Virus record (IMG/VR): IMGVR_UViG_3300027566_000003
Reading direction: 5' to 3' (one strand)
Length of the DNA stretch: 64,000 bases
Source: a virus
Taxonomy: Duplodnaviria; Caudoviricetes
Shown here: positions 1 to 64,000 of the stretch, one piece after another
Position numbering within the stretch: the stretch's first letter is position 1
Layout: each line of letters begins with the position of its first letter
The notes under the pieces: model-generated
Told to the model about the DNA's origin: nothing
Database searches by the model: none
What the model saw: the letters and a program-made list of their open reading frames with translations, nothing else
Translations under genes and position numbers: made by a program

Positions 1-637
1 TAAACTCGAATTGCAATCCTGCATTGACAATAGATTGCTGTTTTAAAATCTTTTCTATAAAAGAAGAGTCAATATTACTTTCTCCTCTAAAAACTTCTTT
101 AGATGGCAACCAATGAATAATTGTTCCTGTATAATCTAAATCATGTTTGGTTTTTTCTAATTGTCCTTGTAGAACTCCATTTTCATATCGTATATAATAT
201 TGACAACCTTTATTGCTAATTGCAGTTGCTTCAAGAAAATCGCTAGTGTAATTTGTGCCAGTACAACCGATGCCGTTTGTGCCTAGACTATATATGTAAT
301 TACCATTTGATTGATTATTGTTGTATTTCCCACCACTCCACAATTCATCAAAAACCTTTTTATAAGCATATTCTCCTTTAGAATTTTTATCCATAGGAAC
401 AGACCTACCAAAGTCCTGTATTGTAATTGAATTATCTTTATGTTTAGTTATGATTATTTTGCTCCCATAACCACCACGACTTTCATCAAGTGAATTTCCT
501 AGTATTTCTAGAAATCCATGTTGATGATTCTCCATACCTATAGATGCAGGTTTTGCTCTAACCCCACCCAATATGCCCAATGAATCTAACGAATCTGGAT
601 TATATGTATTTTGATTATTGTGTTCTATAATAAACAT
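1..637 (-). CDS. gyrB: Type II topoisomerase subunit B (GyrB/ParE-like), N-terminal GHKL ATPase part; truncated by left window edge; absent from ORF track
   Basis: Manual translation: NTYNPDSLDSLGILGGVRAKPASIG, EILGNSLDE, ITIQDFGRSVP, LWSGGKY, SLGTNGIG, TGTIIHWLPSKEVF. These match GyrB motifs VRKRPGMYIG, EIVDNSIDE, DNGRGIP, LHAGGKF, GLHGVG. In-frame ATG at 637; ATT at 631 is better spaced from AAAGGA. Confidence 0.88.
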   Translation of the reverse strand, partial: MFIIEHNNQNTYNPDSLDSLGILGGVRAKPASIGMENHQHGFLEILGNSLDESRGGYGSKIIITKHKDNSITIQDFGRSVPMDKNSKGEYAYKKVFDELWSGGKYNNNQSNGNYIYSLGTNGIGCTGTNYTSDFLEATAISNKGCQYYIRYENGVLQGQLEKTKHDLDYTGTIIHWLPSKEVFRGESNIDSSFIEKILKQQSIVNAGLQFEF

Positions 638-664
638 TCCTTTCCATGCCCATATGATAAGTTA

Positions 665-693
665 ATTATATCTTACTTTAACAATTTAATCAA
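665..693 (-). promoter_or_regulatory. sigma-A-like promoter upstream of gyrB-like gene
   Basis: TTGATT-17 bp-TATAAT on minus strand. Confidence 0.6.
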
Positions 694-1454
694 TAAATAT
701 AATTTTGATTAATAACAATAAATCAATACTGAACAAATCCCACCACATTTTCATCAACCCAATTATCGTCAAGAAGTCTAACATATGTAAAAATATCATT
801 ATCTCTAATATTCCTATACAAAACTAAAATACTATGATCATGTTCACTTACTTGCCAATTTGAAAAACATAAACTTATATTCTCATTAATAACTAAAATA
901 TATCCATTGTAATAATACTCATCAATGAATTTAATTTCTGCATCATTTACTACAACATTTAATAAGATTCCTAAATCTCCTTCTGCATTAGCAGATTCAA
1001 TTTGAATTTGTGTTCCAATTACTTTTTTCATGAAGAAATCTAAATTAAATTCTTGAAATTCATCCATTTAAAACAACCCCAATCTTTTTATTTTTGTCTT
1101 TAATTTACCGCATTTGAAGCATATGTAGTGAATAAATTTATGAGATTTTGTGTATTTGGATTCAATATGGATATAATTGTGGATACAGAATAGTTGTTTG
1201 ATGAATTTTATGATGGGTTTAAATATTCTAATAGTCATCATTTATTTCTCGTTTGATAAAATTTGGTCTTATATTTGATTCTTTTGGTCTATTTGGTGAA
1301 TTACAATCACAACAAAAACATTTACATTTAATATTACAGAATTTTGTATTACATCCGAAATAATTTTCTATACGTTGTTTTAAATCATTCCAATGAATGC
1401 AATCTGTGCAAGATACTGTGGGATTTTTGTTTGACATTTTTCATTTCTCCTTAT

Positions 1455-1886
1455 TTAATAATCCTCTTCATCTTCATCCAAACCTAATTCTCTTTCATAA
1501 AATCTAACTTTATCTGCTAATTCGTTTTCCAACTTATAAATTTTATTTTGTAAATATTCTTCAATTAATACCCCTGTGTTCGGAATAATTTGTTTACATC
1601 TGTCATCATATAATTCAATCATCCCATAATCTTTTTCTGATGTAACTTCTAATACCTGACCAATATGTTTTTCACACCATTTATTAATAATATATAAAGA
1701 ATATATTCTCTCGGGATTGTTACTCGAAACTCTTGCCGTAAATATCTTTACATTTCTACCTTCATTTAACCATTCTTTTACTCTGTTTAACATTAGAGGT
1801 ATTGGTTCTCCTATATGTTCTGATCCTCTCCATTTATCATATTTTGCTAAAGTTCTATCTAAGTCCACGCCTATCCAACCATTCAT
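1455..1886 (-). CDS. HAD-superfamily phosphatase-like protein (phage polynucleotide phosphatase-type)
   Basis: N-terminal WIGVDLDRTLA (DxDxT-like), KIFTAR motif II, YDDR motif IV. Confidence 0.6.
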   Translation of the reverse strand: MNGWIGVDLDRTLAKYDKWRGSEHIGEPIPLMLNRVKEWLNEGRNVKIFTARVSSNNPERIYSLYIINKWCEKHIGQVLEVTSEKDYGMIELYDDRCKQIIPNTGVLIEEYLQNKIYKLENELADKVRFYERELGLDEDEEDY

Positions 1887-2731
1887 TTTTTATATTCATC
1901 CTTTCTTAATTAACATAGAATTTATCTTTTCTGGGAACTAATCTTCTATAAGATTCTCTAATTGGGTTGGATAATCTTTTCTTTCTAAACTAGTTTTAAT
2001 AATATTTACTCTATTGCTAATTATATCTTTTAAAAATAGAATGCATTCTGCCCAAGTATCATCTATGTCATTAAATGCTTTGCCATCAACATATAGTAAG
2101 CAATCATCAAGGTCATTTATTAATATAGTTAATTCTCTCATGTAATTCTCCTTTTCAATCAACACGAAATAGGTTCTTTATCGGGTTGCTTTAAGCGAAG
2201 GCAGATAATAGTCAAGACTATACGCCTTAATATCTAACACATCTGAGCATCCTATCTCCTGACTATGAGTTAATTGTACTATTGCAAAGTAATTATTGCC
2301 AAATTTTATGTAATCTTGATGTCTAATCTCAATTGTTTTATAATGTTTATTTATCCAATAAGCAAGTTTTAGTAAATATTTTTTAATCATTTGTAATATC
2401 TCCTTTCCGATAAATTCATTATTTCTCAGGATTACATTACATCTCTTTTCATATAGTCATTTATAATATCTCTTAATCTCTGCTCAATCTCTTTATTCCA
2501 AAACCAAGTAGGAGTATCAAAATTTGCTATTCTTTCACATGCTTCACAGTCATGCATAGATTGGGCAGTACCTAGAGACTCATGCTCTATCTTACCTTGA
2601 TTTATATAATAATTGCATCCAGACCATTTAAAATTTGTTTCTTGTGGATAATGTTTAAGATAATCTGCATTAAGTTCATCTAATTCTTCTTGTGTTGTAA
2701 TTTTATATGTGGTCAATATAATTCACCTCCT

Positions 2732-3424
2732 TTACAAATTTACTCTAACAGTAAAATCAGCATAATAAGTAGTCGTTCCTGCTCTATTATCCTCACACCA
2801 TTTATCTAACAACATCTGTAATTCTTTTTGGTCTTCATCTGAGATATTATCCATTGCATCTTCATGTAAGTCACTACAAGCATTTTCAATAATATCATAA
2901 GCATCTATAGACAATTCAATTGCTTGTGTCCCATAAACTCTTAATGACGCTACCTCATTTTCCTCATAACCTTTGTCATGTATCCATTCTTCAAAATCTT
3001 CGACATTAATATATTTATCATGACTATGACTATAAAGCATTTCGTATTTTTCACTTGCTTCTTCAAATGATATTTTCTTTGCGTTGTTCCATGTTTCTAA
3101 ATCTTTATCATGTCTTTCTTTAATACGCTCTTGTACAACATATTCACAATTACACTGAGATGAACTTCTATCTAATATTTTTCCGCAATATAAACATTTA
3201 CTTTGTACACCTCTATAACAATGTCTACAACCTGTGATTGTTTGTTGTTTATATGGAAAATGAACTTTATTATTTTCACTTTTAAGTCCGAAAGGATGAT
3301 CATCTATTTGAAGTCCTGTGCCTCCACAGTGGGAGCAGATAACTTCATGTTCTTGTAAGTCTTTTTGAAGTTTTAAGTTGAATGATACGCCTACTAATTC
3401 GGTTCTAATTGTCATTTTATTCAT
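2732..3424 (-). CDS. Hypothetical protein with DnaJ-type CxxCxGxG zinc finger
   Basis: CSHCGGTG ... CRHCYRG ... CLYCG. Confidence 0.5.
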   Translation of the reverse strand: MNKMTIRTELVGVSFNLKLQKDLQEHEVICSHCGGTGLQIDDHPFGLKSENNKVHFPYKQQTITGCRHCYRGVQSKCLYCGKILDRSSSQCNCEYVVQERIKERHDKDLETWNNAKKISFEEASEKYEMLYSHSHDKYINVEDFEEWIHDKGYEENEVASLRVYGTQAIELSIDAYDIIENACSDLHEDAMDNISDEDQKELQMLLDKWCEDNRAGTTTYYADFTVRVNL

Positions 3425-3656
3425 CTCCTTTATATGAGTTAAACTATTTCTCCATCTGCTTCAATTTCATTTAATTTACATTCAATATAGTCAATTATTT
3501 CATTTGGGTATTTATTTTTAAGTTTCTCTTCTGCTTTATCAACTTCCCATTTACTATTACAAACCCCATATACATTACCTTTTAAATCTACAACTACATA
3601 AACCGTCATAAAATTTCTCCTTTTTAAGATATTACAAAACTATCATTTTTTCGGAT

Positions 3657-4079
3657 TTAGCAAACTTCATAAGGTGATACATAAAACATCTCTGGTTTAT
3701 AATCTGCATAAGTAACAGTTCTCTTCTGATAATAAACTTTCATATCACTATTGTCTCTTGGGGTAAACCAATAATACTTTTCTCCACCATACTTAGGATC
3801 GTTGATTCTATATTCTTGACCTTTTCTAACTTTAAGATTATCTTCAACAACTTGTTCTACATCAAATTCAATAAATGCACCATAGTCACCTATGACTATA
3901 CGATTGTAACCAGTTGCTATTAGTGTCCCATTTAAACTATGTATTTTGAAATTTATATTGCCATTTATATTTAATTCTGAAGGTAGGTTATCTAGATATT
4001 TTTGTCTAACTTCTGCCGACAAAGTTTTATTTAATTTGCGATATGCTAATTCTTCTTGAAATTTTAGTAGATTTTCGAT
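3657..4079 (-). CDS. Conserved-looking phage hypothetical protein; probable ATC start 57 nt upstream of the track start
   Basis: Open frame extends to ATC at 4079, 7 nt after a perfect AGGAGG. Confidence 0.55.
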   Translation of the reverse strand: MENLLKFQEELAYRKLNKTLSAEVRQKYLDNLPSELNINGNINFKIHSLNGTLIATGYNRIVIGDYGAFIEFDVEQVVEDNLKVRKGQEYRINDPKYGGEKYYWFTPRDNSDMKVYYQKRTVTYADYKPEMFYVSPYEVC

Positions 4080-4948
4080 ATGGAAACCTCCTTTCTTTAT
4101 GAGATAAATTTATCAGTTTAACTCATCTCTGATGTGTTTGATAAAATCAGAAACCATACATATTTCACATTCTAAACCATGACAAATTATCATTTCTGTT
4201 GAAGGACAATATTCACAATTTTGCTTACAAGAATTATCTTCTTTTTGTTTATTTGGGCAATACCATTTACAAAATTGTTCTTTAAGTTCTAATAATTTAT
4301 CTTCCATCATTCACCATCTCTAATAAACTCAATGATATCTTGCATTGCATAGGTTCTTAAAGCATCTTTTTCTACATCAAACACTTCTAGTAACCACTGG
4401 TCTTCTTTATGAAAATCAGTACGCCCAAAGAACACTTTTGCAGGGATAATAGTTCTGATTGATGTTTCATTACGCCAGTTTTTGTATTTTACTTTGATTG
4501 GGACACATGGATTATAATGAGGGCATGAATCTTTATGATTTAGTAAACATCCTTCTCCAAATGGTTCTTCCCAGTCAGGAGAATAACAAACTCCGCTATC
4601 AAAATGTGTACATGGGTTCATATTAATGCACCTCCTTTTAAAATCCTTCTTCTACTCTTCCACCAAAGATTAAATAAACTGCTTCTAAACCATCTTTTAA
4701 ACCTTTAATATAACATGATTCATCTATATTTAATTCTTCATTACTTCTTCCGTTTTGAAGTGACTCAATTATTTTATATATAAATGTTCTATATTCTTTA
4801 ACATCTGATTTATAAAATTCAAGTGCTTCATCAAATGTAAATAAATTAACATCGAACTTTTCCTCAATTGGTTTTAATGCTTTGATTAATTTTTTATCCA
4901 TCATAAAATTTACCTCTTTCTTAAATAACATAGAATTCCATTTTCATT

Positions 4949-4991
4949 GGGTTTGTGAAACCCCCAAACCCGCATGGTATAAGGGTTTCAC
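4949..4991. other. Two overlapping, mutually exclusive stem-loops (terminator- or attenuator-like)
   Basis: GGGTTTG 4949-4955 / CAAACCC 4965-4971, versus GTGAAACCC 4955-4963 / GGGTTTCAC 4983-4991 followed by T5 on the plus strand. Confidence 0.5.
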
Positions 4992-6166
4992 TTTTTGAAT
5001 TTATACGTTTATGTGTAAATTATAAACAGTTTTACTATTAGATACATCAATCATAAATTGAAAGTCTTTCTTAAGATAATCTCTCATTCTCAATTTTGCA
5101 TATTTTATCAGTAATCTTAATATAAGCATCATTCAAACATCTGTACTGATTATATTCTTTTTTACATTTATCTTTAAGTTTATGTAAATCTTTTAATTCT
5201 TTAATCAAATTTTCTAAAAAATCTTCTATAAACTTAATATCCTCTGATTCTAATCCATAATTCAACATCATTTTATTGAAATTATCATACGTATTCATAA
5301 GAGTATTTACCATACTCCTATACGGTCTAAAATCCATTACATAACATCAAATAATTCTTTCGTCTCCAATAATATCATGTGTAAAATTTGTCATTTCATT
5401 TAATTCTTCTTTGTTTCTGATATTTTTTATTTCATTTACCATATACTTAATATCTTCCTTGATTGTTTTAATCATAATTTCTTTCATGTTTTTACTCCTT
5501 CTTGCGTTTGGACGCAACCCTTATTTTTTATTTATTGTTTACATATATTGTTTTTAGAACATATCAACTAAGAATATCCGCCATGTATATTGAATATCAT
5601 AGTATTTTCACATCCTTTCAATATAATAAGGATAAACTGAATACCTATCCATATGCAATCTGCATAATTATTTCTCCTTTTAACTTATTTTTCAATCTCA
5701 TACTCAATTTTTAAATCGAATTCTTTACGACAATTAGGGCATTTACAATTAAAAACTTCAATCTCATATCCATTCTCTTCATAAAAATCTTTAGAGTCAT
5801 AAACTCTATAAAAATTTCTTTCACCACAATTAGGACATTTTTCTGATATTGTTGTATTACTCCATACTGTATTATTTGGGTTATCATTATTTACTGAATA
5901 AATTGTTCGCATTTCTCCGCAAAAATCACCTTCAAATGGAACTATAAAAGTCAATTTAATCTTCCTCCTCTTCATTAGTATCATTTATAACATTGACACT
6001 ATTGGTTATCCCATTATCTCCCAATATTTCATGGATGTCATGTGCTATATCTTTAGCATCTTTTTCAGAATCTACTTCTATGTAGATTTGTAAAATGAAA
6101 TACATATGCTTACTCCTTTTTAAAATCCTTGGAAATGTTTATTTCTTGGCAAGTAAGGGAAAGCAA

Positions 6167-6595
6167 CTATGCTCTCCCACTACTCCCATATCCTCCACGA
6201 TCTTTATCGCCCAAAGTTTTTACTTCTTCAAATTCAATTTCTGGCATTTTTTCAACAATTCTAAATTGGCAAATTCTATCATTAATTTTTATTTCTGTAT
6301 CTCGTAAAGCATAAGCAGGGAAAAACCATTGATCATTATTACCTTTAAATGATTCATCGACTACGCCTTGATGGTTAGTTTGAATTACTCCAAAATGTTT
6401 AAATGTACTTCCTCTCGGTACAATGTGTGCTTCGTTATTTTTCGGAAGTTCCATTCCTACTCCTAGAGGAATTAATTTAAATTCTCCTGCTTTAAGAATA
6501 CAATTAATTGCTGAACGTAGATCAATCCAATCACCATTTTTGAATTTTGTTAATTTATTAATTTGATCACTAAAGTATTTAATTTTAATTTTCAT
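6167..6595 (-). CDS. dut: Trimeric dUTPase
   Basis: Motifs [32 protein letters not shown]. Confidence 0.95.
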
Positions 6596-6628
6596 ATATG
6601 TATTACCTCGCTTTTATTATTTATTAAC

Positions 6629-9337
6629 TTAACGTACAGGACATACCCCTGAACTACATCCATCATTTCCGATATCAAATTCTGTTTCTACTTCTTCATA
6701 TTTACTAATTAAAGAAGGAATAAATGGTTTCATTTCTGAAACTCTTCTATTATACTCTTCCTCTGTAATTGCTTCATACGGCATTAATTTATAAAATGAA
6801 TCAGATAATGATAAGAAACTTACAGCCACAACATCATCCCAATTATTATACATCCATTCTTCTACTTCTCCCCATTCATTATCACGAACCGTAACTGTAA
6901 TTGAAGCATTATGATCTACGTAGCAATCCATAAACATTTTATAATTTTCAAGTTGTTCAATTGCGGATACATCATATTTAGTTCTTCCAATAGGAGATTT
7001 TACAGGAAACTCAATAACTTTTGTTGTACATGTTTCCATTTCTTGACCTACTTCAGGAAATATAGGATAATTCAATTCTTCACAAACTTTAACTAAAGGA
7101 TCATGAGCATTAATTCTCACTCTTCTAATAAACCAATCAGATTCAGAATAATGAACTCCAGATGAAACTCCAGGAATTTGACTCAATGTGCCCTCTGGCT
7201 TGACGGTGGTTATTAATAATGATACTGGAAAACCCAATTCTTCTGCGTAAATTTTAATTGTGTCATGAGCAACTTTGCGTAATTCTCTTAATAATTCAGC
7301 TTCTTGATCTTTTGACATATCGGTAGCATTAACCATGTCTTGCCATCCAGTCAAAGAACATCCAGTAAGTCTATCTCTTTTTTGTATTATATTCCATTTT
7401 GGAAGTTCTAACTCTACGCAAGTCATACGATAACCAGCTTTTGCTGACAGTCTTTGTGCTTCCAATAAAGAAATTAAATCTAATGTACCATCAGAAACAA
7501 AAGCGTATACATTAACTGTTGTTAAGTTGCACAATCCATTTGCATCTAATAAAATTTCGGCACAATTATGTGCAACTACATTTTCTACAATCCCCCAATT
7601 AGTAGATGGTTCTGAAAAATCATAAACCTTTTGCTTATCTAATATTTTAATAGATATTACCGTTGGATTTTTCCCATAATATGCTGATAAATTTTTATTT
7701 AATGATTCTACAGCCTTACATTCTTGACAATTTTCTAACATTAATACGTGATCAGGAGTACATTTAATAACTTTATTATTGCTCAGTTGTACTTCAACAA
7801 TATCTTTTTCTCCATTACACCAAACTTTACCACTAGATATTTCCCCATTTAAATTAACAATCTTAACTTCTTTTCCATCTAATTCTTCAAATGTTTTATA
7901 TCCATCTGAGGTCAATAAATTCATATCGCCAGTGAAACAAGGATTAACCCCATTAAAGTTTGATCTACGTTTATTACCTGTAATTTCATTAACAAAAGCA
8001 GGTTCCCCTGAATATCTCATCTGTTCAACTTGCCAATGAATTTGTTCTCTTGAAGGTTTTTCTTTATAATAGATAGAATTATTACTCATTTGTCTATGAG
8101 ATAGTTCTGAATCTATTTCCCATTTTCCATTAGATGATTGTTTGTATAAGTTGCTTTTTGCTTTAATACATTCATCATCATCTGAATCAATTAAAGCAAT
8201 CAAGCTAGTCCTTCTTACTCCTCCGATTACAACATTTTCACCAATACTTGCCAACATATCTAAACAATTAATTGGTCTAAGTTTAATTTTATCTAATCCT
8301 TGAATGAGTCCTTCTTTGTTAATAATTTTATTTACTTTAGAAAACATTGATTTTAAACTTTCGTACCCTGATGCAGTTCCACCAAATGTCTTTAATCTTT
8401 CTCCTTTTGGTCTAACATAATTGTAATCAAATACAACTGTTTTAATATCTGTAAAGTCTTTATCCCATAATATCTTAAAATAATAATCTAATGCTTGACT
8501 CCAGCCACCCTTGCTATCACCTACAATGATCTTTATCATATTGTTGTTTATGAAAATAATAGATGTATTATCTTCACGTTTATCTTTAAGAACAGGAGTA
8601 TAATCTTTATGAATCACTTCTATATTTGTTTTTACTTTTGGAAGTTTAGATACGTCATTTTTTAAAATTCTAAAACCAAAACCAGAACCAATCATAAGCA
8701 AGTAAAAAGCATCTTTAAAAGATTCAAAGTTATCAATTACGGAGAAACTGCAATTAAAGTTAGAAGTAGGGTATTTTTCTGAAACTAATGTTCCACCTAT
8801 GTATAATGTTCTTCCAGACAAGAATTGTCTAAGATAAAAGATATTATCATATAATTTTTCTGCTTCTTCTACAGAAGTTGGAACTAAACTACAATTGTAT
8901 TCTACAGCCCTTTTTACTGTTTCCCACCAATATTCTCTACGTCCTTCATATGGGAGATATCTACTATATGTACGGTAATAAACAAAACTTCCTAGTTGTT
9001 TCATTGGTGATGGTAGATGTTTATATTTACTAAGGAACTCTTCACTGAGGAGACCTTTCACTTTATTTTTTCTTGTTTTATCCCTTTGATTTCTATAAAT
9101 TATATATCGTTTGGCTACATCTTTTCTATTACTTTCCATTAACATATCTTCTACAAAATCTTGAATATTTTCAACTGAGTATATATCTAGTCCAATAGAC
9201 TCAATTTTATTTGCAATTTCATGACTTAGTTTTGTATCAACACCATCTTTTGTTTCAAGCATAGCATTTTCAATTGCACGAATGATACTATTTTTATCAA
9301 AATCAACTAGTGTACTATTTCTTTTTTGTACCTTCAA
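6629..9337 (-). CDS. nrdJ: Class II (B12-dependent) ribonucleoside-triphosphate reductase with N-terminal ATP cone and an intein
   Basis: ATP cone KVQKRNSTLVDFDKNSI; RTYSR, GGVRR, KPEGTLS; C-terminal CSSGVC; splicing restores NPCAE; no small-subunit gene adjacent. Confidence 0.92.
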   Translation of the reverse strand: MKVQKRNSTLVDFDKNSIIRAIENAMLETKDGVDTKLSHEIANKIESIGLDIYSVENIQDFVEDMLMESNRKDVAKRYIIYRNQRDKTRKNKVKGLLSEEFLSKYKHLPSPMKQLGSFVYYRTYSRYLPYEGRREYWWETVKRAVEYNCSLVPTSVEEAEKLYDNIFYLRQFLSGRTLYIGGTLVSEKYPTSNFNCSFSVIDNFESFKDAFYLLMIGSGFGFRILKNDVSKLPKVKTNIEVIHKDYTPVLKDKREDNTSIIFINNNMIKIIVGDSKGGWSQALDYYFKILWDKDFTDIKTVVFDYNYVRPKGERLKTFGGTASGYESLKSMFSKVNKIINKEGLIQGLDKIKLRPINCLDMLASIGENVVIGGVRRTSLIALIDSDDDECIKAKSNLYKQSSNGKWEIDSELSHRQMSNNSIYYKEKPSREQIHWQVEQMRYSGEPAFVNEITGNKRRSNFNGVNPCFTGDMNLLTSDGYKTFEELDGKEVKIVNLNGEISSGKVWCNGEKDIVEVQLSNNKVIKCTPDHVLMLENCQECKAVESLNKNLSAYYGKNPTVISIKILDKQKVYDFSEPSTNWGIVENVVAHNCAEILLDANGLCNLTTVNVYAFVSDGTLDLISLLEAQRLSAKAGYRMTCVELELPKWNIIQKRDRLTGCSLTGWQDMVNATDMSKDQEAELLRELRKVAHDTIKIYAEELGFPVSLLITTVKPEGTLSQIPGVSSGVHYSESDWFIRRVRINAHDPLVKVCEELNYPIFPEVGQEMETCTTKVIEFPVKSPIGRTKYDVSAIEQLENYKMFMDCYVDHNASITVTVRDNEWGEVEEWMYNNWDDVVAVSFLSLSDSFYKLMPYEAITEEEYNRRVSEMKPFIPSLISKYEEVETEFDIGNDGCSSGVCPVR
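7565..7939 (-). mobile_element. Mini-intein (125 aa, no endonuclease) in nrdJ
   Basis: Begins CFTGDM, ends VYDFSEP...VVAHN; +1 residue is the Cys of NP|CAE. Confidence 0.93.
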
Positions 9338-10148
9338 TTATGTATCCTCCAATATATTTATTTTATAATTATACGATGAATATCTTCTTTTAAGGTAATT
9401 ACTTACCCCAATCATATAAAACATGGCTACATTCACAACTAAAATTATTTGATAATACCCTCATCTGTTCAATTTCTTCTTTCTTCATTCTTTCACCTTT
9501 ACTATATTTCTCTAATAATTTTCTAAGTTCTCTTGTAATATCAAGAATATCCATGTCTCCATAGTTCATTATGCATCACCTTCTTCCTTAACTACTAATT
9601 CAGTAGATTCTACTTTAATTTGCCATTGATAATTATTTTCTTGACTACAAATATTTTTAAACCTGAACAGAACAGGATTCAAATTGTCAGGAGAGTCTTT
9701 ATTAATATATCTCTTACATTCATTACATTGTTCACATTCTGAATAATTACATAGTCCATATGTCACCAAGCCTTAATCTTCCATCCTTTCATTATTATTT
9801 TCTTTATTATTTAGAAACCACCCTCTGCCAAATGGTATCATAGGGTCTCTTTTATAATAAGCACCTTTATTGGTATCTTGGTCAACTATAAATGCGAAGT
9901 TAATTTTATCATCAGTATAGTTTTGTTTATATTCTTCAAAACTTATCTGAATCCAATTACAATCTCTACCATGTAATGTTTTTATGTAATTCACCTTCTT
10001 TATGTATGATTTTATATAGCAAGAGTTCAATTAGTATTGCAAATAGGATATGTGATCAAACCCTTGCCATTATGAGATATTTTATTTTGTACTTTATATT
10101 ATGATAATAGTTTGTGATTATTCACCAATACGTTTGTAGTAAAATCCT

Positions 10149-10234
10149 TTGAAAGAGATATTTTATTGGTTTTATAGTTTTGAAAAACGGAGCATTTGGG
10201 AGTAAATTGAAGTATAAGCGAGTATGAGAGAGGT
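10149..10234. repeat. Composite intergenic element copy A (palindrome + TGAAAAACGGAGCATTT + AGTAT 10-mers); other copies at 32815-32890 and 46928-47004
   Basis: 17/17 core identity and AGTATGAGAGAGGT shared with the 46961-47004 copy; degenerate third copy. Confidence 0.8.
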
Positions 10235-10339
10235 GTTTTTTGGAATTGATGGATTTTTTGTTGGTTTTATAGATTTTACATGATAATTACCTTCTTTTGG
10301 TTAGAATTTTTTAGTGATATTTGTACCTGCTTGATAATT

Positions 10340-10369
10340 ATTATACAATAGATTAGGATTGTAAGTCAA
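10340..10369 (-). promoter_or_regulatory. sigma-A-like promoter at the end of recD
   Basis: TTGACT-18 bp-TATAAT. Confidence 0.6.
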
Positions 10370-10371
10370 CA

Positions 10372-13300
10372 TTATTTATTTTCTATTTTTAAGGGTAACA
10401 GCAGGTCTTTCAAAAACGTTTTTCTGTTTAAATTTTCGCTTTTTCTCAAAGCACTTTCTATTGTGTCTACAGTTCCAATATTATATATAAATTTTTTCGT
10501 TCTAGTATACATTACATAAAGTAAATTTCTATTTAAGAAAAATTTATGAGTTGGTGGGGTAATAACTATTACATAGTTGTACCCTGACCCTTGAGATCGA
10601 TGCCCAGATATTGCATATCCAAGTATTAAATCTCTTATGTCATCATTTCTATATAATACTAATTGCCCATTAAAATCAACAACCATGTATGGGATGCCTT
10701 TAGTATTTTTACCTACTTTAATTATTTTACCATCATCACCATTAAATATCTCTGTTAGTGACTCTTCTTTTTTAAGTTGGTCTTCGTGTTCAAATACAGG
10801 AGCTTTATAATTATTTACAATTTGCATTACTCTATCGTTGACTCTAAAACTAATTTCAAATTTCTGTCTGATATATGATAATTCCATATTCCCATTTGAT
10901 GGATTAATCAAATCTTGTATTAAAGAATTTATTTTATATGTACCATGTTCACCAACATTGTAAGCTGAAATTATTATTATATCATCGGCTGTTCCACCTT
11001 TCTCTTGCATTTTTTTGTATGCAGTTAATATTTTTTCAGTTAAATTATCTTTAGAAGTAGGTACAAATATAAAATCATCACCAAATTTTTGAACACCATC
11101 ACCCAATAAAAAATCATTCCCATTTCGAGTATCAGTTGCAACTTTAGCCAATCCACCATCTTTATATCTAAATACTTTATCAAGGAATATCACTGGGAAT
11201 ATTCCGCAATTAATAATATCTTGCATACAGTTTCCACAACCAACACTAGGTATTTGTGCCGGATCGCAAATAAATATAAGTTTACTTCTTTTTCTATCTA
11301 TTGCCCTCAATAAACTTTTCATCAAAAACACATCTATCATTGTAGCTTCGTCTACTAATATGTAATCATATGGTAATTTATTATTCTCATTAAACATAAA
11401 TCCTTCTGCTGGATTAAAGGCTAACCCCCTATGGATTGTACTTGCTGGACGGTTTGTATTCTGGTAAAAGTTTTTAGATGCTTTGCCAGTTGGAGCAAAA
11501 AGCACATATGAGTAGTTATTGTCATCCAACATATCCAATAGTATTTTTGTACTCGCTGTCTTCCCACAATTGCCAGTAATAAATATTTTATTATTTCTTC
11601 TTAATACCAATATTCCTGATGGCACAGTGAAACAGTATTTGTAACCGTCTAATGTTTTATATTTGTCTATTTTGGTAATAGTGTGGTCTTCCCTTTTGTC
11701 TGTACATAAAGATATTAAAGTTCTTTTTGTAAATTGCACACCATATTCAATAGACTTTCTTATGTATACTTTATTTGCAGTAATATATTCTTGATTTACT
11801 CTATCTAGGGTATCAATGGTTGCTTTATAACCACATGTAACCCCTACAAACTGTATAAAATCTGCATCTGACTTAATTGTAGTGAACCATCTATTTTTCT
11901 TTTTATAATCTCCATCCCAATAAAATATTTCATCAAAAATAATCTCGAATTGTTCTCTCGTACAATTATACCATTTATCCGTAAATGTTTTTTCATTATC
12001 TGTATAATAAAATTTATATACATTATATCCTTCTGCCCCATTTAGTATTTCATACTTAATATTATTTTTTGTTAATAGGTACTCTATTCGTTCCTTTTTT
12101 CTTTGTTTCTTTACATTGATATAACAATCAAAAGGTTTATACTTACTTTTAAAACTACCATCAGCTTTAATTGCAACTTTTAATCTTATTTCCCATTCGT
12201 TATAGGACAATCCTTTACCTTCATAATTAAAAGTTGTAATAAACTTTCCGAGAAAACCTGTTTTTTCATGATTTTCTCTAACTTCTTTAAATGATTTATG
12301 ATATAAATTATTTTTTGAGGTTATATAATATACTTCATGTTCGTCACATAAACATTGATCTAATCCATATTTGGTTTCAAAATGCCATAAATAATCTTCT
12401 GGATATTTATGATATTTTAAAGGACTTACTAACTCGGCACTTCCATCTTTATTATATTGTAATACATAATCACCATCTTTGTATTCAGATATTCTTTTCC
12501 ATTCCACTCCATTAAAATATTCTGTATCACAATCAACACATCCCGCATTCCCTGCTAAAACGAAGAAATTATATTTACTGGCATACTCTATAGACAGTTT
12601 TTGTTTATCGGTTAATTCAAATTCATCAATTTTATTATATTTTGAACAATCAATATCATAAACTCTAGGTTCACTTACAATTTCTAATAATTTTTCTGCG
12701 ACCTCTTTTTCACACAAATATGTTTGTCTTTTAGAAATTCTTTTTCCTTCTTTGTCAAAATAAATTCTATCATTGTGTTCCAAAACTCCTTTAAATTCTT
12801 GCATACACTGAGGAGTTGTTTTACTACATTCTGAATACAATTCATTAGTTTTTATCCATGTGTTACCACTTTCTTCATTTTGCTCTAGAATATATATTAT
12901 ACATTCTGTCATTCTGTATCTTGAATTTGCTAATGATTTGTTTTTACTTAGTATTTTTAAATCTGCTGTTTTAAATCCAATACCACCTATAGAAACTAAA
13001 CACTGATAGGGATTTTCATCCATTTTTTCTTTAAGCAAATCAAAAGAATTGTAGGCATCATATATTTTTTGTATTTGATTAAGTGTAAGTTCATATTCCT
13101 TATATTCATTTATAATATTAAAAAACATTATATTATTGTTAATTTTTTCAGTTATTTTTTTCAGAGTTAATTCTCCCAAACCATATACCTTACTTGTATC
13201 TATTTCATCTTCTTTACCTTTGATAATTGTTTTAATAAAGTTTGGATAAACTTTTAAAATACTATCTGTTAATTTATCCCCTATAAGTTCAGATAAAAAA

Positions 13301-13575
13301 TTAAATGATTCATTTTCATTCATATCCATAGGGTTATTTATAAACTTTTTAACTATATAACTTTCATATTTACCTTTTTTTTCGTATTCGACCTCCAACT
13401 CATATTCTTTTCCTTCAACCATAGATGGCAATTCACCTTTTATAGTAATATTGCCATAATCTGATAAAACTATTTTATCTAAGCAAGAATCGTTTGGATA
13501 AAATCCATACATCTTAAAGAACCCTTTTTGGAAAAATGGTTCCCCTGATACATAACCTTTTATAACAATACTCAA
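10372..13575 (-). CDS. recD2: RecD2/TraA-like SF1B helicase interrupted by an intein (743 aa after splicing)
   Basis: Spliced Walker A GNAG|CGKT; APTGKA, STIHR, VDEATM, GDDGKI, YAISGHRSQGSGY, LLYVMYTRTK. Confidence 0.92.
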   Translation of the reverse strand: MSIVIKGYVSGEPFFQKGFFKMYGFYPNDSCLDKIVLSDYGNITIKGELPSMVEGKEYELEVEYEKKGKYESYIVKKFINNPMDMNENESFNFLSELIGDKLTDSILKVYPNFIKTIIKGKEDEIDTSKVYGLGELTLKKITEKINNNIMFFNIINEYKEYELTLNQIQKIYDAYNSFDLLKEKMDENPYQCLVSIGGIGFKTADLKILSKNKSLANSRYRMTECIIYILEQNEESGNTWIKTNELYSECSKTTPQCMQEFKGVLEHNDRIYFDKEGKRISKRQTYLCEKEVAEKLLEIVSEPRVYDIDCSKYNKIDEFELTDKQKLSIEYASKYNFFVLAGNAGCVDCDTEYFNGVEWKRISEYKDGDYVLQYNKDGSAELVSPLKYHKYPEDYLWHFETKYGLDQCLCDEHEVYYITSKNNLYHKSFKEVRENHEKTGFLGKFITTFNYEGKGLSYNEWEIRLKVAIKADGSFKSKYKPFDCYINVKKQRKKERIEYLLTKNNIKYEILNGAEGYNVYKFYYTDNEKTFTDKWYNCTREQFEIIFDEIFYWDGDYKKKNRWFTTIKSDADFIQFVGVTCGYKATIDTLDRVNQEYITANKVYIRKSIEYGVQFTKRTLISLCTDKREDHTITKIDKYKTLDGYKYCFTVPSGILVLRRNNKIFITGNCGKTASTKILLDMLDDNNYSYVLFAPTGKASKNFYQNTNRPASTIHRGLAFNPAEGFMFNENNKLPYDYILVDEATMIDVFLMKSLLRAIDRKRSKLIFICDPAQIPSVGCGNCMQDIINCGIFPVIFLDKVFRYKDGGLAKVATDTRNGNDFLLGDGVQKFGDDFIFVPTSKDNLTEKILTAYKKMQEKGGTADDIIIISAYNVGEHGTYKINSLIQDLINPSNGNMELSYIRQKFEISFRVNDRVMQIVNNYKAPVFEHEDQLKKEESLTEIFNGDDGKIIKVGKNTKGIPYMVVDFNGQLVLYRNDDIRDLILGYAISGHRSQGSGYNYVIVITPPTHKFFLNRNLLYVMYTRTKKFIYNIGTVDTIESALRKSENLNRKTFLKDLLLPLKIENK
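11569..12540 (-). mobile_element. Intein (324 aa) with LAGLIDADG-like homing endonuclease, in the helicase P-loop
   Basis: Begins CVDCDTEYF, ends YCFTVPSG...IFITGN, +1 Cys; internal VAIKADG and EIFYWDG motifs. Confidence 0.9.
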
Positions 13576-13595
13576 ACTTCACCCTCCTTTATAGA

Positions 13596-16500
13596 TTACA
13601 TAGAAATTATATTGTTTAATTTTCTATCATCTATCCAATCTTCTATAGTTTTAATTTTTTTAATAATAAATGTATCTTCATTTGATTTTTCTGCATAAAA
13701 CGCCAGTTTATTATTTTTCTTTATAAAGTCTATGTATTTAGAATATATACTAGACCATGCTATCCCTTCTAATAAACCATTACTTTCATAAACATTAATA
13801 TACGCATAATCCTTTTTGTGTCGATCTTTTTTCTTTTGTATCCTTGATATAATACCAATAATTACACACTCATCTCCTATTTCACAATCATAGAAATTTT
13901 CATTATTATATTGAACTATTTCATTAAATGGATTATCGCTGAGGAAAATAGTTAAAGCTTCAAACTCCCAAAATTGCTGATTTTGCATATATTTTTCTTT
14001 AAACTCTTTAATAGCATTTTCTTTAACTTCATTTTGTTGTTTTAACCAATCTTGATATTTAGTTGTTTCGTGCTCAATTCTCCTCTTTTCATTATATAGT
14101 TTAAGTCTTTTTTCTTTGTCTTTTATAACATCAGTATCTATAAACCACTTAGTTTTTAGTTCTAATAAAGTTGGTAAACTTTTAACGTCAGAATATGGTT
14201 TATATTCTTTGTCAGTCTTTACATACTTTTCTGCATACCTTAAAAGCATATTATTTTTATCTTTTGTTGGTAAAGCACCCGATTTAATTAGCATTACTAC
14301 TTGTGCAGAGCTACATTGCACCCTGTTTATAAAATTATCTAATCCTTCAAATTTGCCATTTTGATCTCTTTCATTTATTATGTTTTGAACAATCTTCTCT
14401 CCAACTTGATTGATTGAATTTAAACCAAATAGTATATTTTTATTGTCTACATTAAATTTAAAATCAGATTTATTTATGTGTGGAGGAAAAACTTGTATTC
14501 CTAATTCTTGCGCTTCAACAAGATATTTATTTAATTTACCATTATCACCTTCACAGGCATTAAATACTTCACAATAAAATTCTACTGGATAATGTGCTTT
14601 TAGATAAGCTGTTTGTAGAGTGATAACCCCATAAAGAGCAGAATGTGATTTGTTAAACATGTAAGACCCCTTGGATCGTAAATCATCACTAATTATTTTT
14701 GCTATTTCTTCACTGTAGTTATTATTTTCAATCTCTTTATACAATTTATCAGATTCTTTTTTTACAATATCATGGTCTTTTTTTCCTATGCCTTTCCTAA
14801 ATTTATCAGCACCACCATATGTTCTTCCACCAAATTTTCTTACTATGTCCATCAGTTGTTCTTGATAAATCATCTGCCCATTTGTTGTTTCTAATATCAA
14901 TCTCATATCTTCATGTATGTATTTAATTTCATTTATATGATGCTTATAATAAATATAATCTTCTAGGTAACTCATGCTATCTGGTCTATAAAGTGCTAGA
15001 ACTGCTGAAATATCTTCTAATGATGTTGGTTGAAGTCTTAATAATAAGTCTTTCATGCCTTGCGATTCTACTTGAAAAACATTATTTGTTTTTCCACTTT
15101 GAAGTAACTTATACATTTTTTCATCATTTAAAAATTTAGGATTATTCGGGTCTAAATCCCAATCTGATAATCCAATGCGTTTTTTAACACCATCAATAAT
15201 TATTAGATTTTTTAATCCTAAAATATCAAACTTAATAATACCTATTTCTTCAATCATTATTTTATCTACTTGAATAACATGTTCGCCTTTTTCACCTAGT
15301 TTCATAGGCATATAGTCATTTATACTTGTGTCAACTATTCCAACCCCACCTGCATGTGTAGATACATGTCTAATTCTTCCACTTAGCATTCTAGCAATAT
15401 CGAATAGTTCTTTATATACTTCATTATTATATTTTCTTATTGTATCACCATTTAATTCAATACATTTATCAAATTCTTTTTCAGTAAATAATTTAGCTAT
15501 ATTATTTATTGTGGCACTAGGAATAAGTGGTTTGCCATTTTCATCTTTCAATATTCTTCCAACGTCTTTAATAGCAACAACTGGTGTAATTGATGCTAAA
15601 TTTAATACTTGGCAAACTCGCATTTCTCCATATTTTTTCATTAAATATTCTATAACCAATTCTCTATAAGCAAAATCAAGATCAATATCAGGCATACTTA
15701 CACGTTCTTTGTTTAAGAATCTTTCAAAAATTAAATTATAGTCAATTGGATCGAGTGCAGATATACCAAGTAGATAACACACAACTGATCCACCTGCACT
15801 ACCTCGACCTGCACCAACAGGGTAGTCATTTTCTTTGCAGAAATTAATATAATCCCATACTATAAGAAAGTAACCACAAAAACCCATTTCATCAATAACT
15901 TCTAATTCATGTTCAAGTCGTTCCTTCCTTATTTTTTGTTCATCAAAGGTTCGTTTATCATACCCTCTATTAAACCAACCAATATCTTGTGTTAAATGTT
16001 GTAAATATTCTTTGTTACTATTAAAACCTTCTGGTAATGGGAAAGTAGGTAATTGTGGAGATTGAAATGGCATATTAACCACTTCAATTAAATCTGCAAT
16101 AATATCTGTGTTTTTCAATCCAATGTCAACATTCTCTTTGCCAATTTGATTGTCCATTATTTCATGTATTTCTTCATCAGATTGCATATAACAACCTTCG
16201 TATAATTCTGACATTGTATCCGTATCTCTTGCTATTTGAACATGTCTTGCTTGATATTTTAAGTGTTCTTTGACCGCAACATGACTATCAGTTGTAATTA
16301 CAAAAGGCGTGTTTGTTTCTTGGGATAATTTTATTATTTTTTGATTGTAAGTTTGTTGATTTTGATGAGATTGCATTTCTAAATAAAAGTGAGGAAATAT
16401 GTTTTTATATTCATTGACGTATTCAATACATTTATTATAATTATCTTCTCTGGCTATTTTGCTTGCTAAACATGCACTTAATATAATAAGATTTTGTGCA

Positions 16501-16874
16501 TGTGGTTTTAGCATATTTAAATCTACTCTTGGTTTATAATATTTACCCTCAAATTCACTTTTTGTAATTAATTGATTTAAAGATTTCCTTCCCTGTTCGT
16601 TTTTAGCAAGTGCAACTAAATGAAAATATTTATTATCTTTGTCTTTAACACTAGTATCAAAACATTCATAGAATTCTACTCCATAAACCATTTTAATCTC
16701 AGGATATTCTTTTTTTAATATATCAAAATAAGGCCATGAATAAGCAACACCATGCTCTGTAATAGCAAATCCTTTTAGACCTATTTCTTTTGCTCTATCC
16801 AACATTTCTTTTGGGGTTCCAAGGCCGTCTTGCAAGCTGTACATGCTATGGTTGTGTAAGGAACTGTAACTCAT
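13596..16874 (-). CDS. dnaE: DNA polymerase III alpha subunit (DnaE; SPbeta YorL-like)
   Basis: PHP domain LHNHSMYS...ITEHG; GAGRGSAGGS; MPDIDLDF; STHAGG; FNKSHS; C-terminal OB fold. Confidence 0.96.
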   Translation of the reverse strand: MSYSSLHNHSMYSLQDGLGTPKEMLDRAKEIGLKGFAITEHGVAYSWPYFDILKKEYPEIKMVYGVEFYECFDTSVKDKDNKYFHLVALAKNEQGRKSLNQLITKSEFEGKYYKPRVDLNMLKPHAQNLIILSACLASKIAREDNYNKCIEYVNEYKNIFPHFYLEMQSHQNQQTYNQKIIKLSQETNTPFVITTDSHVAVKEHLKYQARHVQIARDTDTMSELYEGCYMQSDEEIHEIMDNQIGKENVDIGLKNTDIIADLIEVVNMPFQSPQLPTFPLPEGFNSNKEYLQHLTQDIGWFNRGYDKRTFDEQKIRKERLEHELEVIDEMGFCGYFLIVWDYINFCKENDYPVGAGRGSAGGSVVCYLLGISALDPIDYNLIFERFLNKERVSMPDIDLDFAYRELVIEYLMKKYGEMRVCQVLNLASITPVVAIKDVGRILKDENGKPLIPSATINNIAKLFTEKEFDKCIELNGDTIRKYNNEVYKELFDIARMLSGRIRHVSTHAGGVGIVDTSINDYMPMKLGEKGEHVIQVDKIMIEEIGIIKFDILGLKNLIIIDGVKKRIGLSDWDLDPNNPKFLNDEKMYKLLQSGKTNNVFQVESQGMKDLLLRLQPTSLEDISAVLALYRPDSMSYLEDYIYYKHHINEIKYIHEDMRLILETTNGQMIYQEQLMDIVRKFGGRTYGGADKFRKGIGKKDHDIVKKESDKLYKEIENNNYSEEIAKIISDDLRSKGSYMFNKSHSALYGVITLQTAYLKAHYPVEFYCEVFNACEGDNGKLNKYLVEAQELGIQVFPPHINKSDFKFNVDNKNILFGLNSINQVGEKIVQNIINERDQNGKFEGLDNFINRVQCSSAQVVMLIKSGALPTKDKNNMLLRYAEKYVKTDKEYKPYSDVKSLPTLLELKTKWFIDTDVIKDKEKRLKLYNEKRRIEHETTKYQDWLKQQNEVKENAIKEFKEKYMQNQQFWEFEALTIFLSDNPFNEIVQYNNENFYDCEIGDECVIIGIISRIQKKKDRHKKDYAYINVYESNGLLEGIAWSSIYSKYIDFIKKNNKLAFYAEKSNEDTFIIKKIKTIEDWIDDRKLNNIISM

Positions 16875-16885
16875 TATATCACATC

Positions 16886-17752
16886 CTATATATTGTATTG
16901 TTCAAATAAATGTCTTTGCGGAGCAAATTTTTCGCCAAATAAATCTTTTTCTGCCTTCAATCTCGCCACTATAGCATCTTCAAAATTATCATGATAACCC
17001 AAAAATATTCTTTTATAATTATATTTAATTTGCGCTAACCAATTATTATCTCTTTCCCACCAGCAAACTCCTATAATCCCACTTTTATTATCATATCTTT
17101 TACTTTGATTAAAAGAATTTAATTGATTAGTGGCAAATCTTAAATTTGTTTTTCTATTGTCTTTTCTATTTCTATTAATATGATCAATTTGTATATTGTC
17201 TGGAACATTAATAATAAACCGATGCATTCTAAATCCTATACGATTTTTGGTTCCAACCACATAACCATCGCTTCCTGTGATCCATGTAAAATTCTTAATT
17301 AAATAATAATCTTCCAAATCAAAGTAAAATTTATCATTTTTATTTGTTGTCCATCCTATTCCATATTCTCCAGATAAATCATATGTATTATATTTTTTGT
17401 TTGCCTCAATGGTTAAACATCCACATGAATGACTTCCATTATTTCTAAGTTTTCTGCCATCAATTATTTTTCTAGTCTTCTTTTCACATTGGCATTCACA
17501 TAACCACATATCTTTATTGTCGTGCATTATTACTAACCACCTACCAAATAATTTACCTGTTAAATCTGGTAGTCCACCACATCCACAATCTTGATTATTT
17601 TTTATCATTGCACCAATTTTTATCCTTTGAGTATGTTTATGACAATCGCATTCTACCAACCACAAAGAAGCACCATGTTTATTGAAACCTTTATGCTCCA
17701 ACACTTTCCAATTATTAATTTTTTGTCCAGTTAGATCTTTAAATTTTGGCAT
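16886..17752 (-). CDS. Free-standing HNH endonuclease with AP2 domain (putative homing endonuclease)
   Basis: Repeated DLTG+.FG+W N-terminal units; MHRFI...IDHINRNRKDNRKTNLR; C-terminal WLAQI..NYKRIFLGY...EDAIVAR. Confidence 0.85.
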   Translation of the reverse strand: MPKFKDLTGQKINNWKVLEHKGFNKHGASLWLVECDCHKHTQRIKIGAMIKNNQDCGCGGLPDLTGKLFGRWLVIMHDNKDMWLCECQCEKKTRKIIDGRKLRNNGSHSCGCLTIEANKKYNTYDLSGEYGIGWTTNKNDKFYFDLEDYYLIKNFTWITGSDGYVVGTKNRIGFRMHRFIINVPDNIQIDHINRNRKDNRKTNLRFATNQLNSFNQSKRYDNKSGIIGVCWWERDNNWLAQIKYNYKRIFLGYHDNFEDAIVARLKAEKDLFGEKFAPQRHLFEQYNI

Positions 17753-17770
17753 ATATCAACCTACCTTTTA

Positions 17771-19522
17771 TTATATTTTACTTACTATCTGATAATCCTC
17801 AATTATTAATTGTGGCGTTGTTTTACTTCCAAATATATTAATTGAAGTCTTTCCAACAATATTCATTACAACATTACTATACATAAATGTATCAATATTA
17901 AGCATTTCATCATCCTCCGGTGAGTTAAATTTTATAAATTCAATAACATCATTTTGGAATTTCCAATGTTTTTTATTTTCATTTCCAAATGCGTTGAACC
18001 CTAATAAATCTATATTTACATTATTGATCGCGATCAATGGTTCTTTTACAAAACTTGAGAACAAATGTTGCATACTATGTATATCTCTAATAATTTTATA
18101 ATCTATTGTATTTTCAAATATAAAATCAACTTTATGTATTTTATCATTAGTTATTTCCGAATATTTATTATTGAAATATTCGATTGCATTGGGAATATTA
18201 TCTTTGTTAATTGATACTCCAAATGCATTTTCATGACCAACTAATTCTTCAAATAATTTACTACTTTCAAGTTCTGTTTTTAAATTTTCAACAAACCCAT
18301 TATTAATATTTCTTGCACTACCACTAAATATAACTTTTTCATTGGTACTTTTGTTAATATCCTTTCTTAGAATTAAGCAAGGTTTTTCGTATTTAGAAGC
18401 TATTTTAATTGCAACTAACCCAGTCAACTCTCTGGTTACATTTTCTAATTTACTTGCATTAACAAAACAAATAACATTTTCTTTATTACTATCATCATAC
18501 AGACTAATAATTTCATCTACAGCTTTTTGTTGTATTTTTGATTGTTTTGCTTTTGCATTATTACATAACCTTGCAATTCTATCATATATAGATTCCATTA
18601 CTTGTTCTGGATTAGGATTGTTTTTTGACTTCCTTGGGGTATACTCAAATTCTTCATAATCCTGAATAAACGCTCTAAATAATAATTCCTTTTCACTTTG
18701 TAAACCTGTTCTAATCATTGCGTTAATTAATGGAGTTATATAAAATGATATATCTATAATTGTTGGTTTTTCTGTATTTTTAATACTATATGATTGCTTG
18801 TTTATTAGTGATAATAATAAAGGGTGTGATATATTTTGCAACCCTATGTCAACTAAATATTTAGTTTCGCATTCTTTTAAATCCATTACATCTGAAATAT
18901 TTCCTAATGCCACCAAATCAATATAATCATCTGCATTTGATAACCAATATTCATCATCTAGGGCTTGAAGAAATTTAAACACAATGCCAACACCACATAA
19001 ATTTTTATTTGGATAGTCACATGTTTGGTTATTAATAATTATTGCATATTCATTGTCTCGTTCTTTTTGATGATGATCTAAAATTAAAATACTAAAACCA
19101 AACTCACTTAATGATTTACATTGTTCTGTATCATTAGTCCCTGCATCCGGCAATATTATTAATCCAACATCCTTGGTTAATAATACATTCATTACTTCTT
19201 CTGATAAACCATGTTTTTTGCCCTCTTGAATTATGTAATTGATATTTTTATATTTTATTTTTGTAACAATGTAATGAAACAAACTACTCGCACTTGTATA
19301 CCCATCTGGATCAGAATCAACTACTATATAAATGGGTAATTCACTTTCAATTGTTTTCTTTAATAAACTAACTCCTTCGCTTATATTATCTAACAACGAA
19401 TATTCAAACAAACAATTTGAATTTAGATTTAAGTAGTTTTGTATATCTGTAACCCCTCTGTTTTTCAAAATTGTATTTTTTACATTTCTTGTATTATTGT
19501 CTCCTATAAGAATATATTTCAT
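17771..19522 (-). CDS. recJ: ssDNA exonuclease RecJ (YorK-like)
   Basis: DSDPDG, DAG, LDHH, LGNISD, SGSAR, GHENAFG. Confidence 0.92.
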   Translation of the reverse strand: MKYILIGDNNTRNVKNTILKNRGVTDIQNYLNLNSNCLFEYSLLDNISEGVSLLKKTIESELPIYIVVDSDPDGYTSASSLFHYIVTKIKYKNINYIIQEGKKHGLSEEVMNVLLTKDVGLIILPDAGTNDTEQCKSLSEFGFSILILDHHQKERDNEYAIIINNQTCDYPNKNLCGVGIVFKFLQALDDEYWLSNADDYIDLVALGNISDVMDLKECETKYLVDIGLQNISHPLLLSLINKQSYSIKNTEKPTIIDISFYITPLINAMIRTGLQSEKELLFRAFIQDYEEFEYTPRKSKNNPNPEQVMESIYDRIARLCNNAKAKQSKIQQKAVDEIISLYDDSNKENVICFVNASKLENVTRELTGLVAIKIASKYEKPCLILRKDINKSTNEKVIFSGSARNINNGFVENLKTELESSKLFEELVGHENAFGVSINKDNIPNAIEYFNNKYSEITNDKIHKVDFIFENTIDYKIIRDIHSMQHLFSSFVKEPLIAINNVNIDLLGFNAFGNENKKHWKFQNDVIEFIKFNSPEDDEMLNIDTFMYSNVVMNIVGKTSINIFGSKTTPQLIIEDYQIVSKI

Positions 19523-20565
19523 TTAATAGTTTCGTCCTTTCCTTTCTTTATTGGGATAATGCAATTTTTTATAAGTTTTTCCCATATTTGTGGATTATCA
19601 GATGGCGATTCTTTCTCTCCTAAAATATTGTTTGTATCATATAGCATATATATATTTGCCCCTTCTAACCCCTCTGACAATTCTTCTATCTCTTCTTTTA
19701 AAACATCTTTGTCAAAACAAAATATTAAATCAACTCCCAATGAACAAAGTTTGTTTTTCTGCATTCTACTAACTTTCTTTCCACCTGTTGAAACACAGTT
19801 GTAGTACCCCATGTTAAAGAGTTGCATGGTTGCTTTTTCAGATTCCAAAACATAGCAATAACCTTTTTCTTTTATATGTTTTATTGATTTATCTAATCCA
19901 AAAAGTATTTTGCTTCTAGCACATTTTTCTAAATATATATATTTATTTTCAATTTCTCCATATTCAAAAATTCTTCCTTTTATTCCAACCAAATTCCCTA
20001 TCTCATCTCTTATTGGGATTGTAATATGGTTTGTTTCATCATCATATCCAATTTCAAAATACTTTTGGGTATCATAAGAGATATTGTCTTTAAAAAACAT
20101 ATCATTAACATACGGTTTATAATAAGTTAATATTTTTTCACTTATAGGTTTTAATTTATAATTTTCATCTACATAGTCTCCAGTTTTCATATCATATAAC
20201 ATTTGCAACATTTTAAGACTTTCAGGCACATCATCTTCATTACTCATTTCGTAATAATCTAATCCTAAAATATCACATAGGTATTTAACACACTTAAACA
20301 AATTTACTTGTTTAACAAAACATACAAGGTCAATTATACTAGTTGGTTTATTTGATTTATTATATCTGATGTCTCTAGTATGATTGATGCAATTTAAATA
20401 TTCAGTGTCAAAGTATTGACATATGGCTTGATTATTATCACCGTCATAATTAGCACATGAATAATAATTGTCATGTCTGGAAATATTTTTACATCCAATC
20501 TGAGATAACACATAATCAACTTTTTCATTAGTAAAAATATACTGTTTCAATCTTTTAATATCCAT
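19519..20565 (-). CDS. DNA primase (TOPRIM; YorJ-like)
   Basis: IPIRDEIGNLVGIKGR; VLESEKA; FCFDKD; position between helicase and recJ. Confidence 0.85.
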   Translation of the reverse strand: MDIKRLKQYIFTNEKVDYVLSQIGCKNISRHDNYYSCANYDGDNNQAICQYFDTEYLNCINHTRDIRYNKSNKPTSIIDLVCFVKQVNLFKCVKYLCDILGLDYYEMSNEDDVPESLKMLQMLYDMKTGDYVDENYKLKPISEKILTYYKPYVNDMFFKDNISYDTQKYFEIGYDDETNHITIPIRDEIGNLVGIKGRIFEYGEIENKYIYLEKCARSKILFGLDKSIKHIKEKGYCYVLESEKATMQLFNMGYYNCVSTGGKKVSRMQKNKLCSLGVDLIFCFDKDVLKEEIEELSEGLEGANIYMLYDTNNILGEKESPSDNPQIWEKLIKNCIIPIKKGKDETIK

Positions 20566-20580
20566 ATGTCAATACTCCTT

Positions 20581-22185
20581 TCACTTTGAATATTTCTTTT
20601 TATTATTTTTATTTCCACTGTCAACATTATGGTTTGATGGTACTAATGCACCTATATTTGACCAAATATTATAATCTAAATCCACATCGTATAAAATTAT
20701 ACCATTCTTATTCCCACCACGATTTTTTTCAACCTTAACTCCATAATATGTTTTATTTGGATTTAGATTTTCATAGGCTTCTTCTCCCCAACAACCAATA
20801 GGTATATATTTGTATTTATGATAATCTTCTTTATTTAGTCTTTTACCTAAACTTAAATGATCAGCAATATGTTTTATTTGTTTTGCATTTGCAATATGAT
20901 TGCTATTTAATTCAAATACATCAGTGTAAACTGCATCATCCGTAAGTTGAAACACAGCATATAAAAACATATTTATTTCTTTCATCAATTCTTTAAGTTT
21001 TGTCGCAGTTTGTTTTACAGTTTGCCAATCATCAGTACCAAACCCCTTTAGGGTATCGTAACCACCATATTTAATTCCATATATCATTTGGTGTTTCTTA
21101 AATTCAAATTCTAATGCCGTATCAGAATAATCCATTCCAACATCTTTAAAAAACAATTGTGTTTCCCTTTTGCTATCTACCCACTTAGCAACCTCTTGTG
21201 TCAATCTATATTCATTGGAATTTTTAGTCACTCTTTTAATATATTCATCTTCATCTTCAATAAAAATACCATGATTATTTGTTTTTCTGTATATAAATTC
21301 GCTACTAATATCATCTTTATATAATCCTAAGACTACTTCTCGTTCTTTTTTTACTATATCAATTCCATGTATTTCTTTAAACTCTTTATTATTTAATACT
21401 GTAGTAATTAAACAACTTCTTAAATCTTCTTCGTCCATTTCATTACTGGCTAAAAAAAATTTCTCATTCTTAACCATAGTAATATATGTAGCTAACAACA
21501 TTAATTTTCTAGTTTTACCTTCGTTTGATAACAAACCATCAAAAATTACTTTTCCCGATCTACATCCCCTAAACATTTCATTATACATATTCCAAGGAGT
21601 CATTAATCCCATTTGTGGAGTAATTAAATATTTATTTACTGTATCACTTACACCACTATTAATTACTGAACTTTCTTTGTTGCATAATATAACTGTGCTA
21701 ACTTTATCTGCGCCAGCCTTAATTGTTTTATAAACCTGCTCTGCTGTCATTGATGGGAATCTTTGATGTTGCACCATTTTTTGTATAGGATAACCTTTTC
21801 TATGGTATTCCCTAACAAGAGAATACTTTTTTACAGTTTCAAAATAATTATCTATGTCACTCGTATCACTAATAAGCACTATTTTTTTTATTGTTTCATA
21901 TCTTCCAAAGTTAGAATATATTTTAAATCTTTCTGAATCCTGTGTTATAAAAGTATTAACTTTAAACTCATCAATTGTTTGTGAAAATGTTTTATACATC
22001 AACTCAAAACAATCATAAAAAAACTTCATTGCCTCATCAGCAAAATCATATTTACTTCTAATAAATTGACCATATTTTATGTATAAATCTGGTTCTTTAT
22101 AAAAACATCCTACAAGTAGCATTTCATTTTGAACGTTTACTAATAAATCCTTTAGTTCACCTAAGTCACTATTGATTTTAGTAAT
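20581..22185 (-). CDS. Replicative DnaB-like helicase (YorI-like); probable ATT start at 22185
   Basis: P-loop variant GLLSNEGKTR, SNEM, VFQLTD, VEKNRGG; frame is open 63 nt above the track ATG, to an ATT following GGGGTGAG. Confidence 0.8.
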   Translation of the reverse strand: MTKINSDLGELKDLLVNVQNEMLLVGCFYKEPDLYIKYGQFIRSKYDFADEAMKFFYDCFELMYKTFSQTIDEFKVNTFITQDSERFKIYSNFGRYETIKKIVLISDTSDIDNYFETVKKYSLVREYHRKGYPIQKMVQHQRFPSMTAEQVYKTIKAGADKVSTVILCNKESSVINSGVSDTVNKYLITPQMGLMTPWNMYNEMFRGCRSGKVIFDGLLSNEGKTRKLMLLATYITMVKNEKFFLASNEMDEEDLRSCLITTVLNNKEFKEIHGIDIVKKEREVVLGLYKDDISSEFIYRKTNNHGIFIEDEDEYIKRVTKNSNEYRLTQEVAKWVDSKRETQLFFKDVGMDYSDTALEFEFKKHQMIYGIKYGGYDTLKGFGTDDWQTVKQTATKLKELMKEINMFLYAVFQLTDDAVYTDVFELNSNHIANAKQIKHIADHLSLGKRLNKEDYHKYKYIPIGCWGEEAYENLNPNKTYYGVKVEKNRGGNKNGIILYDVDLDYNIWSNIGALVPSNHNVDSGNKNNKKKYSK

Positions 22186-22215
22186 TTAAACTCACCCCTA
22201 ACCATAGTCCAGATA

Positions 22216-22668
22216 TTAAATCAATTCATCTATTAAATCCGCAAAATTATTTTCTTCATTAGTATTTTTTATTTTTTGGTTATTGCTTTGACTATACAAA
22301 ACTTCAGTTATTACTACACTTTCTTTTAAATTGCTATTATCTGCTGATTGGGCTTTTTGTCTATCCAACCATGACAAATAATCATCGTATTTTGAAATGA
22401 TTATTGCCAAATCATAGTTTAGTCGTGCATAATTATCTAGTTTTTTACCTTTTGAAATATTTTTTGAATTTACTTTATCTAAATAACTAGATTTCCTAAT
22501 CCACATATCATACATATGTTCTGGAGGTATGGGTTTTGATAAACCGTCAAGTTTACCTTTAAATATATTTGACATTTTTATAAAGAATTGTTTTGGAAGT
22601 TTAGTAACTTCATATTTGTCTTGTAAATAGTTAAATAATATTTTTCTATCAAATTTGTCTTTACTCAA
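22216..22668 (-). CDS. Hypothetical protein in replication operon (YorH position; possible helicase loader)
   Basis: Synteny with the SPbeta yorF-L block; RBS and TTG start. Confidence 0.5.
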   Translation of the reverse strand: MSKDKFDRKILFNYLQDKYEVTKLPKQFFIKMSNIFKGKLDGLSKPIPPEHMYDMWIRKSSYLDKVNSKNISKGKKLDNYARLNYDLAIIISKYDDYLSWLDRQKAQSADNSNLKESVVITEVLYSQSNNQKIKNTNEENNFADLIDELI

Positions 22669-22696
22669 TATACAAACACCTTCTATGTATTTATAT

Positions 22697-22734
22697 TATA
22701 TAAGTCAAGGCATGAAAATACCCTGACTTATATA
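22697..22734. terminator. Stem-loop downstream of the AAA ATPase gene
   Basis: TATATAAGTCA / TGACTTATATA 11-bp inverted repeat. Confidence 0.5.
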
Positions 22735-22750
22735 ATTTTTTATATTTATA

Positions 22751-23905
22751 TTAACTTATTAATTCCAATGCTTTTTCAACAACCTCTATATTAGTTACAT
22801 TTTTAAAAGTAATTGGCAACCCTTCTTGTTTCAACTTGACTTTCATTTCTTCTTTTTCTTTTGGAGTTAATGAAGTTAGTTTTTGCATTAGTTGTTCCTT
22901 AAGTGAATCCAAGTCTTTAGTTTCGCTGTTTTCATTATCACTGTCGTTTGTTTCTGAACCAAGCACCTCTTTTTCAGTCTCTCTTAGTTCTTGTTTAATA
23001 GCATCATGCAATCTATTTTGAACAACAACGTCTTTATTATCTTTTGTTTTATCGATAACTGATTGGAAAGTGAATAATGAGGGATCTTCTACAATTTCGC
23101 CATTTTGATATGTTTTAGTTCTGTCTTTAACAACATGCGCTTTAACTAATTCCATATCTCCTTCTTCTCTGAACAATCTCATTTCTGTTTTTACATTGTA
23201 CCCCATGCCTTTAAATCCTTCTGGAATCTTCTTGCCAGTTGAAATAGAAGTAATTTTACCTTCAGAATCTTTTACAGATATTTTTTCATCAACTTCTCTG
23301 GCAGTTACAATATAATGCAACCCACTTCCAGTCAAGGTTAGCACTAAATCTTGACCTTTGAAATTGATAGTATTGTAATCCTTTAGTTCAATCCCTGCGC
23401 CTTCTACTTTTACAAATTTTTCTTCACCTAACAACTTGTCTCTTTCTGCTTTTACATTTGCCCTTTTTTTGCTAAACTCAATTATGCCTTGCTTTACTGC
23501 CAAATTTAAAACTGATGTTCCATCAACAACAATCGCATCTGGAACAAATTGTTCTCCATCTGCATCCAATATCATTTTATCAAAATTTTCTTTACCTTCT
23601 TCATTAAGTTCATAAAAAGGCTCTTTTTTTGTTGCTTTTTCTATGTATTGATTTACCTCTTTTAGGGACTGTGTGTAAACAATATATAAATTCTCTAAAT
23701 TAATTCCGTCTGCCTCAATGTCTTCTAGCATATCGTCAATTGAACCGGATTCTCCATCTAGAAATAACACTCTAAATGGTTTCCCATCTGGTCTTTTTAA
23801 GTATAAAAACTGTGAAGATATTGTACTTTTACCAGTTCCTTGTTCACCAAAAAGTAACATTTGAATTTTACTTTGTACTTTTCCACCTTTTCTTGCAGTT
23901 GCCAT
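22751..23905 (-). CDS. AAA-family ATPase (Sak4/AAA_24-like; YorG-like)
   Basis: Walker A GEQGTGKS, FLDGE, Walker B IVVDG, VTARE. Confidence 0.75.
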   Translation of the reverse strand: MATARKGGKVQSKIQMLLFGEQGTGKSTISSQFLYLKRPDGKPFRVLFLDGESGSIDDMLEDIEADGINLENLYIVYTQSLKEVNQYIEKATKKEPFYELNEEGKENFDKMILDADGEQFVPDAIVVDGTSVLNLAVKQGIIEFSKKRANVKAERDKLLGEEKFVKVEGAGIELKDYNTINFKGQDLVLTLTGSGLHYIVTAREVDEKISVKDSEGKITSISTGKKIPEGFKGMGYNVKTEMRLFREEGDMELVKAHVVKDRTKTYQNGEIVEDPSLFTFQSVIDKTKDNKDVVVQNRLHDAIKQELRETEKEVLGSETNDSDNENSETKDLDSLKEQLMQKLTSLTPKEKEEMKVKLKQEGLPITFKNVTNIEVVEKALELIS

Positions 23906-23966
23906 ATATTATAGTTACCTCCATTTTTATTATTCTTTTATATTCTCTAATTACATTTTAGATAAT

Positions 23967-23990
23967 GGAAAGTGGTTTTTACCACTCTCC
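23967..23990 (-). terminator. Hairpin overlapping the SSB-like gene stop
   Basis: GGAGAGUGGU-AAAA-ACCACUUUCC. Confidence 0.55.
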
Positions 23991-24968
23991 GTCATCTACG
24001 TCATTTACGCTACTTCCAGATCCCCAATCTCCTTGTGCATTACTTGACTGCTCAATTTTTTGAATAGCTTCTTCAATTTTTTCTTTAGTATAAGTAGTAG
24101 TATCTAATGTATTTCCCTTTGCTCCCGTAATTACTAATCTTCTTGTTGTTGGACTACCAATTTTTTTAGTAGGATCGCTTTCACCCCACGTATCATCATC
24201 TGTGACTGTTTCAACATTTTCTGATACTTCAATATGTCCATGAACTTGAATTGCATTATAAGATTTTAATTTCTGTTTAAAAGTATTAGCCAAAGCTTTA
24301 TCTTTAACAATAAACTCAGCATCTTCAATAGATGAATATGTTACAATTTTAGTTGAAACAACAAATTCGTTATCTTTTTTGTCTATGCCCATAAATACGA
24401 TTTGCTGACTAAAATCTGATTTGAGTTCAAAGTTTTCATCAGAAAAATCTAGATCTTTGCTACATAAGGAAATTTGTTGTGGTACAAATTTAATAGAACG
24501 TTTTTTTCCATCCTGACCTTCAAAACTACTAAACTCTATTTTACCTTTGGAAAAAATACTCATATCATCTTCTAATGTCTCTTCAATTTTTTTACAAGCG
24601 TCATATTCCGTAAGAGTTTGTTGAATGTTTTTACCACTTTCATCTTTTTCTAAACCAACCCTTAATCCAATAAGATTGTATCCTTCTTTATTAAATGTTT
24701 TTCTTTTATCCCATTTAACTTTTTCAGTAACAGATTTCCCTTCTTTATCTCTTGATGAAAAAACAACCTCATCTTTAACCATTCCATTAAGATTAAGATA
24801 AATAGATTTGTTTGGTTCTACTTCGACACCAAAATTTAGGATTCTCATATCTTTTAATGTCTTGGTTTTCTTTTCTGTATAAAATTTTTCCTTATCAGTT
24901 CCGTTAACAATACCTCTAATTTGATATAATCCTGTTGTTTCTTGTAAACCATGTTTTGTTTTTGCCAT
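23979..24968 (-). CDS. ssDNA-binding protein-like (YorF-like)
   Basis: Beta-rich with acidic aromatic-ending tail (DVDDGEW); first gene of the replication block. Confidence 0.55.
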   Translation of the reverse strand: MAKTKHGLQETTGLYQIRGIVNGTDKEKFYTEKKTKTLKDMRILNFGVEVEPNKSIYLNLNGMVKDEVVFSSRDKEGKSVTEKVKWDKRKTFNKEGYNLIGLRVGLEKDESGKNIQQTLTEYDACKKIEETLEDDMSIFSKGKIEFSSFEGQDGKKRSIKFVPQQISLCSKDLDFSDENFELKSDFSQQIVFMGIDKKDNEFVVSTKIVTYSSIEDAEFIVKDKALANTFKQKLKSYNAIQVHGHIEVSENVETVTDDDTWGESDPTKKIGSPTTRRLVITGAKGNTLDTTTYTKEKIEEAIQKIEQSSNAQGDWGSGSSVNDVDDGEW

Positions 24969-26250
24969 ATGTATAAATACCCTCTTCCATTATTTTTATT
25001 TTATTATCATTAAGTAAATAATTATTATATTGCAATAGGTGGCGGTACTCCACGTTTAATTGCTTTCCAACCTGTACCTGAATTCTTCAAGCAAGCAATC
25101 AATCCTTTCTAAAATTTATAATAGCTTAAAATTTTCCTTTGAAGTGATCAACCAACCCTACACCGAATATCATGTTCCTTCATAAAGTCAACAATCTTCC
25201 TGTGTCCAATTACCTCTTCTGGTCTTAATTTCTTGTACTGCTCAATTGTCATTTGTTTGAGTCGTGCAATCATTTTCTTTACTTTTTTCCTACGATTGTA
25301 TGATACACTCATATTTTTTTATATCTCCTTCTATTTATTATTTTAGCTTCTTTCTACAACTATAAACGATATACCATTATGACTCTTATGAAAATGTGTT
25401 GTTTCTAAACTATGTAAATCTGTTTGAATAAAATAATACTGATCATCTTCGCCTAGAATTACTCGATAAGAGTCTTTCGCAAATGTATCAAAGTCTTTAA
25501 GAAATCTTACTTTCTGCATGTTTCACCTCCTTCAATAAAAATACTGTGAAATAACTGTTCTAATTGGTTATCTTATGCGTTTCACACTCGTTAATAATTT
25601 CATTTAATCGGTCAATACGTGTCTGAATTAATCCATTATAAACTTCAACGCATTCTTCATATGTATTCGCATAGTGCCTAGAATAAATATCTACTACTTT
25701 ACTTTTAACTGGTTCATCATTTTTATTAAGTGGTACAAATACTTGACTGCTATATTTAGGTTTCGTCATTCCTGCTTGACGCTTATCTAAAATAACTCCT
25801 CTTATTGGTAATTGTTTTAAATGTGAATAATCATAATTATTATCTTCGTCATACGCACATGCCCAAACTATACTTTTATGTCCTAAACTCTTTCTATCTA
25901 ATTCCATATGTTTACCTCCAATCCTATTAAACTAAACTTTCAATGTATTGTCTTTTGTATTGTTTGTTATCTCATTTAATTCCAATCCAAGTAAAAAATC
26001 AGATGCTTGATGTAATGCTTCATCAATAGTATTTCCTGTAAACATTTTATCTTTAAGCAATCTATCTTCTTCATCTGGATCTTGATAATCTGTCATTCCA
26101 AAATCATAACCTTTGTTTGCAACCAACCAAACTAGAAACCCTTTATTTGCTCCTGTTTTTTCTTCATTAAGACACCTTACCTGTGCTACTCTTATATTGT
26201 TCATTATTGAGTTAATCAAAACAACATGCCTCCCTATTTATTATTTTCTA

Positions 26251-26871
26251 CTAACTAAACTCAATAAAATTCCTCCAAAACAACAATTCACTACCACATC
26301 TATAGGCAACTCTTTCTAAACTTCTTTCACACCATTTTCTATAAGCTTCCTCGTCTTTAAATCTTGAGTCAATTCTTTTCTTAGCTTTTCTTACCAAGGA
26401 TACACCCTTCATGTCTGAAATCTTTTGAGAATATTTTTTCATCTCAAAAATACTAAGATCAACCTCGATAACGCCTATATCCTTTGGAATCGTATCGATA
26501 GGAATAGTATTTATAGGACAAATTATGTATGTATAGGCACTTGCACAACAGAAACCATTGTTAAAATCACTTAAACTTGCTTTTGCTTCTATACCTTTCA
26601 TATCATAATGAAACTTTCTAGGAGCAACACGTACTTTCTTCAAACCAACACAATCGATTATTTCTTTTCTCTTTTTGCCAATATCTAAGTCCCACATGCC
26701 TGATACTTCAGTTGCTAAAATTTTATAACCCCATCCAAAAAGTATGTATTTGGATATTTCCTTTAGTAAGAAATGTGTTTCTGTTTCATTTTTAGGTTGT
26801 TTGAAATTCAATTTACCACCTCGATTCCATCCTTTCTTATAGAATAACCTTCCTACTTTAGGATACCACAA
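26251..26871 (-). CDS. PD-(D/E)xK nuclease-like, MmcB-like protein (true start probably a downstream TTG)
   Basis: IIDCVG...GIEAKASLSDF...YTYIICP...IPKDIGVI. Confidence 0.4.
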   Translation of the reverse strand: MWYPKVGRLFYKKGWNRGGKLNFKQPKNETETHFLLKEISKYILFGWGYKILATEVSGMWDLDIGKKRKEIIDCVGLKKVRVAPRKFHYDMKGIEAKASLSDFNNGFCCASAYTYIICPINTIPIDTIPKDIGVIEVDLSIFEMKKYSQKISDMKGVSLVRKAKKRIDSRFKDEEAYRKWCERSLERVAYRCGSELLFWRNFIEFS

Positions 26872-27628
26872 CCAAATTACAATTGCAAATAAATTATTTT
26901 ATATTTGTTAATGTAATTCTCTTTTGGCATATTTTACATTTTTATTTAAATAAAATACAGCATCTTCAACTGCTAGTTTCATTACCGACACTTCCCCATC
27001 TATCAGACGTAATATTAAATCATAGGCCACTACTAAATCTTCATACATCTGTTCTTCGAGCTTTGACATCTCAACCTCCTTAAAATCCTCTTTCCCAAAT
27101 AATCTTGACTTCACCAATTTTGTTTACAAAGAATTCATTATAACAATTTTTACACTTTCTTGGAGTAAATTCACTTATGTATTGGTAATGATATTTACCA
27201 CATAGAGGGCAGTACCATTCATATTTATCCAAGGCAATCACTCCTATGTAATTATTTATTTATTAATTATATGTTACTCCTTTGTACCCCTTCATATCAG
27301 TATCCATTCTTACTTCTGTTTCTAATGAATATTCAATATCTAAATGTTCCAAAGCATTTGTAAAACCATCAAGAAAATCATCAGGATTACCATGAATATT
27401 GTCATTCCAATATATAATCCATTTTCTATCTTCATCAACTAAAGCGGTTTGTGCATAATCTCCAAATTGAACATCTTCAAAATTTACATCTTTAATTGAT
27501 GTACATTCGCCATCATTAATTAATTCATCTAATAATTCTTGATCTATTACTGCAATTTGAGTTAGGTTTAACATTTATTTTCTCTCCTTTATATTAGTAA
27601 TTTACTATAGATTGAATGATTTAATGGG

Positions 27629-28525
27629 TTATTTATTACCTATAATATCTTTTACAATCTGAGGTATTTTACTACCAATTGCTTTCCTAAGTGCTTGAAT
27701 CTCATATCCTTCAGGTAAAGAATCACTTTCTTCTTTGAGAATATCTTCATAAATTCTAGTACCTAAATTACTAAGAATTAATCTCATATCTTCAATCCCA
27801 AAATCAGATTCAAGAATACCCTCATCAACTAATTTATATAACATCTTATCTACTCTAGCTTTTGTAACACACATATTAGCAAATTCTTGTTCAGGCGTAG
27901 CAGGTCGATTAGGATCTTTAGGTGGTTTCTGTTTTTGTGTTTCTGCGAATTCTTCATGGACTAATTTTACAAAACATTGATGTCCATATTTGTCTCTGTA
28001 TTTCACATTCTTAACTACAATTCCCTCACCAAAATTTACTGCCATATCTGACTTACCAACAAAACTCATCAAATGTTCGAACGATATGTATTGACCTTTA
28101 TATAAGATTGGTACTGTATTAAGACCTAATCTATTTGCTTCATTTTCCATAATGTCATCTGATAAGTATTCTTGTAATTCATCATCATAAACACTAAATA
28201 AATAGAATTTTTGATAGCACTCTTGTTTATATTGAATCTTATGTGATACCAACCATTCTCCGAAATACCTATACCTTGGATTCAACAATTCAGGTTTAAT
28301 TCCTTGAACCCATCCATAATATCCTCGCAAAGTATTAACCTCATCTACTGGAGTGTTTCTTGAAAATCCATCCACCTTATTTTCTTCATTTAATTTAAAG
28401 CTTGAATTTGCTCCATCTAGTTTTTCAGTTACCTCTATATAGTCTCCTTCATTTAAAACACCCACTGTTGATCTATGCCCTAGTCGAACAACATCAGTAT
28501 ATTTTTTAATTTCTCCCATTAACAC
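27629..28525 (-). CDS. RNA ligase, Rnl2 family
   Basis: Motif I TEKLDGANSSF, III FGEW, IIIa FYLFSVY, IV GEGIVVK, V FVKLV. Confidence 0.85.
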   Translation of the reverse strand: MLMGEIKKYTDVVRLGHRSTVGVLNEGDYIEVTEKLDGANSSFKLNEENKVDGFSRNTPVDEVNTLRGYYGWVQGIKPELLNPRYRYFGEWLVSHKIQYKQECYQKFYLFSVYDDELQEYLSDDIMENEANRLGLNTVPILYKGQYISFEHLMSFVGKSDMAVNFGEGIVVKNVKYRDKYGHQCFVKLVHEEFAETQKQKPPKDPNRPATPEQEFANMCVTKARVDKMLYKLVDEGILESDFGIEDMRLILSNLGTRIYEDILKEESDSLPEGYEIQALRKAIGSKIPQIVKDIIGNK

Positions 28526-31500
28526 TTCTCCTCTTTAATTATTTTCTTATTACTACTTAATCTCAGCAATCTCTTCTACTTGATGACCGCCACAATTCAA
28601 ACACCTGATAACCAAACATAATTGATGAGAATCATCTAATCTAACGCTTTCCATTAAAGTAAGATGTACTCCACAATATTCACAAGTTTTTAAGAGTTTT
28701 ATATCTTGCATTTTTTCACTCCTTCCATTAAAGCAATTAAAATCAAACATTTATGCTATTTTCTATCAAGATATATTTGAGTAAACACTGATGCTCCTCC
28801 TATTGCAACAGCGTACCAATATTGAGCATGTATGGGTATTTGTGGATATAAGTAAAATCCTAATGCAGTAATAACAATTGTACTAATCATTCCTAACATT
28901 ATTTTCCCTCCTTTCTATAACCGATTAAAAACTACATTTGCTTTGAAATTAATAAGATTCTTCTTGAAAATCTTGCATTTCTAGTTTCCCATCTTCATTT
29001 ATCCATGCCATTGCATAACAATTAATTTCATAACCAGGGCTATCAAATCCTCCGCAATGACATGTATCGCACTGAATATTAAATTTGGTTCTTACTTCTT
29101 CTGCAACCGTTTCAACATACTCGCCAACAGGAGAACACTCTTGATTATCGACTAATTCAGCCATTCTAATAGCTACAAAATCATTTATTTTACTCATTTT
29201 TATATTCTTCCTTCTTTCCCATAAATTCTTAATTTCATCCTAATTCAATTGCTTTAAATTGTTGTTGTAAATGTTCTAATTTCTGTTTAGCTAAATCCAT
29301 TAGACTTGGATTAATAAACAAATCACAGAATTCTTTGTTACTAATATTAAGAACTCTCAGTATATCTTTAGAGGTTATACCTTTCTTTTCTTGTTTTAAT
29401 ACGAAACTAACTTCTTTAACTTCAAAATCTCCCTCTAGAGACTGAATAAATTTTTCTGCTTGCTTAATTTGAGAATTTAATCCTTCTAATTTTTTAAACT
29501 TGCTATGCATTTCTTCAAAATCTTTAATTTCCACTTTATTCCTCTTTCCCAACCCTATAGAAGAGTCATTTGTTTGTATTTAAATTACAATCTTTTGTTT
29601 CTTTATTCCAACGTTTACATTTTTCTTCACTACATAAATTTCCTAGATGCTGACCATCTAATACTTTCAACATACATAATCTAACTTTAATATCTTCCTG
29701 TTTATTCATACTACCCTCCCCAGAAATGAATTGTTTTAAACTTTTAATATACTTTTCACTTCTTGAAATACTTTAAGTGCATCTGGATTATATTTTATTC
29801 CAAAATAACGTTCATCTCTATGCTCTCTAATATCCATATCTGAACACTTCCCTAAAGCCAATAATATTGTTCCTAAATCACTTTCTGAAATTAAAATAGT
29901 AAATTGTTTTTCTAAATTTTCTATTTTGATTAATTTCATTTTAATTATTATCTCCTTCCAAAATAGTAATCAATGGTGCGGGGTTAATCATTTTGCCTAA
30001 TAATTCTTCTCTGATTATTTCGGTGATTTTCCCTAAAATTTCAATAATATTCTCAGAATCAGATTCAAAAGTTAATTTATATTCAAATTTATTCATAATG
30101 TCAAACATCCTTTCTATCCAATTTTGTATTCCCTTTCATATCTAATACCTAATTCCTCATTTAACATGTTATACTTTTTCATATCTTTCTCGAACCAAGA
30201 TGTATCTGTTCCAGGATAATTCTTAATCCAAAGCACACAACCCTCACTTACTAAAAACGTTAAGCATCCATATAGACATAATTCTTGTGAACCTAATTTT
30301 ACTTTCTTAGCTAAATGATAATTTCTGGTTAATTTCTTTTGAACCATTTCATATGTAAGAAGTTTATTACCCTTTACTTTATTAGTATAGCAATCATATA
30401 CATGATCATTTAGAGTTAGAATTTGAATATCTTCTTCATTATTTTTAGGTTTTATATTCCAAAATGCCATTAATTATTTCCCTCCTCCACAATCTCATAT
30501 TCACCATTAAATATTGAAAATTCACCTCCGTTTATAATTATCTCAGCATGGCCCTCCTCATCAATTTCTGCTTTAAATATCTGCCCAATCACCTTTATTA
30601 ATCTTTTCTTTTGCTTCCTTAATATTCTCTGCCGAAACATATCCTTTGCCAATACTATTTACTTCAATAAGAAAACGAAAACTTTTCATATTTTTTCACC
30701 CAGATCCTTTCAAACAGAATTTTTATTTGGTTAATTCTCAGTACACATAAACCATTTACCACGCTCTATCATTCTTTGGTTTAATATTACTGTTGCGTTG
30801 TTCTTGGAAAAATCAAATTGCCAAATTGAATAATTAACTCTACATTCAATTTTATATCCTAATGTAAATTTATGTAATGCTGTACTTAAATCTGTTTCTA
30901 TCCAATTTTTATCTTTGTTCATACCGAATTCTTTTTTACAAGTTAAACACCAGTCACTATCAGATGGTAAAGAACACATTGAACAATCACCATCAAACAT
31001 ACTCATATTAATCTTATCCCTCCTATAAATCTAAGATCCATTTTACTAAGCAAACTGTTTAAATACCTTCTCTGATTCTTTACCCATTGTCTCACCCATC
31101 ATTGCACCAGCAGATGCCAATTGTTCTTGAACTTTAGAAACATTAATCCTTACTTCTTTCTCTAAAACATCACAAACATCTAAAGATACACTGATATGAT
31201 AGACTGCTCCAGTTTGTTTTTGTTCTTTAGTCCATCCTACAATTGTACTTACTCCATTTTTGGCATTGTCTAATTCCTCTTTAGTCGTGTAAAGGTGTAA
31301 TGTTAATCCTGTACTTTTAATCATTTTTATTTTTCTTCTTTCTATTAATTTTATTTATTATTTATTTCATCTACTTCAGCCCAAATTGCTGTTAATAAAA
31401 GTATTACTGCGCTTACTGGTTTACCAACATAAGAAAAATATATTGCACTAGCAACCATAGCTATATGTAACCATTGATTTAATTCGTGTTTGGTAAATTT

Positions 31501-31857
31501 ATTAAACATTTATTTTACTCCTTTTTATTCCAATAGAATCAACTTATTAACTGATCTTATTCATCCATTATTCTAGTATTGCAATTACAATCCGATTCTT
31601 CATCATCTTCTAGTGGACACCATTCAGAAAAATAATCTTTATCTGTTTGCATATGTATGAATTTCCAATTCTTTTCTCCAGCAACTTTACATCTGTATTC
31701 ACTGATGGTTTTGCCAGTTTTAGTTTTTGTGTTCATTGAAAAGATATTAGGGCAATTTAAACAATGAGTAACTTTTTGTGTATATAGTTTTATGATTTAC
31801 TCACCTCCTTCCCTAACCCTATAAATGAAACCTTTCGTGCTATTTATATATACATTT

Positions 31858-31886
31858 ATTATATATTATTCATGCTATTAAGTCAA
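31858..31886 (-). promoter_or_regulatory. sigma-A-like promoter
   Basis: TTGACT-17 bp-TATAAT in an AT-rich intergenic gap. Confidence 0.65.
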
Positions 31887-34800
31887 ATAATTATTTTATA
31901 TTCATTATGCCTAGAACTTAAACAATCCTTCCATGAACATTTCTTTATATGGCGTATCAATACAATGTCTTCCGGCTTCAAAATGTTTTAAGTATTCCAG
32001 TATACCTCTTGCATCCTGTCTATTTAAATCAACGAATTTAACAATATTCATTTTTCCTTCAATACACACTACCGCCCAACTATGTCCTTGATCTGGTTTA
32101 CATACATCTGTTCCAATATGCACAACATTTTCCACAGTATTATGTAAAACATTTACTGAATTTTGAAAATGTGAAATATATTTTGCATTTTCATTTATTA
32201 GTTTTCTTAGATATGTAGTTTTGTCATGTATATCACTTTCAATATCTGAAAATCGTATGCTATTAAATGTTTCGTGGTCTTTAAAATTTGATTCAATGTC
32301 TCCTACTCCCAGAAAATCTCTTAATTTAAATCGCAACCAGTTCTTAAATTTATTCATATTTTCCTCCTTATTTATTATATTACTTCCTCATAAACCCCAA
32401 TCCTTCAATTGCGTCTCTGTATTCTTTTAATCTATTTTCCATATTTTGACCTTCTTTTAATGCTAAAAGTACCACATCACGAATATCATCTGCTATATCT
32501 TGTACTTCATAAAGAAGATCTTCTATTTCATCATATGAATTGTTCTTAATTTTTAAAATTTCAAGTGCTTTATCTTCTATATATTGATGATAAGTACAAA
32601 TTTGTTCATTTTCTTTTGGTTTTCGCATAATTTATCCTTCCCTTTAAAAGTTTACTTTATTTTATTAATTTAATTCCCCATCTACATAAAAAATTCACAT
32701 GGGTTTCTTTGTCTTTTATTAAGAAATCAAAATATATATTTCTTTTTGCAAACCAATCATCAATATCAAGTAATAAAAATCCTAACCAATTACGCATCTT
32801 TGAAAAAATCTCCTTTAAAATTTGGATTTCATGGGATATTAGTATTTGAAAACAAGAGCATTTGGAAGCATAGTGGAGTATATGGAAGATGATTATTTTG
32901 TCTTTATATATTTTTCTAACATTTTATATAGTTCAGGTTCATTACAAAAATCATCAATAGGATATGCTGAACTTCTCTTACCTCTTAAATTATTGGGGTC
33001 AGGAAATCCTATAATATCTAACTCAGATATCAAACCAACATAGATATCATTTCCACTGTTTACTTTTCCAATGTGTTCTAAAAACTTGTCTTCCGCATCT
33101 TTCTGACTCTTTGCTTCAATTCTAACTACGTGTAATTGAACATAAGGTTCATCATAAATTCCTATATATTGAGCGTACATCCCATCATACTCCTCTATCA
33201 TTGGATTACCCATATTTTATTTTGAGTCTCCACTTTAACACTACCATTCTCTAAATGCTCTACATTAATAACTTTTTCGTGGTTAAAAAATGAACCTTTT
33301 TCATAAACTACCAATAATGGATTGTTAACAATTATTACGGTTTTACTCATATCCAACTCTTTATGTAGATAATGAGAGCAGACATCAATATTAGTATTTT
33401 TGTTTTTAATTGATGTAATTTTCATACATCCTCCTTGAAATTATTTTTTATTTCTTTTAATATTCACACTCTGGACAAAATGCTCCTGCATTTTCAATCT
33501 CATATTCGATTTTATTATCTTTTAATGCTTTAAGATAACCTATAATTTGATATTCAATTTTATCATGATAGTAATCACCAGAAAGTAATTCAATAAAGAA
33601 TAATTCATCTTTCTCATTTTCAATTTTTAACAGTCTTTTACGCCCACAATCACAATTTGTAGATTCTTTTATTAATCTCATTTTTATAATCCTCCCTCTT
33701 TTATTTATTTTTACTATCAAAATAATTGCTCAAAGATTCACCATACCACTCCCAATTATCCACTCCACCATTTTCCAATGCAGTTAGTATTTCATCTCTA
33801 TGTATAAGTTCATCATATTCCTCTTTGGAAATTGCATTTTTAGTATTTTTAATTTTAATGCTATTTCCTGTAATCGCATTAATTAACTCAGACATAGAAT
33901 TATTGATTTCAGATTTTACTTGATTTTGAATATCTGAATATAAGTTACTATACAGTCTATCAATAGTTTCAGATTTAATTTCATCCATAATTTCTTCTTC
34001 AGCAAGATCAAGTGATTTTGTCACATCTTTACTAAATGTGTCTTCATACTTCTTTTTATATTCATCTTTAATTTCTGAAATTAATTTTTGATATACCTTT
34101 TCTTTAATTTCCTTTTTAATTTCATCTCTGATTTCATATTCATCTTTATATGTAAGAGATATCTTATTTTTCATTTCGTTTTTAACCTGATTAATTGCAC
34201 TAGTGGTAATGTCATCAAAAGTTGCTTCTGACATTTCTTTAATTACCCCCCAACTTAATACCCTCAAAAACTTCTTCGAAATCAAATTCAAATTTAAGTG
34301 CCGTACTCATTATATTAACTCCTCATTATTTAATAATTTTACACTATTTTTATATTTTATTAATTTTATAGATGCATTATTGTCATCTAAATACGTTTCA
34401 TAAGACTCTTCGCACCACATTCCTTCACAAGATGAATATCCAGAAGGTGTGACACAGGATTTATGCTCTCCATAATCTGTTCGATAACAATAGTCACAAA
34501 TTGTTTCATCGTCGCACATTTCTTCAAATGATTTTAGTACCATACTTTTCTCCTTTAAAATTCTTTTTTATAGTAACTTTATTTCGTCACTAGACCAATA
34601 ATCTCCCAACTCTAAACACCTATAAATTTGTTTTTCTCCGCACCAATGAGTTTTTTCGACGGTAACATAGCATCCAATGAATTTTCGTTTCCACTTCTTA
34701 TTGTTTTCATTATTATTATCATTTAACTCTTTATAAAGATGATACATTCCAGTCATATTAGTTTCGTCTACAGAAATAATAATTGCTTCATATTGTTGAG

Positions 34801-37196
34801 AGTGATAGTGTACATGACAATCATAAATAGTACCTGTTTTTATTCCTATGTAATTGCCATTTTCATTGCGAAGACATTCTTCGTTTAACCCTGTTTTATT
34901 ATTGTTCCATACAGTTAATATTTCCATTTTATTTTCCATCCTTTAAAATCAGTTCTTTATGCTATTTAACATTTTCATTCAATTCATCTATCATTTGATT
35001 GATAAGTTTTACTTTCGAAATTGATCTGCTTTTATCATCTCCAGACAAATAATTCTTGTTCTCATATTCTAAAGTTTCCATTGCTAATAAAATAGCAAGA
35101 TTAGATTTAAATATTTTCTTAGATTGTAAATCCATTTATGCATCCTCCTTTTATAAGCAGTTAAAATGTTAAGTTCGTAGTAGTTCTTTCCCACACATAG
35201 GACAATAATTTATTTTTATTTGTACTGATTCAGTAGCATCGCATAAATAAGGCATAACCGTCATATCCCCATCATCTTCTATGTATACTTCACGTAAATT
35301 AGGATTGTTGCATTTACTGTCAAAATATAGTGATTTATTTTTCGTACAATAATCACATGATTTTTCATAATCTAATTCATCTTCAGCGAACAACAAAAGT
35401 GACTCATCATCAAATTCAACTGCATATGGATATTCCCTATCAACTATTTCTGTTACTATACCAATTTGATTTATAAAATTATTTGGATCGTAACCTGAAG
35501 TTTCTTTATCAAATTTTATAATTTTAACTTTATCCCCTATTTTATATCTCATTTATTATTTTCCTCCTTTAATTTTTATCCCTTGAAAGATTCGTTTTAT
35601 CTGATTTATCTCAATAACTTAAATCCACCCTTAATCAACCAATGCTTTACTTCTCTTACTTCTTCTATGTCTGTACCTTCAGTAATCATAACACTTTCAA
35701 TATGAACAAATTGATTAGATTCGCCCATTCCCAAATATTCATCCGAAAAGTATAAATAGAGCCAAATCTTATCATTAAAGATAATAATATATTCTCTTGT
35801 ACTATCAGGAAGAGGCATACTAAATCCTGTATCTCCTTCTTCTATCTCGACTTCATCTATGAGATAGGAAAGGAAGTCTGCCATTTCTTCTTCATCACTT
35901 CTATATGTATCCATACCATAGAATTCACTTCTAAATATCTTGTGGTATTCCGGTTCATCTCTTCTAATACCATCAAGAGAAATCATTTTGCCTTCTTTAA
36001 CTAATTCTTTATGTTTGAAGTATGCATTGATTCTTCTTACACTATCTTTTTGATCTTTGTATTTAATTACTTTCATTATTATCTCTCCCCTCATAATCCT
36101 CAACAATTTTCCAAAACTCACTTGTTTTTAATTCAATAAACCCCTCTGGAGTATCTTCAAAATTATATTCGTTTGCAAAAGAGCAATATACTTTTTCATC
36201 TATAGAAAATATTCTTGAACGATTTTTGCCTAAACAATTCATAAAACTAAAACCAACATATGGTTTATTTATAATTTTAAATTGTTTTCCCTCTAATAAT
36301 TTCCCCCATGCTTTACCAATTTTCGAATTAGATTTGAAAGCCCTTAAATCGTTTACCAATGGTTTGCATAATGATTTACAAAATGCCTCCAAATCATTTT
36401 CAGTAGGTACAATATAAAATGTATTACCTTGATTTGCATACTCTTCTGTTTCAATCCCTTGAGAATCCATAAATTCTTTTGAGATATCACATAATAGCTC
36501 TTGATTATATTTATATTCCATATATTGATTATATAAATTTGCTTGATTTGTTACTTCAAAATATCTTTCCATTATTTAATTTCCTCCACTTCAACTTCAC
36601 AATCTTCATCTTCGCTTTTAATAATTATATTTATTCCTTTATTAACATCTTTTTCATCTTCAACACTCCAAGACTTTTTACCATTGATCAACACTTCTCC
36701 ATATCCTTCAATAAAACTTTGTTCAAATCTTGCTCTACATTGTGCTAAATATTCAGCATGTTCTTCATAAGTATCAAATCCATGAAAATATCTTGCGAAA
36801 TCTTCCATCCATTCTTCAGTAATAATATTCTCATCAATCTCAATTATGTATTCATCAGTTCTGGTTATTGTTGTTTTGAATCTTTTCATTTATTAATCTC
36901 CTTTATTTTATTATATTTCGACACAACAAAAGGTAGTATTTAAAGCATCTCATTTCTTCCAACAATTTTATAATTCCCACACTCAACCTCTGATAATGGC
37001 ACTAGGTCTTCAAATCCATCTGGAAATTTAATTACATAACATAATCTAAAATCTGAACTTAAATTTGGCATTACATTATGCACTCCAATTATTGTTCCTT
37101 CATTTTCATATCCTTTATGGTGATATGCATTTATACTAATTGGTATTAAATACGTATCGTATCTAATCATTATTTTCACTATCCTCCTTAAAAACA

Positions 37197-37239
37197 AAGG
37201 TGTAATATATTTTATTTTCCACTTATTATATTACACCTT
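37197..37239 (-). terminator. Rho-independent terminator
   Basis: 13-bp inverted repeat AAGGTGTAATATA / TATATTACACCTT followed by TGTTTTT on the minus strand. Confidence 0.65.
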
Positions 37240-40200
37240 AAAATCCTAAAAATCAACTATAAATTAACTCAACAATTACTCTAACATGATGAACAAATAA
37301 TTCGTCTTTGTAATTATTTTTATTTTTCATTTTAAAATCTAATGCTTCTTTTGAATTTTTAAAATGTCTTGATCTTAAAGGATCTGTGATAAGGATTTTG
37401 CTACTACTGTGATTGATGAATCCATTACCTTTTTCATTACCTAACACATAAAATGTTTTAATATAACCATTAGGAGTAGGAATATTATTCATAATAATCA
37501 CCTCATTTCTGCATTAACATTGTAGTTGGTTCAGTGATTATTATTTTCGGGTTATGTGGTTAGTATGCATAATAACAGGCAGAAAGTCAAATTTATTTTA
37601 GATTTTAATTTCTAGACAATTTTTGATATTCTTTCTGGATACCCTCCCAATTTAATCTATTAACATCTCTTCTCGCATTATTAAAATCTTTAAAATCAAA
37701 TATTCCTAATTCCTTTGCCCTCATCCAAACTTTATCTCTAAGATAATTTGCATTTTGATTAATTGCTCTTAGCTCATGAGCATTTGCTGGTTTAGTAAAC
37801 CCTTGACTATCTAAACCCCCATGACAGACGTTCCTATTAAATTTCTCACAATTGTATTCATAGTCAACCCATAATTCATATGCACTTGAATAACATTCTG
37901 ATGGTTGATATAATTTTCCTAAATATTCACGCCTAAATAATTCTTTGTTGTTCATGTTAATTCCTTTCTAACAATCCATTTCATTCCCAAAATTTATCAT
38001 CTGAAATGTCTTTATATCTAACAAATCCAATTACTATTTCATCTTCGCCATGTACAGGATTTTCAAAATTATCAACATAATATTTATTGTTTTTACTTAT
38101 CCACGCATAACCAACATAGTCATTAAAATCTTTTGACTCATTTCCAACCCATATATAAGGTTTTAGTATCTTTAAAATAACTTCATCTTTAAATCTTTTG
38201 TCAATTATCATGCAAATATAAAAATCATTACCTTCATAAATTGCGTCCTCGTTAGTTTTGTTTATACATTCATTAAGAGGGAATTTTGTTTCCATGTGTT
38301 GTAACAATGAATTAAAATTTGATATGTTCATTAAGGGTATCTCCTCTCATATTTTAATCATAAATAAAATTGAGATACAAATTCAAGATGTTCAATAATT
38401 TCATCAAGTTCTAATATTGTACCTTTCGACATCCCTTCAACACCTTTTAATTTATTTATAAGCATTATTGCCTTTCTTATACCTTGCCCTCTGGTCATAA
38501 TCAAACTCCTTTCTTAGTACGATGAAATATTCATTTTGTAGTATTTAATCTCCATTGTAGATATTCAATTTCTTTCCTCATTTGTCCGAAAACAGAACCA
38601 ATAACCACTGCTTCATCATAATGTAATTTATTTATATTAGTGGCTGAAGATAATATTTTCCATAATTCATCTAACGTTTCTTTGTTCATTTTGCCTATCA
38701 CTCCTGCCTTTCATCACATTCATTTTCAAATGCACAACCATTACATAACCACACTTTGCACTTTTCACAAAAACACATTGAAAATCATTTGGATCGTTCA
38801 TTATTAATCTCCTTCCTAATTATCACTATCTGTAAGAAAATCTGCTTCAATTTTATTGATATATACTCTTGGATAAAAGAATTCGCATTTATCAAATTTT
38901 GCAAGAATGTTAAAGGTTATATTGTCTTTATTTTGTTTAAAAATTATTTCCTTAGCTAAAGATAAATCAAACCCTGAAATACAATTCACACATTACCCTC
39001 CTCACTTGAAACGCTTCTTTGATTCTGGTTACTCATCTGCTTGATGTAGTAATTTCTTCATGTATTTTTCCAAACTAATTTTTATATTGATCATAGTATT
39101 AATATCTCTACCATAAGCACGACCAAAAGCTTGCTTTTCTATTTTAATTTCTTTCTCTAACCATTTAACGCAACCTCTAACACCCTCAGATTTATAAAAT
39201 AATTCCCTATTCATTTCATTTTTATCTCCTTCCTCATGAAATGTATCATTGATTTGATTTTACTTTCTTATTATTTTTCCTTAAATAACAGTCTATATAA
39301 TAAGTATTTAAATTACGATCTAAATGCCCATTTTCATTACAAGGTCTATCTTTGATTGGGATAATATTGTAATCACATTCTACACAAATATCTTTTAACT
39401 CTTTAAAAACATCTTTACTCAATTTATTCTCCTCTTTTTATTTTCTCTTCAATTTCTTTGATTGCTCTTTCTTCTTGTTTAATAATTCCTTTTGCTCTCT
39501 TTAACAATTCTTTTCTCAACTCCATATTAGTCATATCATTTACATATCCAAAAGTAGTCATCATATTACCACATGTTAAGAATAATCTAGGGTCATCTGC
39601 ATGATTTGATTGTGCTACAATTACTGGACTAGAATGATTTCCAATACTGTAATCATTAATATATCTCCCACAACCCCTGAATTCATCTATTCCATTCATA
39701 CCTGCATTAATATTATCAATGAATTGTTGTTGATTCTTTTCAATAACGTGCCACGCATCGTTTAAAATTGTGATTGTTGTCATATATCCCATTATTATTT
39801 CATCCTTCCTAAAATCAATTAAAAATGCAATTTTAAGCGAACAACTTATTAAATCTATCGACCGTAGATTCAATTTGCTCTTTAATTTCTGCTTCCTTCA
39901 ATTTCTTATTCTCCTCAATATTTTTATGATATAAGTTAATCTTTGACTTAAGATCATTTAAATAATTAGTAATTAATTTTACCCAATTCCCTTCATGTTT
40001 CCAACCATAATATTCTGTCCATCCATTCTGACCACCTAAAACTCCATAAACTTCAAAACGATTACTAGAATTAATTAATTCTTTGTCAGTTAAACCATGT
40101 ATATTTTCAACTAAGAATACTCTAAAACATTTACCTCTTGCATGGTCGCTTAATGCATATATAATATTACCATTAATATAGCACTCCTTGCCTAGACCCC

Positions 40201-40950
40201 ATGCGTCATCTGTGTTTAGTCTTCTTAAATTACCTATCTTAAATCTATCTGCCTCTGAAATAATATTATAATATCCTCTTGCACCTTTCATAATTTCTCT
40301 CCTTTATAATTATTTCCCAATAAGTTGTTCTTTTCGAAGGGTTTACTTATTTGGTAAATCGTTAATAATCAAACCAATTATTTGTGATATATTTAAATCT
40401 TCAAATAATCCTTCATTCTTCATATCTTTTGCCATTTGATACATAGCACCATAAAGAAAATAAAGTTTTTGTTCTTCGGTCATCTTCTTCATTGTCCGTA
40501 CTCCATTTCTAATGCCTTCTCCCAACAACTAGTGCAAAAGAATACTGGGCAACCACTTTCTTTTTTATCAAAAAGATCAAATTCACTAGGGCAACTTCCT
40601 CCAAGTATTAAATCTGCTAAATTCTCATTGCTCATTTTTGCGAGTGTTTGGTTAAACTTTTCTCTTCCTGTCTTTTATTTGTTTCCTTTCTACTTAACAT
40701 CAAACCATAATTTTATCTGTTGATTTTTACTATCCCGTATGCAAAAGAAATACCCATATTATCATCTGTAATTAAACAATCTTTGTTTTTATCGTACTTC
40801 AATTTAGTAATATAATATCCATGTATTATTTTTCCTTCGTAACCATTTTCCATAACGTGTGGCATTGAAATTATATCACCTTCTTTTAAAATGTTTTCAT
40901 AAATATCTTTAATTTCTTTCATATATACCAGTCCTTTCTATTTTAATTAT

Positions 40951-41820
40951 TTAATTTATTAATCTACTTTTGCTTATTCCAATTGCTTTTTGATTAATAT
41001 CGCAACCTATGTATTGTCTACCTAATTCTTTAGCAACCACTAATGTAGTACCACTCCCACAAAAGAAATCTGCTACAATATCGCCTTCATTACTACTTGA
41101 TTTTATTATTCTTTCTAATAATTCTTTAGGTTTTTGAGTATCGTAATCCAACCTCTCATTCCCCATAGAATTAATCATGTTGATATCATCCCATATATTT
41201 TCAATTGGTATCCCTTTCAATTCCCAAGTATATTGTTTATACTCAGGATATTTCGCATTTTCAGAATATCTTAATCTGTTCTCTTTTTTGTATTGATTAT
41301 ATCTATCTTCTGAATATGTTGCCATAACTTGCCATCTATACTTACCACGTTCATCCTCATATTTAAATCTTTCATAATATTCTTTAGGATAATCTTTATA
41401 TTGAATATTAAAAGTATATTTTTTGCTTTTTGTGTAAAACAATATATTATCATTTGAAATTGAAAAATTCTTTGTTTTTGCTTTAACTGTATTTGTTCTT
41501 CTTTTCCAAATTATTTCCGACTTGAAGTTTTTGTTTCCGAATAATTTATCCATTTCTATTTTTATGTAATGAGACAATCTGCAATCCATTTGAAGATAAA
41601 TACTACCAGTGTCTTTTAACACTCTATACATTTCAATTAATCTTGGTTTATACCATTCTATTGCTTCTTGTGGAGTACCTAAATTATCATCATAGTCTTT
41701 AAATTTTTTACCTGTATTGTACAAAACATCACAATAAATTAAGTCTAAATAGTTGTTTGGTATTTGCTTCAGCAATTCAAGATTATCCATATTATAAATT
41801 TTATCAATTTCTATATCTAT
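40951..41820 (-). CDS. Orphan DNA methyltransferase (N6A/N4C, beta class); probable ATA start
   Basis: LIYCDVLY (DPPY-position variant), TQKPKELL, DFFCGSGTT; the N-terminal IDKIYNMDNLE motif lies above the track ATG. Confidence 0.88.
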   Translation of the reverse strand: MDIEIDKIYNMDNLELLKQIPNNYLDLIYCDVLYNTGKKFKDYDDNLGTPQEAIEWYKPRLIEMYRVLKDTGSIYLQMDCRLSHYIKIEMDKLFGNKNFKSEIIWKRRTNTVKAKTKNFSISNDNILFYTKSKKYTFNIQYKDYPKEYYERFKYEDERGKYRWQVMATYSEDRYNQYKKENRLRYSENAKYPEYKQYTWELKGIPIENIWDDINMINSMGNERLDYDTQKPKELLERIIKSSSNEGDIVADFFCGSGTTLVVAKELGRQYIGCDINQKAIGISKSRLIN

Positions 41821-42622
41821 TACATCCTTTCAAAATTATACTCCTTCAATACTTCCGTTGGTATCGGTTTTTTATCTTCAATAGCATTAAGTACACAATC
41901 TTTATGCCACTGTAGATATTCGTTTACATATTCTTCTTTTGTTAATTGGTTTAAAAACATTCTAGTATGTAATAATTTCTTTTTAGATTCACTTCTCATT
42001 TTCTTTGTTAATTTATTATATTCATTCATCCTATTTTGATTGATATTATCATATATTTCTTCTAATTGAGTTTTATATTTTTGACTAGTTAATTCCCATG
42101 CATTTTTCACAATAAATCACCTTTTAATCCGATAAAAGTTAAATTTGGTTGGATTGCTCTACAAACAAATATTCTTTAAATAATTTTTCAGCTTGTTCTC
42201 TACCATGTTCTTGTGCGAATTCTCTTACTCTACTTGTAAAATAATCCATTAAAACTTCTCTGTAAACCTTTTTTAATGATTGAATGTTTTGTTTATTAAG
42301 TGATGCTAATACATCTTCAGGAGTTACATCTTTAATGATTTCTTTAATTACTTGTTCTCCAATATCATAAATATTTAGTCTTTTAACCGCTTCATTAAGT
42401 CCTCCGTAACCTCCATTTAATTCCCAACCACTTTTCCATGAATCTCTTCTTAAACCCAATTGTTTAAATACAATATCTTGCCCTGATTTTTCTAATTGAC
42501 TTTGAATTGTTTTTCTCAAATTCTCTTCCGATAAATTACCTTGAACATATTTTTGTAATTCCTCTTTAACGATTTGTTTTACACGGTCGATTGAGATTTC
42601 TTGTTTATTGTTGCTCATTTAT

Positions 42623-43564
42623 TCATTCTCCTTTCGATTCAAACACTAAATCAATAATCTTATTTCTCATATCCTCATCAATAGGACTACCACTTGCAGA
42701 AATATGTCCACCTCCACCGAACGCACTAGCGACAATACTCAAGTCAATACCTTTCTTCACAGTTCTATAACTAACAGAATGAGATGGATTAATAATTGCA
42801 ATGAAATCTAGTTCTGGATGTAATTCAGATAATTTATTACCCAATTCTGAAGAATATCTTTCTGCGAAAACTACTCCTGCCTGATACCCTCGAATATCTT
42901 TTACGATGATTGATTCGTTTTTAGTGTCTATGTAACTATCAATTTTTTCTTGGTTCCTTCTAAGCAATACGTAATCTTCTTCTTTTAATTCAAATTCACG
43001 CATCATCGTAAATTGGTTTAAGACGTTATATACAAATGCTTCTCTTCCAATAATATACATTAAGTCATTTACTTGTTTAGGAATAATATTATTATATTTA
43101 TTTTTCCATTCCCATGTGTCATATTGCCTAACTATTTCAACAAAACTGTCAGCGTTTTCTAAGATATTATATCTTGTATGATATTCTGGAATATAAAACA
43201 ATAAGATATTTTGATAAAACATATATGTTCCACTATTTTTTCTATCAACTAAACCTTCGCTAACATCTACCCATCTATATTTATTTAGTCACAAAGCAGT
43301 TTTATGATGATCCAACAATACAAATTCGTGTTCTTGAGTAAATACATTATCAATTAATTTTGCCACTTCTTCATTTACTGAAATATCAGTAATAAATATT
43401 GTATCATAATCTTTATATTCTTCTGACTCTATGTATTGTTTGATTTTATCATTTACGTTATCATAATCACAGTATTCAATATTAATTTCTGGAAAAGCTA
43501 ATTTACCTATAATTCCACAAGAAACACCGTCTAAATCTGTATGCGTAAACAATTTTACTTTCAT
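42623..43564 (-). pseudogene. DHH/DHHA1 phosphoesterase (NrnB-like nanoRNase) with a single in-frame TGA at 43289-43291; pseudogene or readthrough
   Basis: Track ORFs 43289-43564 and 42623-43222 are the same frame: HTDLDG...FITDIS...LDHHKTAL*LNKYRW...SYRTVK...GGGGHISASG; 313 codons when joined. Confidence 0.8.
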
Positions 43565-44605
43565 TTATATAATCCTTCTTCCTTCTTTAAAAATAACATA
43601 AAAGAACTTTTTATGGTACTACTTTTCACCTAAATATTCTTTTACCCTACTCCTTAATTCTACAACTAAATTTTTCATATCTTCATGTATTTGATTTTCT
43701 GCTTTTACTGCATCTTCTGAAGTTTTATCTATGACTCCATAAACCTTCATTAAAGCTTTTTGAAGTAATTCTGTATCTTCTTCAGTTGAACCATATCCAT
43801 CAGCATACATATCACTTTCAAGTAAAGCTCCATAAAGTAAAATTTCTGTTTTTGTCATTGCTGTTTCAGTCATTATTTTATCATCCTTTCTATTCTCTAA
43901 AATACTTATCTGTTTCTTCAAATGTTAAATATAGTAGAATATCATCTCCATATACCTCTATTTCATCGTCTCCAATTTGTTCGCCCCTGTAATAATTGCC
44001 AACTTTAAATGATGAACTATGGGGTATAGGACGAATTAATTTCATATAACTTTCTTTTAAACCCTCTAACAATTCTTCTCTTGTCATGTTGTCAAAATCC
44101 ATTTATAATTACCTCCTCCAACTTATGAGGTTTCTATATAATTATTTTAATGATTTTAATGTCTTAACAACTTTATTGTGCAATTTCTTTGTCATGGTAG
44201 ACACTTGAGAATCAGTTGCCACATGAAACATACACATATTTATAGAATTTCTAATCTCCTCAAATATCTCTGCTTTATCTCCTAATGTATAACCCTGTTC
44301 ATTTGCTTGTTTTTCTAATGGATCATATAAAACTCCATAACTAAATCCTACTTTATTTTCACTCATAGTAAATACCCCTTTCTTCTACCCTTTAAAATTG
44401 GGCTATGATTGTATTGTAATTTCTAAATCTGTTAATATCTCACATATAGTTATCCTGTGATTTGTTACATTTTTATCTAGTTTACATTCTGAGCAATTCA
44501 TACCACATTGCCAATCTTTATGTTTAAATATAACTTTTAATAATTCATCCTTAATTACTTCATCCAATTAAATTTCAGTCCTTTCCAACAAAATCGATAT
44601 TCTGA

Positions 44606-44813
44606 AGGGGTTGTTGAATAATAAGGACTAACAGTTACAAAAGTGAAACACTAAGCCAAAAAGCCTTTTGTAATTTTCAGTGACCAAATCCTAGTTAGTC
44701 CTTAAACATTTCGTGTTATAAATTGAGCAAACACCCAGTTTTATTATTAATCACACCGTTTGGGATTCGGTTTTTATTGTGACTGGATCTGTTTTTCAAC
44801 CCCTCGCTCAATT
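44606..44813 (-). ncRNA. Candidate structured ncRNA with pseudoknot, downstream of ligA
   Basis: Stems 44622-32/44694-704 (11 bp), 44635-43/44665-73 (9 bp), 44721-28/44806-13 (8 bp), 44735-39/44782-86; crossing pair 44606-13/44797-804; two G-U pairs form only on the minus strand. Confidence 0.55.
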
Positions 44814-44819
44814 ATTATT

Positions 44820-46820
44820 CTAATCTATTTCCCCTATCATCGTTAAAAATTCATTCTCTTGTAATACTTTAACTCCTGCGTCCAATGCTTTTTGAGTTTT
44901 TGAAGAACCTTTTAATTTTCCTACAACTAAAAAATCCAAAGATTTATTAAATCCATTTGCAAATTCTCCACCTAATCCCTCTACAATATTCTTTAATTCT
45001 TCCTTCTTATACGATTCGAACGTGCCTGTACAGTAACACTTTTTACCACTTAAAATACCGTCCACATCACTCACTTCCTTCTTTCCCTCACTCTTAAATG
45101 TAATGTATTCTAACAACCCTTCTACCAGTAAACGATGATCTTTATTATTGAAATAACTGTAAACACTATCAGATGTAATTGGACCAAAATCCTTTACTTT
45201 TAACAATTCTGTTTTTGTTGCATTCATAATATCATTTATATTATTATTGAAATGATTACATAAATTCTTTGAACCTCCTAACCCAATATCATCAATCCCC
45301 AGACTAAAAATAAATTGTTGCAATGTTGCAGTTTTACAATTTTCAATAGATTGAATTAGATTATTATATTTCTTGACTCCAAATTTAGGTAACTTGATTA
45401 TTTTCTCCCTTCTACTTTCAAGACTAAATAAATCCAAAACATTATCAATAATTCCATTTTTAATAAATAATTCTGCTGTCTTCTCACTAAATCCATCAAT
45501 ATTCATAGCTTGAAGACTACCAAAATGGTCTATTGATTTTACAATTTGTGCTTTACAGTTTAGTGAATTCATACAAAAATAATGTACCCCATCTTGAACT
45601 AATTCACTTCCACATGATTGACAATGTGTTGGCATTTTAATATCTGGCATATCATCTGTAACACTATCTTCCACAACACCTAAGACTTCAGGAATAACGT
45701 CATTTGAGCGTCTTATAAATATTGTTGCACCAATTTTAACCCCTTTGCGTTTAATATCATCCATACTGTTTAATGTTACATAATTTACAGTCGCTCCCAT
45801 CAATTCAACTGGTTCTACTAGACCTCTAGGAGTTACTTTTCCAGTTCTTCCTGTGTTGAATTCTGCATCCAATATTTCTGTTGTTGCCTCTTCTGACTCA
45901 TATTTATATGCAATTGCCCATCGAGGAAATTTTGTAGCAAATCCCATTAATTCTCTTGTTTGAATATCATTGATGCTTACTATTGCGCCATCTATTTCAT
46001 AATCTAAATTTGGTCTAAGTTTTTCAATTAATGCAATTTTCTCTTTAACTTCTTCAATAGTGTTGCAGAGATAATAATCTTGATCAACTGGCAATCTCAT
46101 ATCCTCAATGAATTTCATCATATCCATGTAAGTATTAAACTTTAATCCCTCGCTATAACCGATATCATAAAAGAAAGCATCTAAATTTTTATTAGCAGTT
46201 TCATTTGCATCTAAATTTTTGATTGCTCCAGATGCACCATTTCTTACATTTTTTAAAGGAATTTGAACAGCTTCATTATACTTATTAAATACACTTTTCT
46301 TCATATACGCTTCACCATGTACTTCTAATAAAATATCGCTGGGGATACTTAATGGAATTGATTTGATTGTTTTAACTTGTGCTGTAACTAATTCTCCTTT
46401 AATTCCACCAGTGCCTCTAGTTGCAGAAGACAATAGTATACCTTTGTATGTATTATTGATTGTGAGACCATCGAATTTTTTCTCTACAACATATTGAAGT
46501 TTTGGTAATTTATTTTGTTTTGCAAATTGTATATTTTTATTATGCCAAATATCAAGTTCTTCTATATTTTGTGCCTTATCCATCGAATATAATCTGGCTT
46601 TGTGTTCATGTTTCTCAAATTTATCTAATACAACGTCTCCAATTCTTTGTGTCGGACTGTCGGGAAGTATTACATTTAATTCTGCTTCTAAAGCTTCTAG
46701 TGACCGATATTTCGCGTCATACTCTTTGTCTGAGACACTTGGATTACTTAAAGTATAATATTCGTAAGAGTGCTTATTAAGTTCTTTTACAAGTTCTTTC
46801 ATTTGAATCATTTTATCCAT
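44820..46820 (-). CDS. ligA: NAD-dependent DNA ligase
   Basis: YYTLSNPSVSDKEYD, EKKFDGL, EVHGE, YEIDG, PRWAIAYKY, Zn finger, C-terminal BRCT. Confidence 0.96.
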   Translation of the reverse strand: MDKMIQMKELVKELNKHSYEYYTLSNPSVSDKEYDAKYRSLEALEAELNVILPDSPTQRIGDVVLDKFEKHEHKARLYSMDKAQNIEELDIWHNKNIQFAKQNKLPKLQYVVEKKFDGLTINNTYKGILLSSATRGTGGIKGELVTAQVKTIKSIPLSIPSDILLEVHGEAYMKKSVFNKYNEAVQIPLKNVRNGASGAIKNLDANETANKNLDAFFYDIGYSEGLKFNTYMDMMKFIEDMRLPVDQDYYLCNTIEEVKEKIALIEKLRPNLDYEIDGAIVSINDIQTRELMGFATKFPRWAIAYKYESEEATTEILDAEFNTGRTGKVTPRGLVEPVELMGATVNYVTLNSMDDIKRKGVKIGATIFIRRSNDVIPEVLGVVEDSVTDDMPDIKMPTHCQSCGSELVQDGVHYFCMNSLNCKAQIVKSIDHFGSLQAMNIDGFSEKTAELFIKNGIIDNVLDLFSLESRREKIIKLPKFGVKKYNNLIQSIENCKTATLQQFIFSLGIDDIGLGGSKNLCNHFNNNINDIMNATKTELLKVKDFGPITSDSVYSYFNNKDHRLLVEGLLEYITFKSEGKKEVSDVDGILSGKKCYCTGTFESYKKEELKNIVEGLGGEFANGFNKSLDFLVVGKLKGSSKTQKALDAGVKVLQENEFLTMIGEID

Positions 46821-46872
46821 TTACACATTCCTTCTTTCTTATATAAAAATTTAGACTTAATCCCTATGTTTA

Positions 46873-46901
46873 ATAATACATGAATTAAGTCACGATGTCA
46901 A
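46873..46901 (-). promoter_or_regulatory. sigma-A-like promoter for ligA
   Basis: TTGACA-17 bp-TATTAT. Confidence 0.65.
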
Positions 46902-47017
46902 ATATTTTATTTTTGTCTTTATACCCTCTAAAATCACAATTTTAAGGGAATTTATGGTCTTGAAAAACGGAGCATTTAAGAGTATAAGTGAGTATGAGAG
47001 AGGTTAGTTTTTATGTA

Positions 47018-47692
47018 TTATTTAATTAATGAGTTATTTAAATATGTATTATCAATTTCAATCCCTAAAAATTGTCTACCCATATCTTTTGCTACTTTTG
47101 CCACCACACAGCTACCCATGAATGGGTCGAGTATCACTTCGTTTTCTTTAGTACAACTTTCTATAATTGGTCTAATTAATTCTTCTGGTTTTTGAGTTGG
47201 ATGAACTTTATTTTTACCTCTTGGCATCACTACGTCAAATACTGTTTTCTGACCAAATTTTTCAAGTTTTCTATACCCACCCTTTCTAAACATAAGAATA
47301 AACTCACATGATTTATAGAAATAAGATGAAGGTACTGCATTTGTTTTATTCATTACTAAAAGTTCACAAAATACAAAACCTGCTTTCTCACATTCATCCC
47401 AAATTACTCTCATATTTCTATCATTTGTCATAATAAATATGTAACTACTATTTTTCATAATGGGATATAAAAGAGGTATCCATTCACTAAATTCTGGCGT
47501 TTTATAATTAAAGCATTCTCCTGATGTCGTGAATGGATTCTCACCATCATTGTTTCTTAGAAGTGAATTCTTTCTACCTCCAGCCACTAATTTATATGGA
47601 GGATCTGTAAAAATCATATCAATACTTTCTGGAAGAATATTTTTCAATCCTTCAATTGCATCTATATTATGTACTTTATTTAATTCTAATAT
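47018..47692 (-). CDS. Orphan DNA methyltransferase (N6A/N4C, beta class); probable ATA/ATT start
   Basis: FTDPPY, HPTQKP, DPFMGS; N-terminal LNKVHNIDAIEGL lies above the track TTG, behind AAGAGGT. Confidence 0.9.
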   Translation of the reverse strand: MLELNKVHNIDAIEGLKNILPESIDMIFTDPPYKLVAGGRKNSLLRNNDGENPFTTSGECFNYKTPEFSEWIPLLYPIMKNSSYIFIMTNDRNMRVIWDECEKAGFVFCELLVMNKTNAVPSSYFYKSCEFILMFRKGGYRKLEKFGQKTVFDVVMPRGKNKVHPTQKPEELIRPIIESCTKENEVILDPFMGSCVVAKVAKDMGRQFLGIEIDNTYLNNSLIK

Positions 47693-47756
47693 CTTAATTA
47701 CCTCTTTCTTATTTATTATTTTATTTTTATTTACAAATTAGCATGAAACTTCTCAT

Positions 47757-48002
47757 TTATTTGCTCATATCGACTGGCACAAATCTATATTCCTGTTTAT
47801 ATAAACCCTTTGTAACATCATCCAATTCTTCCACGAACATAGCAAATGGTCTAACATAACACTCATAATCACTATATAAAGCATGGTATACAACCATTAA
47901 TTCATTTGTTTCTGTATGCTCTGCTAAATCCATAACATAATAATAATTTCCTTTATAATGTCTATAAACTTTATTTGTCTCAAATTCTTCAATGTTTATT
48001 AT
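47757..48002 (-). CDS. DUF1653-like protein; not in ORF track; ATA start
   Basis: VYRHYKGNYYYV...AEHTETNELMVVYHALY...YVRPFAMF; frame is closed by TAA immediately upstream. Confidence 0.8.
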   Translation of the reverse strand: MINIEEFETNKVYRHYKGNYYYVMDLAEHTETNELMVVYHALYSDYECYVRPFAMFVEELDDVTKGLYKQEYRFVPVDMSK

Positions 48003-48405
48003 TTATTCATCAATCCCTTTTACATTATAATCACCGTATTCCATATCTTCATCCTTTAAAAGTTTCTCTACAACTGGATACCCTAACTCCTTCAATAACC
48101 TAATCCAATCTTCATTTGAGACTCTATGCCCTTCACGTACAAAATCTTCACCTAAATTTACTTGTAATACCTCCCAATCTCCTGATTCACAAGTTATTAA
48201 TTCAATTAATGGTTTAATCATCTTATATCTCTCCTCCATACTTACCAAACTCCAACTAATAGGTGATGGGCAACTACCCATAAGTTCTTTTAGTTGTTTT
48301 TTCTTTTCAGGTGTAAGACCAGACATAAACCCTCCTTTCTAAATAGCTCAAAATCCTGATTTCATAGGAAATATGTATTTCTAAAAGTGGCTTATAGCAA
48401 TGGTT

Positions 48406-49185
48406 TCAGGCTATGCTCTCTAATCTAATTTTAGTTAATTCGCAATATTTTTCTTCTAATTCAATTCCTATACTTTTTCTATGTAAATTCCTGGCTGAAA
48501 CAGATGTACTTCCACTCCCGCAAAAAGGATCTAATATTATATCATTTATATTACTACTAATTTCTATAAACCAATTTAAACACTCAATATTTTTCTCTGT
48601 AGGATGAATTAAATCTTCATTTTGATTTGAAACATTTACTGTAGATTTTGGATATGTATTATAATTTGTATCAAACCAAACATTAGGTAATCTTGTTCTG
48701 TATTCACTTGCTCCCTTTCTACCATCTGTCTTAGCTAGTTGTGTTTTATTAAACTTTCTTCTGCCTTTGTTAGCATATATTATGTATTCACAATCATTTG
48801 CGTATTGAGCTTGTAAATCACCGTTCCCTCCCTTCTGTCCTTTTTGAAGAACTAAAAGGTTTTTTACTTTAAATCCACTTTTCACCAAACACTGATACAT
48901 TAATGGGTATACGTCATATCTTGTAAAACAATAGAACGCTGAATTATCTTTTAGTGTTTTATAGCATTGATCTGAAAAATTTTGAAACCAATCAAGGTTG
49001 TCATCATTTTTTATTTTATCTAATTTATTGCCATTTCTTCCCCAATTACTTTGATATTCTATTCCATACGGAGGGTCAGTTAATATCATATCTACTTGAA
49101 TACTTTTTTCTATCATATTATTTAAAACTTCACTACAATCACCATGAATAAGTTTCGCATATTCATCTTTATAATATAATTTCAA
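48406..49185 (-). CDS. Orphan DNA methyltransferase (N6A/N4C, beta class)
   Basis: LTDPPYG, HPTEKN, DPFCGSGST. Confidence 0.92.
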   Translation of the reverse strand: MKLYYKDEYAKLIHGDCSEVLNNMIEKSIQVDMILTDPPYGIEYQSNWGRNGNKLDKIKNDDNLDWFQNFSDQCYKTLKDNSAFYCFTRYDVYPLMYQCLVKSGFKVKNLLVLQKGQKGGNGDLQAQYANDCEYIIYANKGRRKFNKTQLAKTDGRKGASEYRTRLPNVWFDTNYNTYPKSTVNVSNQNEDLIHPTEKNIECLNWFIEISSNINDIILDPFCGSGSTSVSARNLHRKSIGIELEEKYCELTKIRLESIA

Positions 49186-49240
49186 ATATTTTATTCCTCC
49201 TAATGATTATTTTTGTCTATTTAAGTATAGAATACATTTT

Positions 49241-49579
49241 TTATAGCAACTGCAATCTCTTCACAAATTTCTGTGCGTCGCTTTTTAACATAGGTGGCAA
49301 TCCTACCACCGTAAGACTTCCATAAGGAATTTCGGTTAACCCATTATCTCTTATAAAATAAAATCCTTGCCCAATTAATTTTTCCAAATCTTTTTGTTTT
49401 CCTCGTAAAATAATTTTCTTTTGATCTGATTCATACCATTGCCAAAACAAATCCCATCGTTTGTTGTTTTTGCCTATCGCAATCATTGTTGCAACATGAC
49501 CAACTTGTGCAGCAATCTTGCCACAACTCATGTTTAATTCAGAATTCACAACAAAATATTCTACTAGTTCATCGTCCAT
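49241..49579 (-). CDS. Peptidyl-tRNA hydrolase, Pth2 type (copy 1)
   Basis: NSELNMSCGKIAAQVGH, QKKIILRG, IRDNGLTEIP..SLTVVGLPP. Confidence 0.88.
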   Translation of the reverse strand: MDDELVEYFVVNSELNMSCGKIAAQVGHVATMIAIGKNNKRWDLFWQWYESDQKKIILRGKQKDLEKLIGQGFYFIRDNGLTEIPYGSLTVVGLPPMLKSDAQKFVKRLQLL

Positions 49580-50330
49580 TTTTAAACCTCCTTATTCTGA
49601 TTCTTATAATGATACATAATTATCTTATCCAATGCACATTGATACTCTCTCAACTCATTTTCTACTTGCACAATCTTGTCAGACAGTAAGCAATCAGGCT
49701 CTTCACCATGAACAAATGTGTTTAATAATTCACAAAATCCACAATTATCTGATATGTATTTTAGTTTACATGCTTCTTTGATGCATTTCATATTAATCAC
49801 CCTTTCTTATTTTTCTTAATAATCCTTCTAATCCACTCACAAGGTTTTTCACAAATATTATTTTCAACACAAAAATAACAACATCTTTTATCTTCATATT
49901 TCCAACAAATAATTCTGCACTTATTATCTTTTGTCGTTAGATTACATGTGTTTCCCATCATCCTTTCCATCTCCTTATTTATTAAATTTTATTTATGTAT
50001 TAGATTTAGATATTACTCCACAATAAATTGGCTATCGCATCGATAACAAATCCAATAAGGGATTTCTACTTTTAAATCTCTATTATGAATAATTGATCCA
50101 CAAAATGGACATTTATTATTAATCCATAAAAAATCTTGTTCTTCAGAATTTAGTTCTTCTATTTTAACTAATTTGCTCATTTTTTATTGCGTCTCCTTTC
50201 TATCTTTATTAGTGTATAATTATGACTACATTGGGCATTATAACTTTGTCAACAAAAATGCTCTCGTCTTACATCCAACCTTGCCTTACTTTTGGGTAAG
50301 GTCTTTTTATTATATTAAGGAGTGATTGAA

Positions 50331-50423
50331 ATGAGATTTAAAAGAATTGTAATTACAATTTTAGGGATTGTGGTAATAATTACTCCATTTGTAAGTATGT
50401 TAATTTATCACTATTTGAGATGA
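50331..50423 (+). CDS. 30-aa single-TM peptide; the only credible plus-strand gene
   Basis: AAGGAG-8 nt-ATG; MRFKRIVITILGIVVIITPFVSMLIYHYLR*. Confidence 0.6.
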   Translation: MRFKRIVITILGIVVIITPFVSMLIYHYLR

Positions 50424-50863
50424 ATTTTACCCTTAAATTTAACGTAAACCAAATACTAGGACTATCTGATTTAAAAGTTTAAATAACAACCATACACCCA
50501 CACCAAACAGCAATAAAGACACAAAACGTGAAATAATTTTATCTAATGTATTAATAATTATATTTAATTTTACATATGGTAATAACTCTTTTGACATATT
50601 GTTGATTAGTTGTTTCATATTAATCACTCCTTTCGCATTTTAAATAATTGATCTTTTAAATTATCAATAGTATCAAATAAATCTCTAACCATATCATTAG
50701 CTCCACCAATAAGATTAAATAACCCATATTTATTGCATACATCAATTAAACCACAACATGGATTTTTAAGTGTACATTTCATACAATTATTGTTATCTTC
50801 CTCATCTATTGGGCCAAGAATTAGAACTTCTAGTTTTATTAATTCTTCATTACTTAATATCAT

Positions 50864-51313
50864 TTATTTGCTCAATCCTTTCTTTGCAATTTCACTCGCC
50901 ATCTTTCCATTGTACTTTCCACCATGCAATAATTTTAGCATACCCATAACCTCTCTCATTAGTTTTGGAGATTTATCTTGTATCGAAGTCAATCCTTTAA
51001 TTATACCTCTGATAACATGACCAAGTTCATCTTCACTCATTTTCTTAGGTAAATACTTACTTAAAACTTTAATTTCTGAAACAATATTACAAGTATCTTT
51101 ATTATTTTTCAAAAGAATTGTTTGAATCTCATTTGCATTCTTAACAAACTTCTCAACGACTTGTAATACTTCTGCATCTGTAGATTCTCTGTTTCCGGCA
51201 TTCTTTCCTACCATAGAAGCTTCAGAATATAGGGTTGTTAATAATGTTGCGGTATCAGTTTTTCGAGCCTTACGTGCCTCAAGAGAGTCTGATTTAATTT
51301 GTTCTAATAACAT
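50864..51313 (-). CDS. GatB/YqeY-domain protein
   Basis: MLLEQIKSDSLEARKAR...EIKVLSKYLPKKMSEDEL...MREVMGML...GK; ATG at 51313 after GAGG. Confidence 0.8.
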   Translation of the reverse strand: MLLEQIKSDSLEARKARKTDTATLLTTLYSEASMVGKNAGNRESTDAEVLQVVEKFVKNANEIQTILLKNNKDTCNIVSEIKVLSKYLPKKMSEDELGHVIRGIIKGLTSIQDKSPKLMREVMGMLKLLHGGKYNGKMASEIAKKGLSK

Positions 51314-52660
51314 TTTTATTTTACCTCTTTCTATGATTGATTTGGACAATACCATACTCTCAATTCCAGTGAATTACAAAATGGGTTATCACAGTTTTCA
51401 CATGGCATCCAATTAGTTTCGCTTTTCAATTGACTCTCAGCAAAACCATAATAAATTTGAAATTTTTCTTCACTACATTCAATCTCTTTATCTTTCATGA
51501 ATTCTATAATCTCAATAGATAATTGCTTATTTTTTAACTTTTAGAAATCACCTCCTTCCATATAAAATTCCTATTATTTTTATCACCTCAATATATTAAA
51601 TATCTCAGTACGATTCTCTAAAATAAAATCAATCACATCTTGACATTCCAATTCATGTGGATAATGGTTTTTAACATAATCGCTTAATTCTTTTGCAATG
51701 TCTTTGCCATGAACCACTTCATATTCATCTGGACGAATAATTATATTTCCCATATCTTTGACAAAAACAATTGCAGATTTATCTTTAGTATTAAATGTTT
51801 CGACATCGAATACTTGACCAATATATTTTTTAATATTTGTGATATTACTATTATAATTAGGATTGTTTTTAGTAATTTTTATTCTCATTATAGTTCTCTC
51901 CTTTATTCTGTGACTTCTGGTTTATAATATTCAAACTGATAAATTATTGTATCATTCTCTTCTTCATTTAATTCACTTTCATCTTCCATTCCATCTCTAC
52001 AATAATAATCTCTATATGGATTTTCGTTACATTCCCACTCGCCAGTCGTTTTCCAATGATCAAATAATTTTTGATGTAAGCTATGATCTAAATCAAAGGA
52101 AGAGGTAAAATTTGGGTCACTCATAAAATTAGTAGGAACTATAGCAAAAGTTTTTATGAATTCTATCCAACAATTATCACATATTTCTGATTTACAGTTA
52201 CCATATTCTCCTAAAGGAGTATTTGAGGATTGAATTCTATCATCATATATTTCAAATGGGAGACCACATTTATTACACACCTTACCTACAGGAATTTGTT
52301 TAATTTCTGTTACCTCAACTGGTTTAGTGATAATCATAAGTCCTTCACTCTTCTTTCTAGATATTTATTTTATACTTTAAGAAGACACGTAGTTAATAAT
52401 AAATACTTGAATCCCAATACTCACAAATTAAACAATCACCTTGTCTGGAAATTCTAAAATTACCTTTGTTTAATTTCTTCTTTTCAATCATTTCTCTTTC
52501 TAAGGCTGTAGTTTTCTTAATTCTTTTTTTTTCATTAAAAAATCTTAAACCAATATAGACATTATAGTCATTTTTCACAGGAAAATCTAAAGGACTAATC
52601 ATCTTGATCCCTTCCCCTCTTCATATTTTTATTTTTGTCTTTATATTTTATTCTATGTAA

Positions 52661-53209
52661 TTATTTTAGTATTGTTACAGTAGCGGTTGTAACTCCAAAT
52701 ATATTTGCCATTTTAGTAGACTTTCTGAAATCACCAATAAACAAATCGATGTGGTTATTTTTTATTAAACCACCTTGATCCAATGCATAATACACATTAT
52801 TATACTTTGTATATTTAGGATCATTAAAAACAATTTTTACTTTGCTGCCAGTTGGGATAATTTTAGGATCTGTTGAAATTACTCTTGCTGAAGATAATGT
52901 ATGCCCTTTTAAATCAAATCCAGAACTAGTGATACCATACTGTGAATTATTTCTTGATTTCTGACAAGATTGGTAAGACAAGTCATACGCCGACACTATG
53001 ACTTCAATTGATGGAATTGGTTTCTTTGTAGTATAATGTTGCGTTTTATGGATTTCATTAATTGGAAAATTTGTTTTAAACTTATATTTCTCTGTTTTAA
53101 TATTGTTTTCAATAATATTATGATTACCTGCTTGACTAACAACTAAAGTAGTGAAGATACACACAAAGATTCCGAATCTTCGTGCTGTGATTAGTTTAGT
53201 TTTCTTCAA
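52661..53209 (-). CDS. Secreted or membrane-anchored 3D-domain protein (peptidoglycan-associated)
   Basis: N-terminal hydrophobic segment; VSAYD, GITSSG, STDPKIIPTGS, ALDQGGLIKNNHIDLF. Confidence 0.85.
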   Translation of the reverse strand: MKKTKLITARRFGIFVCIFTTLVVSQAGNHNIIENNIKTEKYKFKTNFPINEIHKTQHYTTKKPIPSIEVIVSAYDLSYQSCQKSRNNSQYGITSSGFDLKGHTLSSARVISTDPKIIPTGSKVKIVFNDPKYTKYNNVYYALDQGGLIKNNHIDLFIGDFRKSTKMANIFGVTTATVTILK

Positions 53210-53875
53210 TTTTAGTTTCCTCTTTCGTATGTATTTTATTTTTGTTTGATTAGTTGAAATATAAGAGAGAAGGGGCTATTGCCCCATATATTCAATTTTT
53301 CTTTTAATATAATCATCCATCGTCATTCCTCCTTTTATTATTTCATATTTAAATGGACATTTTTTTATCCCCATCTTATGCTCTTTAATCATTACTTCCA
53401 TAATATCAATTTTTTCTATATGGAATTGTATACCAAATTTTATTTTAATTCCCTTATCTCGGAGAACATGCAAACATGTGATTGCATCTAATTCGCTAGA
53501 GTATGTATAAAATCCATTTATAAGCTGTTCTGAAGAAGAATATATATCTTGCTTAGTGATTTCGTCAAATGTAATAGAATTTATCCCCACATAATTCCCC
53601 TTACTGTCCTTAAGCGCATACTCTTCTATTTTCCTCATTACATCTTCTCCTCTTATTTTTATAGTGAAACCAAAACACTTGTTCCTTTCTACACATTGTT
53701 TTAGAACTGTAGTTCGTTCTATGTGTACATACATTATCCCACCTTTCATACTTAATATCAACTTTTTCTTTCCCCTTTATTAGTCAGTCTTTCGACAAAA
53801 TATTACTTTTTAACTAATTTTATTTTTTACCTTATGACAATTTTAAATTTTGGTTAGGGAATCTAACCCCAAATA

Positions 53876-54859
53876 TTACTTTGGGGTTAGACTACTTTTG
53901 TAACTGTCATACATTTCCTTTAAAGAGTTGCCATTTCTTTCATCCAATTCTAAATTCCTGTATAGTTGTTTAAAGTGATCCGGCTTCAATTCCCCTAATT
54001 CTTTCTCCATTGATAAGCATTTATCTAATAAACCACTTTTAAATATAAGAGTTGGTGTTAAGAACTTTACATTTAAATAACTTCTAAAATTTCTAAATCT
54101 TGAACTAATATTTCCTGGAGTCATTCTATCATCATCGCTAAAGAATACGTCCATAGACCTAATAATAAAGGGGGTATCCTTTAGTGGTAAAATAGAAAAT
54201 GTGTCTGTTGCATCACCATTTGATTTATGATAATATTCTTCCTTAGATGCTGCTATTAGGATATCCATAGTTCTTTGATCCACTTGAACTTTTCTTGGTG
54301 AAGGATTTTTAATTAAGTCATCGGGGTCTTTAATAACATTCACTATATTAAATTCTGGAATAAGATCAGTCTTTTTGAGATTTCTTATTTCTTCATAGGA
54401 AAATCCCTCTTTAGTTCTGCCTCTTATTCCTTCGTATAGTAATGCTATTAATGCTTTGTCAACGTAGTTGTGGAGTCTGTTGCAGTAGTCATACATTTGA
54501 TCTCTTGAAATAAATGAATTTTTTTGAGCAACTTTATGGATGTATTTTTTTAAGTCTTCCTTGTTGACTAGTTTCAAAACATTCATTGAAGAATAGTGTT
54601 TATCCAAACAGCACCAGTCTAAATATTGCATAATAATTGCATAAGCTACACCCATTGATCTAAGAGATTTCTTTTTCATTCCAATTAATAAGTCTTTAAT
54701 TTCTTCGTAACTAAAACTACACAAATCTTTATCTAGTTCATACTCAAATCTTCCTACGCTTCTTAAAATAGAAGTGTTTGTTGATCTGGTTGATTCATTT
54801 GGATATTTCTCATTTAAGAAGCAATTTTTACGATCTTCATTAAATAATTTATGATCCAT
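53876..54859 (-). CDS. Integrase-fold repressor, SPbeta YopR/MrpR/SroF-like (327 aa; true ATG at 54859)
   Basis: FNEDRKNCFL...DKDLCSFS...QYLDWC (SAM-like N-terminus), ALIALLYEGI, KFLTPTLIFKSG (recalled YopR: FLTPNTIVRSG); HxxR box degenerate; coupled to the upstream gene. Confidence 0.75.
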   Translation of the reverse strand: MDHKLFNEDRKNCFLNEKYPNESTRSTNTSILRSVGRFEYELDKDLCSFSYEEIKDLLIGMKKKSLRSMGVAYAIIMQYLDWCCLDKHYSSMNVLKLVNKEDLKKYIHKVAQKNSFISRDQMYDYCNRLHNYVDKALIALLYEGIRGRTKEGFSYEEIRNLKKTDLIPEFNIVNVIKDPDDLIKNPSPRKVQVDQRTMDILIAASKEEYYHKSNGDATDTFSILPLKDTPFIIRSMDVFFSDDDRMTPGNISSRFRNFRSYLNVKFLTPTLIFKSGLLDKCLSMEKELGELKPDHFKQLYRNLELDERNGNSLKEMYDSYKSSLTPK

Positions 54860-54860
54860 T

Positions 54861-56210
54861 TTATTGAACCTCCCATTGAGCAACAATAGATTTAAAATAG
54901 TCAGATATTTTATCCATTGTTTTTTTGTTGACATTGTTTTCAATACCAATTTTCTTCCAAATATCGTTTGTTTTGCTAAAGTCTAAAGTTTTTAATATTT
55001 TAGTCAATTGATTTTTCCAATCATCACCATATTTTTGTTTAACTAATTCACCTAAAACAACATATCCAATAAACATATTGTTTGATGAAACATATGAATT
55101 CTCTCTCGCTTCAGTTAATTTACTGTTAAAAGATTCATAATTTACACCAATACAAATATTAAAAAGTTTTATTAAAAACTCTTCTACATTTTCTGACTCT
55201 GTAATAGGTAAATTTTTTAAATCATATACATAATCAATCGTTTTTGACAAAGTGTCAAACGTAACTAGTTTATTTTCAACTTTTAGCTCTTGTTCATTTA
55301 ATCCAATGCGGTTAAACATTTCATTTTTCTTTTGCTTTTCATTAATTGATCTTGCAGTTAACATATTAATATTGCTAGAACTTTTATACTGGATGGATTC
55401 CGGTGGGATGGGTGCTGCCAAACTTTCTTGTTCAATTATTTCATTCGCTCTTTCTTCTGTAACATGATGAATATAAATACTAGTTACCCTCTGAATGTCC
55501 TTACTTTTTTCAATGCATTTTAGCATTCCCCCTGTCCGATTTGCTCCGTCAATTATGTCCACTGACGTAGATATACCATCAGGTTCAATTAATAAGGTTC
55601 TTGCTTTACTATCATATTTAAATTTCTGAATGCCTTTTATCTTGCGTATATTCCATGTTATGGCATTGGGGCAAAACGTATTATTTAACATAGAGTTGGC
55701 GATTTCAGCAACTTTATCTGGGTCAATATCAATGGATTCAATTATTTTGTTTCCACTTTTCCTTTTCTGGAGTGGTCTTTGGGTGTTTGGGTTATATGTT
55801 AATAATCCATTTCCCATATACAAACCAATATTTTGATAAGTTTCTTTTGTACACAACCATTGAGACTCGCTGATTTGGTCAACATTGTGTAACATAATAT
55901 ATTTTACTTTTTCTTCTTCGGTTTTTTGATATGAATCTGCATATGATAATTCAATATCAGTAAACCACTCATTTGGCTTGATTTTTAATTCATGTGTAAA
56001 TTCATAAAGATGTTTTACAAATAAACATAATTCATTTTCTGTGAGATATACTAATGGAGTTACTTTGGTAAATATACCAGTAGTTCTACCTCGACTAATT
56101 CCTTTTTCAATCAACTTAGAAATAACCTTTTCTTGAATCTTAGTATCAACTGAATATTCTTCGACGATTAAATCTAAAACATCTTCAAGTTTTTGACGGT
56201 CTTGCTTCAT
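54861..56210 (-). CDS. DndB/DGQHR-like protein, SPbeta YopQ/SroE-like repressor
   Basis: LLTYNPNTQR, DIIDGANR, LDFSKTNDIWKKIG, versus recalled YopQ LLHYNPNAQR, DVLDGYHR, IDFSKKNKLWDELG; directly upstream of the sroF-like gene. Confidence 0.75.
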   Translation of the reverse strand: MKQDRQKLEDVLDLIVEEYSVDTKIQEKVISKLIEKGISRGRTTGIFTKVTPLVYLTENELCLFVKHLYEFTHELKIKPNEWFTDIELSYADSYQKTEEEKVKYIMLHNVDQISESQWLCTKETYQNIGLYMGNGLLTYNPNTQRPLQKRKSGNKIIESIDIDPDKVAEIANSMLNNTFCPNAITWNIRKIKGIQKFKYDSKARTLLIEPDGISTSVDIIDGANRTGGMLKCIEKSKDIQRVTSIYIHHVTEERANEIIEQESLAAPIPPESIQYKSSSNINMLTARSINEKQKKNEMFNRIGLNEQELKVENKLVTFDTLSKTIDYVYDLKNLPITESENVEEFLIKLFNICIGVNYESFNSKLTEARENSYVSSNNMFIGYVVLGELVKQKYGDDWKNQLTKILKTLDFSKTNDIWKKIGIENNVNKKTMDKISDYFKSIVAQWEVQ

Positions 56211-56239
56211 GTTTATTCCTCCTTGGATATTAATTTAAT

Positions 56240-56290
56240 TGATACATGTAATTTGTATCAATATGTATCAATATGTATCAATATGTATCA
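56240..56290. repeat. Four tandem 10-bp repeats (AT[A/T]TGTATCA) plus one inverted TGATACA, in the sroE-like 5' leader
   Basis: 56251-60 ATTTGTATCA; 56261-70, 56271-80, 56281-90 ATATGTATCA; TGATACA at 56240-46. Confidence 0.9.
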
Positions 56291-56297
56291 TAATTAT

Positions 56298-56326
56298 ATT
56301 ATATAATAGTATAAACAAAAAAGCAA
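56298..56326 (-). promoter_or_regulatory. Promoter for the sroE/sroF-like pair
   Basis: TTGCTT-17 bp-TATAAT immediately upstream of the repeats. Confidence 0.6.
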
Positions 56327-56427
56327 GATATAATTCACTTAAAGATATATGTTATTTGATTATGTTTGGTCTTGTTTTGTTGTGTTGTTATTGGTTGGAT
56401 GGATTTTGGTTTAAGGGTATCGTTGTC

Positions 56428-57135
56428 TTAAGGTTTTTGTTTTGAGTCTAGTAAGGGATAGATATAATTATAACCTATATTAGAAATACTTAGCAACTCT
56501 AAAAGTAAACCGAAACAACTTGATATGACAATTATTTTTATATTAAAGAGCAAGAAGATGGTCATTAATACGGCCCATATGGATAAATAATATAATGACC
56601 ATCGTTTAAATTTATGACGTTCTAATTGTTCTGCAATTGGTTTATTTGGCGTGTCTCTTGGAATATAGCGATAAACTATATATAATGTCATAACAACACA
56701 AAAAATAAATAAATACCAAATTCCTAAAAATGGCCAATATTGGAGAGTGTATTTTACTATTAGCGATGTTGTAATGAATTGAATTAAAGATATTACTGTA
56801 CATTTATTATATGTTTTAAAATGATATCCACCTGCCATTGGTCTTAAAGACATAAAAGTTAAGACTACTACAATGGCAGGTGAAAAGACTCCCAAGATTA
56901 ATGACAACAATACTAATAATAAACCTTTAAATACCGCACCAACAGGAAACATGAATGCTAGACTATATACGCTTATAAGTTCTTCAGTGGTTTTTATTTT
57001 TTTAATATTAAACTTATGAGAGAGTTGTGGAAATACCCCTGCGATCCATCCCCAAGCATATTCAATTTGATCTAATGGTACTTTCTTTACCATTTTATGA
57101 GCTAAATTATTTGATATAATTTGAATTAGATTCAT
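56428..57135 (-). CDS. agrB: AgrB-like autoinducing-peptide processing membrane protease
   Basis: LRPMAGGYHFKTYNKC (R-x-x-A-G-G-x-H...C catalytic signature), PRDTPNKPI, multiple TM segments. Confidence 0.9.
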   Translation of the reverse strand: MNLIQIISNNLAHKMVKKVPLDQIEYAWGWIAGVFPQLSHKFNIKKIKTTEELISVYSLAFMFPVGAVFKGLLLVLLSLILGVFSPAIVVVLTFMSLRPMAGGYHFKTYNKCTVISLIQFITTSLIVKYTLQYWPFLGIWYLFIFCVVMTLYIVYRYIPRDTPNKPIAEQLERHKFKRWSLYYLSIWAVLMTIFLLFNIKIIVISSCFGLLLELLSISNIGYNYIYPLLDSKQKP

Positions 57136-57151
57136 TTAAACTCCTTTCAAT

Positions 57152-57955
57152 TTAGGCAAATGCTACTTGCCTCCCTGTATTATAGTTATTTTGATATTGA
57201 AATGTTTTTTGTGTTCTCTCTTTGTTAAAAGTTTCTAGAACTTCAATAGCAAACTTTTCAGGAACATCTAAAGGAATATATCCGTCTGCCTTACCAAGTC
57301 CAACGGCAACTTTCATCATTAATTCTTTCGAACATTCTGCTACTTTTTCTACTACTCCTGATCCTGAAATTAATCTTCTTTTACTGATTGTGTCTTCTAA
57401 TTCACAACAAATGATAGAATCACATCTTAAACCATGCTCCTTTCCTATAAAAACATGAGTCGGTAATGGCGGTTTACTGCCTACACGACTAGTTATTGCT
57501 AAAACCTTTGTGTTACTACTGAATAAATTACCTTTTGGATTTTGCACCACGAGCACAGGTCGATGTCCTATCACCTCTGAATCAATCCCACTGTCAGAAA
57601 AATTACAAAAATATATTCCTCCACGTTCTATTTTTATATTTCTAATTTTTTCTAAATCATTATTTGTATAATTAGAATATCCACAAGCCAAAGTCAAATC
57701 CTTAAACGAAACTCGCCCTTGAGAATTATCAGAAATTACCTTTAGAAATGTTATATCTGGGTATGTAGACATTTTAGTCTTAATTACACCCTCCATATAA
57801 TCCCCGCTAACCTTACAATCTGCTGCAAAATTATCAATTGATCTATTACCTTTTGCAAGTATAACGTAATTTGCAAGTTTCTTAAAATCTTTTTTAGCAT
57901 TTTCCTCAGTATTAGATTTCCTAGTAATTAATTTGTTAAACATATCAATACACAT
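57152..57955 (-). CDS. Fusion of an N-terminal XRE-like HTH and a C-terminal PemK/MazF endoribonuclease
   Basis: KGNRSIDNFAADCKVS...YPDITFLKVISDNSQGRVSFKDLTLACGY; then ERGGIYF...GHRPVLVVQN...LAITS...LPTHV...DSIICCE. Confidence 0.8.
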   Translation of the reverse strand: MCIDMFNKLITRKSNTEENAKKDFKKLANYVILAKGNRSIDNFAADCKVSGDYMEGVIKTKMSTYPDITFLKVISDNSQGRVSFKDLTLACGYSNYTNNDLEKIRNIKIERGGIYFCNFSDSGIDSEVIGHRPVLVVQNPKGNLFSSNTKVLAITSRVGSKPPLPTHVFIGKEHGLRCDSIICCELEDTISKRRLISGSGVVEKVAECSKELMMKVAVGLGKADGYIPLDVPEKFAIEVLETFNKERTQKTFQYQNNYNTGRQVAFA

Positions 57956-58004
57956 CCTTTTTATTTTTAGTAAGATATTTCAATATTCGGTATTTAATAA
58001 TATA

Positions 58005-58034
58005 ATTATATCTTACAATGGATATGTATGTCAA
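58005..58034 (-). promoter_or_regulatory. Promoter for the HTH-mazF and agrB unit
   Basis: TTGACA-18 bp-TATAAT. Confidence 0.65.
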
Positions 58035-58072
58035 TATATATTTTATTTTTTGTCATTACATTATTTTATGAT

Positions 58073-58100
58073 TATAGGGAAGACCGTAGCCTTCCCTATA
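58073..58100. terminator. Stem-loop just after agrD
   Basis: TATAGGGAAG-8 nt-CTTCCCTATA; no U-tract on the minus strand. Confidence 0.45.
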
Positions 58101-58112
58101 TGTAATATGAAC

Positions 58113-58232
58113 TTATTCGAAACATTTAAGGGTTTCTGGTTGATAACTCCACATTGCGGAAGCTAAACATAAGGAACATACTGTAGCAATTGTGATAAGA
58201 CATCCTGCAATAATAGTATATTTGTTTTTCAT
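58113..58232 (-). CDS. agrD: AgrD-like cyclic autoinducer peptide precursor (39 aa); not in ORF track
   Basis: AAGGAGG RBS; TAATG overlap with the upstream gene; MKNKYTIIAGCLITIATVCSLCLASAMWSYQPETLKCFE*, with a hydrophobic leader and a clostridial-type xxWxY-QP-E..K tail. Confidence 0.8.
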   Translation of the reverse strand: MKNKYTIIAGCLITIATVCSLCLASAMWSYQPETLKCFE

Positions 58233-59062
58233 TAGAATTCACCTCCTTTTTCATTAATTTTTACATCATCCATTACTATATCCTGCGTAGCAAGATTTTC
58301 GTATGTCTGGTGTATTCTTTTTTCAACTTTTAGGATATAATTAACTATTAATAATATAAATGTTATAGTAATCGTCGGGATAATAAACATCATAACTACT
58401 ATAATTAATTGTTCAAAAAACGATAAATTTATTAAAATTAAATCTATTCCTATTAGTTTAATTAAGTAAATCATTGTAATCATTATACCTATCAATAAAC
58501 TAAACATTGATCTTTTTAAGAAACTATTTTTTAGTATTATATCAAATAACTTAATTTTTACATCTTCACTTTTTTTTACTATTAAGTATGTCAATATAGA
58601 ATATTCTATTACTCTTGCTGGTAATGAACATAAAAAATTCAAAATAAAGTTGGAGTTTATGTATAAGATATTTGTTTTTGTGAGAGATAATATTAACGGG
58701 TAGTAGCATTCTAATATTGAAATAATGAAAATTCCTAATATTGTATAAAACAATGCTTTAAAGTATTTAATCTTCTCTTGAAGTAAATTATTATTTTTTA
58801 TAACAACTAATGTTAATAAATATAATACTAGTATACCAGTTATTTGGGCAATAGATTTTGAAATATTTGTTAATCTTGCAAAACTTATTATAAAAGACAT
58901 TCCAATTGCTGGTAAAGCGACCCATTTTATATTATCTTTCCACATTCTGATATCTAATAAATCATCTCTACTTATACCTATTAATACTATTGCTACAACG
59001 AACAATTCTTCTGGTAAACTTACTAAAAACATGTTTAATAAGGCATTAATTGTACTTTGCAT
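58232..59062 (-). CDS. Polytopic membrane protein resembling an AgrC/VirS sensor domain, without kinase domains
   Basis: 276 aa, about 7 hydrophobic segments, short cytoplasmic tail; no H-box or HATPase motifs; translationally coupled to agrD. Confidence 0.6.
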   Translation of the reverse strand: MQSTINALLNMFLVSLPEELFVVAIVLIGISRDDLLDIRMWKDNIKWVALPAIGMSFIISFARLTNISKSIAQITGILVLYLLTLVVIKNNNLLQEKIKYFKALFYTILGIFIISILECYYPLILSLTKTNILYINSNFILNFLCSLPARVIEYSILTYLIVKKSEDVKIKLFDIILKNSFLKRSMFSLLIGIMITMIYLIKLIGIDLILINLSFFEQLIIVVMMFIIPTITITFILLIVNYILKVEKRIHQTYENLATQDIVMDDVKINEKGGEF

Positions 59063-59114
59063 ATGTATCTACTCCCTATCTCTTATTATTTATCTTATTA
59101 TTTATCTTAGGATA

Positions 59115-59144
59115 ATTATACCATATGCAAAGTATATAAGTCAA
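59115..59144 (-). promoter_or_regulatory. Promoter for the sensor-like gene and agrD
   Basis: TTGACT-18 bp-TATAAT with TGn extended -10. Confidence 0.65.
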
Positions 59145-59153
59145 TAAATAATT

Positions 59154-59717
59154 TTATATTTTGTTTATTATATGTATTTGGTTGGACGCTTTTATGGAAT
59201 TGTAAGTAATTATAAATACAAACGATCTGAATATTAAATCCCCTGGCGACATACAACACCATCCGAAATCCCACACATCACAAAGCGGTATCATTTTTGT
59301 AAATTCATCTCCCATTATATGATAGTCTCCATACGGTAATGCTTTAACAAACATATCATGTTTTGCATATCCAGTTGCCCATGAGTTAGAAAAAAATACT
59401 GGCATTTTCCCTGAATTAGCTCTTATTGCAATTGTATTAAGTATACTACCTATCCAAACAAGAGGAATAAAACAAAAATATAACTTCATTTTATTATAAG
59501 ATATCGCCAATAATAAGAAACAACTTAAATAAACAGTTTTAAATAAATATGTATATTTAACTAAAGAATAATCACCTTGCCAAATTGTCGATTCAAGATA
59601 AATGTATAGAAGCACCATAAACATAACAGGGTAAATACTCCATTTTTTAAAAATAGGAAGTATTTTATAGTTATTCCATTTGGCAACTAAAAAAGATAAG
59701 AAAACAGTTTCAATCAT
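59154..59717 (-). CDS. DUF5317-like membrane protein
   Basis: GSILNTIAIRANSGKMPV and LCDVWD...SPGD signature; multi-TM. Confidence 0.65.
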   Translation of the reverse strand: MIETVFLSFLVAKWNNYKILPIFKKWSIYPVMFMVLLYIYLESTIWQGDYSLVKYTYLFKTVYLSCFLLLAISYNKMKLYFCFIPLVWIGSILNTIAIRANSGKMPVFFSNSWATGYAKHDMFVKALPYGDYHIMGDEFTKMIPLCDVWDFGWCCMSPGDLIFRSFVFIITYNSIKASNQIHIINKI

Positions 59718-59764
59718 TCTATATTATTTTCTCCTTTATTATTTATTATTTTATTTATGTATTA

Positions 59765-61381
59765 TTACGGAGGTTCATCATCTTTTTTAATCATATTCTC
59801 ATAGTCTACCAAATACATCCATCTATAACCTTTTGCAAACTCACGAACTTTATTAGTATCTGATCTTATCCTCTTGGTCAAACAACTACTAATTGCAGAG
59901 TTATTCGCAAGACCTAAATCTTTTGTTGCATCTCTCACAGAATTATATTGTTTAACAAATTTATAATCCTTAGATAAACAAATAATTTTTATAGTTCCTG
60001 TTTGATGATAATCATCTGGTTTAATTAAGATATTGTTCCAAATTGAATAACTTATAGCACCTTTAGTTGCTCCTACATATTCAGCAACTTCATCAAAATT
60101 ATAACCATTATCTAATAATCTTTGTGCTTCTTCTACGTCCCAATCTCTTCTTGTATTTTTACTATCATCAATATATTCTGGCATTTCTTTAATATATGGG
60201 AAAAACATCTGTATTGCTTCCAAAGGAGAATAATCTCTGTGGTCTAAATCTATGTAATTATATTTATTATCTATTGCAAATTGCTTTTTAAGTTTATCTC
60301 GCGCCATATGTATTTCATCATCATGATATTCGCTTTGACATTCTATTAATAGATTTAATCTTGGAACATAAATATCATATTTGCTTACACCATTTTTATC
60401 TGTTCTAAATCCTATATCATATTCCCATTTTGTATCATGATCTTCATGCTTAAATACTTGTTTAAGCGTTGTTGCCATTCTAGACTCTACTTTTTCTCTT
60501 ACACATTCAGGACATCCAAAATTACAATTTTTTGCACTATATATTATTTGTGGATAATCTTCATGTTTACACTCTTTACATTTCCACCAAACTTTTGTAC
60601 TGCTTCCTGGGGTATATTCATATGGAGATTTATTATTTTTATCAGACCAAATTTCTATTGTTTGAGGATATAAATATCCTAAACTATCATATTTATGTAC
60701 TTTTACACGCGAATTACAATACCCACACCTCCCTCCACTAATAAATTCTCCGCAAAGAATATCATAACTCCCATGGTAATCTTTTTCTTGGCATTTAATC
60801 CAAACTTTTCTATTAGTATATTTAGTGTATTTAAAAGGGTCAATTGTATTTTTATCATAGTCCCAATATAATTCTAACGCAGTAACACCAAACGAATCTA
60901 TTAAAAATTGTCCAAAACTATCTTTAGGATGTACAGAATTTTGTCCTTTACAATAACTACATCTATTACCTCTTATAAAATCCGAACCACTAATTTGATA
61001 ACTTCCATGATAGTTTTTCTTTCTACAAAAGATATAAAATTTTTTGTAATTATTATAATTAATTTTCCAAGGATCAATGCCTAATTCATTATTCTTCTCA
61101 TAATCCCAATATTCTTTAAGAAAATCTTCTCCTAAATTATCTATCCCCCATTCTGCGAATGTATAACACAATCCACAACTACTTTTAGATTTTCTATTTA
61201 TAATACCAGAAGGACTGACTAACCAATCCTTGCCGCACGTACAAGTATGTAGTATTTTAGTATTAGCACCAATATATTCAACTCCTTCTTTTAACTTTAT
61301 ATTTGTATCATATTTTAAATTATATTCTTCTAATTCTTGTTTATATTGTTCTGTTGTCTTCTTATTAGTTTTCTTAGTCAA
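59765..61381 (-). CDS. Putative homing endonuclease: Zn-ribbon repeats, PD-(D/E)xK-like domain and NUMOD1-like tail
   Basis: Three WDYEKN...K(V)W.(C)...H.SY...R.C.YC units; YDIYVPRLNLLIECQSEYH; KQYNSVRDATKDLG...AISSCL...KGYRWMY. Confidence 0.65.
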   Translation of the reverse strand: MTKKTNKKTTEQYKQELEEYNLKYDTNIKLKEGVEYIGANTKILHTCTCGKDWLVSPSGIINRKSKSSCGLCYTFAEWGIDNLGEDFLKEYWDYEKNNELGIDPWKINYNNYKKFYIFCRKKNYHGSYQISGSDFIRGNRCSYCKGQNSVHPKDSFGQFLIDSFGVTALELYWDYDKNTIDPFKYTKYTNRKVWIKCQEKDYHGSYDILCGEFISGGRCGYCNSRVKVHKYDSLGYLYPQTIEIWSDKNNKSPYEYTPGSSTKVWWKCKECKHEDYPQIIYSAKNCNFGCPECVREKVESRMATTLKQVFKHEDHDTKWEYDIGFRTDKNGVSKYDIYVPRLNLLIECQSEYHDDEIHMARDKLKKQFAIDNKYNYIDLDHRDYSPLEAIQMFFPYIKEMPEYIDDSKNTRRDWDVEEAQRLLDNGYNFDEVAEYVGATKGAISYSIWNNILIKPDDYHQTGTIKIICLSKDYKFVKQYNSVRDATKDLGLANNSAISSCLTKRIRSDTNKVREFAKGYRWMYLVDYENMIKKDDEPP

Positions 61382-61412
61382 TATTTAATTTATTTCCTCC
61401 TCTTTATTTTTA

Positions 61413-61832
61413 TTATGCATAAACTACACCATTTTTATTTCTTAATTCTACCAATCCAAACTGTATACCGATTCCTCTATCAATTCTTAACATAGTTTCC
61501 TCATCGCATTGTCCTATTTTTTCTTCAATCAAATCTCTCGTGACTGGCATGGACTGTTCGCAGAGAGCAATAGAATCCATTTTTAGGCCAGAATTTCTAC
61601 TGATGGGTATATGAGTAGGTAATTTTGATTTTGTGGTCACAGAAGTTAAAGGACATATATGTAGTACATTGGAATATTGATTACAGGCGTTGTTGCTAAT
61701 TATCACTACGGGACGCTTAAATTGTTGGATAGATCCATTACTGTTGGGAAGATTTGCAATATAGATATCGCCCCTCTTAATCTCTTTTTGAGCTTGAACA
61801 TTATTTATTGTTTGTTTCATAATACTAATCAC
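61413..61832 (-). CDS. mazF: Orphan PemK/MazF endoribonuclease
   Basis: KRGDIYIANL...KRPVVIISN...PLTS...LPTHI...DSIALCEQ; no antitoxin-like neighbour. Confidence 0.85.
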   Translation of the reverse strand: MISIMKQTINNVQAQKEIKRGDIYIANLPNSNGSIQQFKRPVVIISNNACNQYSNVLHICPLTSVTTKSKLPTHIPISRNSGLKMDSIALCEQSMPVTRDLIEEKIGQCDEETMLRIDRGIGIQFGLVELRNKNGVVYA

Positions 61833-61864
61833 TCCTTTTTATTTTCTTATGATTAGTATTATGA
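61817..61864 (-). promoter_or_regulatory. Perfect 15-bp inverted repeat that would sequester the mazF start codon region
   Basis: TCATAATACTAATCA 61817-31 / TGATTAGTATTATGA 61850-64; the 18-nt loop holds AAAAAGGAG. Confidence 0.7.
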
Positions 61865-62630
61865 CCAATAATTTGTCCAATATACCTATTATTTTATAAA
61901 AATTTTATTTATATTGTATAACTATTACTTGCAATCAAAATTACATTCTAATTATTACCACCATAAACTATCCAAACACAAAGCAAACAAACTAACTACA
62001 TCATCAGCTTTCTCTTTTTGCGCATCTGTCATTTTGTATTCATCGATAGTTAAATAAATCTTTAAACCATCTAACATCCTATCAATACATTCTTGAAATG
62101 TAATTGTTTTCCCTTTGAACTCGTATTTATGAAAAGACGTATCAATACTATTTACTTCATTATACATAGATAATCTTTCATATAACCATAATTTAAATGT
62201 AAAATCCATCGACCAAGTTTCCTTTTCATCAAAACCATATATTTCTCTTTCTTTCGACCATTTCTCCTGTCTAGGATCATCTTTATTCCAACCTTGATGA
62301 GTATTATCCTCTTTTATACCGATGTCTTTAAGATATTTGCCTAACATTTAATTATCATCCTTAAATATTAAATCCTTTAAAAAACTTGTTTGCTAGGATT
62401 GTTTAAATAATTTACAATAATCTTCCCATACATTCATTGCAAGTATTTTCTATATATTTAACAATTTCACTATATGTCTCAAAACTTATTTTCTTGTTCT
62501 TCTCACAATTCTTACACTTATTAAGCGATCCTAATATAAAATTTACCTGTAATAATACACGTAATTTTATATATTCCCATTCTATCTTCAGTATTTTTAT
62601 ATGGCATGTTTCTCCTTTACTATTTATATT

Positions 62631-63155
62631 TTATAGTAATTGTAATCTCTTCACATACTTTTTCGCATCTTGTTTAAGCATAGGTGGCAATCCTACCACC
62701 GTAAGACTTCCATAAGGAATTTCGGTTAACCCATTATCCCTTATGTAATAAAACCCTGCGTCAATTAACTTCTCCAAATCCTTTTGTTTACCACGCAAAA
62801 TTATTTTCTTTTGATCTAATTCATACCATTGCCAAAATAATCCCCATCGTTTAAAACTATTTTCTACTGCAATTATTGTTGCAACATGAGCTACTTGGGC
62901 AGCAACCTTCCCTGGGCTTAGGTTTAATTCTGAATTCACGATAAAATATTCTACAATTTCAAATTCCTCTGGTTTAATAAAACTCATATTAAATTCCTCT
63001 TTACAATTAGGACAATTAAAATAACTACCACTAGAATTTTGTTCGATAGGTATGATGTCTACAATATCATATTTTTTAAATTGTTTTTTAGTTTCTCTAT
63101 TCCATTCTTCAGATGTTGATAACGCTCCGCAATTTGGGCATATGTATTTTTTCAT
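62631..63155 (-). CDS. Zn-ribbon::Pth2 peptidyl-tRNA hydrolase fusion (copy 2)
   Basis: CPNCG...CPNCK N-terminus, then NSELNLSPGKVAAQVAH...; 60-bp block identical to copy 1. Confidence 0.85.
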   Translation of the reverse strand: MKKYICPNCGALSTSEEWNRETKKQFKKYDIVDIIPIEQNSSGSYFNCPNCKEEFNMSFIKPEEFEIVEYFIVNSELNLSPGKVAAQVAHVATIIAVENSFKRWGLFWQWYELDQKKIILRGKQKDLEKLIDAGFYYIRDNGLTEIPYGSLTVVGLPPMLKQDAKKYVKRLQLL

Positions 63156-63851
63156 TTTTTATTTTCCTTTTTACTCCTTTAAATCTGTTCTTTAAGGTTA
63201 TTCAATAAAAAATTTTAGTTCAGGAAATGTCTCAATTGATAATATTTTACCTGCTAGTCTTACCCATTTATCAACCGCAATAGGATTATTCATATATACT
63301 TTATCTGGTAAATGCTCTGCCAATTCTAGAACTGCTTTTGCTAAGTCAATCTTTTCTTGATCCATTATGTTTAGTTACCTCCTATCTATCTGAACACTTT
63401 CTATTTCAGATAATCTATAAATAATACAAGTCTTATCATTTTCTAAAGCATTAAAATCAGTTTTACTATTTAACAACCAATCTTCAAAGAATTCTTTAGT
63501 TAATTTAGCATCGGGATAATTATGTACTACTCCGCTTTTTAATTGAATTTTTATCGCCATTTAAAATCACTCCTTTTTTTTGATCCATTAAAACTGTTTC
63601 ATTTATTTGCTTCTCTAAAAGCATTTTTAAGCATCTTAAGTTCCATATTTTGAATTGTTTTTGTACTTGGAAATAATATATTATCAACACAATTGTTAAT
63701 AAAAACTAAAACCTCTTTGTCTGTCTTATTTAACCATTCTTGATCCTCCATAATTGTAGCAAAATATTCCCTATAATTTTGAATAAATTCTTTCATTATT
63801 TTCACCTCCATTTGATTAAAATAACTCTTTTGAGAGAGTTGTATTTTTTTA

Positions 63852-64000
63852 TTAGTCTTTCCCTGCAAATTCCTTATAATATTTCTGTCTCATTTCCTCT
63901 GCTAGTACCCCTGCTTTTTCTAAATCGTCAAACTTAAACCTACCAAAACATTTGCTCTTACCTTCAATTTGTAAAACTACAAACCATCTCTCATCTTTCT
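63852..64000 (-). CDS. C-terminal AP2-like domain, probably of an HNH/AP2 endonuclease starting beyond the window
   Basis: RWFVVLQIEGKSKCFGRF...DLEKAGVLAEEMRQKYYKEFAGKD*. Confidence 0.6.
   Translation of the reverse strand, partial: KDERWFVVLQIEGKSKCFGRFKFDDLEKAGVLAEEMRQKYYKEFAGKD

Follow-up and report, generated by a model that had tools for sequence, protein, structure and literature searches.

Junction dyads in the accessory arrays of an SPbeta-like groundwater phage: a possible degenerate form of a gene-exchange joint

Xer-family recombinases act on dif sites, in which inverted A-rich and T-rich arms of roughly 11 bp lie beside a 6-bp central region, and in the pdif modules of Acinetobacter plasmids many dif-like sites flank single genes or a few genes that are mobile between replicons. 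Integron attC sites measure 57-141 bp, function as a folded single strand and require IntI. In T4-type phages, the promoter-early stem-loop (PeSL) cassettes recombine by homology; each pairs a strong sigma70-like promoter with a working terminator stem-loop (PMC2839356, PMC4122927). The stoperators of Cluster A mycobacteriophages are asymmetric, orientation-dependent 13-mers, some of them at promoters, and the immunity repressor that binds them is a monomer (PMC9283540). SPbeta itself has a repeated dyad, SPBRE, which is read by the integrase-fold protein MrpR, and all ten MrpR peaks detected there by ChAP-seq lie at SPBRE promoters (PMC10516654); SPbeta also carries yopP, an orphan gene of the XerC superfamily (PMC8612738).

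The element described here belongs to an SPbeta-like phage from groundwater, in which junction dyads sit among many small genes. The window, that is, the whole stretch of 64,000 nt that was analysed, is part of a wider 94-kb record of the same phage that is about 56% complete, and the genome has a GC content of 28%. As in the PeSL cassettes, copies of a short conserved motif separate small, non-essential genes within variable regions, and the insertions, deletions and replacements that distinguish related phages fall at the motif, which has been proposed there as a driver of modular shuffling; unlike PeSLs, the element has neither a promoter consensus nor a stable stem, but is an arm-spacer-arm palindrome of 18-26 bp with a position-specific spacer. 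Its 10-6-10 geometry fits the inverted A-rich and T-rich arms and 6-bp centre of Xer/dif sites, but the arms are shorter, their sequence differs from typical dif sequences, and the 94 kb of this phage contain no Xer-type gene, whereas SPbeta has yopP. Like attC, the dyad is an imperfect palindrome following each promoterless single-gene cassette, but it measures only 26 bp, does not fold stably and has no IntI-type gene to accompany it in the 94 kb. With the stoperators it shares a copy number above 20 for one short site, placed in the narrow intergenic gaps of a series of co-directional genes; in contrast to them, the element is symmetric, with arms that score alike (7.8 vs 8.9, p=0.31) and flanks that mirror one another, and MrpR, the repressor type that is known, reads another operator.

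The consensus of the junction dyad in the window is (T)CC-N4-AAA-N6-TTT-N4-GG(A), a weak, symmetric, 26-bp sequence in which extra CC/GG flanks are carried beside the AAA-N6-TTT core. In the intergenic DNA of this phage, AAA-N6/7-TTT forms a spacing-specific peak (z 5-8, about 8 in one test) and CC-N19/20-GG a second one (z 7), neither of which was found in coding DNA of the same composition. The combined pattern CC-N3-5-AAR-N5-7-WTT-N3-5-GG occurs nine times in 9.8 kb of intergenic DNA, as compared with 0.28 in shuffles, and permuted control patterns gave 0-1 matches. Membership was scored with a cross-validated half-site model at thresholds of at least 10 and at least 12; when trained on one half of the genome, the model retrieved 11-12 sites scoring at least 12 in the other half, where 1-2 were expected. 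At this threshold, 19 of 24 sites in the window stand at gene boundaries and five in coding sequences, a 24-fold ratio of densities. The window thus holds a real, boundary-specific dyad, and the number of true sites is estimated at 20-35 in 94 kb. The spacers are all distinct (30/30), although this is a weak test because few duplicates would be expected by chance. It is very unlikely that the dyads are a functionless by-product of AT-rich composition, stop codons and Shine-Dalgarno sequences: the low GC content speaks for such an origin, as do the strict pattern WTRAAA-N6-TTTYAW of the initial annotation, which is at chance in the window (four exact matches vs 2.4 expected, with 23 of 100 shuffles doing as well), and the failure of half of the positions listed there under the model, yet the spacing peaks are missing from coding DNA of like composition, the permuted controls and the cross-validation hold, and G001, the nearest relative, has no such motif and is at its null, although its architecture is the same and its GC content lower still.

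The 34 sites that had been listed initially, with 0-3 mismatches to the strict pattern, divide into 16 that score at least 10 and 18 that score below; the total of about 30 was roughly right, but half of the positions are non-members and several good dyads had been overlooked. The highest-scoring site, at 32811-32836 (24.3), reads TCCCATGAAA-n6-TTTTAAAGGA and has a right arm that is itself the RBS. Together with 46924-46949 (21.8), which is followed by a TTGACA-17-TATTAT promoter at 46901-46873, and 10145-10170 (20.3), an exact WTRAAA-N6-TTTYAW match, it terminates one of three minus-strand copies of a long repeat, D2, of about 80-90 nt. These copies lie at 10171-10250, 32837-32895 and 46950-47012, each adjoining its dyad, and the D2 element is common to this window and phage G002. 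The remaining strong sites comprise 62373-62398 (21.8), which is 25 nt ahead of the start of the gene at 61955-62347; 42128-42153 (19.3); 35579-35604 (19.3), which begins 1 nt past a stop codon; 6126-6151 (17.8), with a separate RBS downstream; 30705-30730 (16.7), which adjoins a TAA stop and precedes a 38-aa gene by 15 nt; and 2406-2431 (16.5), which also adjoins a TAA stop. Spacers of 7 nt are found at 44584-44610 (14.0) and at 40315-40341 (13.3), the latter 1 nt past a stop; weaker members are 48344-48369 (12.6) and 34939-34964 (11.9), the right arm of which is the RBS. The dyads absent from the earlier list are 34551-34575 (17.5, with a 5-nt spacer), 25922-25947 (16.0), 39815-39840 (12.8), which lies over the stop at 39833-39835 and contains an exact match to the strict pattern, 44388-44413 and 38518-38543 (both 12.6 and both over a stop), and 9372-9397 (12.1), just upstream of the RNR gene, where homology with G001 begins at 9373.

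The placement originally proposed, after or over a stop codon and ahead of the next RBS, was borne out: about half of the dyads adjoin a stop codon, which is often part of the left arm, and 17 of the 21 top sites have a start codon 7-34 nt beyond the end of the right arm. The reported lack of sites in the replication core is correct, though not informative, the counts being 0/8 vs 19/112 junctions (p=0.35). A position between stop and RBS would suit an RNA-level hairpin acting in termination, attenuation, processing or the hiding of the RBS for translational coupling, the more so as the right arm AAAGGA itself serves as the RBS at roughly one site in four, where the left arm offers a complementary UCC, and as a T-run follows some copies; most dyads, however, have a separate RBS further downstream. 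No stable hairpin was found at the dyads, the folding energies (-0.3 to -6.3 kcal/mol) being no better than those of shuffles (z +1.1 to -1.3), the arms show no covariation (64% paired vs 66.5% in shuffles), the dyad matches no Rfam family, and a genuine terminator of this genome, a 12-bp stem at 53862-53891, looks quite different, all of which makes an RNA element improbable to a high degree. Symmetric arms, the lack of covariation and negligible hairpins together point to recognition of the dyad as duplex DNA rather than as a fold.

A sharper version of the palindrome is present in SPbeta, where WTRAAA-N6-TTTYAW occurs in 34 copies against 1.6 expected and ATAAAA-N6-TTTTAW in 26 against 0.6, and where the sequence logo shares with the window dyads both the core and the position between stop and RBS, overlap with the stop codon included. 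The canonical palindrome is also enriched in G002 (29 vs 4.8 expected), and the SPbeta spacers are all distinct (34/34). We compared the arrays of nine SPbeta-group phages, which are not independent genomes and which yielded 366 breakpoints; the anti-defence genes Gad1 and Gad2 are located in these arrays. Of the breakpoints, 22% are no more than 10 nt from a palindrome centre, as compared with 1.2% for random and 7.2% for random intergenic positions, and a homology breakpoint is found at 67 of 68 palindromic junctions but at 69 of 163 others (p=2e-18). The difference holds when junctions are matched for length (65/66 vs 42/106) and when genomes are counted singly (in SPbeta, for example, 8/8 vs 4/13), and where junctions are long, the 12 nt on either side of the centre take up 53% of the breakpoints, against 25% under a uniform draw. 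Spacer identity is 0.95 where the upstream gene alone is shared and 0.97 where the downstream gene alone is shared, compared with 0.31 between unrelated palindromes, while flank identity falls to background at the palindrome edge, so that the entire 18-mer, including its slot-specific spacer, is retained whichever flank is exchanged. The coincidence of breakpoints with palindromes and the retention of the 18-mer on either side argue, from genome comparison, that the palindrome marks the joints of swappable single-gene modules in the SPbeta group, although selection for intact units, rather than mechanism, could account for part of the pattern.

The gene-cassette exchange suggested by the initial annotation is supported at the level of the family, whereas its integron-like label is not. 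A true integron-like system, with a dedicated IntI-type integrase that acquires cassettes by way of folded attC-like sites, would agree with palindromes that delimit single-gene units and with the breakpoints on the palindrome in the SPbeta relatives, but it is extremely improbable given sites of 18-26 bp rather than 57-141 bp that neither fold stably nor covary, the lack of an attI/Pc platform, the failure to find a tyrosine recombinase in the 94 kb, and the fact that the sites are kept with both flanks instead of travelling with one cassette.

The other function proposed at the outset, a genome-wide operator array for a SroF/MrpR-like integrase-fold repressor, has in its favour the MrpR/YopR-like gene encoded on the minus strand at 53876-54859 (23% identical to SPbeta YopR, E 9e-17), an arm-spacer-arm geometry that suits the integrase fold, and the binding of MrpR to about ten sites in SPbeta (PMC10516654), so that in both cases a repeated dyad of an SPbeta-like phage would be read by a protein of this fold. 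SPBRE, as derived from seven of the promoter regions named in that study (PMC10516654), is nevertheless a different sequence, a near-invariant ACAAATAC-AAAAAATATGTATA with a 15-bp ATACA-N7-TGTAT motif, of which SPbeta has about 10 copies, 33-103 nt before start codons in promoter regions. This phage has a single SPBRE-like array, outside the dyad family, on the minus strand at 56241-56290, which lies 31 nt ahead of the yopQ/mrpR-like operon and consists of GATACATATT x4 plus TGATACA-N7-TGTATCA; it was found at this promoter and nowhere else in the phage, and is likely to be the MrpR operator. Identification of the dyads with SPBRE was rejected because both sequence and position differ, and since none of the ten ChAP-seq peaks of SPbeta falls at its 34 junction palindromes (PMC10516654), we regard an MrpR array as most improbable.

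An operator or roadblock array of another kind deserves somewhat more credence, but is still rather unlikely: a phage-specific dimeric regulator could sit on the dyads upstream of each RBS and block or tune read-through of the accessory arrays in the manner of stoperators, the breakpoints merely reflecting unit boundaries. The symmetric consensus with its non-covarying arms would be consistent with such a regulator, as would the closeness of sites in long gaps to the start codon downstream (5/8 at 30 nt or less vs 2.3 expected, p=0.03), the occurrence of the dyad directly after a -10-like box in all three D2 copies, and the restriction of the CC/GG-flanked version to this phage; it is missing from G001, the lysogeny regulators of which show only about 25% identity. 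No candidate binder was found, however, and the genes downstream of strong dyads are ORFans; no promoter lies at a fixed distance from the dyads, as judged by information content; the core recurs in phages that are very distant, whereas immunity-type operators are seldom shared so widely; and regulation alone leaves the retention of the whole 18-mer and spacer on either side of a swap in the SPbeta relatives unexplained.

The explanation we favour, at about even confidence, is that the window dyads are a degenerate, CC/GG-flanked form of the SPbeta-type gene-junction palindrome and that this palindrome is a gene-exchange joint. Its canonical form, ATAAAA-N6-TTTTAW, would be a duplex-DNA site of two inverted arms and a 6-bp spacer, set between the stop codon of one gene and the RBS of the next; in the SPbeta group all copies have the same arms but a spacer particular to the array position, and different genes are joined, in related phages, to the same 18-mer on either side. 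Exchange would take place within the identical 18-mer, either through an arm-reading protein for which the spacers would be mutually incompatible addresses, allowing exchange between phages and preventing deletion within a genome, or through the short-homology recombination of the phage itself. We infer that the sites of the window act, or formerly acted, in the same way. Sequence comparison indicates that the palindrome, sharp in SPbeta, appears here as a worn local version, the canonical 18-mer showing hardly any enrichment (7 copies in 94 kb vs 2.7 expected); the CC/GG flanks are not seen in the SPbeta logo, and the dyad could therefore be the site of a different protein. G001 shares 14 diverged blocks with this phage, two of which start after a dyad, as expected by chance, and too few accessory genes are shared for a breakpoint test; three other assemblies also contain contigs of the phage, but these are 100% identical over 11-17 kb each and thus show no shuffling.

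A PF00589 tyrosine recombinase gave no match in the 94-kb record, about 56% complete, while all control genomes gave matches. The family is present in SPbeta (YopP) and G002, both with the canonical palindrome, and absent from G001, which lacks the palindrome, an association that is anecdotal at n=4. A system that is decaying or re-specified would fit both the degenerate dyads and the failure to find a recombinase gene in the 94 kb available. YopP is a candidate enzyme for exchange at the palindrome in SPbeta, and a bolder proposal, which we hold only tentatively and consider improbable as a whole, is that SPbeta-like phages run a recombinase-mediated cassette exchange in which an arm-reading enzyme, possibly YopP, would act on the 18-bp sites of co-resident phages, the spacers serving as addresses in the manner of heterospecific lox sites, so that genes could be traded slot by slot while arrays are spared self-deletion, and the window would be a diverged or decaying copy. 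Of all leads, the recombinase-site geometry of arms around a 6-bp spacer, noted from the start, is still the most interesting, and the geometry itself is real.

A description of the palindrome was sought in the searchable literature, and in particular in the main comparative study of SPbeta-like phages, and none was found. In these phages the turnover of genes for anti-defence and other host interactions takes place in the accessory arrays, and clean single-gene swaps between phages would be accounted for by a defined joint of 18 bp whose spacers are slot-specific. It would supply a concrete, mutable sequence for the decades-old "linker" idea of modular phage evolution and a possible job for yopP, a conserved recombinase-like gene of unknown function; as SPbeta and phi3T are genetically tractable, the exchange role is directly testable there.

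Gene boundaries in the window carry a genuine junction dyad, a 26-bp symmetric motif of two arms separated by a spacer of about 6 bp, with the consensus (T)CC-n-AT-n-AAA-N6-TTT-n-AT-n-GG(A). The initial annotation had described it as WTRAAA-N6-TTTYAW at 34 positions; taken strictly, that pattern has 4 exact matches against 2.4 expected, which is chance level, and the 34 sites deviate from it by 0–3 mismatches. A related dyad nevertheless peaks in intergenic DNA. Genome-wide, the most enriched 3-mer dyad is AAA-N6-TTT (64 vs 28), and the spacing peaks AAA-N6/7-TTT and CC-N19/20-GG are sharp in intergenic DNA (z 5–8) and missing from coding DNA of matching composition. Next to the 67 AAA-N6-TTT cores that lie between genes, C is enriched at −6 to −4 and G at the mirror positions, whereas the 181 coding cores hold no flank information. 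The 9.8 kb of intergenic DNA contain 9 copies of the extended dyad, where shuffled sequence gives 0.28 and permuted control patterns give 0–1. All-against-all clustering of intergenic spacers returned mostly ribosome-binding sites and low complexity.

A half-site model applied to the phage's 94 kb yields 30 sites scoring at least 12, compared with 3.7 expected, and when it is trained on one genome half, 11–12 sites are recovered in the other half against 1–2 expected. Within the window, 19 such sites lie at gene boundaries and 5 in coding sequences, a 24-fold difference in density. By this model 16 of the 34 positions originally listed qualify, while 18 fail and several good sites had been missed; the accompanying observation that the replication core has none is correct but without statistical weight (0/8 vs 19/112, p = 0.35).

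All long ORFs of the window lie on the minus strand, so the left "CC" of the plus-strand reading is transcriptionally downstream, next to the Shine-Dalgarno sequence; all dyad analyses are in minus-strand orientation. The placement first proposed, after or over a stop codon and before the next RBS, was borne out: the right arm ends 7–34 nt before a start codon in 17 of the 21 top sites, and roughly half of the sites directly adjoin the preceding stop codon. Even in long gaps the dyad keeps close to the start codon that follows: 5 of 8 lie within 30 nt of it, where 2.3 would be expected (p = 0.03). The scores of the two arms are similar, RNA folding of the sites (−0.3 to −6.3 kcal/mol) is no better than that of shuffles, and arm covariation is absent (64% paired vs 66.5% in shuffles), so that the element is no hairpin, terminator, or attC-like fold and its symmetry is a property of the consensus, as for two half-sites read on duplex DNA. 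A strong terminator-like hairpin with a 12-bp stem at 53862–53891, which overlaps the stop of the mrpR-like gene, illustrates what a genuine terminator looks like here; one SPbeta copy of the element is annotated as a stem-loop in the SPbeta record (116406–116431). An Rfam search matched no family, promoter scans were barely above chance in the AT-rich DNA of the window, and genes downstream of strong dyads showed no DNA-binding domain in Pfam or PHROGs. Phylogenetic profiling for a binder, on partial records, returned only a C5 methyltransferase.

The window spans bases 9395–73394 of a 94,410-bp viral record from a groundwater metagenome, about 56% complete by CheckV, and has a GC content of 28%. 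It encodes an SPbeta-like replication module (PolIII alpha, a RecD2-like helicase, and a RecJ-like nuclease), an NAD ligase, an RNR, and an MrpR/YopR-type integrase-fold protein (53876–54859). The named phage collection gave no megablast match to the window, its best PolIII match being 34% identical; PolIII of the nearest relative, G001, is 82% identical. The RNR large-subunit gene (6629–9337) has a weak intein-splicing match below the Pfam cut-off, and an HNH_3 endonuclease gene (16886–17752) lies between the PolIII and RecJ-like genes; the RNR genes of SPbeta are likewise interrupted, by an intein and introns. Two paralogous genes (49241–49579 and 62631–63155; 81% identity over 300 nt) match the same G001 gene, the longer having an extra N-terminal part; their homology stops just past the stop codon and is uninformative on dyads.

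The dyad core is common to SPbeta. The notion of a phage-specific element was overturned by the very strong AAA-N6/7-TTT peak in the SPbeta early arrays (N7, 48 vs 8) and in loci of 72 relatives (N6, 359 vs 149). In SPbeta the element is a sharp palindrome of 18 nt, (G)ATAAAA-N6-TTTTA(A/T), often with a TAA stop codon inside the left arm. Observed and expected counts of WTRAAA-N6-TTTYAW are 34/1.6 in SPbeta, 29/4.8 in the viral relative G002, 7/2.7 in this phage, and 10/8.6 in G001; the dyads of the window are thus probably a degenerate offshoot of this element that has CC/GG flanks of its own. The local dyad model is at its null on G001, and the local PWM gives only a marginal excess on G002. 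Replication-core loci of 73 IMG/VR relatives were not enriched in the CC/GG dyad, but the comparison was not a fair one, as the core of the window itself is without it.

Three copies of a repeat of about 80–90 nt, D2 (10145–10250, 32811–32895, and 46924–47012), each end in a strong dyad, and a homolog occurs in the G002/G003 contigs (L102:7349–7430 and L105:1350–1430, respectively), the one real relative among 29 mostly chance matches in a pattern scan of viral contigs for the D2 core. The plus strand of all four D2 copies reads TTGAAA-17 nt-(T/C)ATAAG/CATAGT, a possible antisense promoter, and the sense strand has a −10-like box immediately before the dyad; a conserved RNA fold was not found in D2. 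A further intergenic word unrelated to ribosome-binding sites, (TA)AAGACAAAAATAAAA, occurs 4–6 times (about 53245, 52640, 49218, 46918, and 1099), the copy at 46918 sitting between a dyad and the TTGACA −35 box.

The proposal that the dyads form an operator array for an SroF/MrpR-like protein is not supported. From seven SPbeta promoter regions named in PMC10516654 we derived the MrpR operator, SPBRE, as a near-invariant ACAAATAC-AAAAAATATGTATA with ATACA-N7-TGTAT, in a single orientation and 33–103 nt before start codons; the ten SPbeta ChAP-seq peaks are all at SPBRE (PMC10516654). The window has its own SPBRE-like array at 56241–56290, made up of four tandem GATACATATT and then TGATACA-N7-TGTATCA; the yopQ-like/mrpR-like operon begins 31 nt further on. 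This array, which matches SPBRE in arms and spacer length and contains the sole ATACA-N7-TGTAT of the 94 kb, is probably an MrpR-type operator, and it differs from the junction dyads, so the two are distinct elements. Two perfect inverted repeats of the communication/lysogeny module, one upstream of gene 61413–61820 (61817–61864; 15-nt arms 18 nt apart) and the other beside a strong promoter-like site at 59144–59115 (59053–59134; arms of 13 nt with 56 nt between them), could act as operators for regulators that belong to the module.

This phage genotype turns up in several data sets: contigs of other samples (an SRA run, a JGI metagenome, and an ENA assembly) match window 17629–45552 over 11–17 kb each with 100% identity and without variation. 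The sequencing runs listed as holding the phage comprise one of DNA, which may be the source sample, and none of RNA. In this public DNA run, the main contigs are colinear with window 28000–47500, and two contig joints (32205>44936 and 35544>40908) have short sides of 22–28 nt outside dyads and leave excision unsupported, in contigs that miss rare forms. A second contig of that run (depth 10 vs 21) has 11 differences over 40371–40517 and then continues into other sequence; a related phage in which this stretch has another neighbour may coexist in the sample. Orthology with G001 left too few accessory genes in common to map breakpoints.

The correspondence between relatives' breakpoints and the motif was confirmed in the SPbeta group. 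An all-against-all alignment of nine accessory arrays (SPbeta 81.8–98.8 kb and its counterparts in Goe13, Goe11, SPbetaL8, phi3T, SPbetaL4, L6, L2, and SPR) gave 366 unique homology ends. Of these, 22% are at most 10 nt from the centre of a palindrome; for random positions the figure is 1.2%, and for random intergenic ones 7.2%. Of the 68 junctions with a palindrome, 67 contain a breakpoint, and of the 163 without, 69 do (p = 2e-18); the counts are 65/66 and 42/106 when only junctions of 25–200 nt are considered, and 8/8 and 4/13 in SPbeta by per-genome count (p about 0.002). In long palindromic junctions, 53% of breakpoints are no more than 12 nt from the centre; uniform placement would put 25% there. 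Where a block begins at a palindrome, it does so at the left edge (38 cases, at −12 to −9); where one ends there, the end is most often at the right edge (20 cases in the modal bin, +8 to +11). In this group the palindrome coincides with exchange joints and is kept whole. Flank identity drops to background exactly at the palindrome edge. Unrelated palindromes share their arms (identity 0.90–0.95) and not their spacers (0.31; distinct in 34/34 in SPbeta), whereas two phages that have a single flanking gene in common also keep the same spacer, whether that gene is the upstream (0.95, n = 50) or the downstream one (0.97, n = 26). Every slot of the arrays thus carries an address palindrome, joined to different genes on either side. 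Across SPbeta-like phages, a single array position that follows a 222-nt gene holds either of the anti-defence genes Gad1 and Gad2 (L142:13131–14018, L143:12183–13385, and L144:15609–16502), an example of alternative genes in one slot.

Our literature searches found no description of the SPbeta junction palindrome; the closest described system, the PeSL of T4-type phages (PMC2839356), differs in combining a promoter and a terminator, which the palindrome is not. Exchange would take place inside the identical 18-mer. Selection for intact units is a viable explanation of breakpoints at palindromes, as is short-homology recombination as the exchange route; that very distant phages conserve palindromic arms around a spacer fixed at 6 bp speaks for recognition by a protein over mere homology. 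YopP of SPbeta, a XerC-superfamily protein with no function assigned (PMC8612738), has a tyrosine-recombinase domain (79117–79608), and G002 has two (46370–46882 and 2424–3125), one of them a few kb upstream of a yopQ-like gene, like yopP in SPbeta. A canonical tyrosine recombinase was not found in G001 or in the 94 kb of this phage, neither of which has the sharp palindrome of SPbeta and G002; in these four genomes, with partial records, the co-occurrence is suggestive. The dyads of this window would have, or would once have had, the same role as joints of gene exchange.

Follow-up and report, generated by a model that had tools for sequence, protein, structure and literature searches.

An agr-type peptide cassette with two MazF domains upstream of SroE/SroF homologues in a large Clostridium phage: a candidate lysis–lysogeny communication system

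To our knowledge, no peptide communication system made by phages other than arbitrium has had its connection to lysis–lysogeny worked out, and arbitrium is limited to Bacillus-type phages. In phi3T the repressor genes sroEF lie downstream of the arbitrium genes, as a first-pass annotation of the locus described here had correctly stated. It was also right to assign MazF a part in the arbitrium decision: the B. subtilis-type MazF family mediates this decision, and in phi3T MazF activity favours lysogeny (PMC10769878; 10.1101/2025.11.27.690993). Agr genes are found on phiCDHM1, which encodes AgrB and AgrD without AgrA (PMC3901668). In C. perfringens, CPE1563–CPE1562–agrB–agrD forms a four-gene operon, and the ORFs co-transcribed upstream in it have no known receptor role (PMC2706048).

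The DNA studied here comes from groundwater and belongs to a temperate Clostridium phage of large size. The window, a stretch of 64,000 nucleotides, belongs to a 94 kb record that is 56% complete, and the absences reported below refer to that part. The record encodes a large serine recombinase and SPbeta-like replication genes, which is consistent with a temperate phage. On the minus strand the locus reads MazF, a homing-type endonuclease, DUF5317, a 276-residue membrane protein, an AgrD-like ORF, a fusion of an N-terminal domain to PemK, AgrB, YopQ/SroE and YopR/SroF (Table 1). This is the order given by the first-pass annotation, two of whose labels (AgrC-like and HTH) are corrected below. 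No known RNA families were found within 53000–62600, and no RNA run was found that contains the region. Megablast of the whole region against deposited phage genomes gave zero matches, as did tblastn of AgrB and the 276-residue membrane protein against 50,697 deposited phage records, and neither the literature nor the deposited phage genomes yielded an earlier description of the cassette.

Table 1. Features of the cassette and the adjoining repressor pair, in order of transcription.
Feature	Coordinates	Strand	Basis and remarks
Stand-alone MazF/PemK endoribonuclease	61413..61832	-	PemK_toxin 9.7e-25; 139 aa from GTG, start uncertain
Zinc-ribbon (DUF4379 x3)/NUMOD/HNH-like endonuclease, 538 aa	59765..61381	-	Domain matches
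DUF5317 membrane protein	59154..59717	-	PF17248 1.9e-15
Multi-pass membrane protein, 276 aa, multi-helix	58232..59062	-	Short cytoplasmic tail, no kinase domain
AgrD-like prepeptide, 39 aa	58113..58232	-	TAATG coupling to membrane-protein gene, GGAGG upstream
Sigma-70-type promoter TTGACA-18-TATAAT	58005..58034	-	12/12 consensus match; precedes MazF-fusion/AgrB pair
MazF fusion, 267 aa	57152..57955	-	PemK 4.3e-18, residues 110-220; C-terminal tail ends QVAFA
AgrB peptidase/cyclase	56428..57135	-	PF04647 3.3e-33
Four direct TGATACATAT repeats, 10-bp spacing, and one inverted copy	56240..56290	-	Between promoter-like site and yopQ RBS
YopQ/SroE homologue, 449 aa, DndB-like	54861..56210	-	phrog_5732 4e-62
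YopR/SroF/MrpR homologue, integrase-like	53876..54949	-	MrpR_N_CB 1e-17, MrpR_C_cat 2e-8

The YopQ homologue is 25% identical to phi3T YopQ (BLASTP, E 3e-18), and its counterparts in related phages match DndB. The YopR homologue is 29% identical to phi3T SroF (BLASTP, E 1e-28) and matches PDB entries for MrpR and YopR (1e-14) and for CB domains. Its reading frame is open from 54949, and the probable start is the ATG at 54859, right after the yopQ stop. With these matches the two genes, which adjoin or overlap each other in every relative, are an SroE/SroF pair. By homology, this pair would keep lysogeny by repression. A phi3T AimR query finds nothing in the 94 kb record and the genes upstream of yopQ are of the agr and MazF type, in agreement with the earlier statement that aimR and aimP are missing.

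That the phage brings its own MazF domains also stands: there are two, both above the PemK cut-off, and the closest family of each is the MazF of B. subtilis and B. anthracis. The stand-alone protein matches B. anthracis PemK and B. subtilis EndoA over the full length (2e-19 to 2e-17) and ends in a VVYA tail, while the fusion gives a profile match of ~1e-24 to MazF/EndoA structures. Both show the PemK/MazF fold, and the alignments to MazF/EndoA keep the RP motif and the Thr. The conserved Arg and Thr are presumably the catalytic positions, as in the B. subtilis MazF literature; the Arg is replaced by His in one relative (L005). Of the HTH::mazF label, the PemK/MazF part holds and the HTH part is probable. 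The N-terminus of the fusion is an ∼100-residue helical domain, probably of the XRE/CI type, to judge from phrog_18248 (`transcriptional regulator'), which matches the fusion in seven of eight relatives (5e-5), and from weak language-model leads. Pfam and PDB profile searches with this domain returned nothing meaningful, and AF2 models it with a pLDDT below 50. As to a MazE-like antitoxin, in five phages the ORF preceding the stand-alone mazF belongs to no Pfam family, the one in the window (130 aa) included, and these ORFs lack homology in length, and a separate partner gene of the fusion is absent from the window and its relatives. The 538-residue endonuclease is probably a mobile homing-type insertion and not a core part; L009 lacks it at this position, and different or shorter genes take its place in L006, L010 and L014.

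The catalytic His/Cys motif R..GG.H-x6-C is kept in ten phage AgrBs as well as in that of phiCDHM1. The AgrD-like ORF is recognized at the level of motifs, with no match to the Pfam AgrD model. Its ring is predicted to be the five residues SAMWS, closed as a serine lactone, ahead of YQPE, and its C-terminal tail includes a conserved Cys. Ten homologous small ORFs are present at the same position. Before a [YHN][QE][PS] motif, nine of these have Ser at −5 and that of L005 has Cys; Ser is also found there in a bacterial-looking contig (L017) and Thr in a short contig (L021). The host AgrD reads CFWFS-YQPEEPKC, with a Cys as ring residue where most phages have Ser, and with a tail similar to that of the phage AgrD (YQP..PKC).

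A hairpin lies 3' of agrD, just upstream of the 58005–58034 promoter. The TGATACATAT repeats ahead of yopQ are a candidate operator array. They are not kept in the relatives, where other inverted repeats occupy the same place. In what is likely to be the leader, the repeat region includes TACAT (UACAU) four times; UACAU is the B. subtilis MazF site and may not be that of the phage MazFs. Depletion of UACAU in yopQR relative to flanking DNA was considered (11 observed versus ∼40 expected, from seven non-independent loci in a post hoc test) and was set aside, as was the weak difference from synonymous-codon shuffles (2 versus 9.4 for YopR and 9 versus 14.8 for YopQ, observed versus expected).

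The 276-residue membrane protein had been annotated as an AgrC-like sensor domain, a label that we abandon. It has no match in Pfam, NCBIfam or the PDB, hhalign against phiCDHM1 AgrC gives a probability of 0.2 and Foldseek on AFDB finds no AgrC. AF2 predicts an all-helical protein (pLDDT 72). The family comprises 227 representative clusters, which are mostly viral, and none of the 150 listed members (56–326 aa) is kinase-fused. HATPase_c_5, taken as the mark of AgrC, is absent from the 94 kb record, from two further genomes (G001 and G002; the record itself is G000) and from phage c-st, and no AgrA-type LytTR domain (PF04397) is matched in the 94 kb, 56% complete record. The N-terminal ∼150 residues align weakly with a 161-residue protein of a host agr locus (hhalign E 1e-4, probability 57%, 134 columns), and DUF5317 is 45% identical (E 1e-48) to the gene that heads this type of locus on the chromosome of a Clostridium MAG. 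On sequence grounds, DUF5317 is inherited from a host-type clostridial agr locus and the membrane protein is probably derived from the four-gene form of it. DUF5317 is found in nine of ten related cassettes and is missing from L014. Of 391 Clostridiaceae genomes searched, three have the membrane-protein family; the context is phage-like in G003 and G343, and the third is G278. As to a bacterial, non-phage setting of the family, one contig has it beside pta–ackA and ends just past the small ORF.

We consider the membrane protein to be a candidate peptide receptor, the alternative being an accessory for biosynthesis or export. It is unlike AgrC, and its N-terminal half and DUF5317 resemble host agr-locus genes, so both may be production accessories; the AIP receptor of C. 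perfringens is probably VirS. In four phages, however, the membrane protein is encoded a second time, next to yopQ and without an agrD, and these orphan paralogues are more readily accounted for by a receptor than by a biosynthetic helper. Prediction of a complex between the membrane protein and the MazF fusion gives a score of 0.00, which speaks neither for nor against binding.

The gene content and synteny of the cassette are conserved, the cassette is swapped as a module and its peptides are diversified. Around ten different contigs of phages or prophages have it in synteny with yopQ–yopR (the window, L004, L005, L006–8, L009, L010–13, L014–15, L019–20, L023 and L032), L023 being from a Clostridium MAG and L032 from a Clostridiaceae genome; a search of genome contigs with alignment A3 found one Clostridium MAG. 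The co-conservation of agr genes with sroEF, on which the first-pass annotation had staked its proposal, is thus seen, and the arrangement that it described, an agr-type cassette with MazF domains directly upstream of SroE/SroF homologues, is retained while the peptides diverge. In L005 and L006 YopQ and YopR are 96% and 91% identical and the flanking DNA is 85–93% identical, whereas the segment from the stand-alone MazF through the MazF fusion is merely 24–38% identical. The cassette, the stand-alone MazF included, has therefore been exchanged as a unit. Conversely, L014 has a similar cassette with YopQ/YopR of just 25% identity. A single metagenome (3300024999) contains phage contigs with the predicted rings SAMWT, CLAAW, SWAFS and SWLFS. 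Between phages, AgrD identity correlates most strongly with that of the MazF fusion (r = 0.76), followed by the membrane protein (0.69) and AgrB (0.64), and does not track YopQ (−0.19) or YopR (0.10). This co-variation of AgrD with its partners could be plain physical linkage.

It is an even call, in our judgement, that the cassette is a phage agr-type peptide communication system tuning lysis–lysogeny; position, co-inheritance and analogy suggest the functional link. We infer the peptide chemistry, the receptor, the role of MazF and the effect on the life cycle as follows. Host clostridial agr genes (DUF5317, the small membrane protein, AgrB and AgrD) would have been joined to two antitoxin-less MazF RNases in the place that aimR–aimP–aimX occupies in SPbeta-like Bacillus phages, immediately upstream of SroE/SroF. 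From the conserved catalytic and peptide motifs, AgrB may turn the 39-residue AgrD into a Ser-linked five-residue lactone that is released, and the peptide level would rise as more cells are infected or become lysogens. Co-variation, pherotype diversity and the orphan paralogues suggest that the enlarged phage membrane protein senses this peptide without a kinase. In response, the HTH-like::MazF fusion, the stand-alone MazF or both would become more or less active or available, and by analogy with phi3T the MazF RNase activity may alter the proportions of phage transcripts in favour of lysogeny mediated by SroE/SroF.

Other readings need to be weighed against this proposal. The neighbours of prophage repressors are a classic site of lysogen-expressed defence and exclusion genes, and a density signal with two MazFs could amount to quorum-tuned abortive infection or superinfection exclusion. 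Its place at the repressor genes would then reflect the transcription of this region in lysogens, as for rexAB–cI in lambda. Such a module would also fit two MazFs that lack antitoxin genes and lie inside a swapped cassette, fast diversification and cassette exchange as is typical for defence loci, and the invasion of the region by homing endonucleases; MazF of B. subtilis is moreover an anti-phage defence toxin (PMC10769878). Yet defence needs neither co-varying peptide pherotypes nor orphan copies of the membrane protein, the position of the cassette relative to sroE/sroF is that of arbitrium, and c-st has a MazF beside YopQR without peptide genes. We consider this explanation unlikely.

Manipulation of the host seems similarly improbable. 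Here the cassette would be a moron with only those clostridial agr genes that make the signal, its peptide activating or blocking host agr receptors (with effects on sporulation or exoproducts) and its membrane protein being no receptor. The likeness of DUF5317, of the N-terminal half of the membrane protein and of the AgrD tail to their host counterparts is in line with this, as is the absence of a kinase or LytTR gene from the record, and two agr loci are present in the MAG of the putative host: the first includes an AgrC-like kinase, and downstream of the second lies a gene for a membrane GGDEF/HD-GYP protein. On the other hand, the peptides of co-occurring phages vary widely and mostly carry Ser in place of the Cys of the host peptide, which is unexpected for a single host receptor. 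The phage membrane protein is ∼110 residues longer than that of the host and has orphan copies in four phages, and both MazF genes are inherited together with the peptide genes. That horizontally acquired host genes have gathered near the repressor by chance or are decaying there, with no joint function, is hardly credible; nothing beyond the general mosaicism of phage genomes speaks for it. Some ten divergent contigs keep every ORF intact, the translational coupling of the membrane protein to agrD is retained and the catalytic motifs are conserved, and these conservation data disfavour such a chance cluster.

Within the communication proposal, a kinase-independent pathway can be envisaged in which an accessory-derived membrane receptor for the serine lactone controls HTH::MazF directly and orphan receptors hear the peptides of other phages. 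This would be a second, independently evolved phage communication system, setting lysis–lysogeny in Clostridium phages via phage-encoded MazF; we put it forward tentatively, as rather unlikely in this full form. What makes the locus of interest is that, in a group of related large Clostridium phages, a different predicted peptide chemistry and a different candidate receptor stand at the genomic position of arbitrium, together with the RNase family and the repressor pair known from there. If the cassette is functional, phage–phage communication would have evolved at least two times around a SroE/SroF–MazF core, agr-type signalling without a histidine kinase would have a concrete case and the MazF gene beside yopQ–yopR in c-st would be explained. 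The naturally swapped cassettes, the pherotypes and the orphan membrane-protein copies are ready material for specificity experiments.

Among the systems compared, Clostridium phage c-st (CST027–CST030) has a MazF-like gene, one unknown gene, YopQ and YopR in this order, with a YopR of 26% identity, but it has no AgrB, AgrD, DUF5317 or membrane protein, and the extension of its MazF is C-terminal and not N-terminal. The linkage of MazF to the repressors thus arose before the peptide genes came in, or independently of them. Bacillus phages of the Tsamsa type have YopR homologues as well, with nothing comparable upstream. phiCDHM1 from Clostridioides difficile shares AgrB and AgrD on a phage without AgrA. 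In contrast to the present locus, it encodes a full AgrC histidine kinase and neither MazF nor YopQ/YopR, and its agr genes follow the lysis genes, several kilobases and several genes from the repressor; the first-pass annotation had rightly named no link between them and a repressor locus.

The clostridial four-gene agr locus, for which the likeness is drawn from a host locus (L025) and not from the CPE1563/CPE1562 sequences, resembles the phage cassette in DUF5317 and AgrB, in a small PE-motif membrane protein with weak homology to the 276-residue one, and in an AgrD whose five-residue ring precedes YQPEEPKC. The phage version differs in its longer membrane protein, in the Ser of the ring in most phages, in the agrD directly after the membrane-protein gene and in the MazF fusion between agrD and agrB. 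The VP882 VqmA-Phi type likewise couples the life cycle to a diffusible signal, but with a cytoplasmic receptor only and a host-made small molecule, whereas here the signal synthase and precursor are both phage-encoded.

The arbitrium system of SPbeta and phi3T, with its sroA–F operon, has in common with the present locus a secreted-peptide module directly upstream of YopQ/SroE–YopR/SroF, an RNase of the MazF family, peptides that vary between phages and a large temperate phage as carrier. It differs in the TPR receptor AimR and the linear AimP, in place of which an AgrD/AgrB-type and probably cyclic peptide is found here. MazF is encoded twice by the phage instead of being that of the host, and the host is Clostridium instead of Bacillus. 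The candidate receptor is a membrane protein, and sensing would thus be extracellular, as opposed to following import by Opp in arbitrium.

The cassette adjoins the yopQ–yopR repressor pair, and it is almost certainly real, conserved and linked to that pair. All of the genes from which the first-pass annotation had proposed an Agr-type peptide switch wired to sroE and sroF via MazF were found, in the order that it stated, and a check of co-conservation showed that the cassette genes adjoin yopQ–yopR in relatives too. Using related loci that were collected by searches with AgrB, YopQ and the membrane protein, the cassette was seen beside yopQ–yopR in the window and in L004, L005, L006–8, L009, L010–13, L014–15, L019–20, L023 (in a Clostridium MAG) and L032 (in a Clostridiaceae genome). 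The common set consists of MazF, usually DUF5317, the membrane protein, an ORF of 35–42 amino acids, a fusion of an N-terminal domain to PemK (the MazF fusion) and AgrB. Two gene orders are known, with L005 and L019 placing AgrB upstream of DUF5317. Homing-type endonucleases vary among the loci and lie inside or beside the cassette at differing places. They are not core parts of it, and their scattered placement suggests active intron-less homing in the region.

Between L005 and L006 the YopQ and YopR proteins are 96% and 91% identical and the flanking DNA is 85–93% identical, whereas across the stretch bounded by the stand-alone mazF and the MazF fusion, both included, the proteins are only 24–38% identical and the DNA cannot be aligned. 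The opposite is seen in L014, where the cassette is similar but YopQ/YopR are 25% identical. A block of approximately 4 kb, with the two MazF genes in it, therefore acts as a single unit of exchange that remains beside the repressor pair. In a comparison of 45 phage pairs, the identity of AgrD follows that of the MazF fusion (Spearman 0.76), that of the membrane protein (0.69) and that of AgrB (0.64) and does not track YopQ (−0.19) or YopR (0.10), these being descriptive figures in which linkage and shared ancestry are still contained.

The gene for the 276-residue membrane protein overlaps the 39-residue ORF as TAATG, with GGAGG upstream. A hairpin lies 3′ of this ORF and is followed by a perfect TTGACA-18-TATAAT at 58034–58005, ahead of the MazF fusion. 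The sroE-like and sroF-like labels hold, as YopQ and YopR are genuinely homologous to their phi3T counterparts and YopR also matches solved MrpR/YopR structures. An AimR search of the virus record gave no match, in agreement with the earlier reading, and neither LytTR nor an AgrC-type ATPase domain was found in the same record. The helix–turn–helix ascribed to the MazF fusion does not stand as labelled and is only probable: seven of eight relatives match a PHROG 'transcriptional regulator' family, and the XRE/CI leads from language models are weak. AlphaFold2 could not fold this N-terminal domain. In position, the small ORF after yopR corresponds to the Sar/YopT antirepressor of phi3T and SPbeta, which is encoded one ORF past sroF.

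Coordinates of features in the window, the whole virus record (G000) and related loci
Feature	Location	Remarks
DUF4379/NUMOD/HNH-like endonuclease, 538 aa	window 59765-61381	
GIY-YIG/NUMOD3 endonuclease	L004:8814-9590	
TGATACATAT array: four repeats plus one inverted copy	window 56240-56290	between promoter-like site and yopQ ribosome-binding site, in the presumed yopQ promoter/operator stretch (56211-56427)
3D-domain protein (cell-wall-binding, lytic-transglycosylase-like) and small ORF	window 52661-53209, 53276-53761	after yopR in all relatives
Orphan membrane-protein copies	L006:10647-11456, L010:10770-11621, L005:6905-7804, L019:8036-8827	between cassette and yopQ
Chromosomal locus in Clostridium MAG with related prophage	L025 (G003:C175) 340-3570	DUF5317, 161-aa membrane protein, AgrB, AgrD
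c-st switch region	L001 (NC_007581) 6874-11068	CST027, CST028, then YopQ and YopR homologues
Shared tail of both MazF proteins	window 61413-61440, 57152-57170 (C-termini)	(N/Q)-V-[AV]-[YF]-A, sometimes +1 residue
Large serine recombinase, 541-aa open frame	G000:C1:1153-1497 (L024), outside window, near record end	'Recombinase' domain 5.9e-23

The 39-residue ORF does not match the Pfam AgrD model. In all ten homologous small ORFs a hydrophobic leader is found together with a conserved [YHN][QE][PS]…P[KN]C tail, and the residue five positions before the [YHN][QE][PS] motif is serine in nine of them and cysteine in L005. Outside these ten, the same position is serine in the bacterial-looking contig L017 and threonine in the short contig L021. 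Among the five-residue segments are SAMWS (window), SAMWT, CLAAW, SWAFS, SYFWT, SWLFS, SWFWL and SAIIW, and CFWFS-YQPEEPKC is the sequence in an AgrD encoded on a chromosome of the putative host genus. These residues, together with the host AgrD, point to a ring of five residues, in most cases an oxygen lactone, as the likely product. The GG.H-x6-C catalytic motif is retained in every AgrB copy, and the cassette probably makes a secreted cyclic peptide. Four different ring sequences are present on contigs of metagenome 3300024999, and co-occurring pherotypes are likewise the pattern for arbitrium peptides.

The membrane protein had been labelled an AgrC-like sensor, a name that cannot be kept, as AgrC similarity is not detectable in its sequence, profile or fold. 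A profile search of 1.84 billion representatives gave 227 relatives; the 150 of these that were listed are 56–326 residues long and none is fused to a kinase. The kinase-less state is native to the family and not a truncation. A second copy of 263–299 residues without a small ORF behind it is found in L005, L006, L010/12 and L019, in the conserved flank beside yopQ; the window phage lacks one. These copies are 48–89% identical among themselves and 43–49% identical to the cassette copies of L010 and L023. Orphan receptors are common in quorum-sensing systems, and the orphan copies thus favour a receptor role, an orphan biosynthetic helper being harder to explain. The co-variation of the membrane protein with the peptide argues in the same direction. 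A kinase-independent transduction route is a possible reading; complex prediction for a membrane protein that touches the MazF fusion directly, one such idea, gave no call either way. A 313-residue member of the family is encoded in L017 (ENA ERZ27245370 k141_86107, 6001–7080) with an AgrD-like 39-residue ORF whose ring SFWFA precedes YQP. This pair lies at a contig end beside pta–ackA and ribosomal genes and could be a chromosomal (non-phage) version or a prophage junction.

Alternatively, the membrane protein may be an accessory in peptide production and not a receptor. Behind the chromosomal agr genes of L025 lies the gene for a multi-pass membrane protein that has GGDEF and HD-GYP-like motifs, an arrangement that hints at a tie of an agr peptide to c-di-GMP signalling. 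A second agr locus of this putative host MAG (L026, G003:C181) has an AgrC-like kinase beside AgrB. The phage and chromosomal copies of DUF5317 are 45% identical, and the phage membrane protein aligns, through its N-terminal ∼150 residues, with the 161-residue family profile over 134 columns (hhalign E value 1e-4, probability 57%), including a shared N-terminal PE motif. The co-transcribed CPE1563–CPE1562–agrB–agrD operon of C. perfringens (PMC2706048) matches the host four-gene layout, a likeness of layout. From the DUF5317 and membrane-protein homologies, the simplest account of the phage cassette is that a host agr locus was captured and remodelled. In this remodelling the membrane protein would have grown by ∼110 residues, which make up additional helices and a cytoplasmic tail, agrD would have moved directly behind its gene and the MazF fusion would have been inserted. 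Capture would explain DUF5317 and would also allow the membrane protein to be the production accessory just mentioned. A production-only module that manipulates host agr signalling is nevertheless improbable in our judgement: the diversity of peptides in co-occurring phages, which speaks for a receptor in the phage, would be hard to maintain with a single host receptor as the target.

Both PemK domains are nearest to the MazF (EndoA) of B. subtilis and B. anthracis among solved structures and keep the RP and T positions. A recognizable antitoxin-like gene for them was looked for and not found. Although only ∼33% identical to each other, the stand-alone and the fused MazF both end in a shared tail beyond the PemK fold, which is also present in L005, L006, L009, L010, L014, L019 and L023 and absent from L032 and from CST027 of Clostridium phage c-st. 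The tail resembles an ssrA-like C-terminal degron, and by this analogy it would make these antitoxin-less MazF toxins short-lived. UACAU is the site of B. subtilis MazF. Four copies of TACAT lie in the repeat array of the probable yopQ leader, against ∼0.35–0.7 expected, and relatives have one in the equivalent leader. This array may serve as operator, as RNase target or in both roles. The yopR coding sequences are poor in TACAT (two versus 9.4 expected by codon shuffling of seven non-independent loci), and the signal for UACAU avoidance in yopQR is weak and post hoc. A density-tuned MazF defence or exclusion system expressed in lysogens is an unlikely reading of the cassette; that its peptide signal feeds the lysis–lysogeny decision has, in our view, about an even chance of being correct.

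The virus record, from a groundwater metagenome, comprises 94 410 bases and is 56% complete (CheckV). The window has a GC content of ∼28%, with essentially all genes on the minus strand, and codes for an SPbeta-like set of replication and nucleotide genes (a family-B-type DNA polymerase, RecJ, a DnaB-like helicase, ribonucleotide reductase, NAD ligase and methyltransferases). The serine recombinase, from its sequence, would fit an integrase of the SprA type and a phage that is temperate. The YopR homologue matches phi3T/SPbeta phages, B. cereus-group phages and c-st at 26–30% identity. The replication genes, the recombinase and the YopR matches therefore indicate a large temperate phage in the style of SPbeta and c-st. 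Close relatives of the module are present in one Clostridium MAG and one Clostridiaceae genome, and the host-type homologues come from the C. estertheticum/C. tagluense/C. psychrophilum group.

Literature searches on phage agr with arbitrium, lysogeny, prophages or viral contigs led to phiCDHM1, to reviews and to papers on other subjects, and to no description of this module; one review loosely names agr homologues in 'SPbeta-like phages' but cites no relevant source for them, and DUF5317 was not mentioned in the literature searched. In 50 697 deposited phage genomes, tblastn detected no homologue of this AgrB or membrane protein. The cassette would add to phage-encoded peptide communication, a kind that is already known.

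The switch region of c-st is a peptide-less version of the same region: MazF, one gene and YopQ–YopR follow in otherwise the same order of MazF and repressors, but without any agr genes. CST027 consists of an N-terminal PemK and a 90-residue C-terminal extension, CST028 (218 residues) belongs to no family, and Bro-N and P22 antirepressor-like genes lie upstream. The association of MazF with the repressors in clostridial phages is therefore no accident of one genome. In phi3T, AimX and YosL inhibit host MazF, and once arbitrium peptide has built up the activity of MazF promotes lysogeny, because it destroys most phage mRNAs but spares the operon containing sroF (PMC10769878; 10.1101/2025.11.27.690993). 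Whereas phi3T uses the MazF of its host, the window phage has its own MazF genes, placed within the peptide cassette and beside the sroE/sroF homologues.

Follow-up and report, generated by a model that had tools for sequence, protein, structure and literature searches.

A phage-encoded HTH-MazF fusion within an agr-type cassette, a candidate contributor to the lysis-lysogeny decision

MazF toxins are normally small, free proteins that are restrained by a separate antitoxin. EzeT and CapRel(SJ46) are fused single-chain toxin-antitoxins, and Clostridium phage c-st persists as a plasmid-like prophage. Host MazF also enters into phage decision making: arbitrium phages modulate host MazF in order to choose lysis or lysogeny, phi3T lysogenisation needing host MazF activity and the arbitrium output AimX being a MazF inhibitor (PMC10769878; bioRxiv 10.1101/2023.04.27.537455). 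Genes of an agr type are also carried by phages, and the Clostridioides difficile phage phiCDHM1 has both agrB and agrD (PMC3901668).

Here we describe a phage locus in which a MazF domain is fused to a predicted XRE-type helix-turn-helix (HTH) domain and is encoded among agr genes. The window (the whole stretch of DNA analysed) is 64,000 nucleotides of the IMG/VR virus record IMGVR_UViG_3300027566_000003 (Duplodnaviria; Caudoviricetes). No paper describing such a fusion was found in the literature, in agreement with the original prediction, which knew of no characterisation of the architecture. Our preferred reading, to which we assign a probability of roughly 45%, is that the protein is a phage-encoded, HTH-tethered MazF RNase through which an agr-type cassette acts inside the cell on the lysis-lysogeny decision. 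We regard the phages as large temperate phages of a Clostridium type. The cassette is compact, at about 4 kb. It and its flanking genes are arranged as follows, in the direction of transcription.

61413 to 61832, minus strand: MazF2, a second, free-standing MazF (Pfam E 1e-24)
59154 to 59717, minus strand: DUF5317 membrane protein, first gene of the upstream unit (Pfam E 2e-15, and synteny)
58232 to 59062, minus strand: 276-aa polytopic membrane protein without a kinase domain, its stop overlapping the agrD start
58113 to 58232, minus strand: agrD-like gene for a 39-aa propeptide, a conserved short ORF
58073 to 58100, minus strand: stable hairpin directly 3' of agrD (-19.3 kcal/mol, z -6.4)
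58005 to 58034, minus strand: sigma-70-type promoter TTGACA-N18-TATAAT of the HTH-mazF-agrB unit (12/12 consensus match)
57152 to 57955, minus strand: HTH-MazF ORF, 267 aa as listed
57136 to 57151, minus strand: 16-bp gap with the agrB ribosome-binding site AAAGGAG
56428 to 57135, minus strand: agrB, a peptide-processing membrane protease (Pfam AgrB E 3e-33)
54861 to 56210, minus strand: YopQ (SroE)-like protein (phrog_5732 E 4e-62)
53876 to 54949, minus strand: MrpR/YopR (SroF)-like master repressor (Pfam), start codon uncertain

The true start of HTH-MazF is almost certainly the ATG at 57943 (MFNKL...), giving a protein of 263 aa, because all relatives begin there and this ATG is preceded, at 7 nt, by a long Shine-Dalgarno sequence. 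There are 52 full-length matches, with about 50 relatives at 48-94% identity, and remote full-length homologues are found at 30-36% identity. The full-length relatives derive from many independent contigs in several samples and databases, the ORF has no internal stops, and all regions are under purifying selection (dN/dS 0.07-0.47), with values of 0.07-0.25 for the HTH fold and the MazF domain. These observations refute an origin of the fusion in assembly or sequencing error, an outcome that the original prediction had itself raised, as well as its being a decaying pseudogene, and we consider such an explanation exceedingly improbable. Matches containing two PemK stretches (P0069 and others) were considered as HTH fusions and rejected, as they are tandem MazF-MazF proteins. 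When the genomes of 185,579 bacterial and archaeal species were scanned, no relative of the family was found, and a host is thus not assignable in this way. Megablast of the cassette against phage and plasmid collections gave no match, and the public runs listed are of groundwater and sediment DNA only, with no RNA run.

HTH-MazF is composed of four parts.

57671 to 57898, minus strand: predicted XRE/Cro-type HTH domain, residues 20-95 (AlphaFold2 fold, structural matches)
57632 to 57685, minus strand: linker CGYSNYxNNDxEQIxNI, residues 91-108 (invariant or near-invariant alignment columns)
57275 to 57631, minus strand: MazF/PemK endoribonuclease domain, residues 109-227, with R132 and T155 (Pfam, Foldseek, alignment)
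57155 to 57274, minus strand: conserved C-terminal extension of 40 residues, residues 228-267

The N-terminal part is an XRE/Cro-type HTH by its predicted fold. Residues 20-95 are modelled by AlphaFold2 with pLDDT >90 and are predicted to form the five-helix XRE fold; all of the top 20 structural matches are XRE HTH proteins. Matches include 2ofy (VIA, Z 9.7), C.AhdI (8.6) and CapH (8.4), the N-domain of SinR (Foldseek, TMt 0.81, rmsd 1.5 A), and also P22 c2, the 434 repressor, HigA, HipB, ImmR, PrgX and ComR. The sequence follows the XRE pattern hxxhAxxxxhSxxYhxxh...YP, and language-model neighbours lie at 0.83-0.85. There is no Pfam or NCBIfam HTH match at E 0.1 or better (HTH_3, HTH_19, HTH_31 and related models), the N-domain profile found nothing among PDB sequences, and the match to phrog_18248, a 'transcriptional regulator', is weak (E 1.8e-4). 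Of the earlier description as a 'CI-like clostridial XRE HTH', the XRE HTH holds by predicted fold, and 'CI-like clostridial' exceeds the evidence.

The MazF domain is recognised by Pfam PemK_toxin (PF02452) over residues 110-220 (66 bits against a cut-off of 23.1, E 4e-18), and its predicted structure is the SH3-like barrel of the MazF fold. The AlphaFold2 model fits onto MazF structures from Bacillus and Staphylococcus, matching 4hke with TMt 0.91, rmsd 1.9 A and 36% identity; Foldseek E values for 4hke, 7bxy and 4mdx range from 2e-11 to 8e-11 with TMt 0.91 and rmsd 1.8-2.0 A, and TMt is about 0.9 for 1ne8. A single ORF thus joins the two domains, as had been claimed. The RP and TS residues said to be kept at the catalytic positions are indeed present: in the alignment with Bacillus MazF, R132-P133 falls on 'VRPV' and T155-S156 on 'AIT'. 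Among 30 family sequences R132 does not vary and T155 hardly does, and a PTHV motif is invariant across the family; the corresponding catalytic Arg and Thr of B. subtilis MazF we take to be R25 and T48. Judged by these residues the domain is predicted to be catalytically intact, and with an HTH fold at its N-terminus and purifying selection on both, the two-function architecture appears genuine. The 'EQ' positions of Bacillus MazF read 'EL' in the protein of the window, and arguments from UACAU, the Bacillus MazF site, are weak for this reason. UACAU is densest in the window at a repeat array in the yopQ leader, which is not conserved in loci L001, L002 and L011, and this density is not taken as evidence here. 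The yopQ promoter region at 56211-56427 carries a TGATACA array.

The linker is nearly invariant across the family (dN/dS 0.05-0.23) and is modelled with low confidence around residue 100, with pLDDT <50 at residues 95-98; it is a candidate for an in-cis inhibitory or processing segment. The C-terminal extension, which like the YopQ/MrpR context and the second MazF was absent from the original prediction, is an amphipathic helix (E..AI..L..LN) followed by a tail ending ...RQVAFA. Its profile has no MazE or other meaningful match among solved structures and Pfam, and a likeness to the MazE C-terminal helix was dropped on this result. The ...RQVAFA ending resembles an ssrA-like degron, and we note it as a lead. 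The placement of the domains relative to each other is weakly modelled (AlphaFold2, pTM 0.55), and in-cis inhibition is for this reason a conjecture.

The adjacent MazE-type antitoxin gene of a canonical two-gene MazEF module is absent: there is no MazE-like ORF near HTH-mazF and no ORF of at least 30 aa in the 157-bp upstream gap. Neither MazE_antitoxin (PF04014) nor RHH_1 (PF01402) has a match in the 94-kb record, and PF04014 has none in three complete relatives, consistent with the earlier statement that an antitoxin gene is missing. The number of PemK genes is exactly two in each of these three 100%-complete relatives (167-230 kb), and no canonical antitoxin gene was identified beside MazF2. 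Since no MazE-type gene was found, the toxin is probably restrained from within, by the HTH, the invariant linker or the C-terminal tail, or by a non-canonical partner.

Restraint from within would also be the essence of a single-chain toxin-antitoxin, in which the HTH with the linker or C-tail is the antitoxin, the role is addiction, plasmid-prophage maintenance, superinfection exclusion or abortive infection, and the position among agr genes is incidental. XRE HTH domains are common as type II antitoxins, HigA and HipB being among the structural matches here, and Xre antitoxins pair with several toxin families (Makarova et al. 2009). A DNA-binding domain followed by a toxin also reproduces the order in which antitoxin and toxin genes lie, neither the 94-kb record nor the three complete relatives yielded a separate antitoxin, the invariant and poorly ordered linker resembles a tethered inhibitory peptide, and a plasmid-like prophage, as in the related c-st, would benefit from addiction modules. 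However, a fused antitoxin cannot vanish before its toxin without cleavage, for which neither a protease nor a site was identified; nor does the C-tail profile look like MazE. Ordinary toxin-antitoxin modules spread widely, whereas this family was not found in the 185,579 species genomes, and an AgrD-like gene is kept in 17 of 17 loci, far tighter than expected of an incidental neighbour. We consider this explanation somewhat unlikely.

The association with agr genes is close. The AgrD-like ORF lies upstream of HTH-mazF in all 17 distinct loci, down to 31% identity, and in each it carries the C-terminal motif (Y/H/N)QPxxPxC, although it has no Pfam or NCBIfam match. With the AgrB enzyme, the processing and propeptide components of an agr locus are present; tblastn of AgrB against phages gave no match. 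The hairpin after agrD is probably a terminator or processing element, and perfect-stem hairpins of other sequence occupy the same place in L002, L009 and L010, with a weaker one (72% complementarity) in L011. HTH-mazF has its own promoter, as predicted, with a perfect match to the TTGACA-N18-TATAAT consensus; a promoter is present at the same position in five of six other loci inspected (L001, L002, L003, L009 and L011), and L010 has no clear match there. Co-transcription with agrB, also part of the original prediction, is almost certain: the gap measures 16 bp in the window and 12-27 bp across all 14 close loci, and it contains the ribosome-binding site of agrB. To speak of a gene 'inserted between agrD and agrB' is nonetheless misleading, because the whole phage family keeps the order agrD, HTH-mazF, agrB, which is a conserved layout and not an insertion.

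The common promoter and this tight spacing of the two genes would suit the feedback loop of the original prediction in its narrow form, a loop on AgrB in which the HTH controls the HTH-mazF-agrB promoter, negatively or positively, the RNase trims the same mRNA, and peptide maturation limits itself; the HTH antitoxins of type II toxin-antitoxin operons classically regulate their own expression. The remote loci L009-L011 (31-36% identity) speak against it, as they keep agrD upstream but have no agrB after HTH-mazF, which is followed instead by a paralogue of the membrane protein (TM) in L009 and by proteins of 94 aa and 113 aa in L010 and L011 respectively. No operator is convincingly conserved near the promoter, where inverted repeats in the window and L001 are AT-rich and show neither clear conservation nor compensation. 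Such a loop also leaves the second MazF and the constant YopQ/MrpR neighbourhood unexplained, and, plausible as it is, we regard it as unlikely to be the main role of the protein.

All 13 loci with enough flanking sequence share the order (MazF2), DUF5317, TM, AgrD, HTH-MazF, AgrB, YopQ, MrpR, with the exceptions that DUF5317 was not found in L015 and that L016 ends before MrpR; YopQ and MrpR are found downstream wherever the flanks reach far enough. In tblastn the YopQ-like gene matches phi3T_96 (annotated as similar to SPbeta YopQ) and CST029 of phage c-st, and the MrpR-like protein has Pfam matches to MrpR_N_CB (E 1e-17) and MrpR_C_cat (E 2e-8). MazF2, which lies 3.5 kb upstream of HTH-mazF and is kept in relatives, shares 34% identity with the MazF part of HTH-MazF, and a 130-aa protein is encoded at 61955-62347. 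Because the YopQ/MrpR module lies downstream and MazF2 upstream, the context points to lysis-lysogeny and not to an AgrB loop alone. In phi3T it is aimR-aimP-aimX that occupies the equivalent position upstream of the yopQ-yopR homologues. In c-st, CST027 (a 'PemK family transcriptional regulator') is a MazF two genes upstream of yopQ-yopR, with no agr genes there, and ties MazF to the repressor neighbourhood. HTH-MazF and YopQ/MrpR do not co-diversify (r about 0), which leaves a specific link with the immunity module through HTH and operator unsupported; the site beside the repressor module may be a hotspot for accessory genes and not reflect function.

In the preferred reading, that of an intracellular arm of the agr-type cassette, HTH-MazF would be an active MazF endoribonuclease that forms dimers and stays attached for good to an XRE DNA-binding domain of the antitoxin type. 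Its own strong promoter would make it together with AgrB, and with both coming from one promoter, RNase production and peptide maturation would therefore rise together. The MazF dimer would carry two HTH domains that attach to phage DNA, the promoter region of HTH-mazF itself being the simplest target, so that HTH-MazF would set its own level as type II antitoxins do. The RNase would then trim phage or host transcripts and push the infected cell to one lysis-lysogeny outcome, a role equivalent to that of host MazF for the arbitrium phage phi3T but with the nuclease hard-wired in the phage. DNA binding, RNase activity, autoregulation, autoinhibition and the link to the peptide signal or to lysogeny are properties that we infer.

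How the peptide would be perceived bears on a further explanation. No HATPase_c_5 or LytTR match above cut-off, as would mark AgrC or AgrA, is present in the 94-kb record or the three complete relatives, and such a pair may be supplied by the host; Pfam scans of the cassette proteins gave no TPR or AimR-type family, and in this the cassette departs from arbitrium. HTH-MazF could then be mainly a transcription factor, with the MazF domain as a dimerisation and ligand-sensing module, for example for an AgrD-derived peptide in the groove for the MazE tail, and with RNA cleavage secondary or lost. It would be analogous to the HTH-plus-sensor receptors AimR and Rgg. The propeptide and HTH-MazF genes are invariably adjacent, like RRNPP and arbitrium pairs, the phage genomes have no match for an AgrC-kinase ATPase or LytTR, and PrgX and ComR, which combine an HTH with a peptide sensor, are among the fold matches of the N-domain. 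Short 'EDF' peptides reportedly bind E. coli MazF, a finding that is contested in the field. But a scaffold without catalysis needs neither the invariant catalytic Arg nor the nearly invariant Thr and invariant PTHV, and cyclic peptides made by AgrB are normally sensed outside the cell. The rates of divergence also speak to this point: mean identity is 58-66% for HTH-MazF, with the HTH (66%) being the most conserved part of the cassette, against 43% for the 276-aa membrane protein, and the two correlate weakly, which is more in keeping with a common effector acting downstream than with a receptor specific to one signal. We judge this transcription-factor role quite unlikely.

The 276-aa membrane protein, which has an acidic tail and whose family is largely viral and without a Pfam domain, figures in a more elaborate proposal, possible but doubtful in our view, of a second kind of viral peptide communication besides arbitrium, by an agr-type cyclic peptide without kinase or response regulator. 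HTH-MazF output would set lysis-lysogeny upstream of YopQ/MrpR, and the membrane protein would possibly hold or release the RNase. The MazF step, for which arbitrium phages rely on their host, would then have been taken over by the phage itself. A complex prediction for two HTH-MazF chains with the membrane protein scored 0.00, was made without controls, and counts neither for nor against binding.

A conserved fusion of an intact MazF with an XRE domain, for which the complete genomes show no matching antitoxin gene, raises the question of how the nuclease is restrained and then released, and its fixed position after a signalling-peptide gene and before a master-repressor module gives that question a biological setting. 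If the preferred reading is true, phages would have come more than once to peptide signalling with MazF as a means of deciding between lysis and lysogeny, and an agr circuit could signal without a kinase. The layout suggests a possible way for phages to link cell-to-cell signalling with the choice between killing and dormancy.

Compared with Bacillus subtilis MazF/EndoA (NdoA) and Bacillus anthracis MoxT/PemK, HTH-MazF has the same fold (TMt about 0.9, rmsd about 2 A), is 36-38% identical to Bacillus MazF, and keeps the catalytic Arg and Thr, GxRPxxVxQN and LPTHV. It differs in an extra 105 residues of N-terminal XRE HTH and linker and in the 40-residue C-terminal tail, and in being phage-borne, embedded among agr genes and without a MazE partner. 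The predicted XRE fold is common to HigA, HipB, SinR, ImmR, C.AhdI and the 434 and P22 repressors; XRE antitoxins are separate labile proteins, whereas this domain is fused covalently to the toxin. As in EzeT and CapRel(SJ46), the toxin domain is in one chain without a separate antitoxin gene, which suggests in-cis control, although the toxin family is another and the extra domain is, by predicted fold, a DNA-binding-type HTH.

Among phages, CST027 of c-st has an N-terminal MazF domain (residues 18-130) with a C-terminal extension of ~90 residues and no N-terminal HTH; it is 26% identical to HTH-MazF over the MazF domain, and c-st has no agr genes nearby. Phage phiCDHM1 also encodes an AgrC histidine kinase, whereas no AgrC kinase was found in the phages described here; they have a kinase-less membrane protein, and HTH-MazF between agrD and agrB. 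The cassette resembles the arbitrium systems of phi3T and SPbeta in having peptide-communication genes just upstream of yopQ-yopR homologues, and a hairpin after the propeptide gene followed by an effector gene. It differs from them in that the peptide is of the agr type and AgrB-processed and not a linear Sec/Opp peptide, AimR is absent, and HTH-mazF has its own promoter where the arbitrium effector depends on antitermination. The effector of arbitrium is a MazF inhibitor; that of this cassette is MazF itself.

The open reading frame at 57152-57955 (minus strand), referred to here as HTH-MazF, is borne out by ORF calls in the window. MFNKL is the start shared by all of its relatives, and the ATG at 57943 is preceded, at a distance of 7 nt, by a long Shine-Dalgarno sequence (AAAGGATGTG), so the true product is probably 263 aa. 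Residue numbers are given on the 267-residue version, whose parts are as follows (all minus strand).

Residues 20-95: predicted XRE/Cro-type helix-turn-helix (HTH), from its fold
Residues 91-108: linker CGYSNYxNNDxEQIxNI, near-invariant in the alignment
Residues 109-227: MazF/PemK domain, Pfam E 4e-18
Residues 228-267: conserved C-terminal helix and tail ending ...RQVAFA

No HTH model in Pfam or NCBIfam matches the N-terminal domain, which has a weak match to a PHROG regulator. Modelled alone with 26 homologues it reaches a pLDDT >90, and the best structural matches are without exception to XRE proteins, including 2ofy (Z 9.7), SinR (TMt 0.81, rmsd 1.5 A), C.AhdI, CapH, ImmR, the P22 and 434 repressors, HigA and HipB. 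Model confidence is low at linker residues 95-98 and around 100. The MazF domain model aligns with Bacillus and Staphylococcus MazF structures at TMt about 0.9, and R132 and T155 occupy the catalytic Arg and Thr positions in the alignment. The original prediction of an XRE HTH and a MazF domain with retained catalytic-position residues in one ORF is thus upheld, the HTH by predicted fold and MazF by both Pfam and fold, and the product is a putative DNA-binding RNase. Profile searches with residues 228-267 match no known family.

The fusion has 52 full-length relatives at 48-94% identity from several metagenome sources, some on contigs of 120-230 kb, and about twenty more full-length clusters at 30-36% identity (HMMER, 1.8 billion representatives). 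In pairwise comparisons the HTH, linker and MazF regions have a dN/dS of 0.07-0.25 and the C-terminal tail one of 0.12-0.47, indicating purifying selection across all parts of the protein; no other element of the whole gene neighbourhood is as conserved as the HTH. With so many full-length relatives and such low dN/dS the fusion is real and not decaying, and the chance that it is an artefact is negligible. Public records name family members only 'PemK/MazF family toxin', and a literature search found no paper on the fusion or on its cassette with agr genes.

The source is a large phage, since the 94-kb IMG/VR record containing the window (completeness estimate 56%) encodes a PolIII-alpha-type DNA polymerase, ribonucleotide reductase, NAD-dependent ligase and helicase-nuclease. 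Nearly all long ORFs of the window are on the minus strand. ORFs were called in 21 loci and classed by BLAST against the window's proteins, and in 13/13 loci with enough flank the order is (MazF2, a second, free-standing MazF), (zinc-finger endonuclease), DUF5317, a 270-aa membrane protein, AgrD-like peptide, HTH-MazF, AgrB, (second membrane paralogue), (endonuclease), YopQ-like and MrpR-like, except that DUF5317 is not found in L015 and L016 stops before MrpR. An AgrD-like ORF lies immediately upstream of HTH-MazF in all 17 distinct loci, including three remote homologues (L009-L011, 31-36% identity) in which agrB is not the next gene: a membrane paralogue follows in L009, and proteins of 94 and 113 aa in L010 and L011 respectively, with YopQ next in L011. 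This makes the arrangement ancestral to the family, with the peptide gene rather than agrB as the invariant neighbour, and contradicts the proposal that HTH-MazF was inserted between agrD and agrB.

Several neighbours have features of their own. The membrane protein (58232-59062, minus strand) lacks a kinase domain, and its cytoplasmic tail is acidic and conserved (QQTYENLxxQDDVMLDVED-like in the family alignment); a second paralogue follows agrB in many loci, and its atlas cluster has 637 members, 76% viral among those of known phylum. The 538-aa protein at 59765-61381 (minus strand) contains repeated DUF4379 treble-clef zinc fingers and has weak endonuclease-like matches (NUMOD, PvuRts1I-like); its homologues vary in position among related loci, some lying ahead of DUF5317 and others in the agrB-yopQ interval, and the gene resembles a mobile homing-endonuclease gene. 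At 62631-63155 (minus strand) the phage encodes a peptidyl-tRNA hydrolase (PTH2, E 1e-17) that has a zinc-ribbon region at its N terminus.

The agrD stop codon is followed by a very stable hairpin (-19.3 kcal/mol, z -6.4), a perfect TTGACA-N18-TATAAT promoter, a leader of ~60 nt and then HTH-MazF. Perfect-stem hairpins of other sequence occupy the equivalent site in L002, L009 and L010 (the L011 hairpin is weaker), and a consensus-like promoter follows in L001, L002, L003, L009 and L011, being unclear in L010. Conservation across loci thus supports well the promoter proposed for HTH-MazF, and likewise co-transcription with agrB: the 16-bp gap between them holds the agrB ribosome-binding site, and is 12-27 bp in 14/14 close loci. 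HTH-MazF may be autoregulatory; a search around its promoter could define no operator. While the observation of the fusion stands, its interpretation as a dual effector in a feedback loop through AgrB holds only in part, being unlikely as the whole function and compatible as a sub-function of a broader role in the agr cassette. For ~100 nt past the agrB stop (56330-56427, minus strand) the sequence is C/A-rich and almost G-free, unusual for this AT-rich phage, and looks more like a Rho-utilisation tract than an intrinsic terminator.

Searches of the 94-kb record for MazE_antitoxin, RHH_1, LytTR and an AgrC-type ATPase gave no match; neither did searches of three relatives that are 100% complete (167, 227 and 230 kb) for MazE_antitoxin, LytTR and the ATPase, the RHH_1 search covering the record. 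The claim that there is no antitoxin gene therefore holds for canonical antitoxins; small non-canonical inhibitors like AimX, or host-encoded partners, are possible. Given the lack of AgrC-type ATPase and LytTR matches, the agr genes also have neither a kinase nor a response regulator encoded by the phage. The toxin would be restrained in cis, by putative autoinhibition through the HTH, linker or tail, or by a partner. A tentative alternative, which we do not favour but take seriously, is that HTH-MazF is a single-chain toxin-antitoxin complete in itself and serving maintenance or exclusion. A search of five relatives, of which three are 100% complete, gave exactly two PemK genes in each. MazF2 (61413-61832, minus strand; 139 aa, Pfam E 1e-24) is 34% identical to the fused MazF and ends ...GVVYA; no adjoining canonical antitoxin gene was identified, and a 130-aa ORF upstream (61955-62347), with no family match, is an antitoxin candidate. 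Other unusual MazF architectures occur in metagenomic proteins (P0069, P0070, P0073, P0076, P0082, P0089 and others) with two tandem PemK domains, and four in one case, which look like natural single-chain MazF dimers.

Among loci L001-L025, YopQ and MrpR are of two divergent types, about 65% versus about 23% identical to the window's copies (53876-56210, minus strand). Their co-variation is almost perfect (r 0.99), and they are reassorted independently of the agr-MazF cassette, suggesting that they are exchangeable immunity modules. HTH-MazF identity correlates neither with theirs (r about 0) nor with that of MazF2, and the pattern argues against a type-specific interaction of the HTH with immunity operators. 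HTH-MazF correlates moderately (r 0.3-0.5) with DUF5317, the membrane protein and AgrB, and the membrane protein varies far more (mean identity 43% versus 58-66% for HTH-MazF). This suits a conserved component acting downstream in the agr cassette better than a signal-specific receptor; that HTH-MazF is instead a transcription factor with its MazF domain as peptide sensor is improbable, slightly more so than the AgrB loop as sole function.

The two genes downstream of the cassette are homologues of the SPbeta/phi3T lysogeny module. The 357-aa protein matches both domains (Pfam) of MrpR/YopR, the master repressor of SPbeta (PMC10516654), and the matches of the 449-aa protein are to phrog_5732 (E 4e-62), phi3T_96 (its annotation notes similarity to SPbeta YopQ) and CST029 of the botulinum-converting phage c-st (annotated as a YopQ homologue). 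The yopQ-like leader (56234-56296, minus strand) contains TGATACA four times as direct repeats spaced 10 bp apart and once inverted, an array not conserved as such in L001, L002 and L011, which may serve as operators or as RNase sites. Its mRNA has four copies of the Bacillus MazF site UACAU within 60 nt, denser than anywhere else in the window, although the HTH-MazF site may differ.

MazF toxins, phage agr genes and SPbeta-type lysogeny modules are known kinds combined here, with a putative link of HTH-MazF to lysogeny and a credible chance that they mark a new phage communication circuit. Phage c-st encodes a MazF, CST027, two genes upstream of yopQ-yopR; unlike HTH-MazF its MazF domain is N-terminal, without an HTH, and there are no agr genes there, which ties phage MazF to the repressor neighbourhood without any dependence on agr. 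CST027 (AP008983.1 22935-23597) is annotated 'PemK family transcriptional regulator', has a C-terminal extension of ~90 residues and is preceded by an antirepressor-like gene (P22_AR_N). In phi3T, arbitrium aimR-aimP-aimX lies just upstream of yopP-yopQ-yopR; two groups showed that phi3T lysogenisation requires host MazF activity and that the arbitrium output AimX is a MazF inhibitor (PMC10769878; bioRxiv 10.1101/2023.04.27.537455). The equivalent position is taken here by an agr-type peptide system, and whereas AimX inhibits MazF, the gene after the propeptide here encodes a MazF itself.

Follow-up and report, generated by a model that had tools for sequence, protein, structure and literature searches.

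Agr signalling follows a textbook order from peptide over kinase to regulator. In the window, the whole stretch of 64,000 nucleotides analysed here, an agrD-type prepeptide gene directly follows the gene of a membrane protein of 276 amino acids (memb276) that ends soon after its last transmembrane (TM) helix. This raises the question how a phage would read a cyclic peptide of its own with such a protein. The phage carrying it is a large one of the Clostridium type. An earlier note, made from the letters alone, had named memb276 a kinase-less AgrC-like receptor paired with a DUF5317 protein and had suggested transduction by other means than a phosphorelay.

Architecture of the locus

The gene order around memb276 (Table 1) was kept in about 60 phage loci and thus cannot be a product of chance. 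The HTH::MazF gene comes after agrD in all loci long enough to show it. The DUF5317 gene, recognised upstream already in the earlier note and passing the PF17248 gathering threshold, was present in nearly all loci and absent in two, L006 and L095. Invariant polar residues in phage and bacterial DUF5317 members include N94, N101, H133, D147, D150, S157 and D160. Its AF2 model (pLDDT 79) had no fold match in the PDB, and an assignment as signal-peptidase-II-like aspartyl peptidase, considered for the motifs N-x-G-x-MPV and S-x-GD, gained no support in fold searches (best Z 6.9). In AgrB, H105 and C112 were invariant and spaced like the catalytic His-Cys pair of this enzyme. The promoter-like site in the gap between the DUF5317 and memb276 genes was the second best of the region. 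For the hairpin behind agrD the terminator scan made no intrinsic-terminator call.

Table 1 Features of the memb276 locus, in the direction of transcription
Feature	Position	Strand	Basis
DUF5317 membrane protein, 187 aa	59154..59717	(-)	PF17248, E 1.9e-15, 57.6 bits, cut-off 25
Promoter-like site TTGACT-18-TATAAT with TG, before memb276	59115..59144	(-)	11/12 consensus matches only
memb276, 276-aa 7-TM kinase-less AgrC-sensor-like protein	58232..59062	(-)	ORF, topology, profile matches
agrD-type prepeptide, 39 aa; predicted ring S-A-M-W-S, then YQPE	58113..58232	(-)	Alignment, HMM
12-bp hairpin 3' of agrD, no U tract	58073..58100	(-)	RNA fold -19.3 kcal/mol, z -6.4 vs shuffles
Promoter-like site TTGACA-18-TATAAT, before HTH::MazF-agrB	58005..58034	(-)	12/12 matches, best of the region
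HTH::MazF fusion, 267 aa; candidate output partner	57152..57955	(-)	PemK_toxin, E 4e-18, residues 110-220
AgrB, 235 aa	56428..57135	(-)	PF04647, E 3e-33

AgrD peptides are defined by a hydrophobic leader, a ring of Cys or Ser plus four residues, an acidic or Pro tail and a nearby AgrB (TIGR04223). About 40 distinct phage peptides combined the pattern S-x4-[YHN]QP with this architecture and an AgrB nearby; in their alignment, an invariant A-S was followed by four variable residues and [YHN]QP. An HMM of bacterial AgrDs placed the phage peptides on top among 900 small ORFs. The window's own clade scored weakly with this HMM (E 0.24) and is connected via other phage AgrDs; with the AgrD model, the window's own peptide stayed under the threshold, while relatives reached 1e-13.

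The stop codon of memb276 overlaps the agrD start as TAATG, and the AGGAGG ribosome-binding site of agrD sits within the last memb276 codons. Over 48 family members, the loops taken as cytoplasmic contained on average 4.6, 3.5, 5.3 and 3.1 Lys plus Arg, the remaining loops 0, 0.9, 1.0 and 0.6; the protein thus has seven TM helices with the N-terminus outside and the C-terminus inside. The AlphaFold model (pLDDT 75) presented seven long helices, with a helix running on to about residue 271. TM7 ends near residue 243 and leaves 33 residues, in agreement with the earlier description of a roughly 7-TM protein, coupled to agrD, that stops about 35 residues behind its last helix. Pfam and NCBIfam yielded no match for memb276; HisKA, HATPase and SPOB_a were absent, as were HATPase_c and HATPase_c_5 and with them a GHKL ATPase domain. 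The sole histidine, H251, is replaced by Gln or Arg in relatives, and the protein showed neither a DHp domain nor the phospho-accepting His of an H-box. The lack of both H-box and ATPase, already seen from the letters, was thereby confirmed. Conserved are two cytoplasmic motifs, D34-x-L-D37-x-R39-M-W in the loop D34-W41 and E247-K-x-I-Q-Q-T-Y-E-N-L, and the helix behind TM7 at residues 244-262, which carries an acidic tail.

Relatives in bacterial agr operons

Neither Pfam, NCBIfam nor PHROGs held a family for memb276, for 54 diverse relatives or for a second paralogue present in some loci, and matches in the ESM Atlas were limited to unnamed, mostly viral clusters. Structure searches with the AF2 model gave nothing meaningful with Foldseek on the PDB (best E 1.8) and unrelated helical proteins in a wide VIA-align search (best Z 7.9); a sequence search of the PDB found no AgrC membrane domain. 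An identity as CAAX/CPBP protease, based on a 'PEE' motif in TM1, was ruled out by the absence of a conserved His and of a Pfam match. Neither at the DNA nor at the protein level did the phage record collection yield a match. A pattern scan of 185,579 species genomes with the memb276 family detected no relative, and a second scan, with AgrB, returned one phage-like MAG contig, which also carries the memb276 family. Among 391 Clostridiaceae genomes searched, three were carriers.

The memb276 family is largely viral and comprises at least 224 clusters. Its listed members have 54-326 aa, the short ones being fragments, and none of the listed representatives was of kinase length or a fused longer form. 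A bacterial family of membrane proteins of about 160 aa, whose genes are flanked by those of DUF5317 and AgrB in agr operons like the one published for Clostridium perfringens, aligned with memb276 by hhalign at 96.6 % (E 4.8e-10, 136 columns), the homology covering residues 7-158. In 17 of the 20 bacterial loci fetched, the short homologue lay directly before agrB and overlapped it. By gene order it corresponds to CPE1562 in the C. perfringens operon CPE1563-CPE1562-agrB-agrD (PMC2706048). Like CPE1562-type proteins (about 150-170 aa), memb276 has DUF5317 upstream, and in both cases the agr locus lacks a linked kinase; in contrast to these agrB-overlapping proteins, it is coupled to agrD with agrB two genes downstream, and the phage locus has HTH::MazF inserted and no GGDEF/HD-GYP neighbour. 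The occurrence of the short homologue in DUF5317-x-agrB-agrD operons argues that the DUF5317 pairing and the absence of a linked kinase were inherited; judged by these neighbourhoods, the pairing came from bacteria and is not a phage invention.

The relation to AgrC is more remote. A joint profile of the short family and the N-terminal 178 aa of the memb276 family matched 55 clostridial AgrC sensors at 88.9 % (E 2.4e-6, 140 columns), the short family alone at 74-80 % and the memb276 family alone weakly at 25-34 %, whereas reversed, shuffled and unrelated membrane profiles reached at most 3 %; controls for the joint profile stayed at or below 1 %. The best alignment of the joint profile spans roughly TM2 to TM5. 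The remote homology keeps one register in the three families, with a Glu conserved in TM1 and in TM4; the joint alignment begins after TM1. The C-terminal third, residues 160-276, aligned neither to AgrC nor to the short family nor to the N-terminal part of memb276 itself, and TM6, TM7 and the tail had no match. We hold with moderate confidence that the N-terminal module is homologous to AgrC sensors. Of the earlier label as an AgrC-like receptor, the remote kinship to AgrC sensors has stood; by its profile matches, however, memb276 is an extended homologue of the protein of about 160 aa and not a truncated AgrC. Like AgrC, it is polytopic, N-out and encoded beside agrD, clostridial AgrC being encoded beside agrD and agrB, e.g., in locus L016. 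It differs from this HPK10-type kinase of about 435 aa in its size, the unalignable TM6-7 and tail, and the lack of DHp/H-box, GHKL ATPase and AgrA partner. Compared with the short form, memb276 is enlarged by a conserved cytoplasmic insert of nine residues, by two TM helices and, on the cytoplasmic side, by a further conserved helix; the phage-specific features are cytoplasmic and strongly conserved.

Profile matches between membrane proteins can be compositional, and with no annotated domain memb276 might be an unrelated membrane protein, e.g., for superinfection exclusion or lysis control, merely linked to agrD. We consider this very improbable: the profile scores far exceed those of matched nulls, the agr linkage was kept across the phage loci and likewise for the short homologue in the fetched bacterial agr loci, and memb276 diversifies with the peptide ring.

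Co-diversification with the peptide ring

About 30 variants of the Ser-lactone ring were found among the phage AgrDs. A ligand-specific partner should co-diversify with this ring, and the behaviour of memb276 thus supports a role in recognition. Within its own clade, memb276 was 91-96 % identical between SAMW[ST] alleles, 81-86 % between SAMW[ST] and SALWS and 64-68 % between SAMW[ST] and SAFW[ST] or SVFWS. Unlike memb276, the proteins DUF5317, HTH::MazF and AgrB recombine independently of the ring. Two loci, L070 and L084, share 94 % identity in DUF5317 and 96 % in HTH::MazF, but 66 % in the membrane protein, and their nucleotide identity falls in a block that covers exactly the membrane-protein gene and agrD. 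Partial Mantel tests related the ring to the membrane protein with r 0.52 (p ≤ 0.0005), to AgrB with 0.09, to DUF5317 with 0.10 and to HTH::MazF with -0.05. Such tests are inflated by shared ancestry, and memb276 is the fastest-evolving protein of the set. After control for AgrD leader and tail, r was 0.45, and the signal was weakest in the membrane-protein segment nearest agrD. In 17 bacterial operons, the short homologue alone co-varied with the ring (r 0.275, p 0.005). The memb276 gene and agrD form a pherotype cassette that co-diversifies allele by allele, in a manner reminiscent of the hypervariable AgrC sensor in the staphylococcal agr groups. Substitutions between alleles were spread along the whole protein with no concentration in outer loops; variability of outer and inner halves and loops was 0.46 and 0.46 (p 0.74), so that a pattern of a variable outside and a conserved inside was absent.

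Such co-diversification can also result from tight physical linkage to agrD, and a ring-specific factor of export or maturation should show it equally. As biogenesis or export accessory together with AgrB, and perhaps DUF5317, memb276 would act on the AgrD intermediate by presenting, flipping, exporting or trimming it; its ring specificity would arise from handling the ring, and the receptor would be found elsewhere, e.g., in a host kinase. To our knowledge, no clostridial proteins have been assigned to the export and leader-removal steps in the synthesis of the autoinducing peptide (AIP). The translational coupling of the short homologue to agrB in the fetched loci would fit such a function, as would a different receptor candidate, a 6-TM GGDEF/HD-GYP enzyme, adjoining the bacterial operons in five of six loci checked; its TM domain had no relation to the memb276 family. 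This operon type makes the peptide, while the AIP receptor published for C. perfringens is VirS, a kinase encoded at an unlinked site (PMC4963840, PMC2706048); the short homologue of bacteria could therefore have another function than that of a receptor. However, the ring is tracked by memb276 and not by AgrB, the enzyme known for maturation; the remote homology indicates a sensor module, and the additions made in phages are conserved cytoplasmic surfaces. Hard to explain by export is also the second paralogue, an orphan without its own agrD, such as L007:8611-9432, that occurs in about half of the loci and is 75-100 % conserved between phages with differing rings; an additional sensor accounts for it more readily than a component of export does. 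We regard the accessory function as possible, yet rather doubtful.

Signal transduction and implications

A phosphorelay is missing from the phage genomes. The absence of an AgrA/LytTR gene, noted earlier for the window, extends to the whole 94-kb record and to five records of related phages, of which two are 100 % complete: LytTR, HATPase_c, HATPase_c_5 and Response_reg were found in none of them, and the cognate LytTR regulator (AgrA) was likewise missing from these phage records, the host being considered apart. Kinase, receiver, LytTR and GGDEF domains were absent from the 94-kb record and from both relatives with complete genomes (167 and 230 kb), and these relatives also lacked parts of c-di-GMP signalling. 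The Clostridia phage phiCDHM1 also carries agr genes without agrA, namely agrB, agrD and agrC (PMC3901668), but the agrC described there is a kinase homologue, while no kinase was found in the memb276 phages, whose locus derives from an agr operon of another type.

The search for agrA or a kinase beyond the window thus came out empty for the phages; a MAG of the likely host type, Clostridium, contains an agrD-agrC-agrB locus, AgrC-type kinases and many GHKL kinases. Memb276 might modulate host signalling, either as decoy or sink, by insulation or by inhibiting host receptors, with host kinases of the AgrC or VirS type reading the phage peptide as agonist or antagonist. The phage rings resemble the host rings CFWFS and CLWYT with Ser replacing Cys, and in staphylococci AIPs whose thiolactone is exchanged for a lactone often act as antagonists. 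The phage-specific rings, about 30 in number and paired with matching alleles of the membrane protein, point to private channels of the phages more than to one shared target in the host, and we think a host-directed function unlikely. Dominant-negative jamming of host AgrC, raised earlier as an option besides sequestration or release of HTH::MazF and a complex with DUF5317, is unlikely as well, since the similarity to host AgrC appears too low for heterodimers and a DHp dimerisation helix is missing.

We prefer to see memb276 as a peptide-specific, kinase-less recognition partner, most likely the receptor, for the phage's own AgrD-derived cyclic peptide, a proposal whose chances we judge to be evenly balanced. 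It would have evolved from the protein of about 160 aa in DUF5317-x-agrB-agrD operons, itself a remote relative of AgrC sensors, by gain of two TM helices, the cytoplasmic loop DxLDxRMW and the helix behind TM7 with its acidic tail. The peptide, a predicted five-residue Ser-lactone with the ring S-A-M-W-S in the window's phage, would bind from outside, and a conformational change would be passed via the conserved cytoplasmic face to a cytoplasmic phage protein, by contact rather than phosphotransfer; memb276 probably acts without phosphorylation. The always adjacent HTH::MazF is, by gene order, the best candidate for this partner, and the output may target repressor-type genes nearby, namely p449 and the MrpR-like recombinase, and in this way affect the choice between lysis and lysogeny.

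A putative functional analogy, without sequence relationship, exists to arbitrium (AimR-AimP-AimX) of the SPbeta-group phages, in which a phage peptide with many variants matched to receptor alleles is likewise encoded just upstream of repressor-type genes. Arbitrium, however, employs a linear, imported peptide and a cytoplasmic TPR receptor, the system described here a cyclic peptide presumably made by AgrB and a candidate receptor in the membrane. It would be a third kind of phage-phage communication if the AgrB-made Ser-lactone, via a kinase-less 7-TM receptor in direct contact with it, gated HTH::MazF as a DNA-binding RNase and so a lysis-lysogeny switch, with dozens of private pherotypes kept as receptor-peptide cassettes and the short homologue as an overlooked peptide binder within 'orphan' agr systems of clostridia; this full scenario we consider fairly improbable.

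Large phages of a widespread group carry their peptide-making genes together with a kinase-less, sensor-like membrane protein, and the many joint variants of receptor-like gene and peptide gene are the signature of private channels, as in arbitrium. If the receptor function holds true, these phages would possess a route for reading cyclic peptides that bypasses the phosphorelay, matched peptide-receptor pairs would become usable in specificity tests, and the genes of C. perfringens-type agr operons that have lacked a characterised role since 2009 would gain a function.

Gene layout and conservation of the phage module

The virus record holding the window has a length of 94,410 bp and is 56 % complete (CheckV). 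The window has a G+C content of 28 %, all its genes are on the minus strand, and every element listed in the earlier note was present at the locus.

Features of the agrD region in the window, in transcription order, and of compared loci (L-numbers)
Feature	Position	Strand	Remark
Stand-alone MazF	61413-61832	-	first in transcription order of the region
Zinc-ribbon, NUMOD-type endonuclease-like gene, 538 aa	59765-61381	-	DUF4379 x3, NUMOD-like
DUF5317	59154-59717	-	PF17248, E 1.9e-15
Promoter-like site, strong	between DUF5317 and 276-aa gene	-	sequence match
276-aa membrane protein	58232-59062	-	ORF, 7 TM
39-aa ORF (agrD)	58113-58232	-	TAATG overlap with 276-aa gene
12-bp hairpin	after agrD	-	z -6.4
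Promoter-like site, perfect match	between hairpin and HTH::MazF	-	
HTH::MazF	57152-57955	-	
AgrB	56428-57135	-	PF04647, E 3e-33
449-aa protein (p449), then MrpR-like recombinase	downstream of AgrB	-	last in transcription order of the region
Orphan paralogue examples	L003:8764-9597, L007:8611-9432, L010:8746-9597, L011:8824-9687, others		
Bacterial GGDEF + HD-GYP membrane proteins	L120:94-1797, L122:2223-3926, L123:93-1775, L124:2271-3962, L125:2199-3917		

Carriers of the family of the 276-aa protein were 49 metagenome contigs, 12 viral contigs, a MAG contig with the label Clostridium sp. and, from another Clostridiaceae assembly, a 149-kb contig. In 185,579 species genomes, pattern scans detected a single phage-like MAG contig, and three carriers were among 391 Clostridiaceae genomes, each with the phage-type module. 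The gene order MazF, DUF5317, membrane protein, agrD, HTH::MazF, AgrB, p449, MrpR-like was identical in all loci of sufficient length; a merely accidental linkage of the 276-aa protein is thus one of the less likely explanations, and we consider it very improbable. DUF5317 was absent from two loci (L006, L095). The variable parts were an endonuclease gene and, in about half of the loci, a second copy of the membrane protein after AgrB. The endonuclease-like gene stood upstream of DUF5317, separated it from the membrane protein, or followed AgrB (window, L099, L113, L001, L005, L006, L013), and behaves like a mobile homing-endonuclease gene. The 149-kb contig (L119, G346:C25:104000-123900) held the whole module in a far more divergent copy of about 35 % identity, with a peptide tail NEPR in place of QP and a 100-aa extra gene between HTH::MazF and AgrB. 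Neither MazF-type gene of the window adjoined a recognisable antitoxin gene.

Judged by its sequence, the 39-aa ORF is AgrD. In about 40 distinct phage peptides, a hydrophobic leader preceded an invariant Ala-Ser; four variable residues and [Y/H/N]-Q-P-[K/E] came next, and a Cys close to the end was conserved. In clostridial AgrD, the ring comprises the five residues preceding HQP or YQP. The phage ring begins with Ser, thus a lactone is implied; a Cys-starting ring was limited among these peptides to one variant, C-R-F-W-L, on two contigs (L102:3763-3894, L117:542-673). When 900 small ORFs in the loci were searched with an HMM of 21 bacterial AgrDs, the phage peptides ranked above all others, the best reaching E 1e-13; the clade of the window itself scored weakly (E 0.24) and was joined via other phage peptides. 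AgrB retained the invariant His and Cys. Phage-borne agrB, agrD and agrC without agrA have been published (PMC3901668; review PMC11945551).

Topology and ancestry of the 276-aa protein

An AF2 model (pLDDT 75) presented seven long helices, the last running on to about residue 271. Among 48 family members, positively charged loops (K+R 4.6, 3.5, 5.3, 3.1) alternated with nearly uncharged ones (0, 0.9, 1.0, 0.6), therefore seven transmembrane helices with an outer N-terminus, an inner C-terminus and a cytoplasmic tail of 33 residues are predicted. Domain searches revealed no kinase domain. The relatives listed in a word-based search were all 269-279 aa long; longer forms were searched for and not found. 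Among 1.84 billion representatives, a profile search yielded 224 clusters at E<=0.001; the best 150 of these spanned 54-326 aa, none of kinase length, and their short members look like fragments. The claim that response regulator and kinase are missing was borne out at the level of the record: LytTR, HATPase_c and HATPase_c_5 were absent from the window's own 94,410-bp record, and these together with Response_reg from five related records, two of them rated 100 % complete (166,652 bp with terminal repeats, and 230,300 bp). GGDEF was not found in the own record and four relatives, including both complete ones. The 276-aa protein might also serve as a modulator of host kinases, a less likely role that we regard as improbable.

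The term AgrC-like, used in the earlier note, holds as remote homology. In profile-profile comparison the phage family matched a short family of 161-aa bacterial membrane proteins with 96.6 % (E 4.8e-10, 136 columns, residues 7-158), the short family matched clostridial AgrC sensor domains with 74-80 % (E 1.5-2.9e-5), and the direct match between phage family and AgrC sensors was 25-34 %. A joint profile of both families against 55 AgrC sensors reached 88.9 % (E 2.4e-6, 140 columns). Unrelated membrane profiles (AgrB, DUF5317, GGDEF TM domain) gave 0.1-1.0 %, reversed AgrC 0.2-0.5 %, and twelve block-shuffled AgrC profiles at most 3.2 % against the short and 0.6 % against the phage family. Reversed and block-shuffled short-family profiles reached up to 76 % against the phage family (score 39.9, real score 69.6), because 22-column blocks preserve local motifs; the 96.6 % therefore leans mainly on the E-value and the 136-column alignment. 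The homology covers roughly TM2-TM5 in the best alignment, and pairwise alignments extend to TM1 in one register, where S-x-P-E-E corresponds to 'PE' of the short family and 'IEA' of AgrC; E118 was aligned with a conserved Glu in both. No match was found for TM6, TM7 and the tail, nor a solved AgrC sensor structure for fold comparison. Three gains set the phage protein apart from the short form: a cytoplasmic insert of 9 residues with a nearly invariant D-x-L-D-x-R-M-W, two additional transmembrane helices, and a conserved helix, E-K-x-I-Q-Q-T-Y-E-N-L, which is likewise cytoplasmic and carries an acidic tail. These gains, the N-terminus and TM1 are among its best-conserved parts.

The related bacterial operon

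A Clostridium MAG, with an AgrC closest to C. estertheticum-group proteins, is a likely host-type genome; it carried an agrD-agrC-agrB locus and an operon DUF5317, 161-aa protein, AgrB, AgrD. A search of 243 Clostridiaceae genomes detected the short family in 127, and of 20 loci retrieved, 17 had the operon in exactly this order. Judged from the bacterial loci, pairing with DUF5317 and the lack of a linked kinase are ancestral traits of this operon type and not a phage invention. Synteny and a near-C. perfringens-type AgrD in L053 suggest that this is the operon CPE1563-CPE1562-agrB-agrD of C. perfringens, the two upstream genes of which are annotated merely as hypothetical (PMC2706048). We found no paper giving these two genes a function, mentioning DUF5317 or describing a kinase-less AgrC-like protein. 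DUF5317 has enzyme-like invariant polar residues, and structure-model searches found no fold match for it.

In five of six loci checked, a membrane GGDEF/HD-GYP enzyme of 560-572 aa followed the bacterial operon; profile comparison found no relation of its TM domain to the AgrC-like family. The phages lack this enzyme and carry HTH::MazF instead. Among bacterial variants (L049:6782-9129, L050:6739-9068, L056:2379-4094, L059:2520-3178), the short homologue stood directly before a 616-618-aa PAS-HisKA-HATPase kinase, in three tandem copies, or directly before agrD with agrB absent.

Co-diversification with the peptide and proposed function

In 30 loci having all four proteins, ring distance correlated with membrane-protein distance in partial Mantel tests controlling the other three proteins (0.52, p<=0.0005; AgrB 0.09, DUF5317 0.10, HTH::MazF -0.05), and, among the proteins encoded by 17 bacterial operons, ring co-variation was confined to the short homologue (partial r 0.275, p 0.005), these statistics being inflated by physical linkage, shared ancestry and the membrane protein being the fastest-evolving of the set. 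The phage correlation was 0.45 after AgrD leader and tail were also controlled, and was lowest in the gene segment nearest agrD. A concentration of substitutions in the outer loops of the membrane protein was looked for and not seen.

More telling than these correlations is the mosaic pattern in the window's clade. Membrane proteins were 91-96 % identical among SAMW[S/T] alleles, 81-86 % between SAMW and SALW, and 64-68 % between SAMW and SAFW or SVFW, independent of neighbour-protein identity. L070 and L084 shared 94 % identity in DUF5317, 96 % in HTH::MazF and 66 % in the membrane protein, with a divergent nucleotide block from the promoter gap to the end of agrD; L072 and L075 shared 99 % in AgrB and 83 % in the membrane protein, with rings SAMWS and SALWS. 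A second divergent block of L070 against L084 (L070:7145-7626) covered the C-terminal half of AgrB (68-82 % nucleotide identity beside 93-96 %) and was inherited independently of the first.

The main rival explanation, a ring-specific maturation or export factor acting with AgrB, would also involve the ring, and we hold it to be possible at a clearly lower probability than a receptor. The second copy after AgrB bears on both. These orphan copies, with no agrD after them, formed their own group: between phages that differ in their rings they shared 75-100 % identity, against only 33-54 % with the primary copy in their own phage; fragments remained in L001 and L070, and none was present in the window (56211-56427) or its record. 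By its sequence relations, the orphan would fit an additional sensor of some common signal better than another export component.

The reading we favour, with moderate confidence, makes the 276-aa protein a peptide-specific, kinase-less receptor. The receptor's output would leave through its conserved cytoplasmic face and reach a protein of the phage. The obvious candidate partner, suggested by gene order, is HTH::MazF, which is always adjacent and specific to these phages; in E. coli, Mlc and PtsG are a precedent for a membrane protein controlling an HTH regulator through sequestration. New here is the pherotype cassette of putative receptor and peptide, formed by the membrane protein gene and agrD.

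What the first reader, a model, noticed from the sequence alone, without database searches (positions are those of the whole stretch)
61413..61864. Antitoxin-less mazF whose start region is locked in a perfect 15-bp hairpin
Seen: the mRNA leader UCAUAAUACUAAUCA is exactly complementary to UGAUUAGUAUUAUGA, which spans the candidate GUG/AUU/AUG starts. The SD lies in the 18-nt loop. There is no MazE-like neighbour. Inference: cis translational silencing of the toxin, relieved by an sRNA, processing, or an alternative transcription start within the stem.
Basis: partly seen in the sequence, partly recalled or inferred. Interest (0 to 1): 0.6.

Follow-up and report, generated by a model that had tools for sequence, protein, structure and literature searches.

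The report
Promoter-embedded hairpin gating a phage MazF toxin
A large phage carries a MazF RNA-cutting toxin with no antitoxin, and a conserved RNA hairpin hides its start codon in long read-through transcripts. The gene's own sporulation-type promoter sits inside the hairpin's upstream arm and should give a short, translatable message.

Summary
Arms 61850-61864 and 61817-61831 form a perfect 15-bp stem with an 18-nt loop that holds the SD AAAGGAG. The ATG at 61820 lies in the 3' arm. It is the longest perfect inverted repeat in the window, and mazF has the hardest-to-open ribosome site of 66 genes.

The hairpin is not chance. 25 of 26 distinct leaders of the same MazF clade (50-70% identical, large uncultured phage contigs) keep a 14-19-bp stem ending on the ATG. 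At least ten different stem sequences occur, 11 of 16 pairs show compensatory changes, and 39 G-U pairs favour the mRNA strand. Rfam has no match.

The 5' arm is also the -10 element and discriminator of a promoter conserved across the leaders: G[TA]ATA, 17 nt, [CA]ATA[AC]TA. This matches mapped Clostridioides difficile sigmaF/sigmaG promoters. The predicted start falls within 2 nt of the end of the 5' arm.

Best reading: transcripts from the gene's own promoter lack the 5' arm and are translated, while read-through transcripts are locked. This works like IS10 fold-back inhibition, applied here to an antitoxin-less toxin. No MazE-like neighbour is conserved.

The start site, the sigma factor and the toxicity are all inferred. 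Another reader of this scan had noted an orphan MazF under a forespore promoter in another genome, and that lead prompted the promoter test.

The parts
61413..61820 (-). mazF coding sequence (135 aa, stop included): a solitary PemK/MazF endoribonuclease.
   Evidence: Pfam PF02452 at 9.7e-25 and PHROG 'MazF-like growth inhibitor' at 5.5e-29. The catalytic Arg and Thr of B. subtilis/B. anthracis MazF (R25, T48) align with R36 and T59. R36 is invariant in the clade and T59 is at least 90% conserved.
61817..61831 (-). 3' arm of the hairpin: the SD-to-ATG spacer, the ATG (61820-61818) and one further base.
   Evidence: In 25 of 26 related leaders the stem ends at +1 to +7 of the ATG.
61832..61849 (-). 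18-nt A-rich loop. The SD AAAGGAG lies at 61838-61832. The loop is also the predicted 5' end of the own-promoter transcript.
   Evidence: Loops are 15-21 nt in most relatives (MFE drew 6-9-nt inner loops in five), always with the SD on the 3' side and a conserved AAG on the 5' side.
61850..61864 (-). 5' arm of the hairpin. It equals the -10 heptamer CATAATA (61863-61857) plus the discriminator CTAATCA.
   Evidence: Compensatory changes concentrate in the discriminator half: 19 cells against 5 in the heptamer half.
61881..61885 (-). -35-like GTATA, exactly 17 nt upstream of the -10 heptamer. Forespore sigmaF/sigmaG-type promoter.
   Evidence: All 26 leaders that carry the promoter pattern align without gaps from the -35 through the -10 (L036 had none). 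The strict pattern is in 19 of 27 leaders and a loose variant in 7 more, against 3 matches in 212 kb elsewhere in the same loci. It resembles mapped C. difficile sigF/sigG promoters (Table S6 of PMC3789822).
61849..61851 (-). Predicted transcription start of the own promoter (6th-7th nt after the heptamer).
   Evidence: Inferred from the heptamer-to-TSS distance in mapped C. difficile promoters. It falls -2 to +1 nt from the end of the 5' arm in all 25 leaders scored. It has not been measured.
61865..61954 (-). Rest of the intergenic leader, with no terminator. It holds a degenerate copy (TTAGAATGTAA, 61951-61941) of a motif conserved about 95 nt upstream of mazF in relatives.
   Evidence: No terminator-like site. 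None was found between -320 and -60 in 25 loci. Motif.
61955..62347 (-). Upstream gene (130 aa, unknown function). It is the likely source of read-through transcripts and is not a conserved partner of mazF.
   Evidence: No Pfam hit and a weak phrog_17000 hit. The same cluster lies upstream in only 5 of 26 loci, and the others have unrelated genes there.
59765..61381 (-). Downstream DUF4379/HNH-like endonuclease. It is an optional insert between mazF and the DUF5317 and AgrC-like genes.
   Evidence: Pfam PF14311 and PHROG HNH endonuclease. It is present in 11 loci and absent in the others, where mazF is followed by DUF5317 and the AgrC-like gene, directly or after one other gene.

Best explanation
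The hairpin is a real, conserved cis-acting RNA element that works as an insulator for a toxin gene without an antitoxin.

Its 5' arm is the -10 heptamer plus discriminator of mazF's own promoter, a forespore-type (sigmaF/sigmaG-like) promoter of the form G[TA]ATA-N17-[CA]ATA[AC]TA. Its 3' arm is the spacer between the SD and the ATG, plus the ATG itself.

RNA polymerase starting at this promoter begins transcription at the last base or bases of the 5' arm. That mRNA therefore has a roughly 30-nt unstructured leader with a free SD and ATG, and MazF is made. RNA that reads in from the upstream same-strand genes carries both arms, since no terminator intervenes. The 15-16-bp stem then buries the start codon while the SD sits idle in the loop, and MazF is not made.

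The effect is to limit synthesis of an active MazF RNase to the time or cell compartment in which its own promoter fires. That is probably the sporulating cell or forespore, or wherever a phage sigmaF/G-like factor is present.

Shown here: the hairpin, its covariation and strand bias, the conserved promoter motif and its geometry, the absence of a conserved antitoxin neighbour, and intact catalytic residues.

Inferred: the transcription start, the sigma factor, the existence of read-through RNA, the toxicity of the protein and its biological role.
For: Hairpin conservation:
- 25 of 26 distinct leaders fold on their own into a 14-19-bp stem that ends at +1 to +7 of the ATG, and every loop holds the SD on its 3' side (15-21 nt in most).
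- On 14 sense sequences, 97.9% of cells are paired and 11 of 16 pairs change on both sides. 0 of 500 shuffles reach this, and slid controls give 21-63% paired.
- The mRNA strand folds better than its complement in 23 of 25 leaders, by 4.4 kcal/mol on average, with 39 G-U pairs.
- The stem persists when -150 to +90 is folded.
- The element is single-copy in the 94-kb record and absent from 74 loci of more distant MazF genes.

Promoter:
- The 26 pattern-bearing leaders align without gaps from G[TA]ATA through 17 nt to the heptamer.
- The strict pattern is in 19 of 27 leaders, against 0.0016 expected per leader from the rest of the same loci.
- It matches mapped C. difficile sigF/sigG promoters such as GGGAATACTA and GGACATAATA. 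It does not match the CATA[TAC]A -10 of sigE/sigK promoters.

Geometry and energetics:
- The predicted start lies -2 to +1 nt from the end of the 5' arm in 25 of 25 leaders.
- RBS opening energy in the window is 2.8 kcal/mol for the own-promoter RNA against 17.9 for the read-through RNA. The means over 25 leaders are 5.5 and 14.2.
- Covariation concentrates in the discriminator half of the arm, as expected if the heptamer half is also constrained by promoter function.
- No terminator-like hairpin lies upstream in any of 25 loci.

A parallel in the same module: the AgrC-like gene has a 5' arm inside the spacer of a TTGACT-18-TATAAT promoter that pairs with its own start codon. This is seen in 5 of 7 loci.
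Against: - No transcript data exist, so the start site is predicted from a motif only.
- A single match to the promoter pattern in the window is not significant by itself: 0.78 are expected by chance. The case therefore rests on conservation among homologous, not independent, leaders.
- Sporulation sigma consensus sequences are AT-rich and resemble one another. A weak sigmaA reading (GGTATA-17-CATAAT) or sigmaE cannot be excluded.
- The host is unknown, so whether it sporulates is unknown.
- One relative (L005) keeps the promoter but has lost the 3' arm, so the lock is dispensable in at least one lineage.
- The covariation alignment was fitted to the model, although the independent single-sequence folds agree with it.
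Confidence: 0.55

Rival explanations
1. Constitutive lock. All functional mazF transcripts start upstream of the 5' arm, so the hairpin silences every mRNA. MazF is made only when a trans factor opens the hairpin or cuts it in the loop. Candidates are an sRNA, an RNA-binding protein, an RNase such as RNase Y or RNase III, a MazF-type nuclease, or a brief co-transcriptional window before the 3' arm is made.
For: The hairpin and its covariation fit this equally well. The loop keeps conserved bases beyond the SD, AAG and AUAAA. The SD is exposed, which would allow 30S standby binding, as described for structured toxin mRNAs such as tisB (PMC7708055).
Against: It does not explain why the 5' arm coincides base for base with a conserved -10 heptamer and discriminator, nor why a -35 sits at a fixed 17 nt. 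No complement to either arm exists elsewhere in the 94-kb record. No UACAU(A) MazF site occurs in the leaders. No consistent upstream anti-sequestor pairing was found.
Confidence: 0.22
2. DNA-level element. The inverted repeat is an operator for a dimeric DNA-binding protein, for example the HTH-MazF fusion or the phage repressor. It would overlap the promoter -10 and the start of the gene, and the RNA hairpin would be a by-product.
For: The repeat overlaps the putative -10. A pseudo-palindromic TTGGACAA/TTGTCCAA motif recurs near the promoter. An HTH-MazF gene lies in the same module.
Against: There are 39 G-U pairs, which would be A-C mismatches on the other strand and broken symmetry in DNA. 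The sense strand is more stable in 23 of 25 leaders. Half-site sequences differ widely between relatives while pairing is kept. Arm spacing varies from 15 to 21 nt.
Confidence: 0.07
3. Type I-like control by a cis-encoded antisense RNA. It would start inside the first codons of mazF, and its mirror hairpin would kiss the mRNA hairpin.
For: The plus strand of the window has TTGAAC-18-CATAAT at 61794-61823. The same arrangement occurs in some relatives with the longer N-terminus.
Against: In relatives with a shorter N-terminus the spacing drops to 15 nt or the -35 is missing. The antisense hairpin is much weaker in most loci, -5 to -12 kcal/mol. MazF is not a small membrane toxin.
Confidence: 0.06
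4. Stability or processing element. This would be a 5'-proximal stem-loop that protects the mRNA from 5' exonuclease, or an RNase III site, with no direct role in initiation.
For: A stable stem lies near the 5' end of any transcript that starts shortly upstream. Known 5' stem-loops stabilise Bacillus mRNAs (own knowledge).
Against: A stabiliser need not contain the start codon, yet 25 of 25 stems end on it. If the own promoter is real, its transcript lacks the stem altogether.
Confidence: 0.05

Closest known systems
Fold-back inhibition of IS10/Tn10 (and IS50) transposase mRNA. It protects against activation by external promoters (Davis, Simons & Kleckner 1985, Cell 43:379, cited in PMC13181058; details from own knowledge).
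   Same: A sequence just upstream of the gene's own transcription start is complementary to the start-codon region. Only transcripts coming from outside carry it and are translationally blocked. Transcripts from the resident promoter are open.
   Different: The protected gene is a MazF-family RNase on a phage, not a transposase. The 5' arm is the -10 and discriminator of a sporulation-type promoter. The stem is longer (15-16 bp) and is kept by compensatory change across a whole phage clade. It is not an IS end.
Cis-structured type I toxin mRNAs (tisB, hok, aapA1, timP, bsrG; PMC7708055, PMC13000454, PMC6733600, PMC3834814).
   Same: Toxin synthesis is held off by an mRNA structure that hides the initiation region, and there is no protein antitoxin.
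   Different: Those toxins are small membrane peptides with an antisense RNA antitoxin, and most are activated by processing or standby binding. Here the toxin has a type II fold, no antisense RNA is supported, and relief is proposed to come from promoter choice.
Canonical mazEF / ndoAI-ndoA type II modules (B. subtilis EndoA, PDB 4MDX and 4ME7; B. anthracis PemK, 4HKE).
   Same: The same toxin fold and catalytic Arg and Thr. Best PDB E-values are about 2e-19 to 2e-17.
   Different: There is no upstream antitoxin gene, and a gap of at least 122 nt in all 26 loci. By contrast 26 of 42 more distant MazF loci have an adjacent upstream ORF. The gene heads an agr-like module rather than a two-gene operon.
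Forespore sigmaF/sigmaG promoters of Clostridioides difficile (Saujet et al. 2013, PMC3789822, Table S6).
   Same: -35 GTATA or GAATA, a 16-17-nt spacer, G residues just before a -10 of the AATACTA, AATAATA or ACATAAT type, and a start 6-7 nt later.
   Different: Here the promoter is on a phage, and its -10 doubles as an anti-start-codon sequence. Sigma dependence is untested. Some relatives encode their own SigF/SigG-like factor.
Host MazF in the arbitrium lysis-lysogeny decision of phage phi3T (Zamora-Caballero et al. 2024, PMC10769878).
   Same: MazF RNase activity is used by a temperate Bacillota phage next to an SPbeta-type repressor region, and MazF activity favours lysogeny.
   Different: In phi3T the MazF is the host's and is controlled by the proteins AimX, YosL and MazE. 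Here the phage carries its own mazF, and control is proposed at the level of promoter and RNA structure.

Membership tests
PemK/MazF toxin family (Pfam PF02452) | Sequence match above the curated cut-off. | tested here: met
   87.3 bits against a 23.1-bit cut-off, covering profile positions 1-108 of 109.
PemK/MazF toxin family (Pfam PF02452) | Catalytic Arg and Thr (R25 and T48 of B. subtilis MazF). | tested here: met
   R36 and T59 align with R25 and T48 of 4HKE and 7BXY. R36 is invariant in the clade and T59 is at least 90% conserved. The T48A mutant is reported inactive in PMC10769878.
PemK/MazF toxin family (Pfam PF02452) | Sequence-specific endoribonuclease activity and growth inhibition. 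| not testable with these tools
   Needs expression and cleavage assays.
Type II mazEF toxin-antitoxin module | Adjacent, co-transcribed protein antitoxin gene (MazE, AbrB or RHH type). | tested here: not met
   The nearest upstream same-strand ORF ends at least 122 nt away in all 26 loci and belongs to many unrelated clusters. No PF04014 or PF01402 domain occurs in the 94-kb record. The record is only about 56% complete, so a distant antitoxin cannot be excluded.
Type I toxin-antitoxin system | Antisense or trans RNA antitoxin complementary to the toxin mRNA. | tested here: inconclusive
   No second copy or complement of the arms exists in the record. An antisense promoter-like site is present in the window but is not conserved (and reading). 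No RNA data are available.
Rfam cis-regulatory RNA families | Match to a curated covariance model. | tested here: not met
   The best hits have E of 0.7 or worse and lie far below the gathering scores.
Fold-back inhibition (IS10-type protection from read-through) | 5' segment complementary to the start-codon region. | tested here: met
   A 15-16-bp stem over the ATG, conserved with compensatory changes.
Fold-back inhibition (IS10-type protection from read-through) | The gene's own transcription start lies downstream of that 5' segment. | tested here: inconclusive
   The promoter motif predicts a start at -2 to +1 nt from the end of the arm in 25 of 25 leaders. No start site has been mapped.
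Fold-back inhibition (IS10-type protection from read-through) | Read-through transcripts reach the gene. | tested here: inconclusive
   The upstream genes are on the same strand, and no terminator-like hairpin was found in 25 loci. Selection on the stem implies such RNAs exist, but no RNA data are available.
Forespore sigmaF/sigmaG-dependent promoter | -35 G[TA]ATA, about 17-nt spacer, -10 [CA]ATA[AC]TA preceded by G. | tested here: met
   The window has GTATA-17-CATAATA preceded by GGT. Conservation is shown. Comparison was made with mapped promoters.
Forespore sigmaF/sigmaG-dependent promoter | Transcription depends on sigmaF or sigmaG. | not testable with these tools
   Needs in vitro transcription or reporter assays in sig mutants.

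The most novel reading that the evidence does not exclude
A family of large phages of spore-forming Bacillota expresses an antitoxin-free MazF RNase only in the forespore, or under a phage sigmaF/G-like factor. An RNA lock built from the promoter's own -10 region suppresses every other transcript. This would feed sporulation state into an agr-type lysis-lysogeny or spore-entrapment circuit. It would also be a new way to keep a type II-fold toxin safe, by compartment and RNA structure rather than by an antitoxin.
Probability: 0.3. Interest if true: 0.8.

Novelty: new variant of a known kind. Interest (0 to 1): 0.62.

Why it matters
Type II-fold toxins are expected to come with a protein antitoxin. 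Here a whole clade of phage MazF genes lacks one, and instead carries a strongly covarying RNA element not found in Rfam.

The geometry gives a concrete, testable answer to how a phage can carry a bare toxin. The 5' arm equals the -10 plus discriminator of a sporulation-type promoter, and the 3' arm holds the start codon. Only transcripts from the right promoter would be translatable.

It extends a trick known from insertion sequences to toxin control. It links a phage MazF to sporulation sigma factors, and it sits at the head of an agr-like signalling module next to SPbeta-type repressor genes. In that setting MazF activity is already known to bias phages towards lysogeny (PMC10769878). A second gene of the module seems to use the same design, which suggests a general way in which these phages insulate promoter-specific genes without terminators.

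Tried and rejected
The 237-kb contig with the identical MazF could not be fetched, so related loci came from the search for related loci instead.
- Megablast against phage records found nothing. A single-protein scan of viral contigs also found nothing.
- A plain MAFFT alignment of the leaders put the arms out of register, and RNAalifold returned no pairs. It was replaced by single-sequence folds and covariance-model alignments.
- CM alignments with loose thresholds mixed sense and antisense hits. Only the sense-only alignment A5 was used for pair counts.
- Rfam gave no family.
- Trans-acting complement: only the two arms themselves match with 2 or fewer mismatches beyond chance.
- MazF self-cleavage idea: UACAU(A) is absent from all but one leader (one upstream site, L036) and variable in the coding sequences, so it is uninformative.
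- Upstream anti-sequestor or riboswitch-like toggle: the conserved GTGATTnnAATGTAG motif pairs with the 5' arm in only a few loci. Rejected as a general feature.
- General phage promoter class or phage sigma regulon: the promoter pattern occurs 0-1 times per genome. No sigma gene is in the held record. It was therefore treated as specific to mazF.
- The upstream 130-aa protein as antitoxin: it is not conserved next to mazF and has no PADLOC or Pfam hit.
- GTDB genomes hold no member of the clade, only MazFs of 47% identity or less from Bacillota.

Full report
**What is there**

The window is part of a 94-kb IMG/VR virus record that is about 56% complete. The identical MazF protein is on record on a contig of 237 kb, so this is a large phage. 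All genes in the region lie on the minus strand.

The ORF 61413-61820 encodes a 135-aa PemK/MazF protein (Pfam 9.7e-25; PHROG 'MazF-like growth inhibitor'). Its closest solved relatives are B. anthracis PemK and B. subtilis EndoA. The catalytic Arg and Thr align with R36 and T59, and both are conserved in the clade.

The mRNA-strand segment 61864-61850 is perfectly complementary to 61831-61817, with 18 nt between them. The loop ends in the SD AAAGGAG. The GTG at 61832 overlaps the SD, and homologues place the start at ATG 61820 inside the 3' arm.

**Is it more than chance?**

- It is the longest perfect inverted repeat in the window, with 0.03 of that size expected per shuffled window.
- The leader folds with z = -4.85.
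- Opening the ribosome site costs 18.2 kcal/mol, the highest of 66 genes (median 5.0, sd 3.3).

**Relatives**

A protein search found a tight clade of about 20 proteins at 52-70% identity, well separated from ordinary MazFs at 47% or less. Scans of viral and metagenome contigs gave 26 distinct leaders of this clade, many on contigs of 100-230 kb. No member is in the GTDB genomes. The nearest cellular MazFs come from Clostridia and other Bacillota.

Each leader was folded alone. In 25 of 26, a 14-19-bp stem forms whose 3' end lies at +1 to +7 of the ATG. Every loop holds the SD on its 3' side (15-21 nt in most). Only L005 lacks the stem. At least ten different stem sequences occur.

On a sense-only covariance-model alignment of 14 sequences:
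- 97.9% of cells pair.
- 11 of 16 pairs show changes on both sides.
- No shuffle of 500 reaches this.
- Sliding the partner by 1-3 columns drops pairing to 21-63%.

The mRNA strand folds better than its complement in 23 of 25 leaders, by 4.4 kcal/mol on average, and the stems hold 39 G-U pairs. This points to an RNA on the sense strand rather than a DNA operator or an antisense RNA.

The stem survives folding of -150 to +90. The element is single-copy in the record, absent from 74 loci with more distant MazF genes and unknown to Rfam.

**Antitoxin**

In all 26 loci the nearest upstream same-strand ORF ends at least 122 nt before mazF, and these ORFs belong to many unrelated clusters.

Downstream there is either an optional HNH/DUF4379 endonuclease or another insert, followed by DUF5317 and an AgrC-like membrane protein. 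mazF is therefore the first gene of a conserved agr-like module.

By contrast, 26 of 42 distant MazF loci have an adjacent upstream ORF. No MazE or RHH domain is in the 94-kb record. 'Antitoxin-less' holds for the neighbourhood. It cannot be asserted for the unseen 44% of the genome.

**The turn: the 5' arm is a promoter**

I tested that idea on these leaders.

- The 26 leaders that carry the promoter pattern align without a single gap from a -35-like G[TA]ATA, through 17 nt, to the heptamer [CA]ATA[AC]TA. One or two G residues lie just before the heptamer.
- The strict pattern is in 19 of 27 leaders, a one-step variant in 7 more, and only 3 times in 212 kb elsewhere in the same loci.
- In the window it reads GTATA (61885-61881), 17 nt, CATAATA (61863-61857).
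- Experimentally mapped sigmaF and sigmaG promoters of C. difficile have this form: GTATA or GAATA, 16-17 nt, then GGGAATACTA, GGACATAATA or AGTAATAATA, with the start 6-7 nt after the heptamer.
- Mapped sigmaE and sigmaK promoters instead have -10 boxes of the CATATA, CATAAA or CATACA type.

The heptamer is the 5' half of the hairpin's 5' arm, and the rest of the arm is the discriminator. Applying the 6-7-nt rule puts the predicted start at -2 to +1 nt from the last base of the 5' arm in all 25 leaders. That is about 61849-61851 in the window, followed by the conserved AAG of the loop.

In line with this, compensatory changes concentrate in the discriminator half of the arm (19 cells), and the heptamer half changes little (5 cells).

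**Consequence**

An RNA that starts at this promoter cannot form the stem. Its ribosome site opens for 2.8 kcal/mol in the window (mean 5.5 over 25 leaders), which is ordinary for this phage. An RNA that starts 150 nt upstream needs 17.9 kcal/mol (mean 14.2).

No terminator-like hairpin lies between -320 and -60 in any of 25 loci, and the upstream genes are on the same strand, so read-through is expected. Selection for pairing on the sense strand itself implies that such long RNAs exist and that their translation is harmful.

This is how IS10 and IS50 protect their transposase genes from outside promoters (Davis et al. 1985, cited; mechanism from own knowledge).

**A parallel in the same module**

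The AgrC-like gene (ATG 59062) has ACTTTGCATATG (59133-59122) inside the spacer of a TTGACT-18-TATAAT promoter. This segment is complementary to CATATGCAAAGT over its own start codon (59065-59054). The pairing recurs in 5 of 7 related loci, with G-U variants.

**Which sigma?**

The held record has no sigma gene. Two related records (G001 of 227 kb and G005 of 146 kb) encode a divergent SigB/SigF/SigG-family protein (1.3e-29, below the curated cut-off). Two complete relatives with the same leader type do not.

The promoter pattern occurs 0-1 times per phage genome, so it is not a general phage promoter class. A host forespore sigma is the simplest reader, and a phage homologue is possible.

**Biological setting**

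In phi3T, host MazF activity favours lysogeny and is tuned by phage proteins (PMC10769878). Here the phage brings its own mazF at the head of an agr-like module that ends in SPbeta-type repressor genes. MrpR-like domains occur in the ORF 53876-54949, and earlier notes of this scan describe the module.

A growth-arresting RNase made only in a cell that is entering dormancy would need no antitoxin. That is inference.

**Limits**

- There are no RNA data. The start site, the sigma factor, the read-through and the toxicity are all inferred.
- The leaders are homologous, so the counts measure conservation, not independent events.
- The pair-count alignment was fitted to the model, although the unfitted single folds agree.
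- L005 shows that the lock can be lost.

**Verdict**

It is a new variant of a known kind of control.

Noticed in passing
window 59054-59144 (minus strand): The AgrC-like gene (ATG 59062) has a 12-nt segment (59133-59122) inside the spacer of a near-consensus TTGACT-18-TATAAT promoter. The segment is complementary to its own start-codon region (59065-59054). Start-codon opening energy is 9.3 kcal/mol, as high as for mazF. The pairing recurs in 5 of 7 related loci. This is the same 'arm upstream of own start' design as mazF.
   Followed up: partly
L006-L008, L032, L034-L046 about 95 nt upstream of the mazF ATG; degenerate copy at window 61951-61941: The motif GGAGGTGATTnnAATGTAGAAATAA occurs exactly once per locus. 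It reads as a strong SD, 8 nt, then ATG directly followed by TAG (a start-stop mini-ORF). It could also be an operator or promoter element. It is more conserved than the hairpin arms, and its function is unknown.
   Followed up: partly
L158:1054-1776 (record G001) and L157 (record G005): Two related phage records (G001, 227 kb; G005, 146 kb) encode a 240-aa divergent SigB/SigF/SigG-family sigma factor (TIGR02980 at 1.3e-29, below cut-off). Two complete relatives with the same mazF leader type lack it.
   Followed up: partly
L005:2944-3015: A natural variant. The promoter motif and a remnant of the 5' arm are kept, but the 3' arm is replaced and the SD is weaker. The MazF reading frame (133 aa) and its active-site-loop motif VLHVC are kept. 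It could serve as a natural 'stem-broken' control.
   Followed up: no
window 57152-57955 (minus strand): A second PemK/MazF domain (residues 110-220, 4.3e-18) lies in a 267-aa protein with an N-terminal extension that weakly matches a transcription-regulator PHROG. It sits next to agrB (56428-57135). The covariance model found no hairpin of the mazF type at its start.
   Followed up: partly
window 59765-61381 and related loci: A DUF4379/HNH-like endonuclease gene is present between mazF and DUF5317 in 11 loci and absent in others. This looks like a mobile homing-endonuclease insertion polymorphism.
   Followed up: no
around the mazF promoter in window 61866-61880 and in relatives: The 8-mer TTGGACAA or its complement TTGTCCAA lies either just upstream or just downstream of the -35 in different relatives. 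In L007 both copies form a 9-bp palindrome around the -35. It may be a regulator binding site.
   Followed up: no
window 37197-37239 and 22695-22736: Two further perfect 13-bp inverted repeats. The first is followed by a T run and looks like an intrinsic terminator before the next gene's SD. The second is intergenic and has no T run.
   Followed up: no
window 62631-63155 (minus strand): A peptidyl-tRNA hydrolase PTH2 domain is fused to an N-terminal zinc-ribbon-like segment, two genes upstream of mazF.
   Followed up: no
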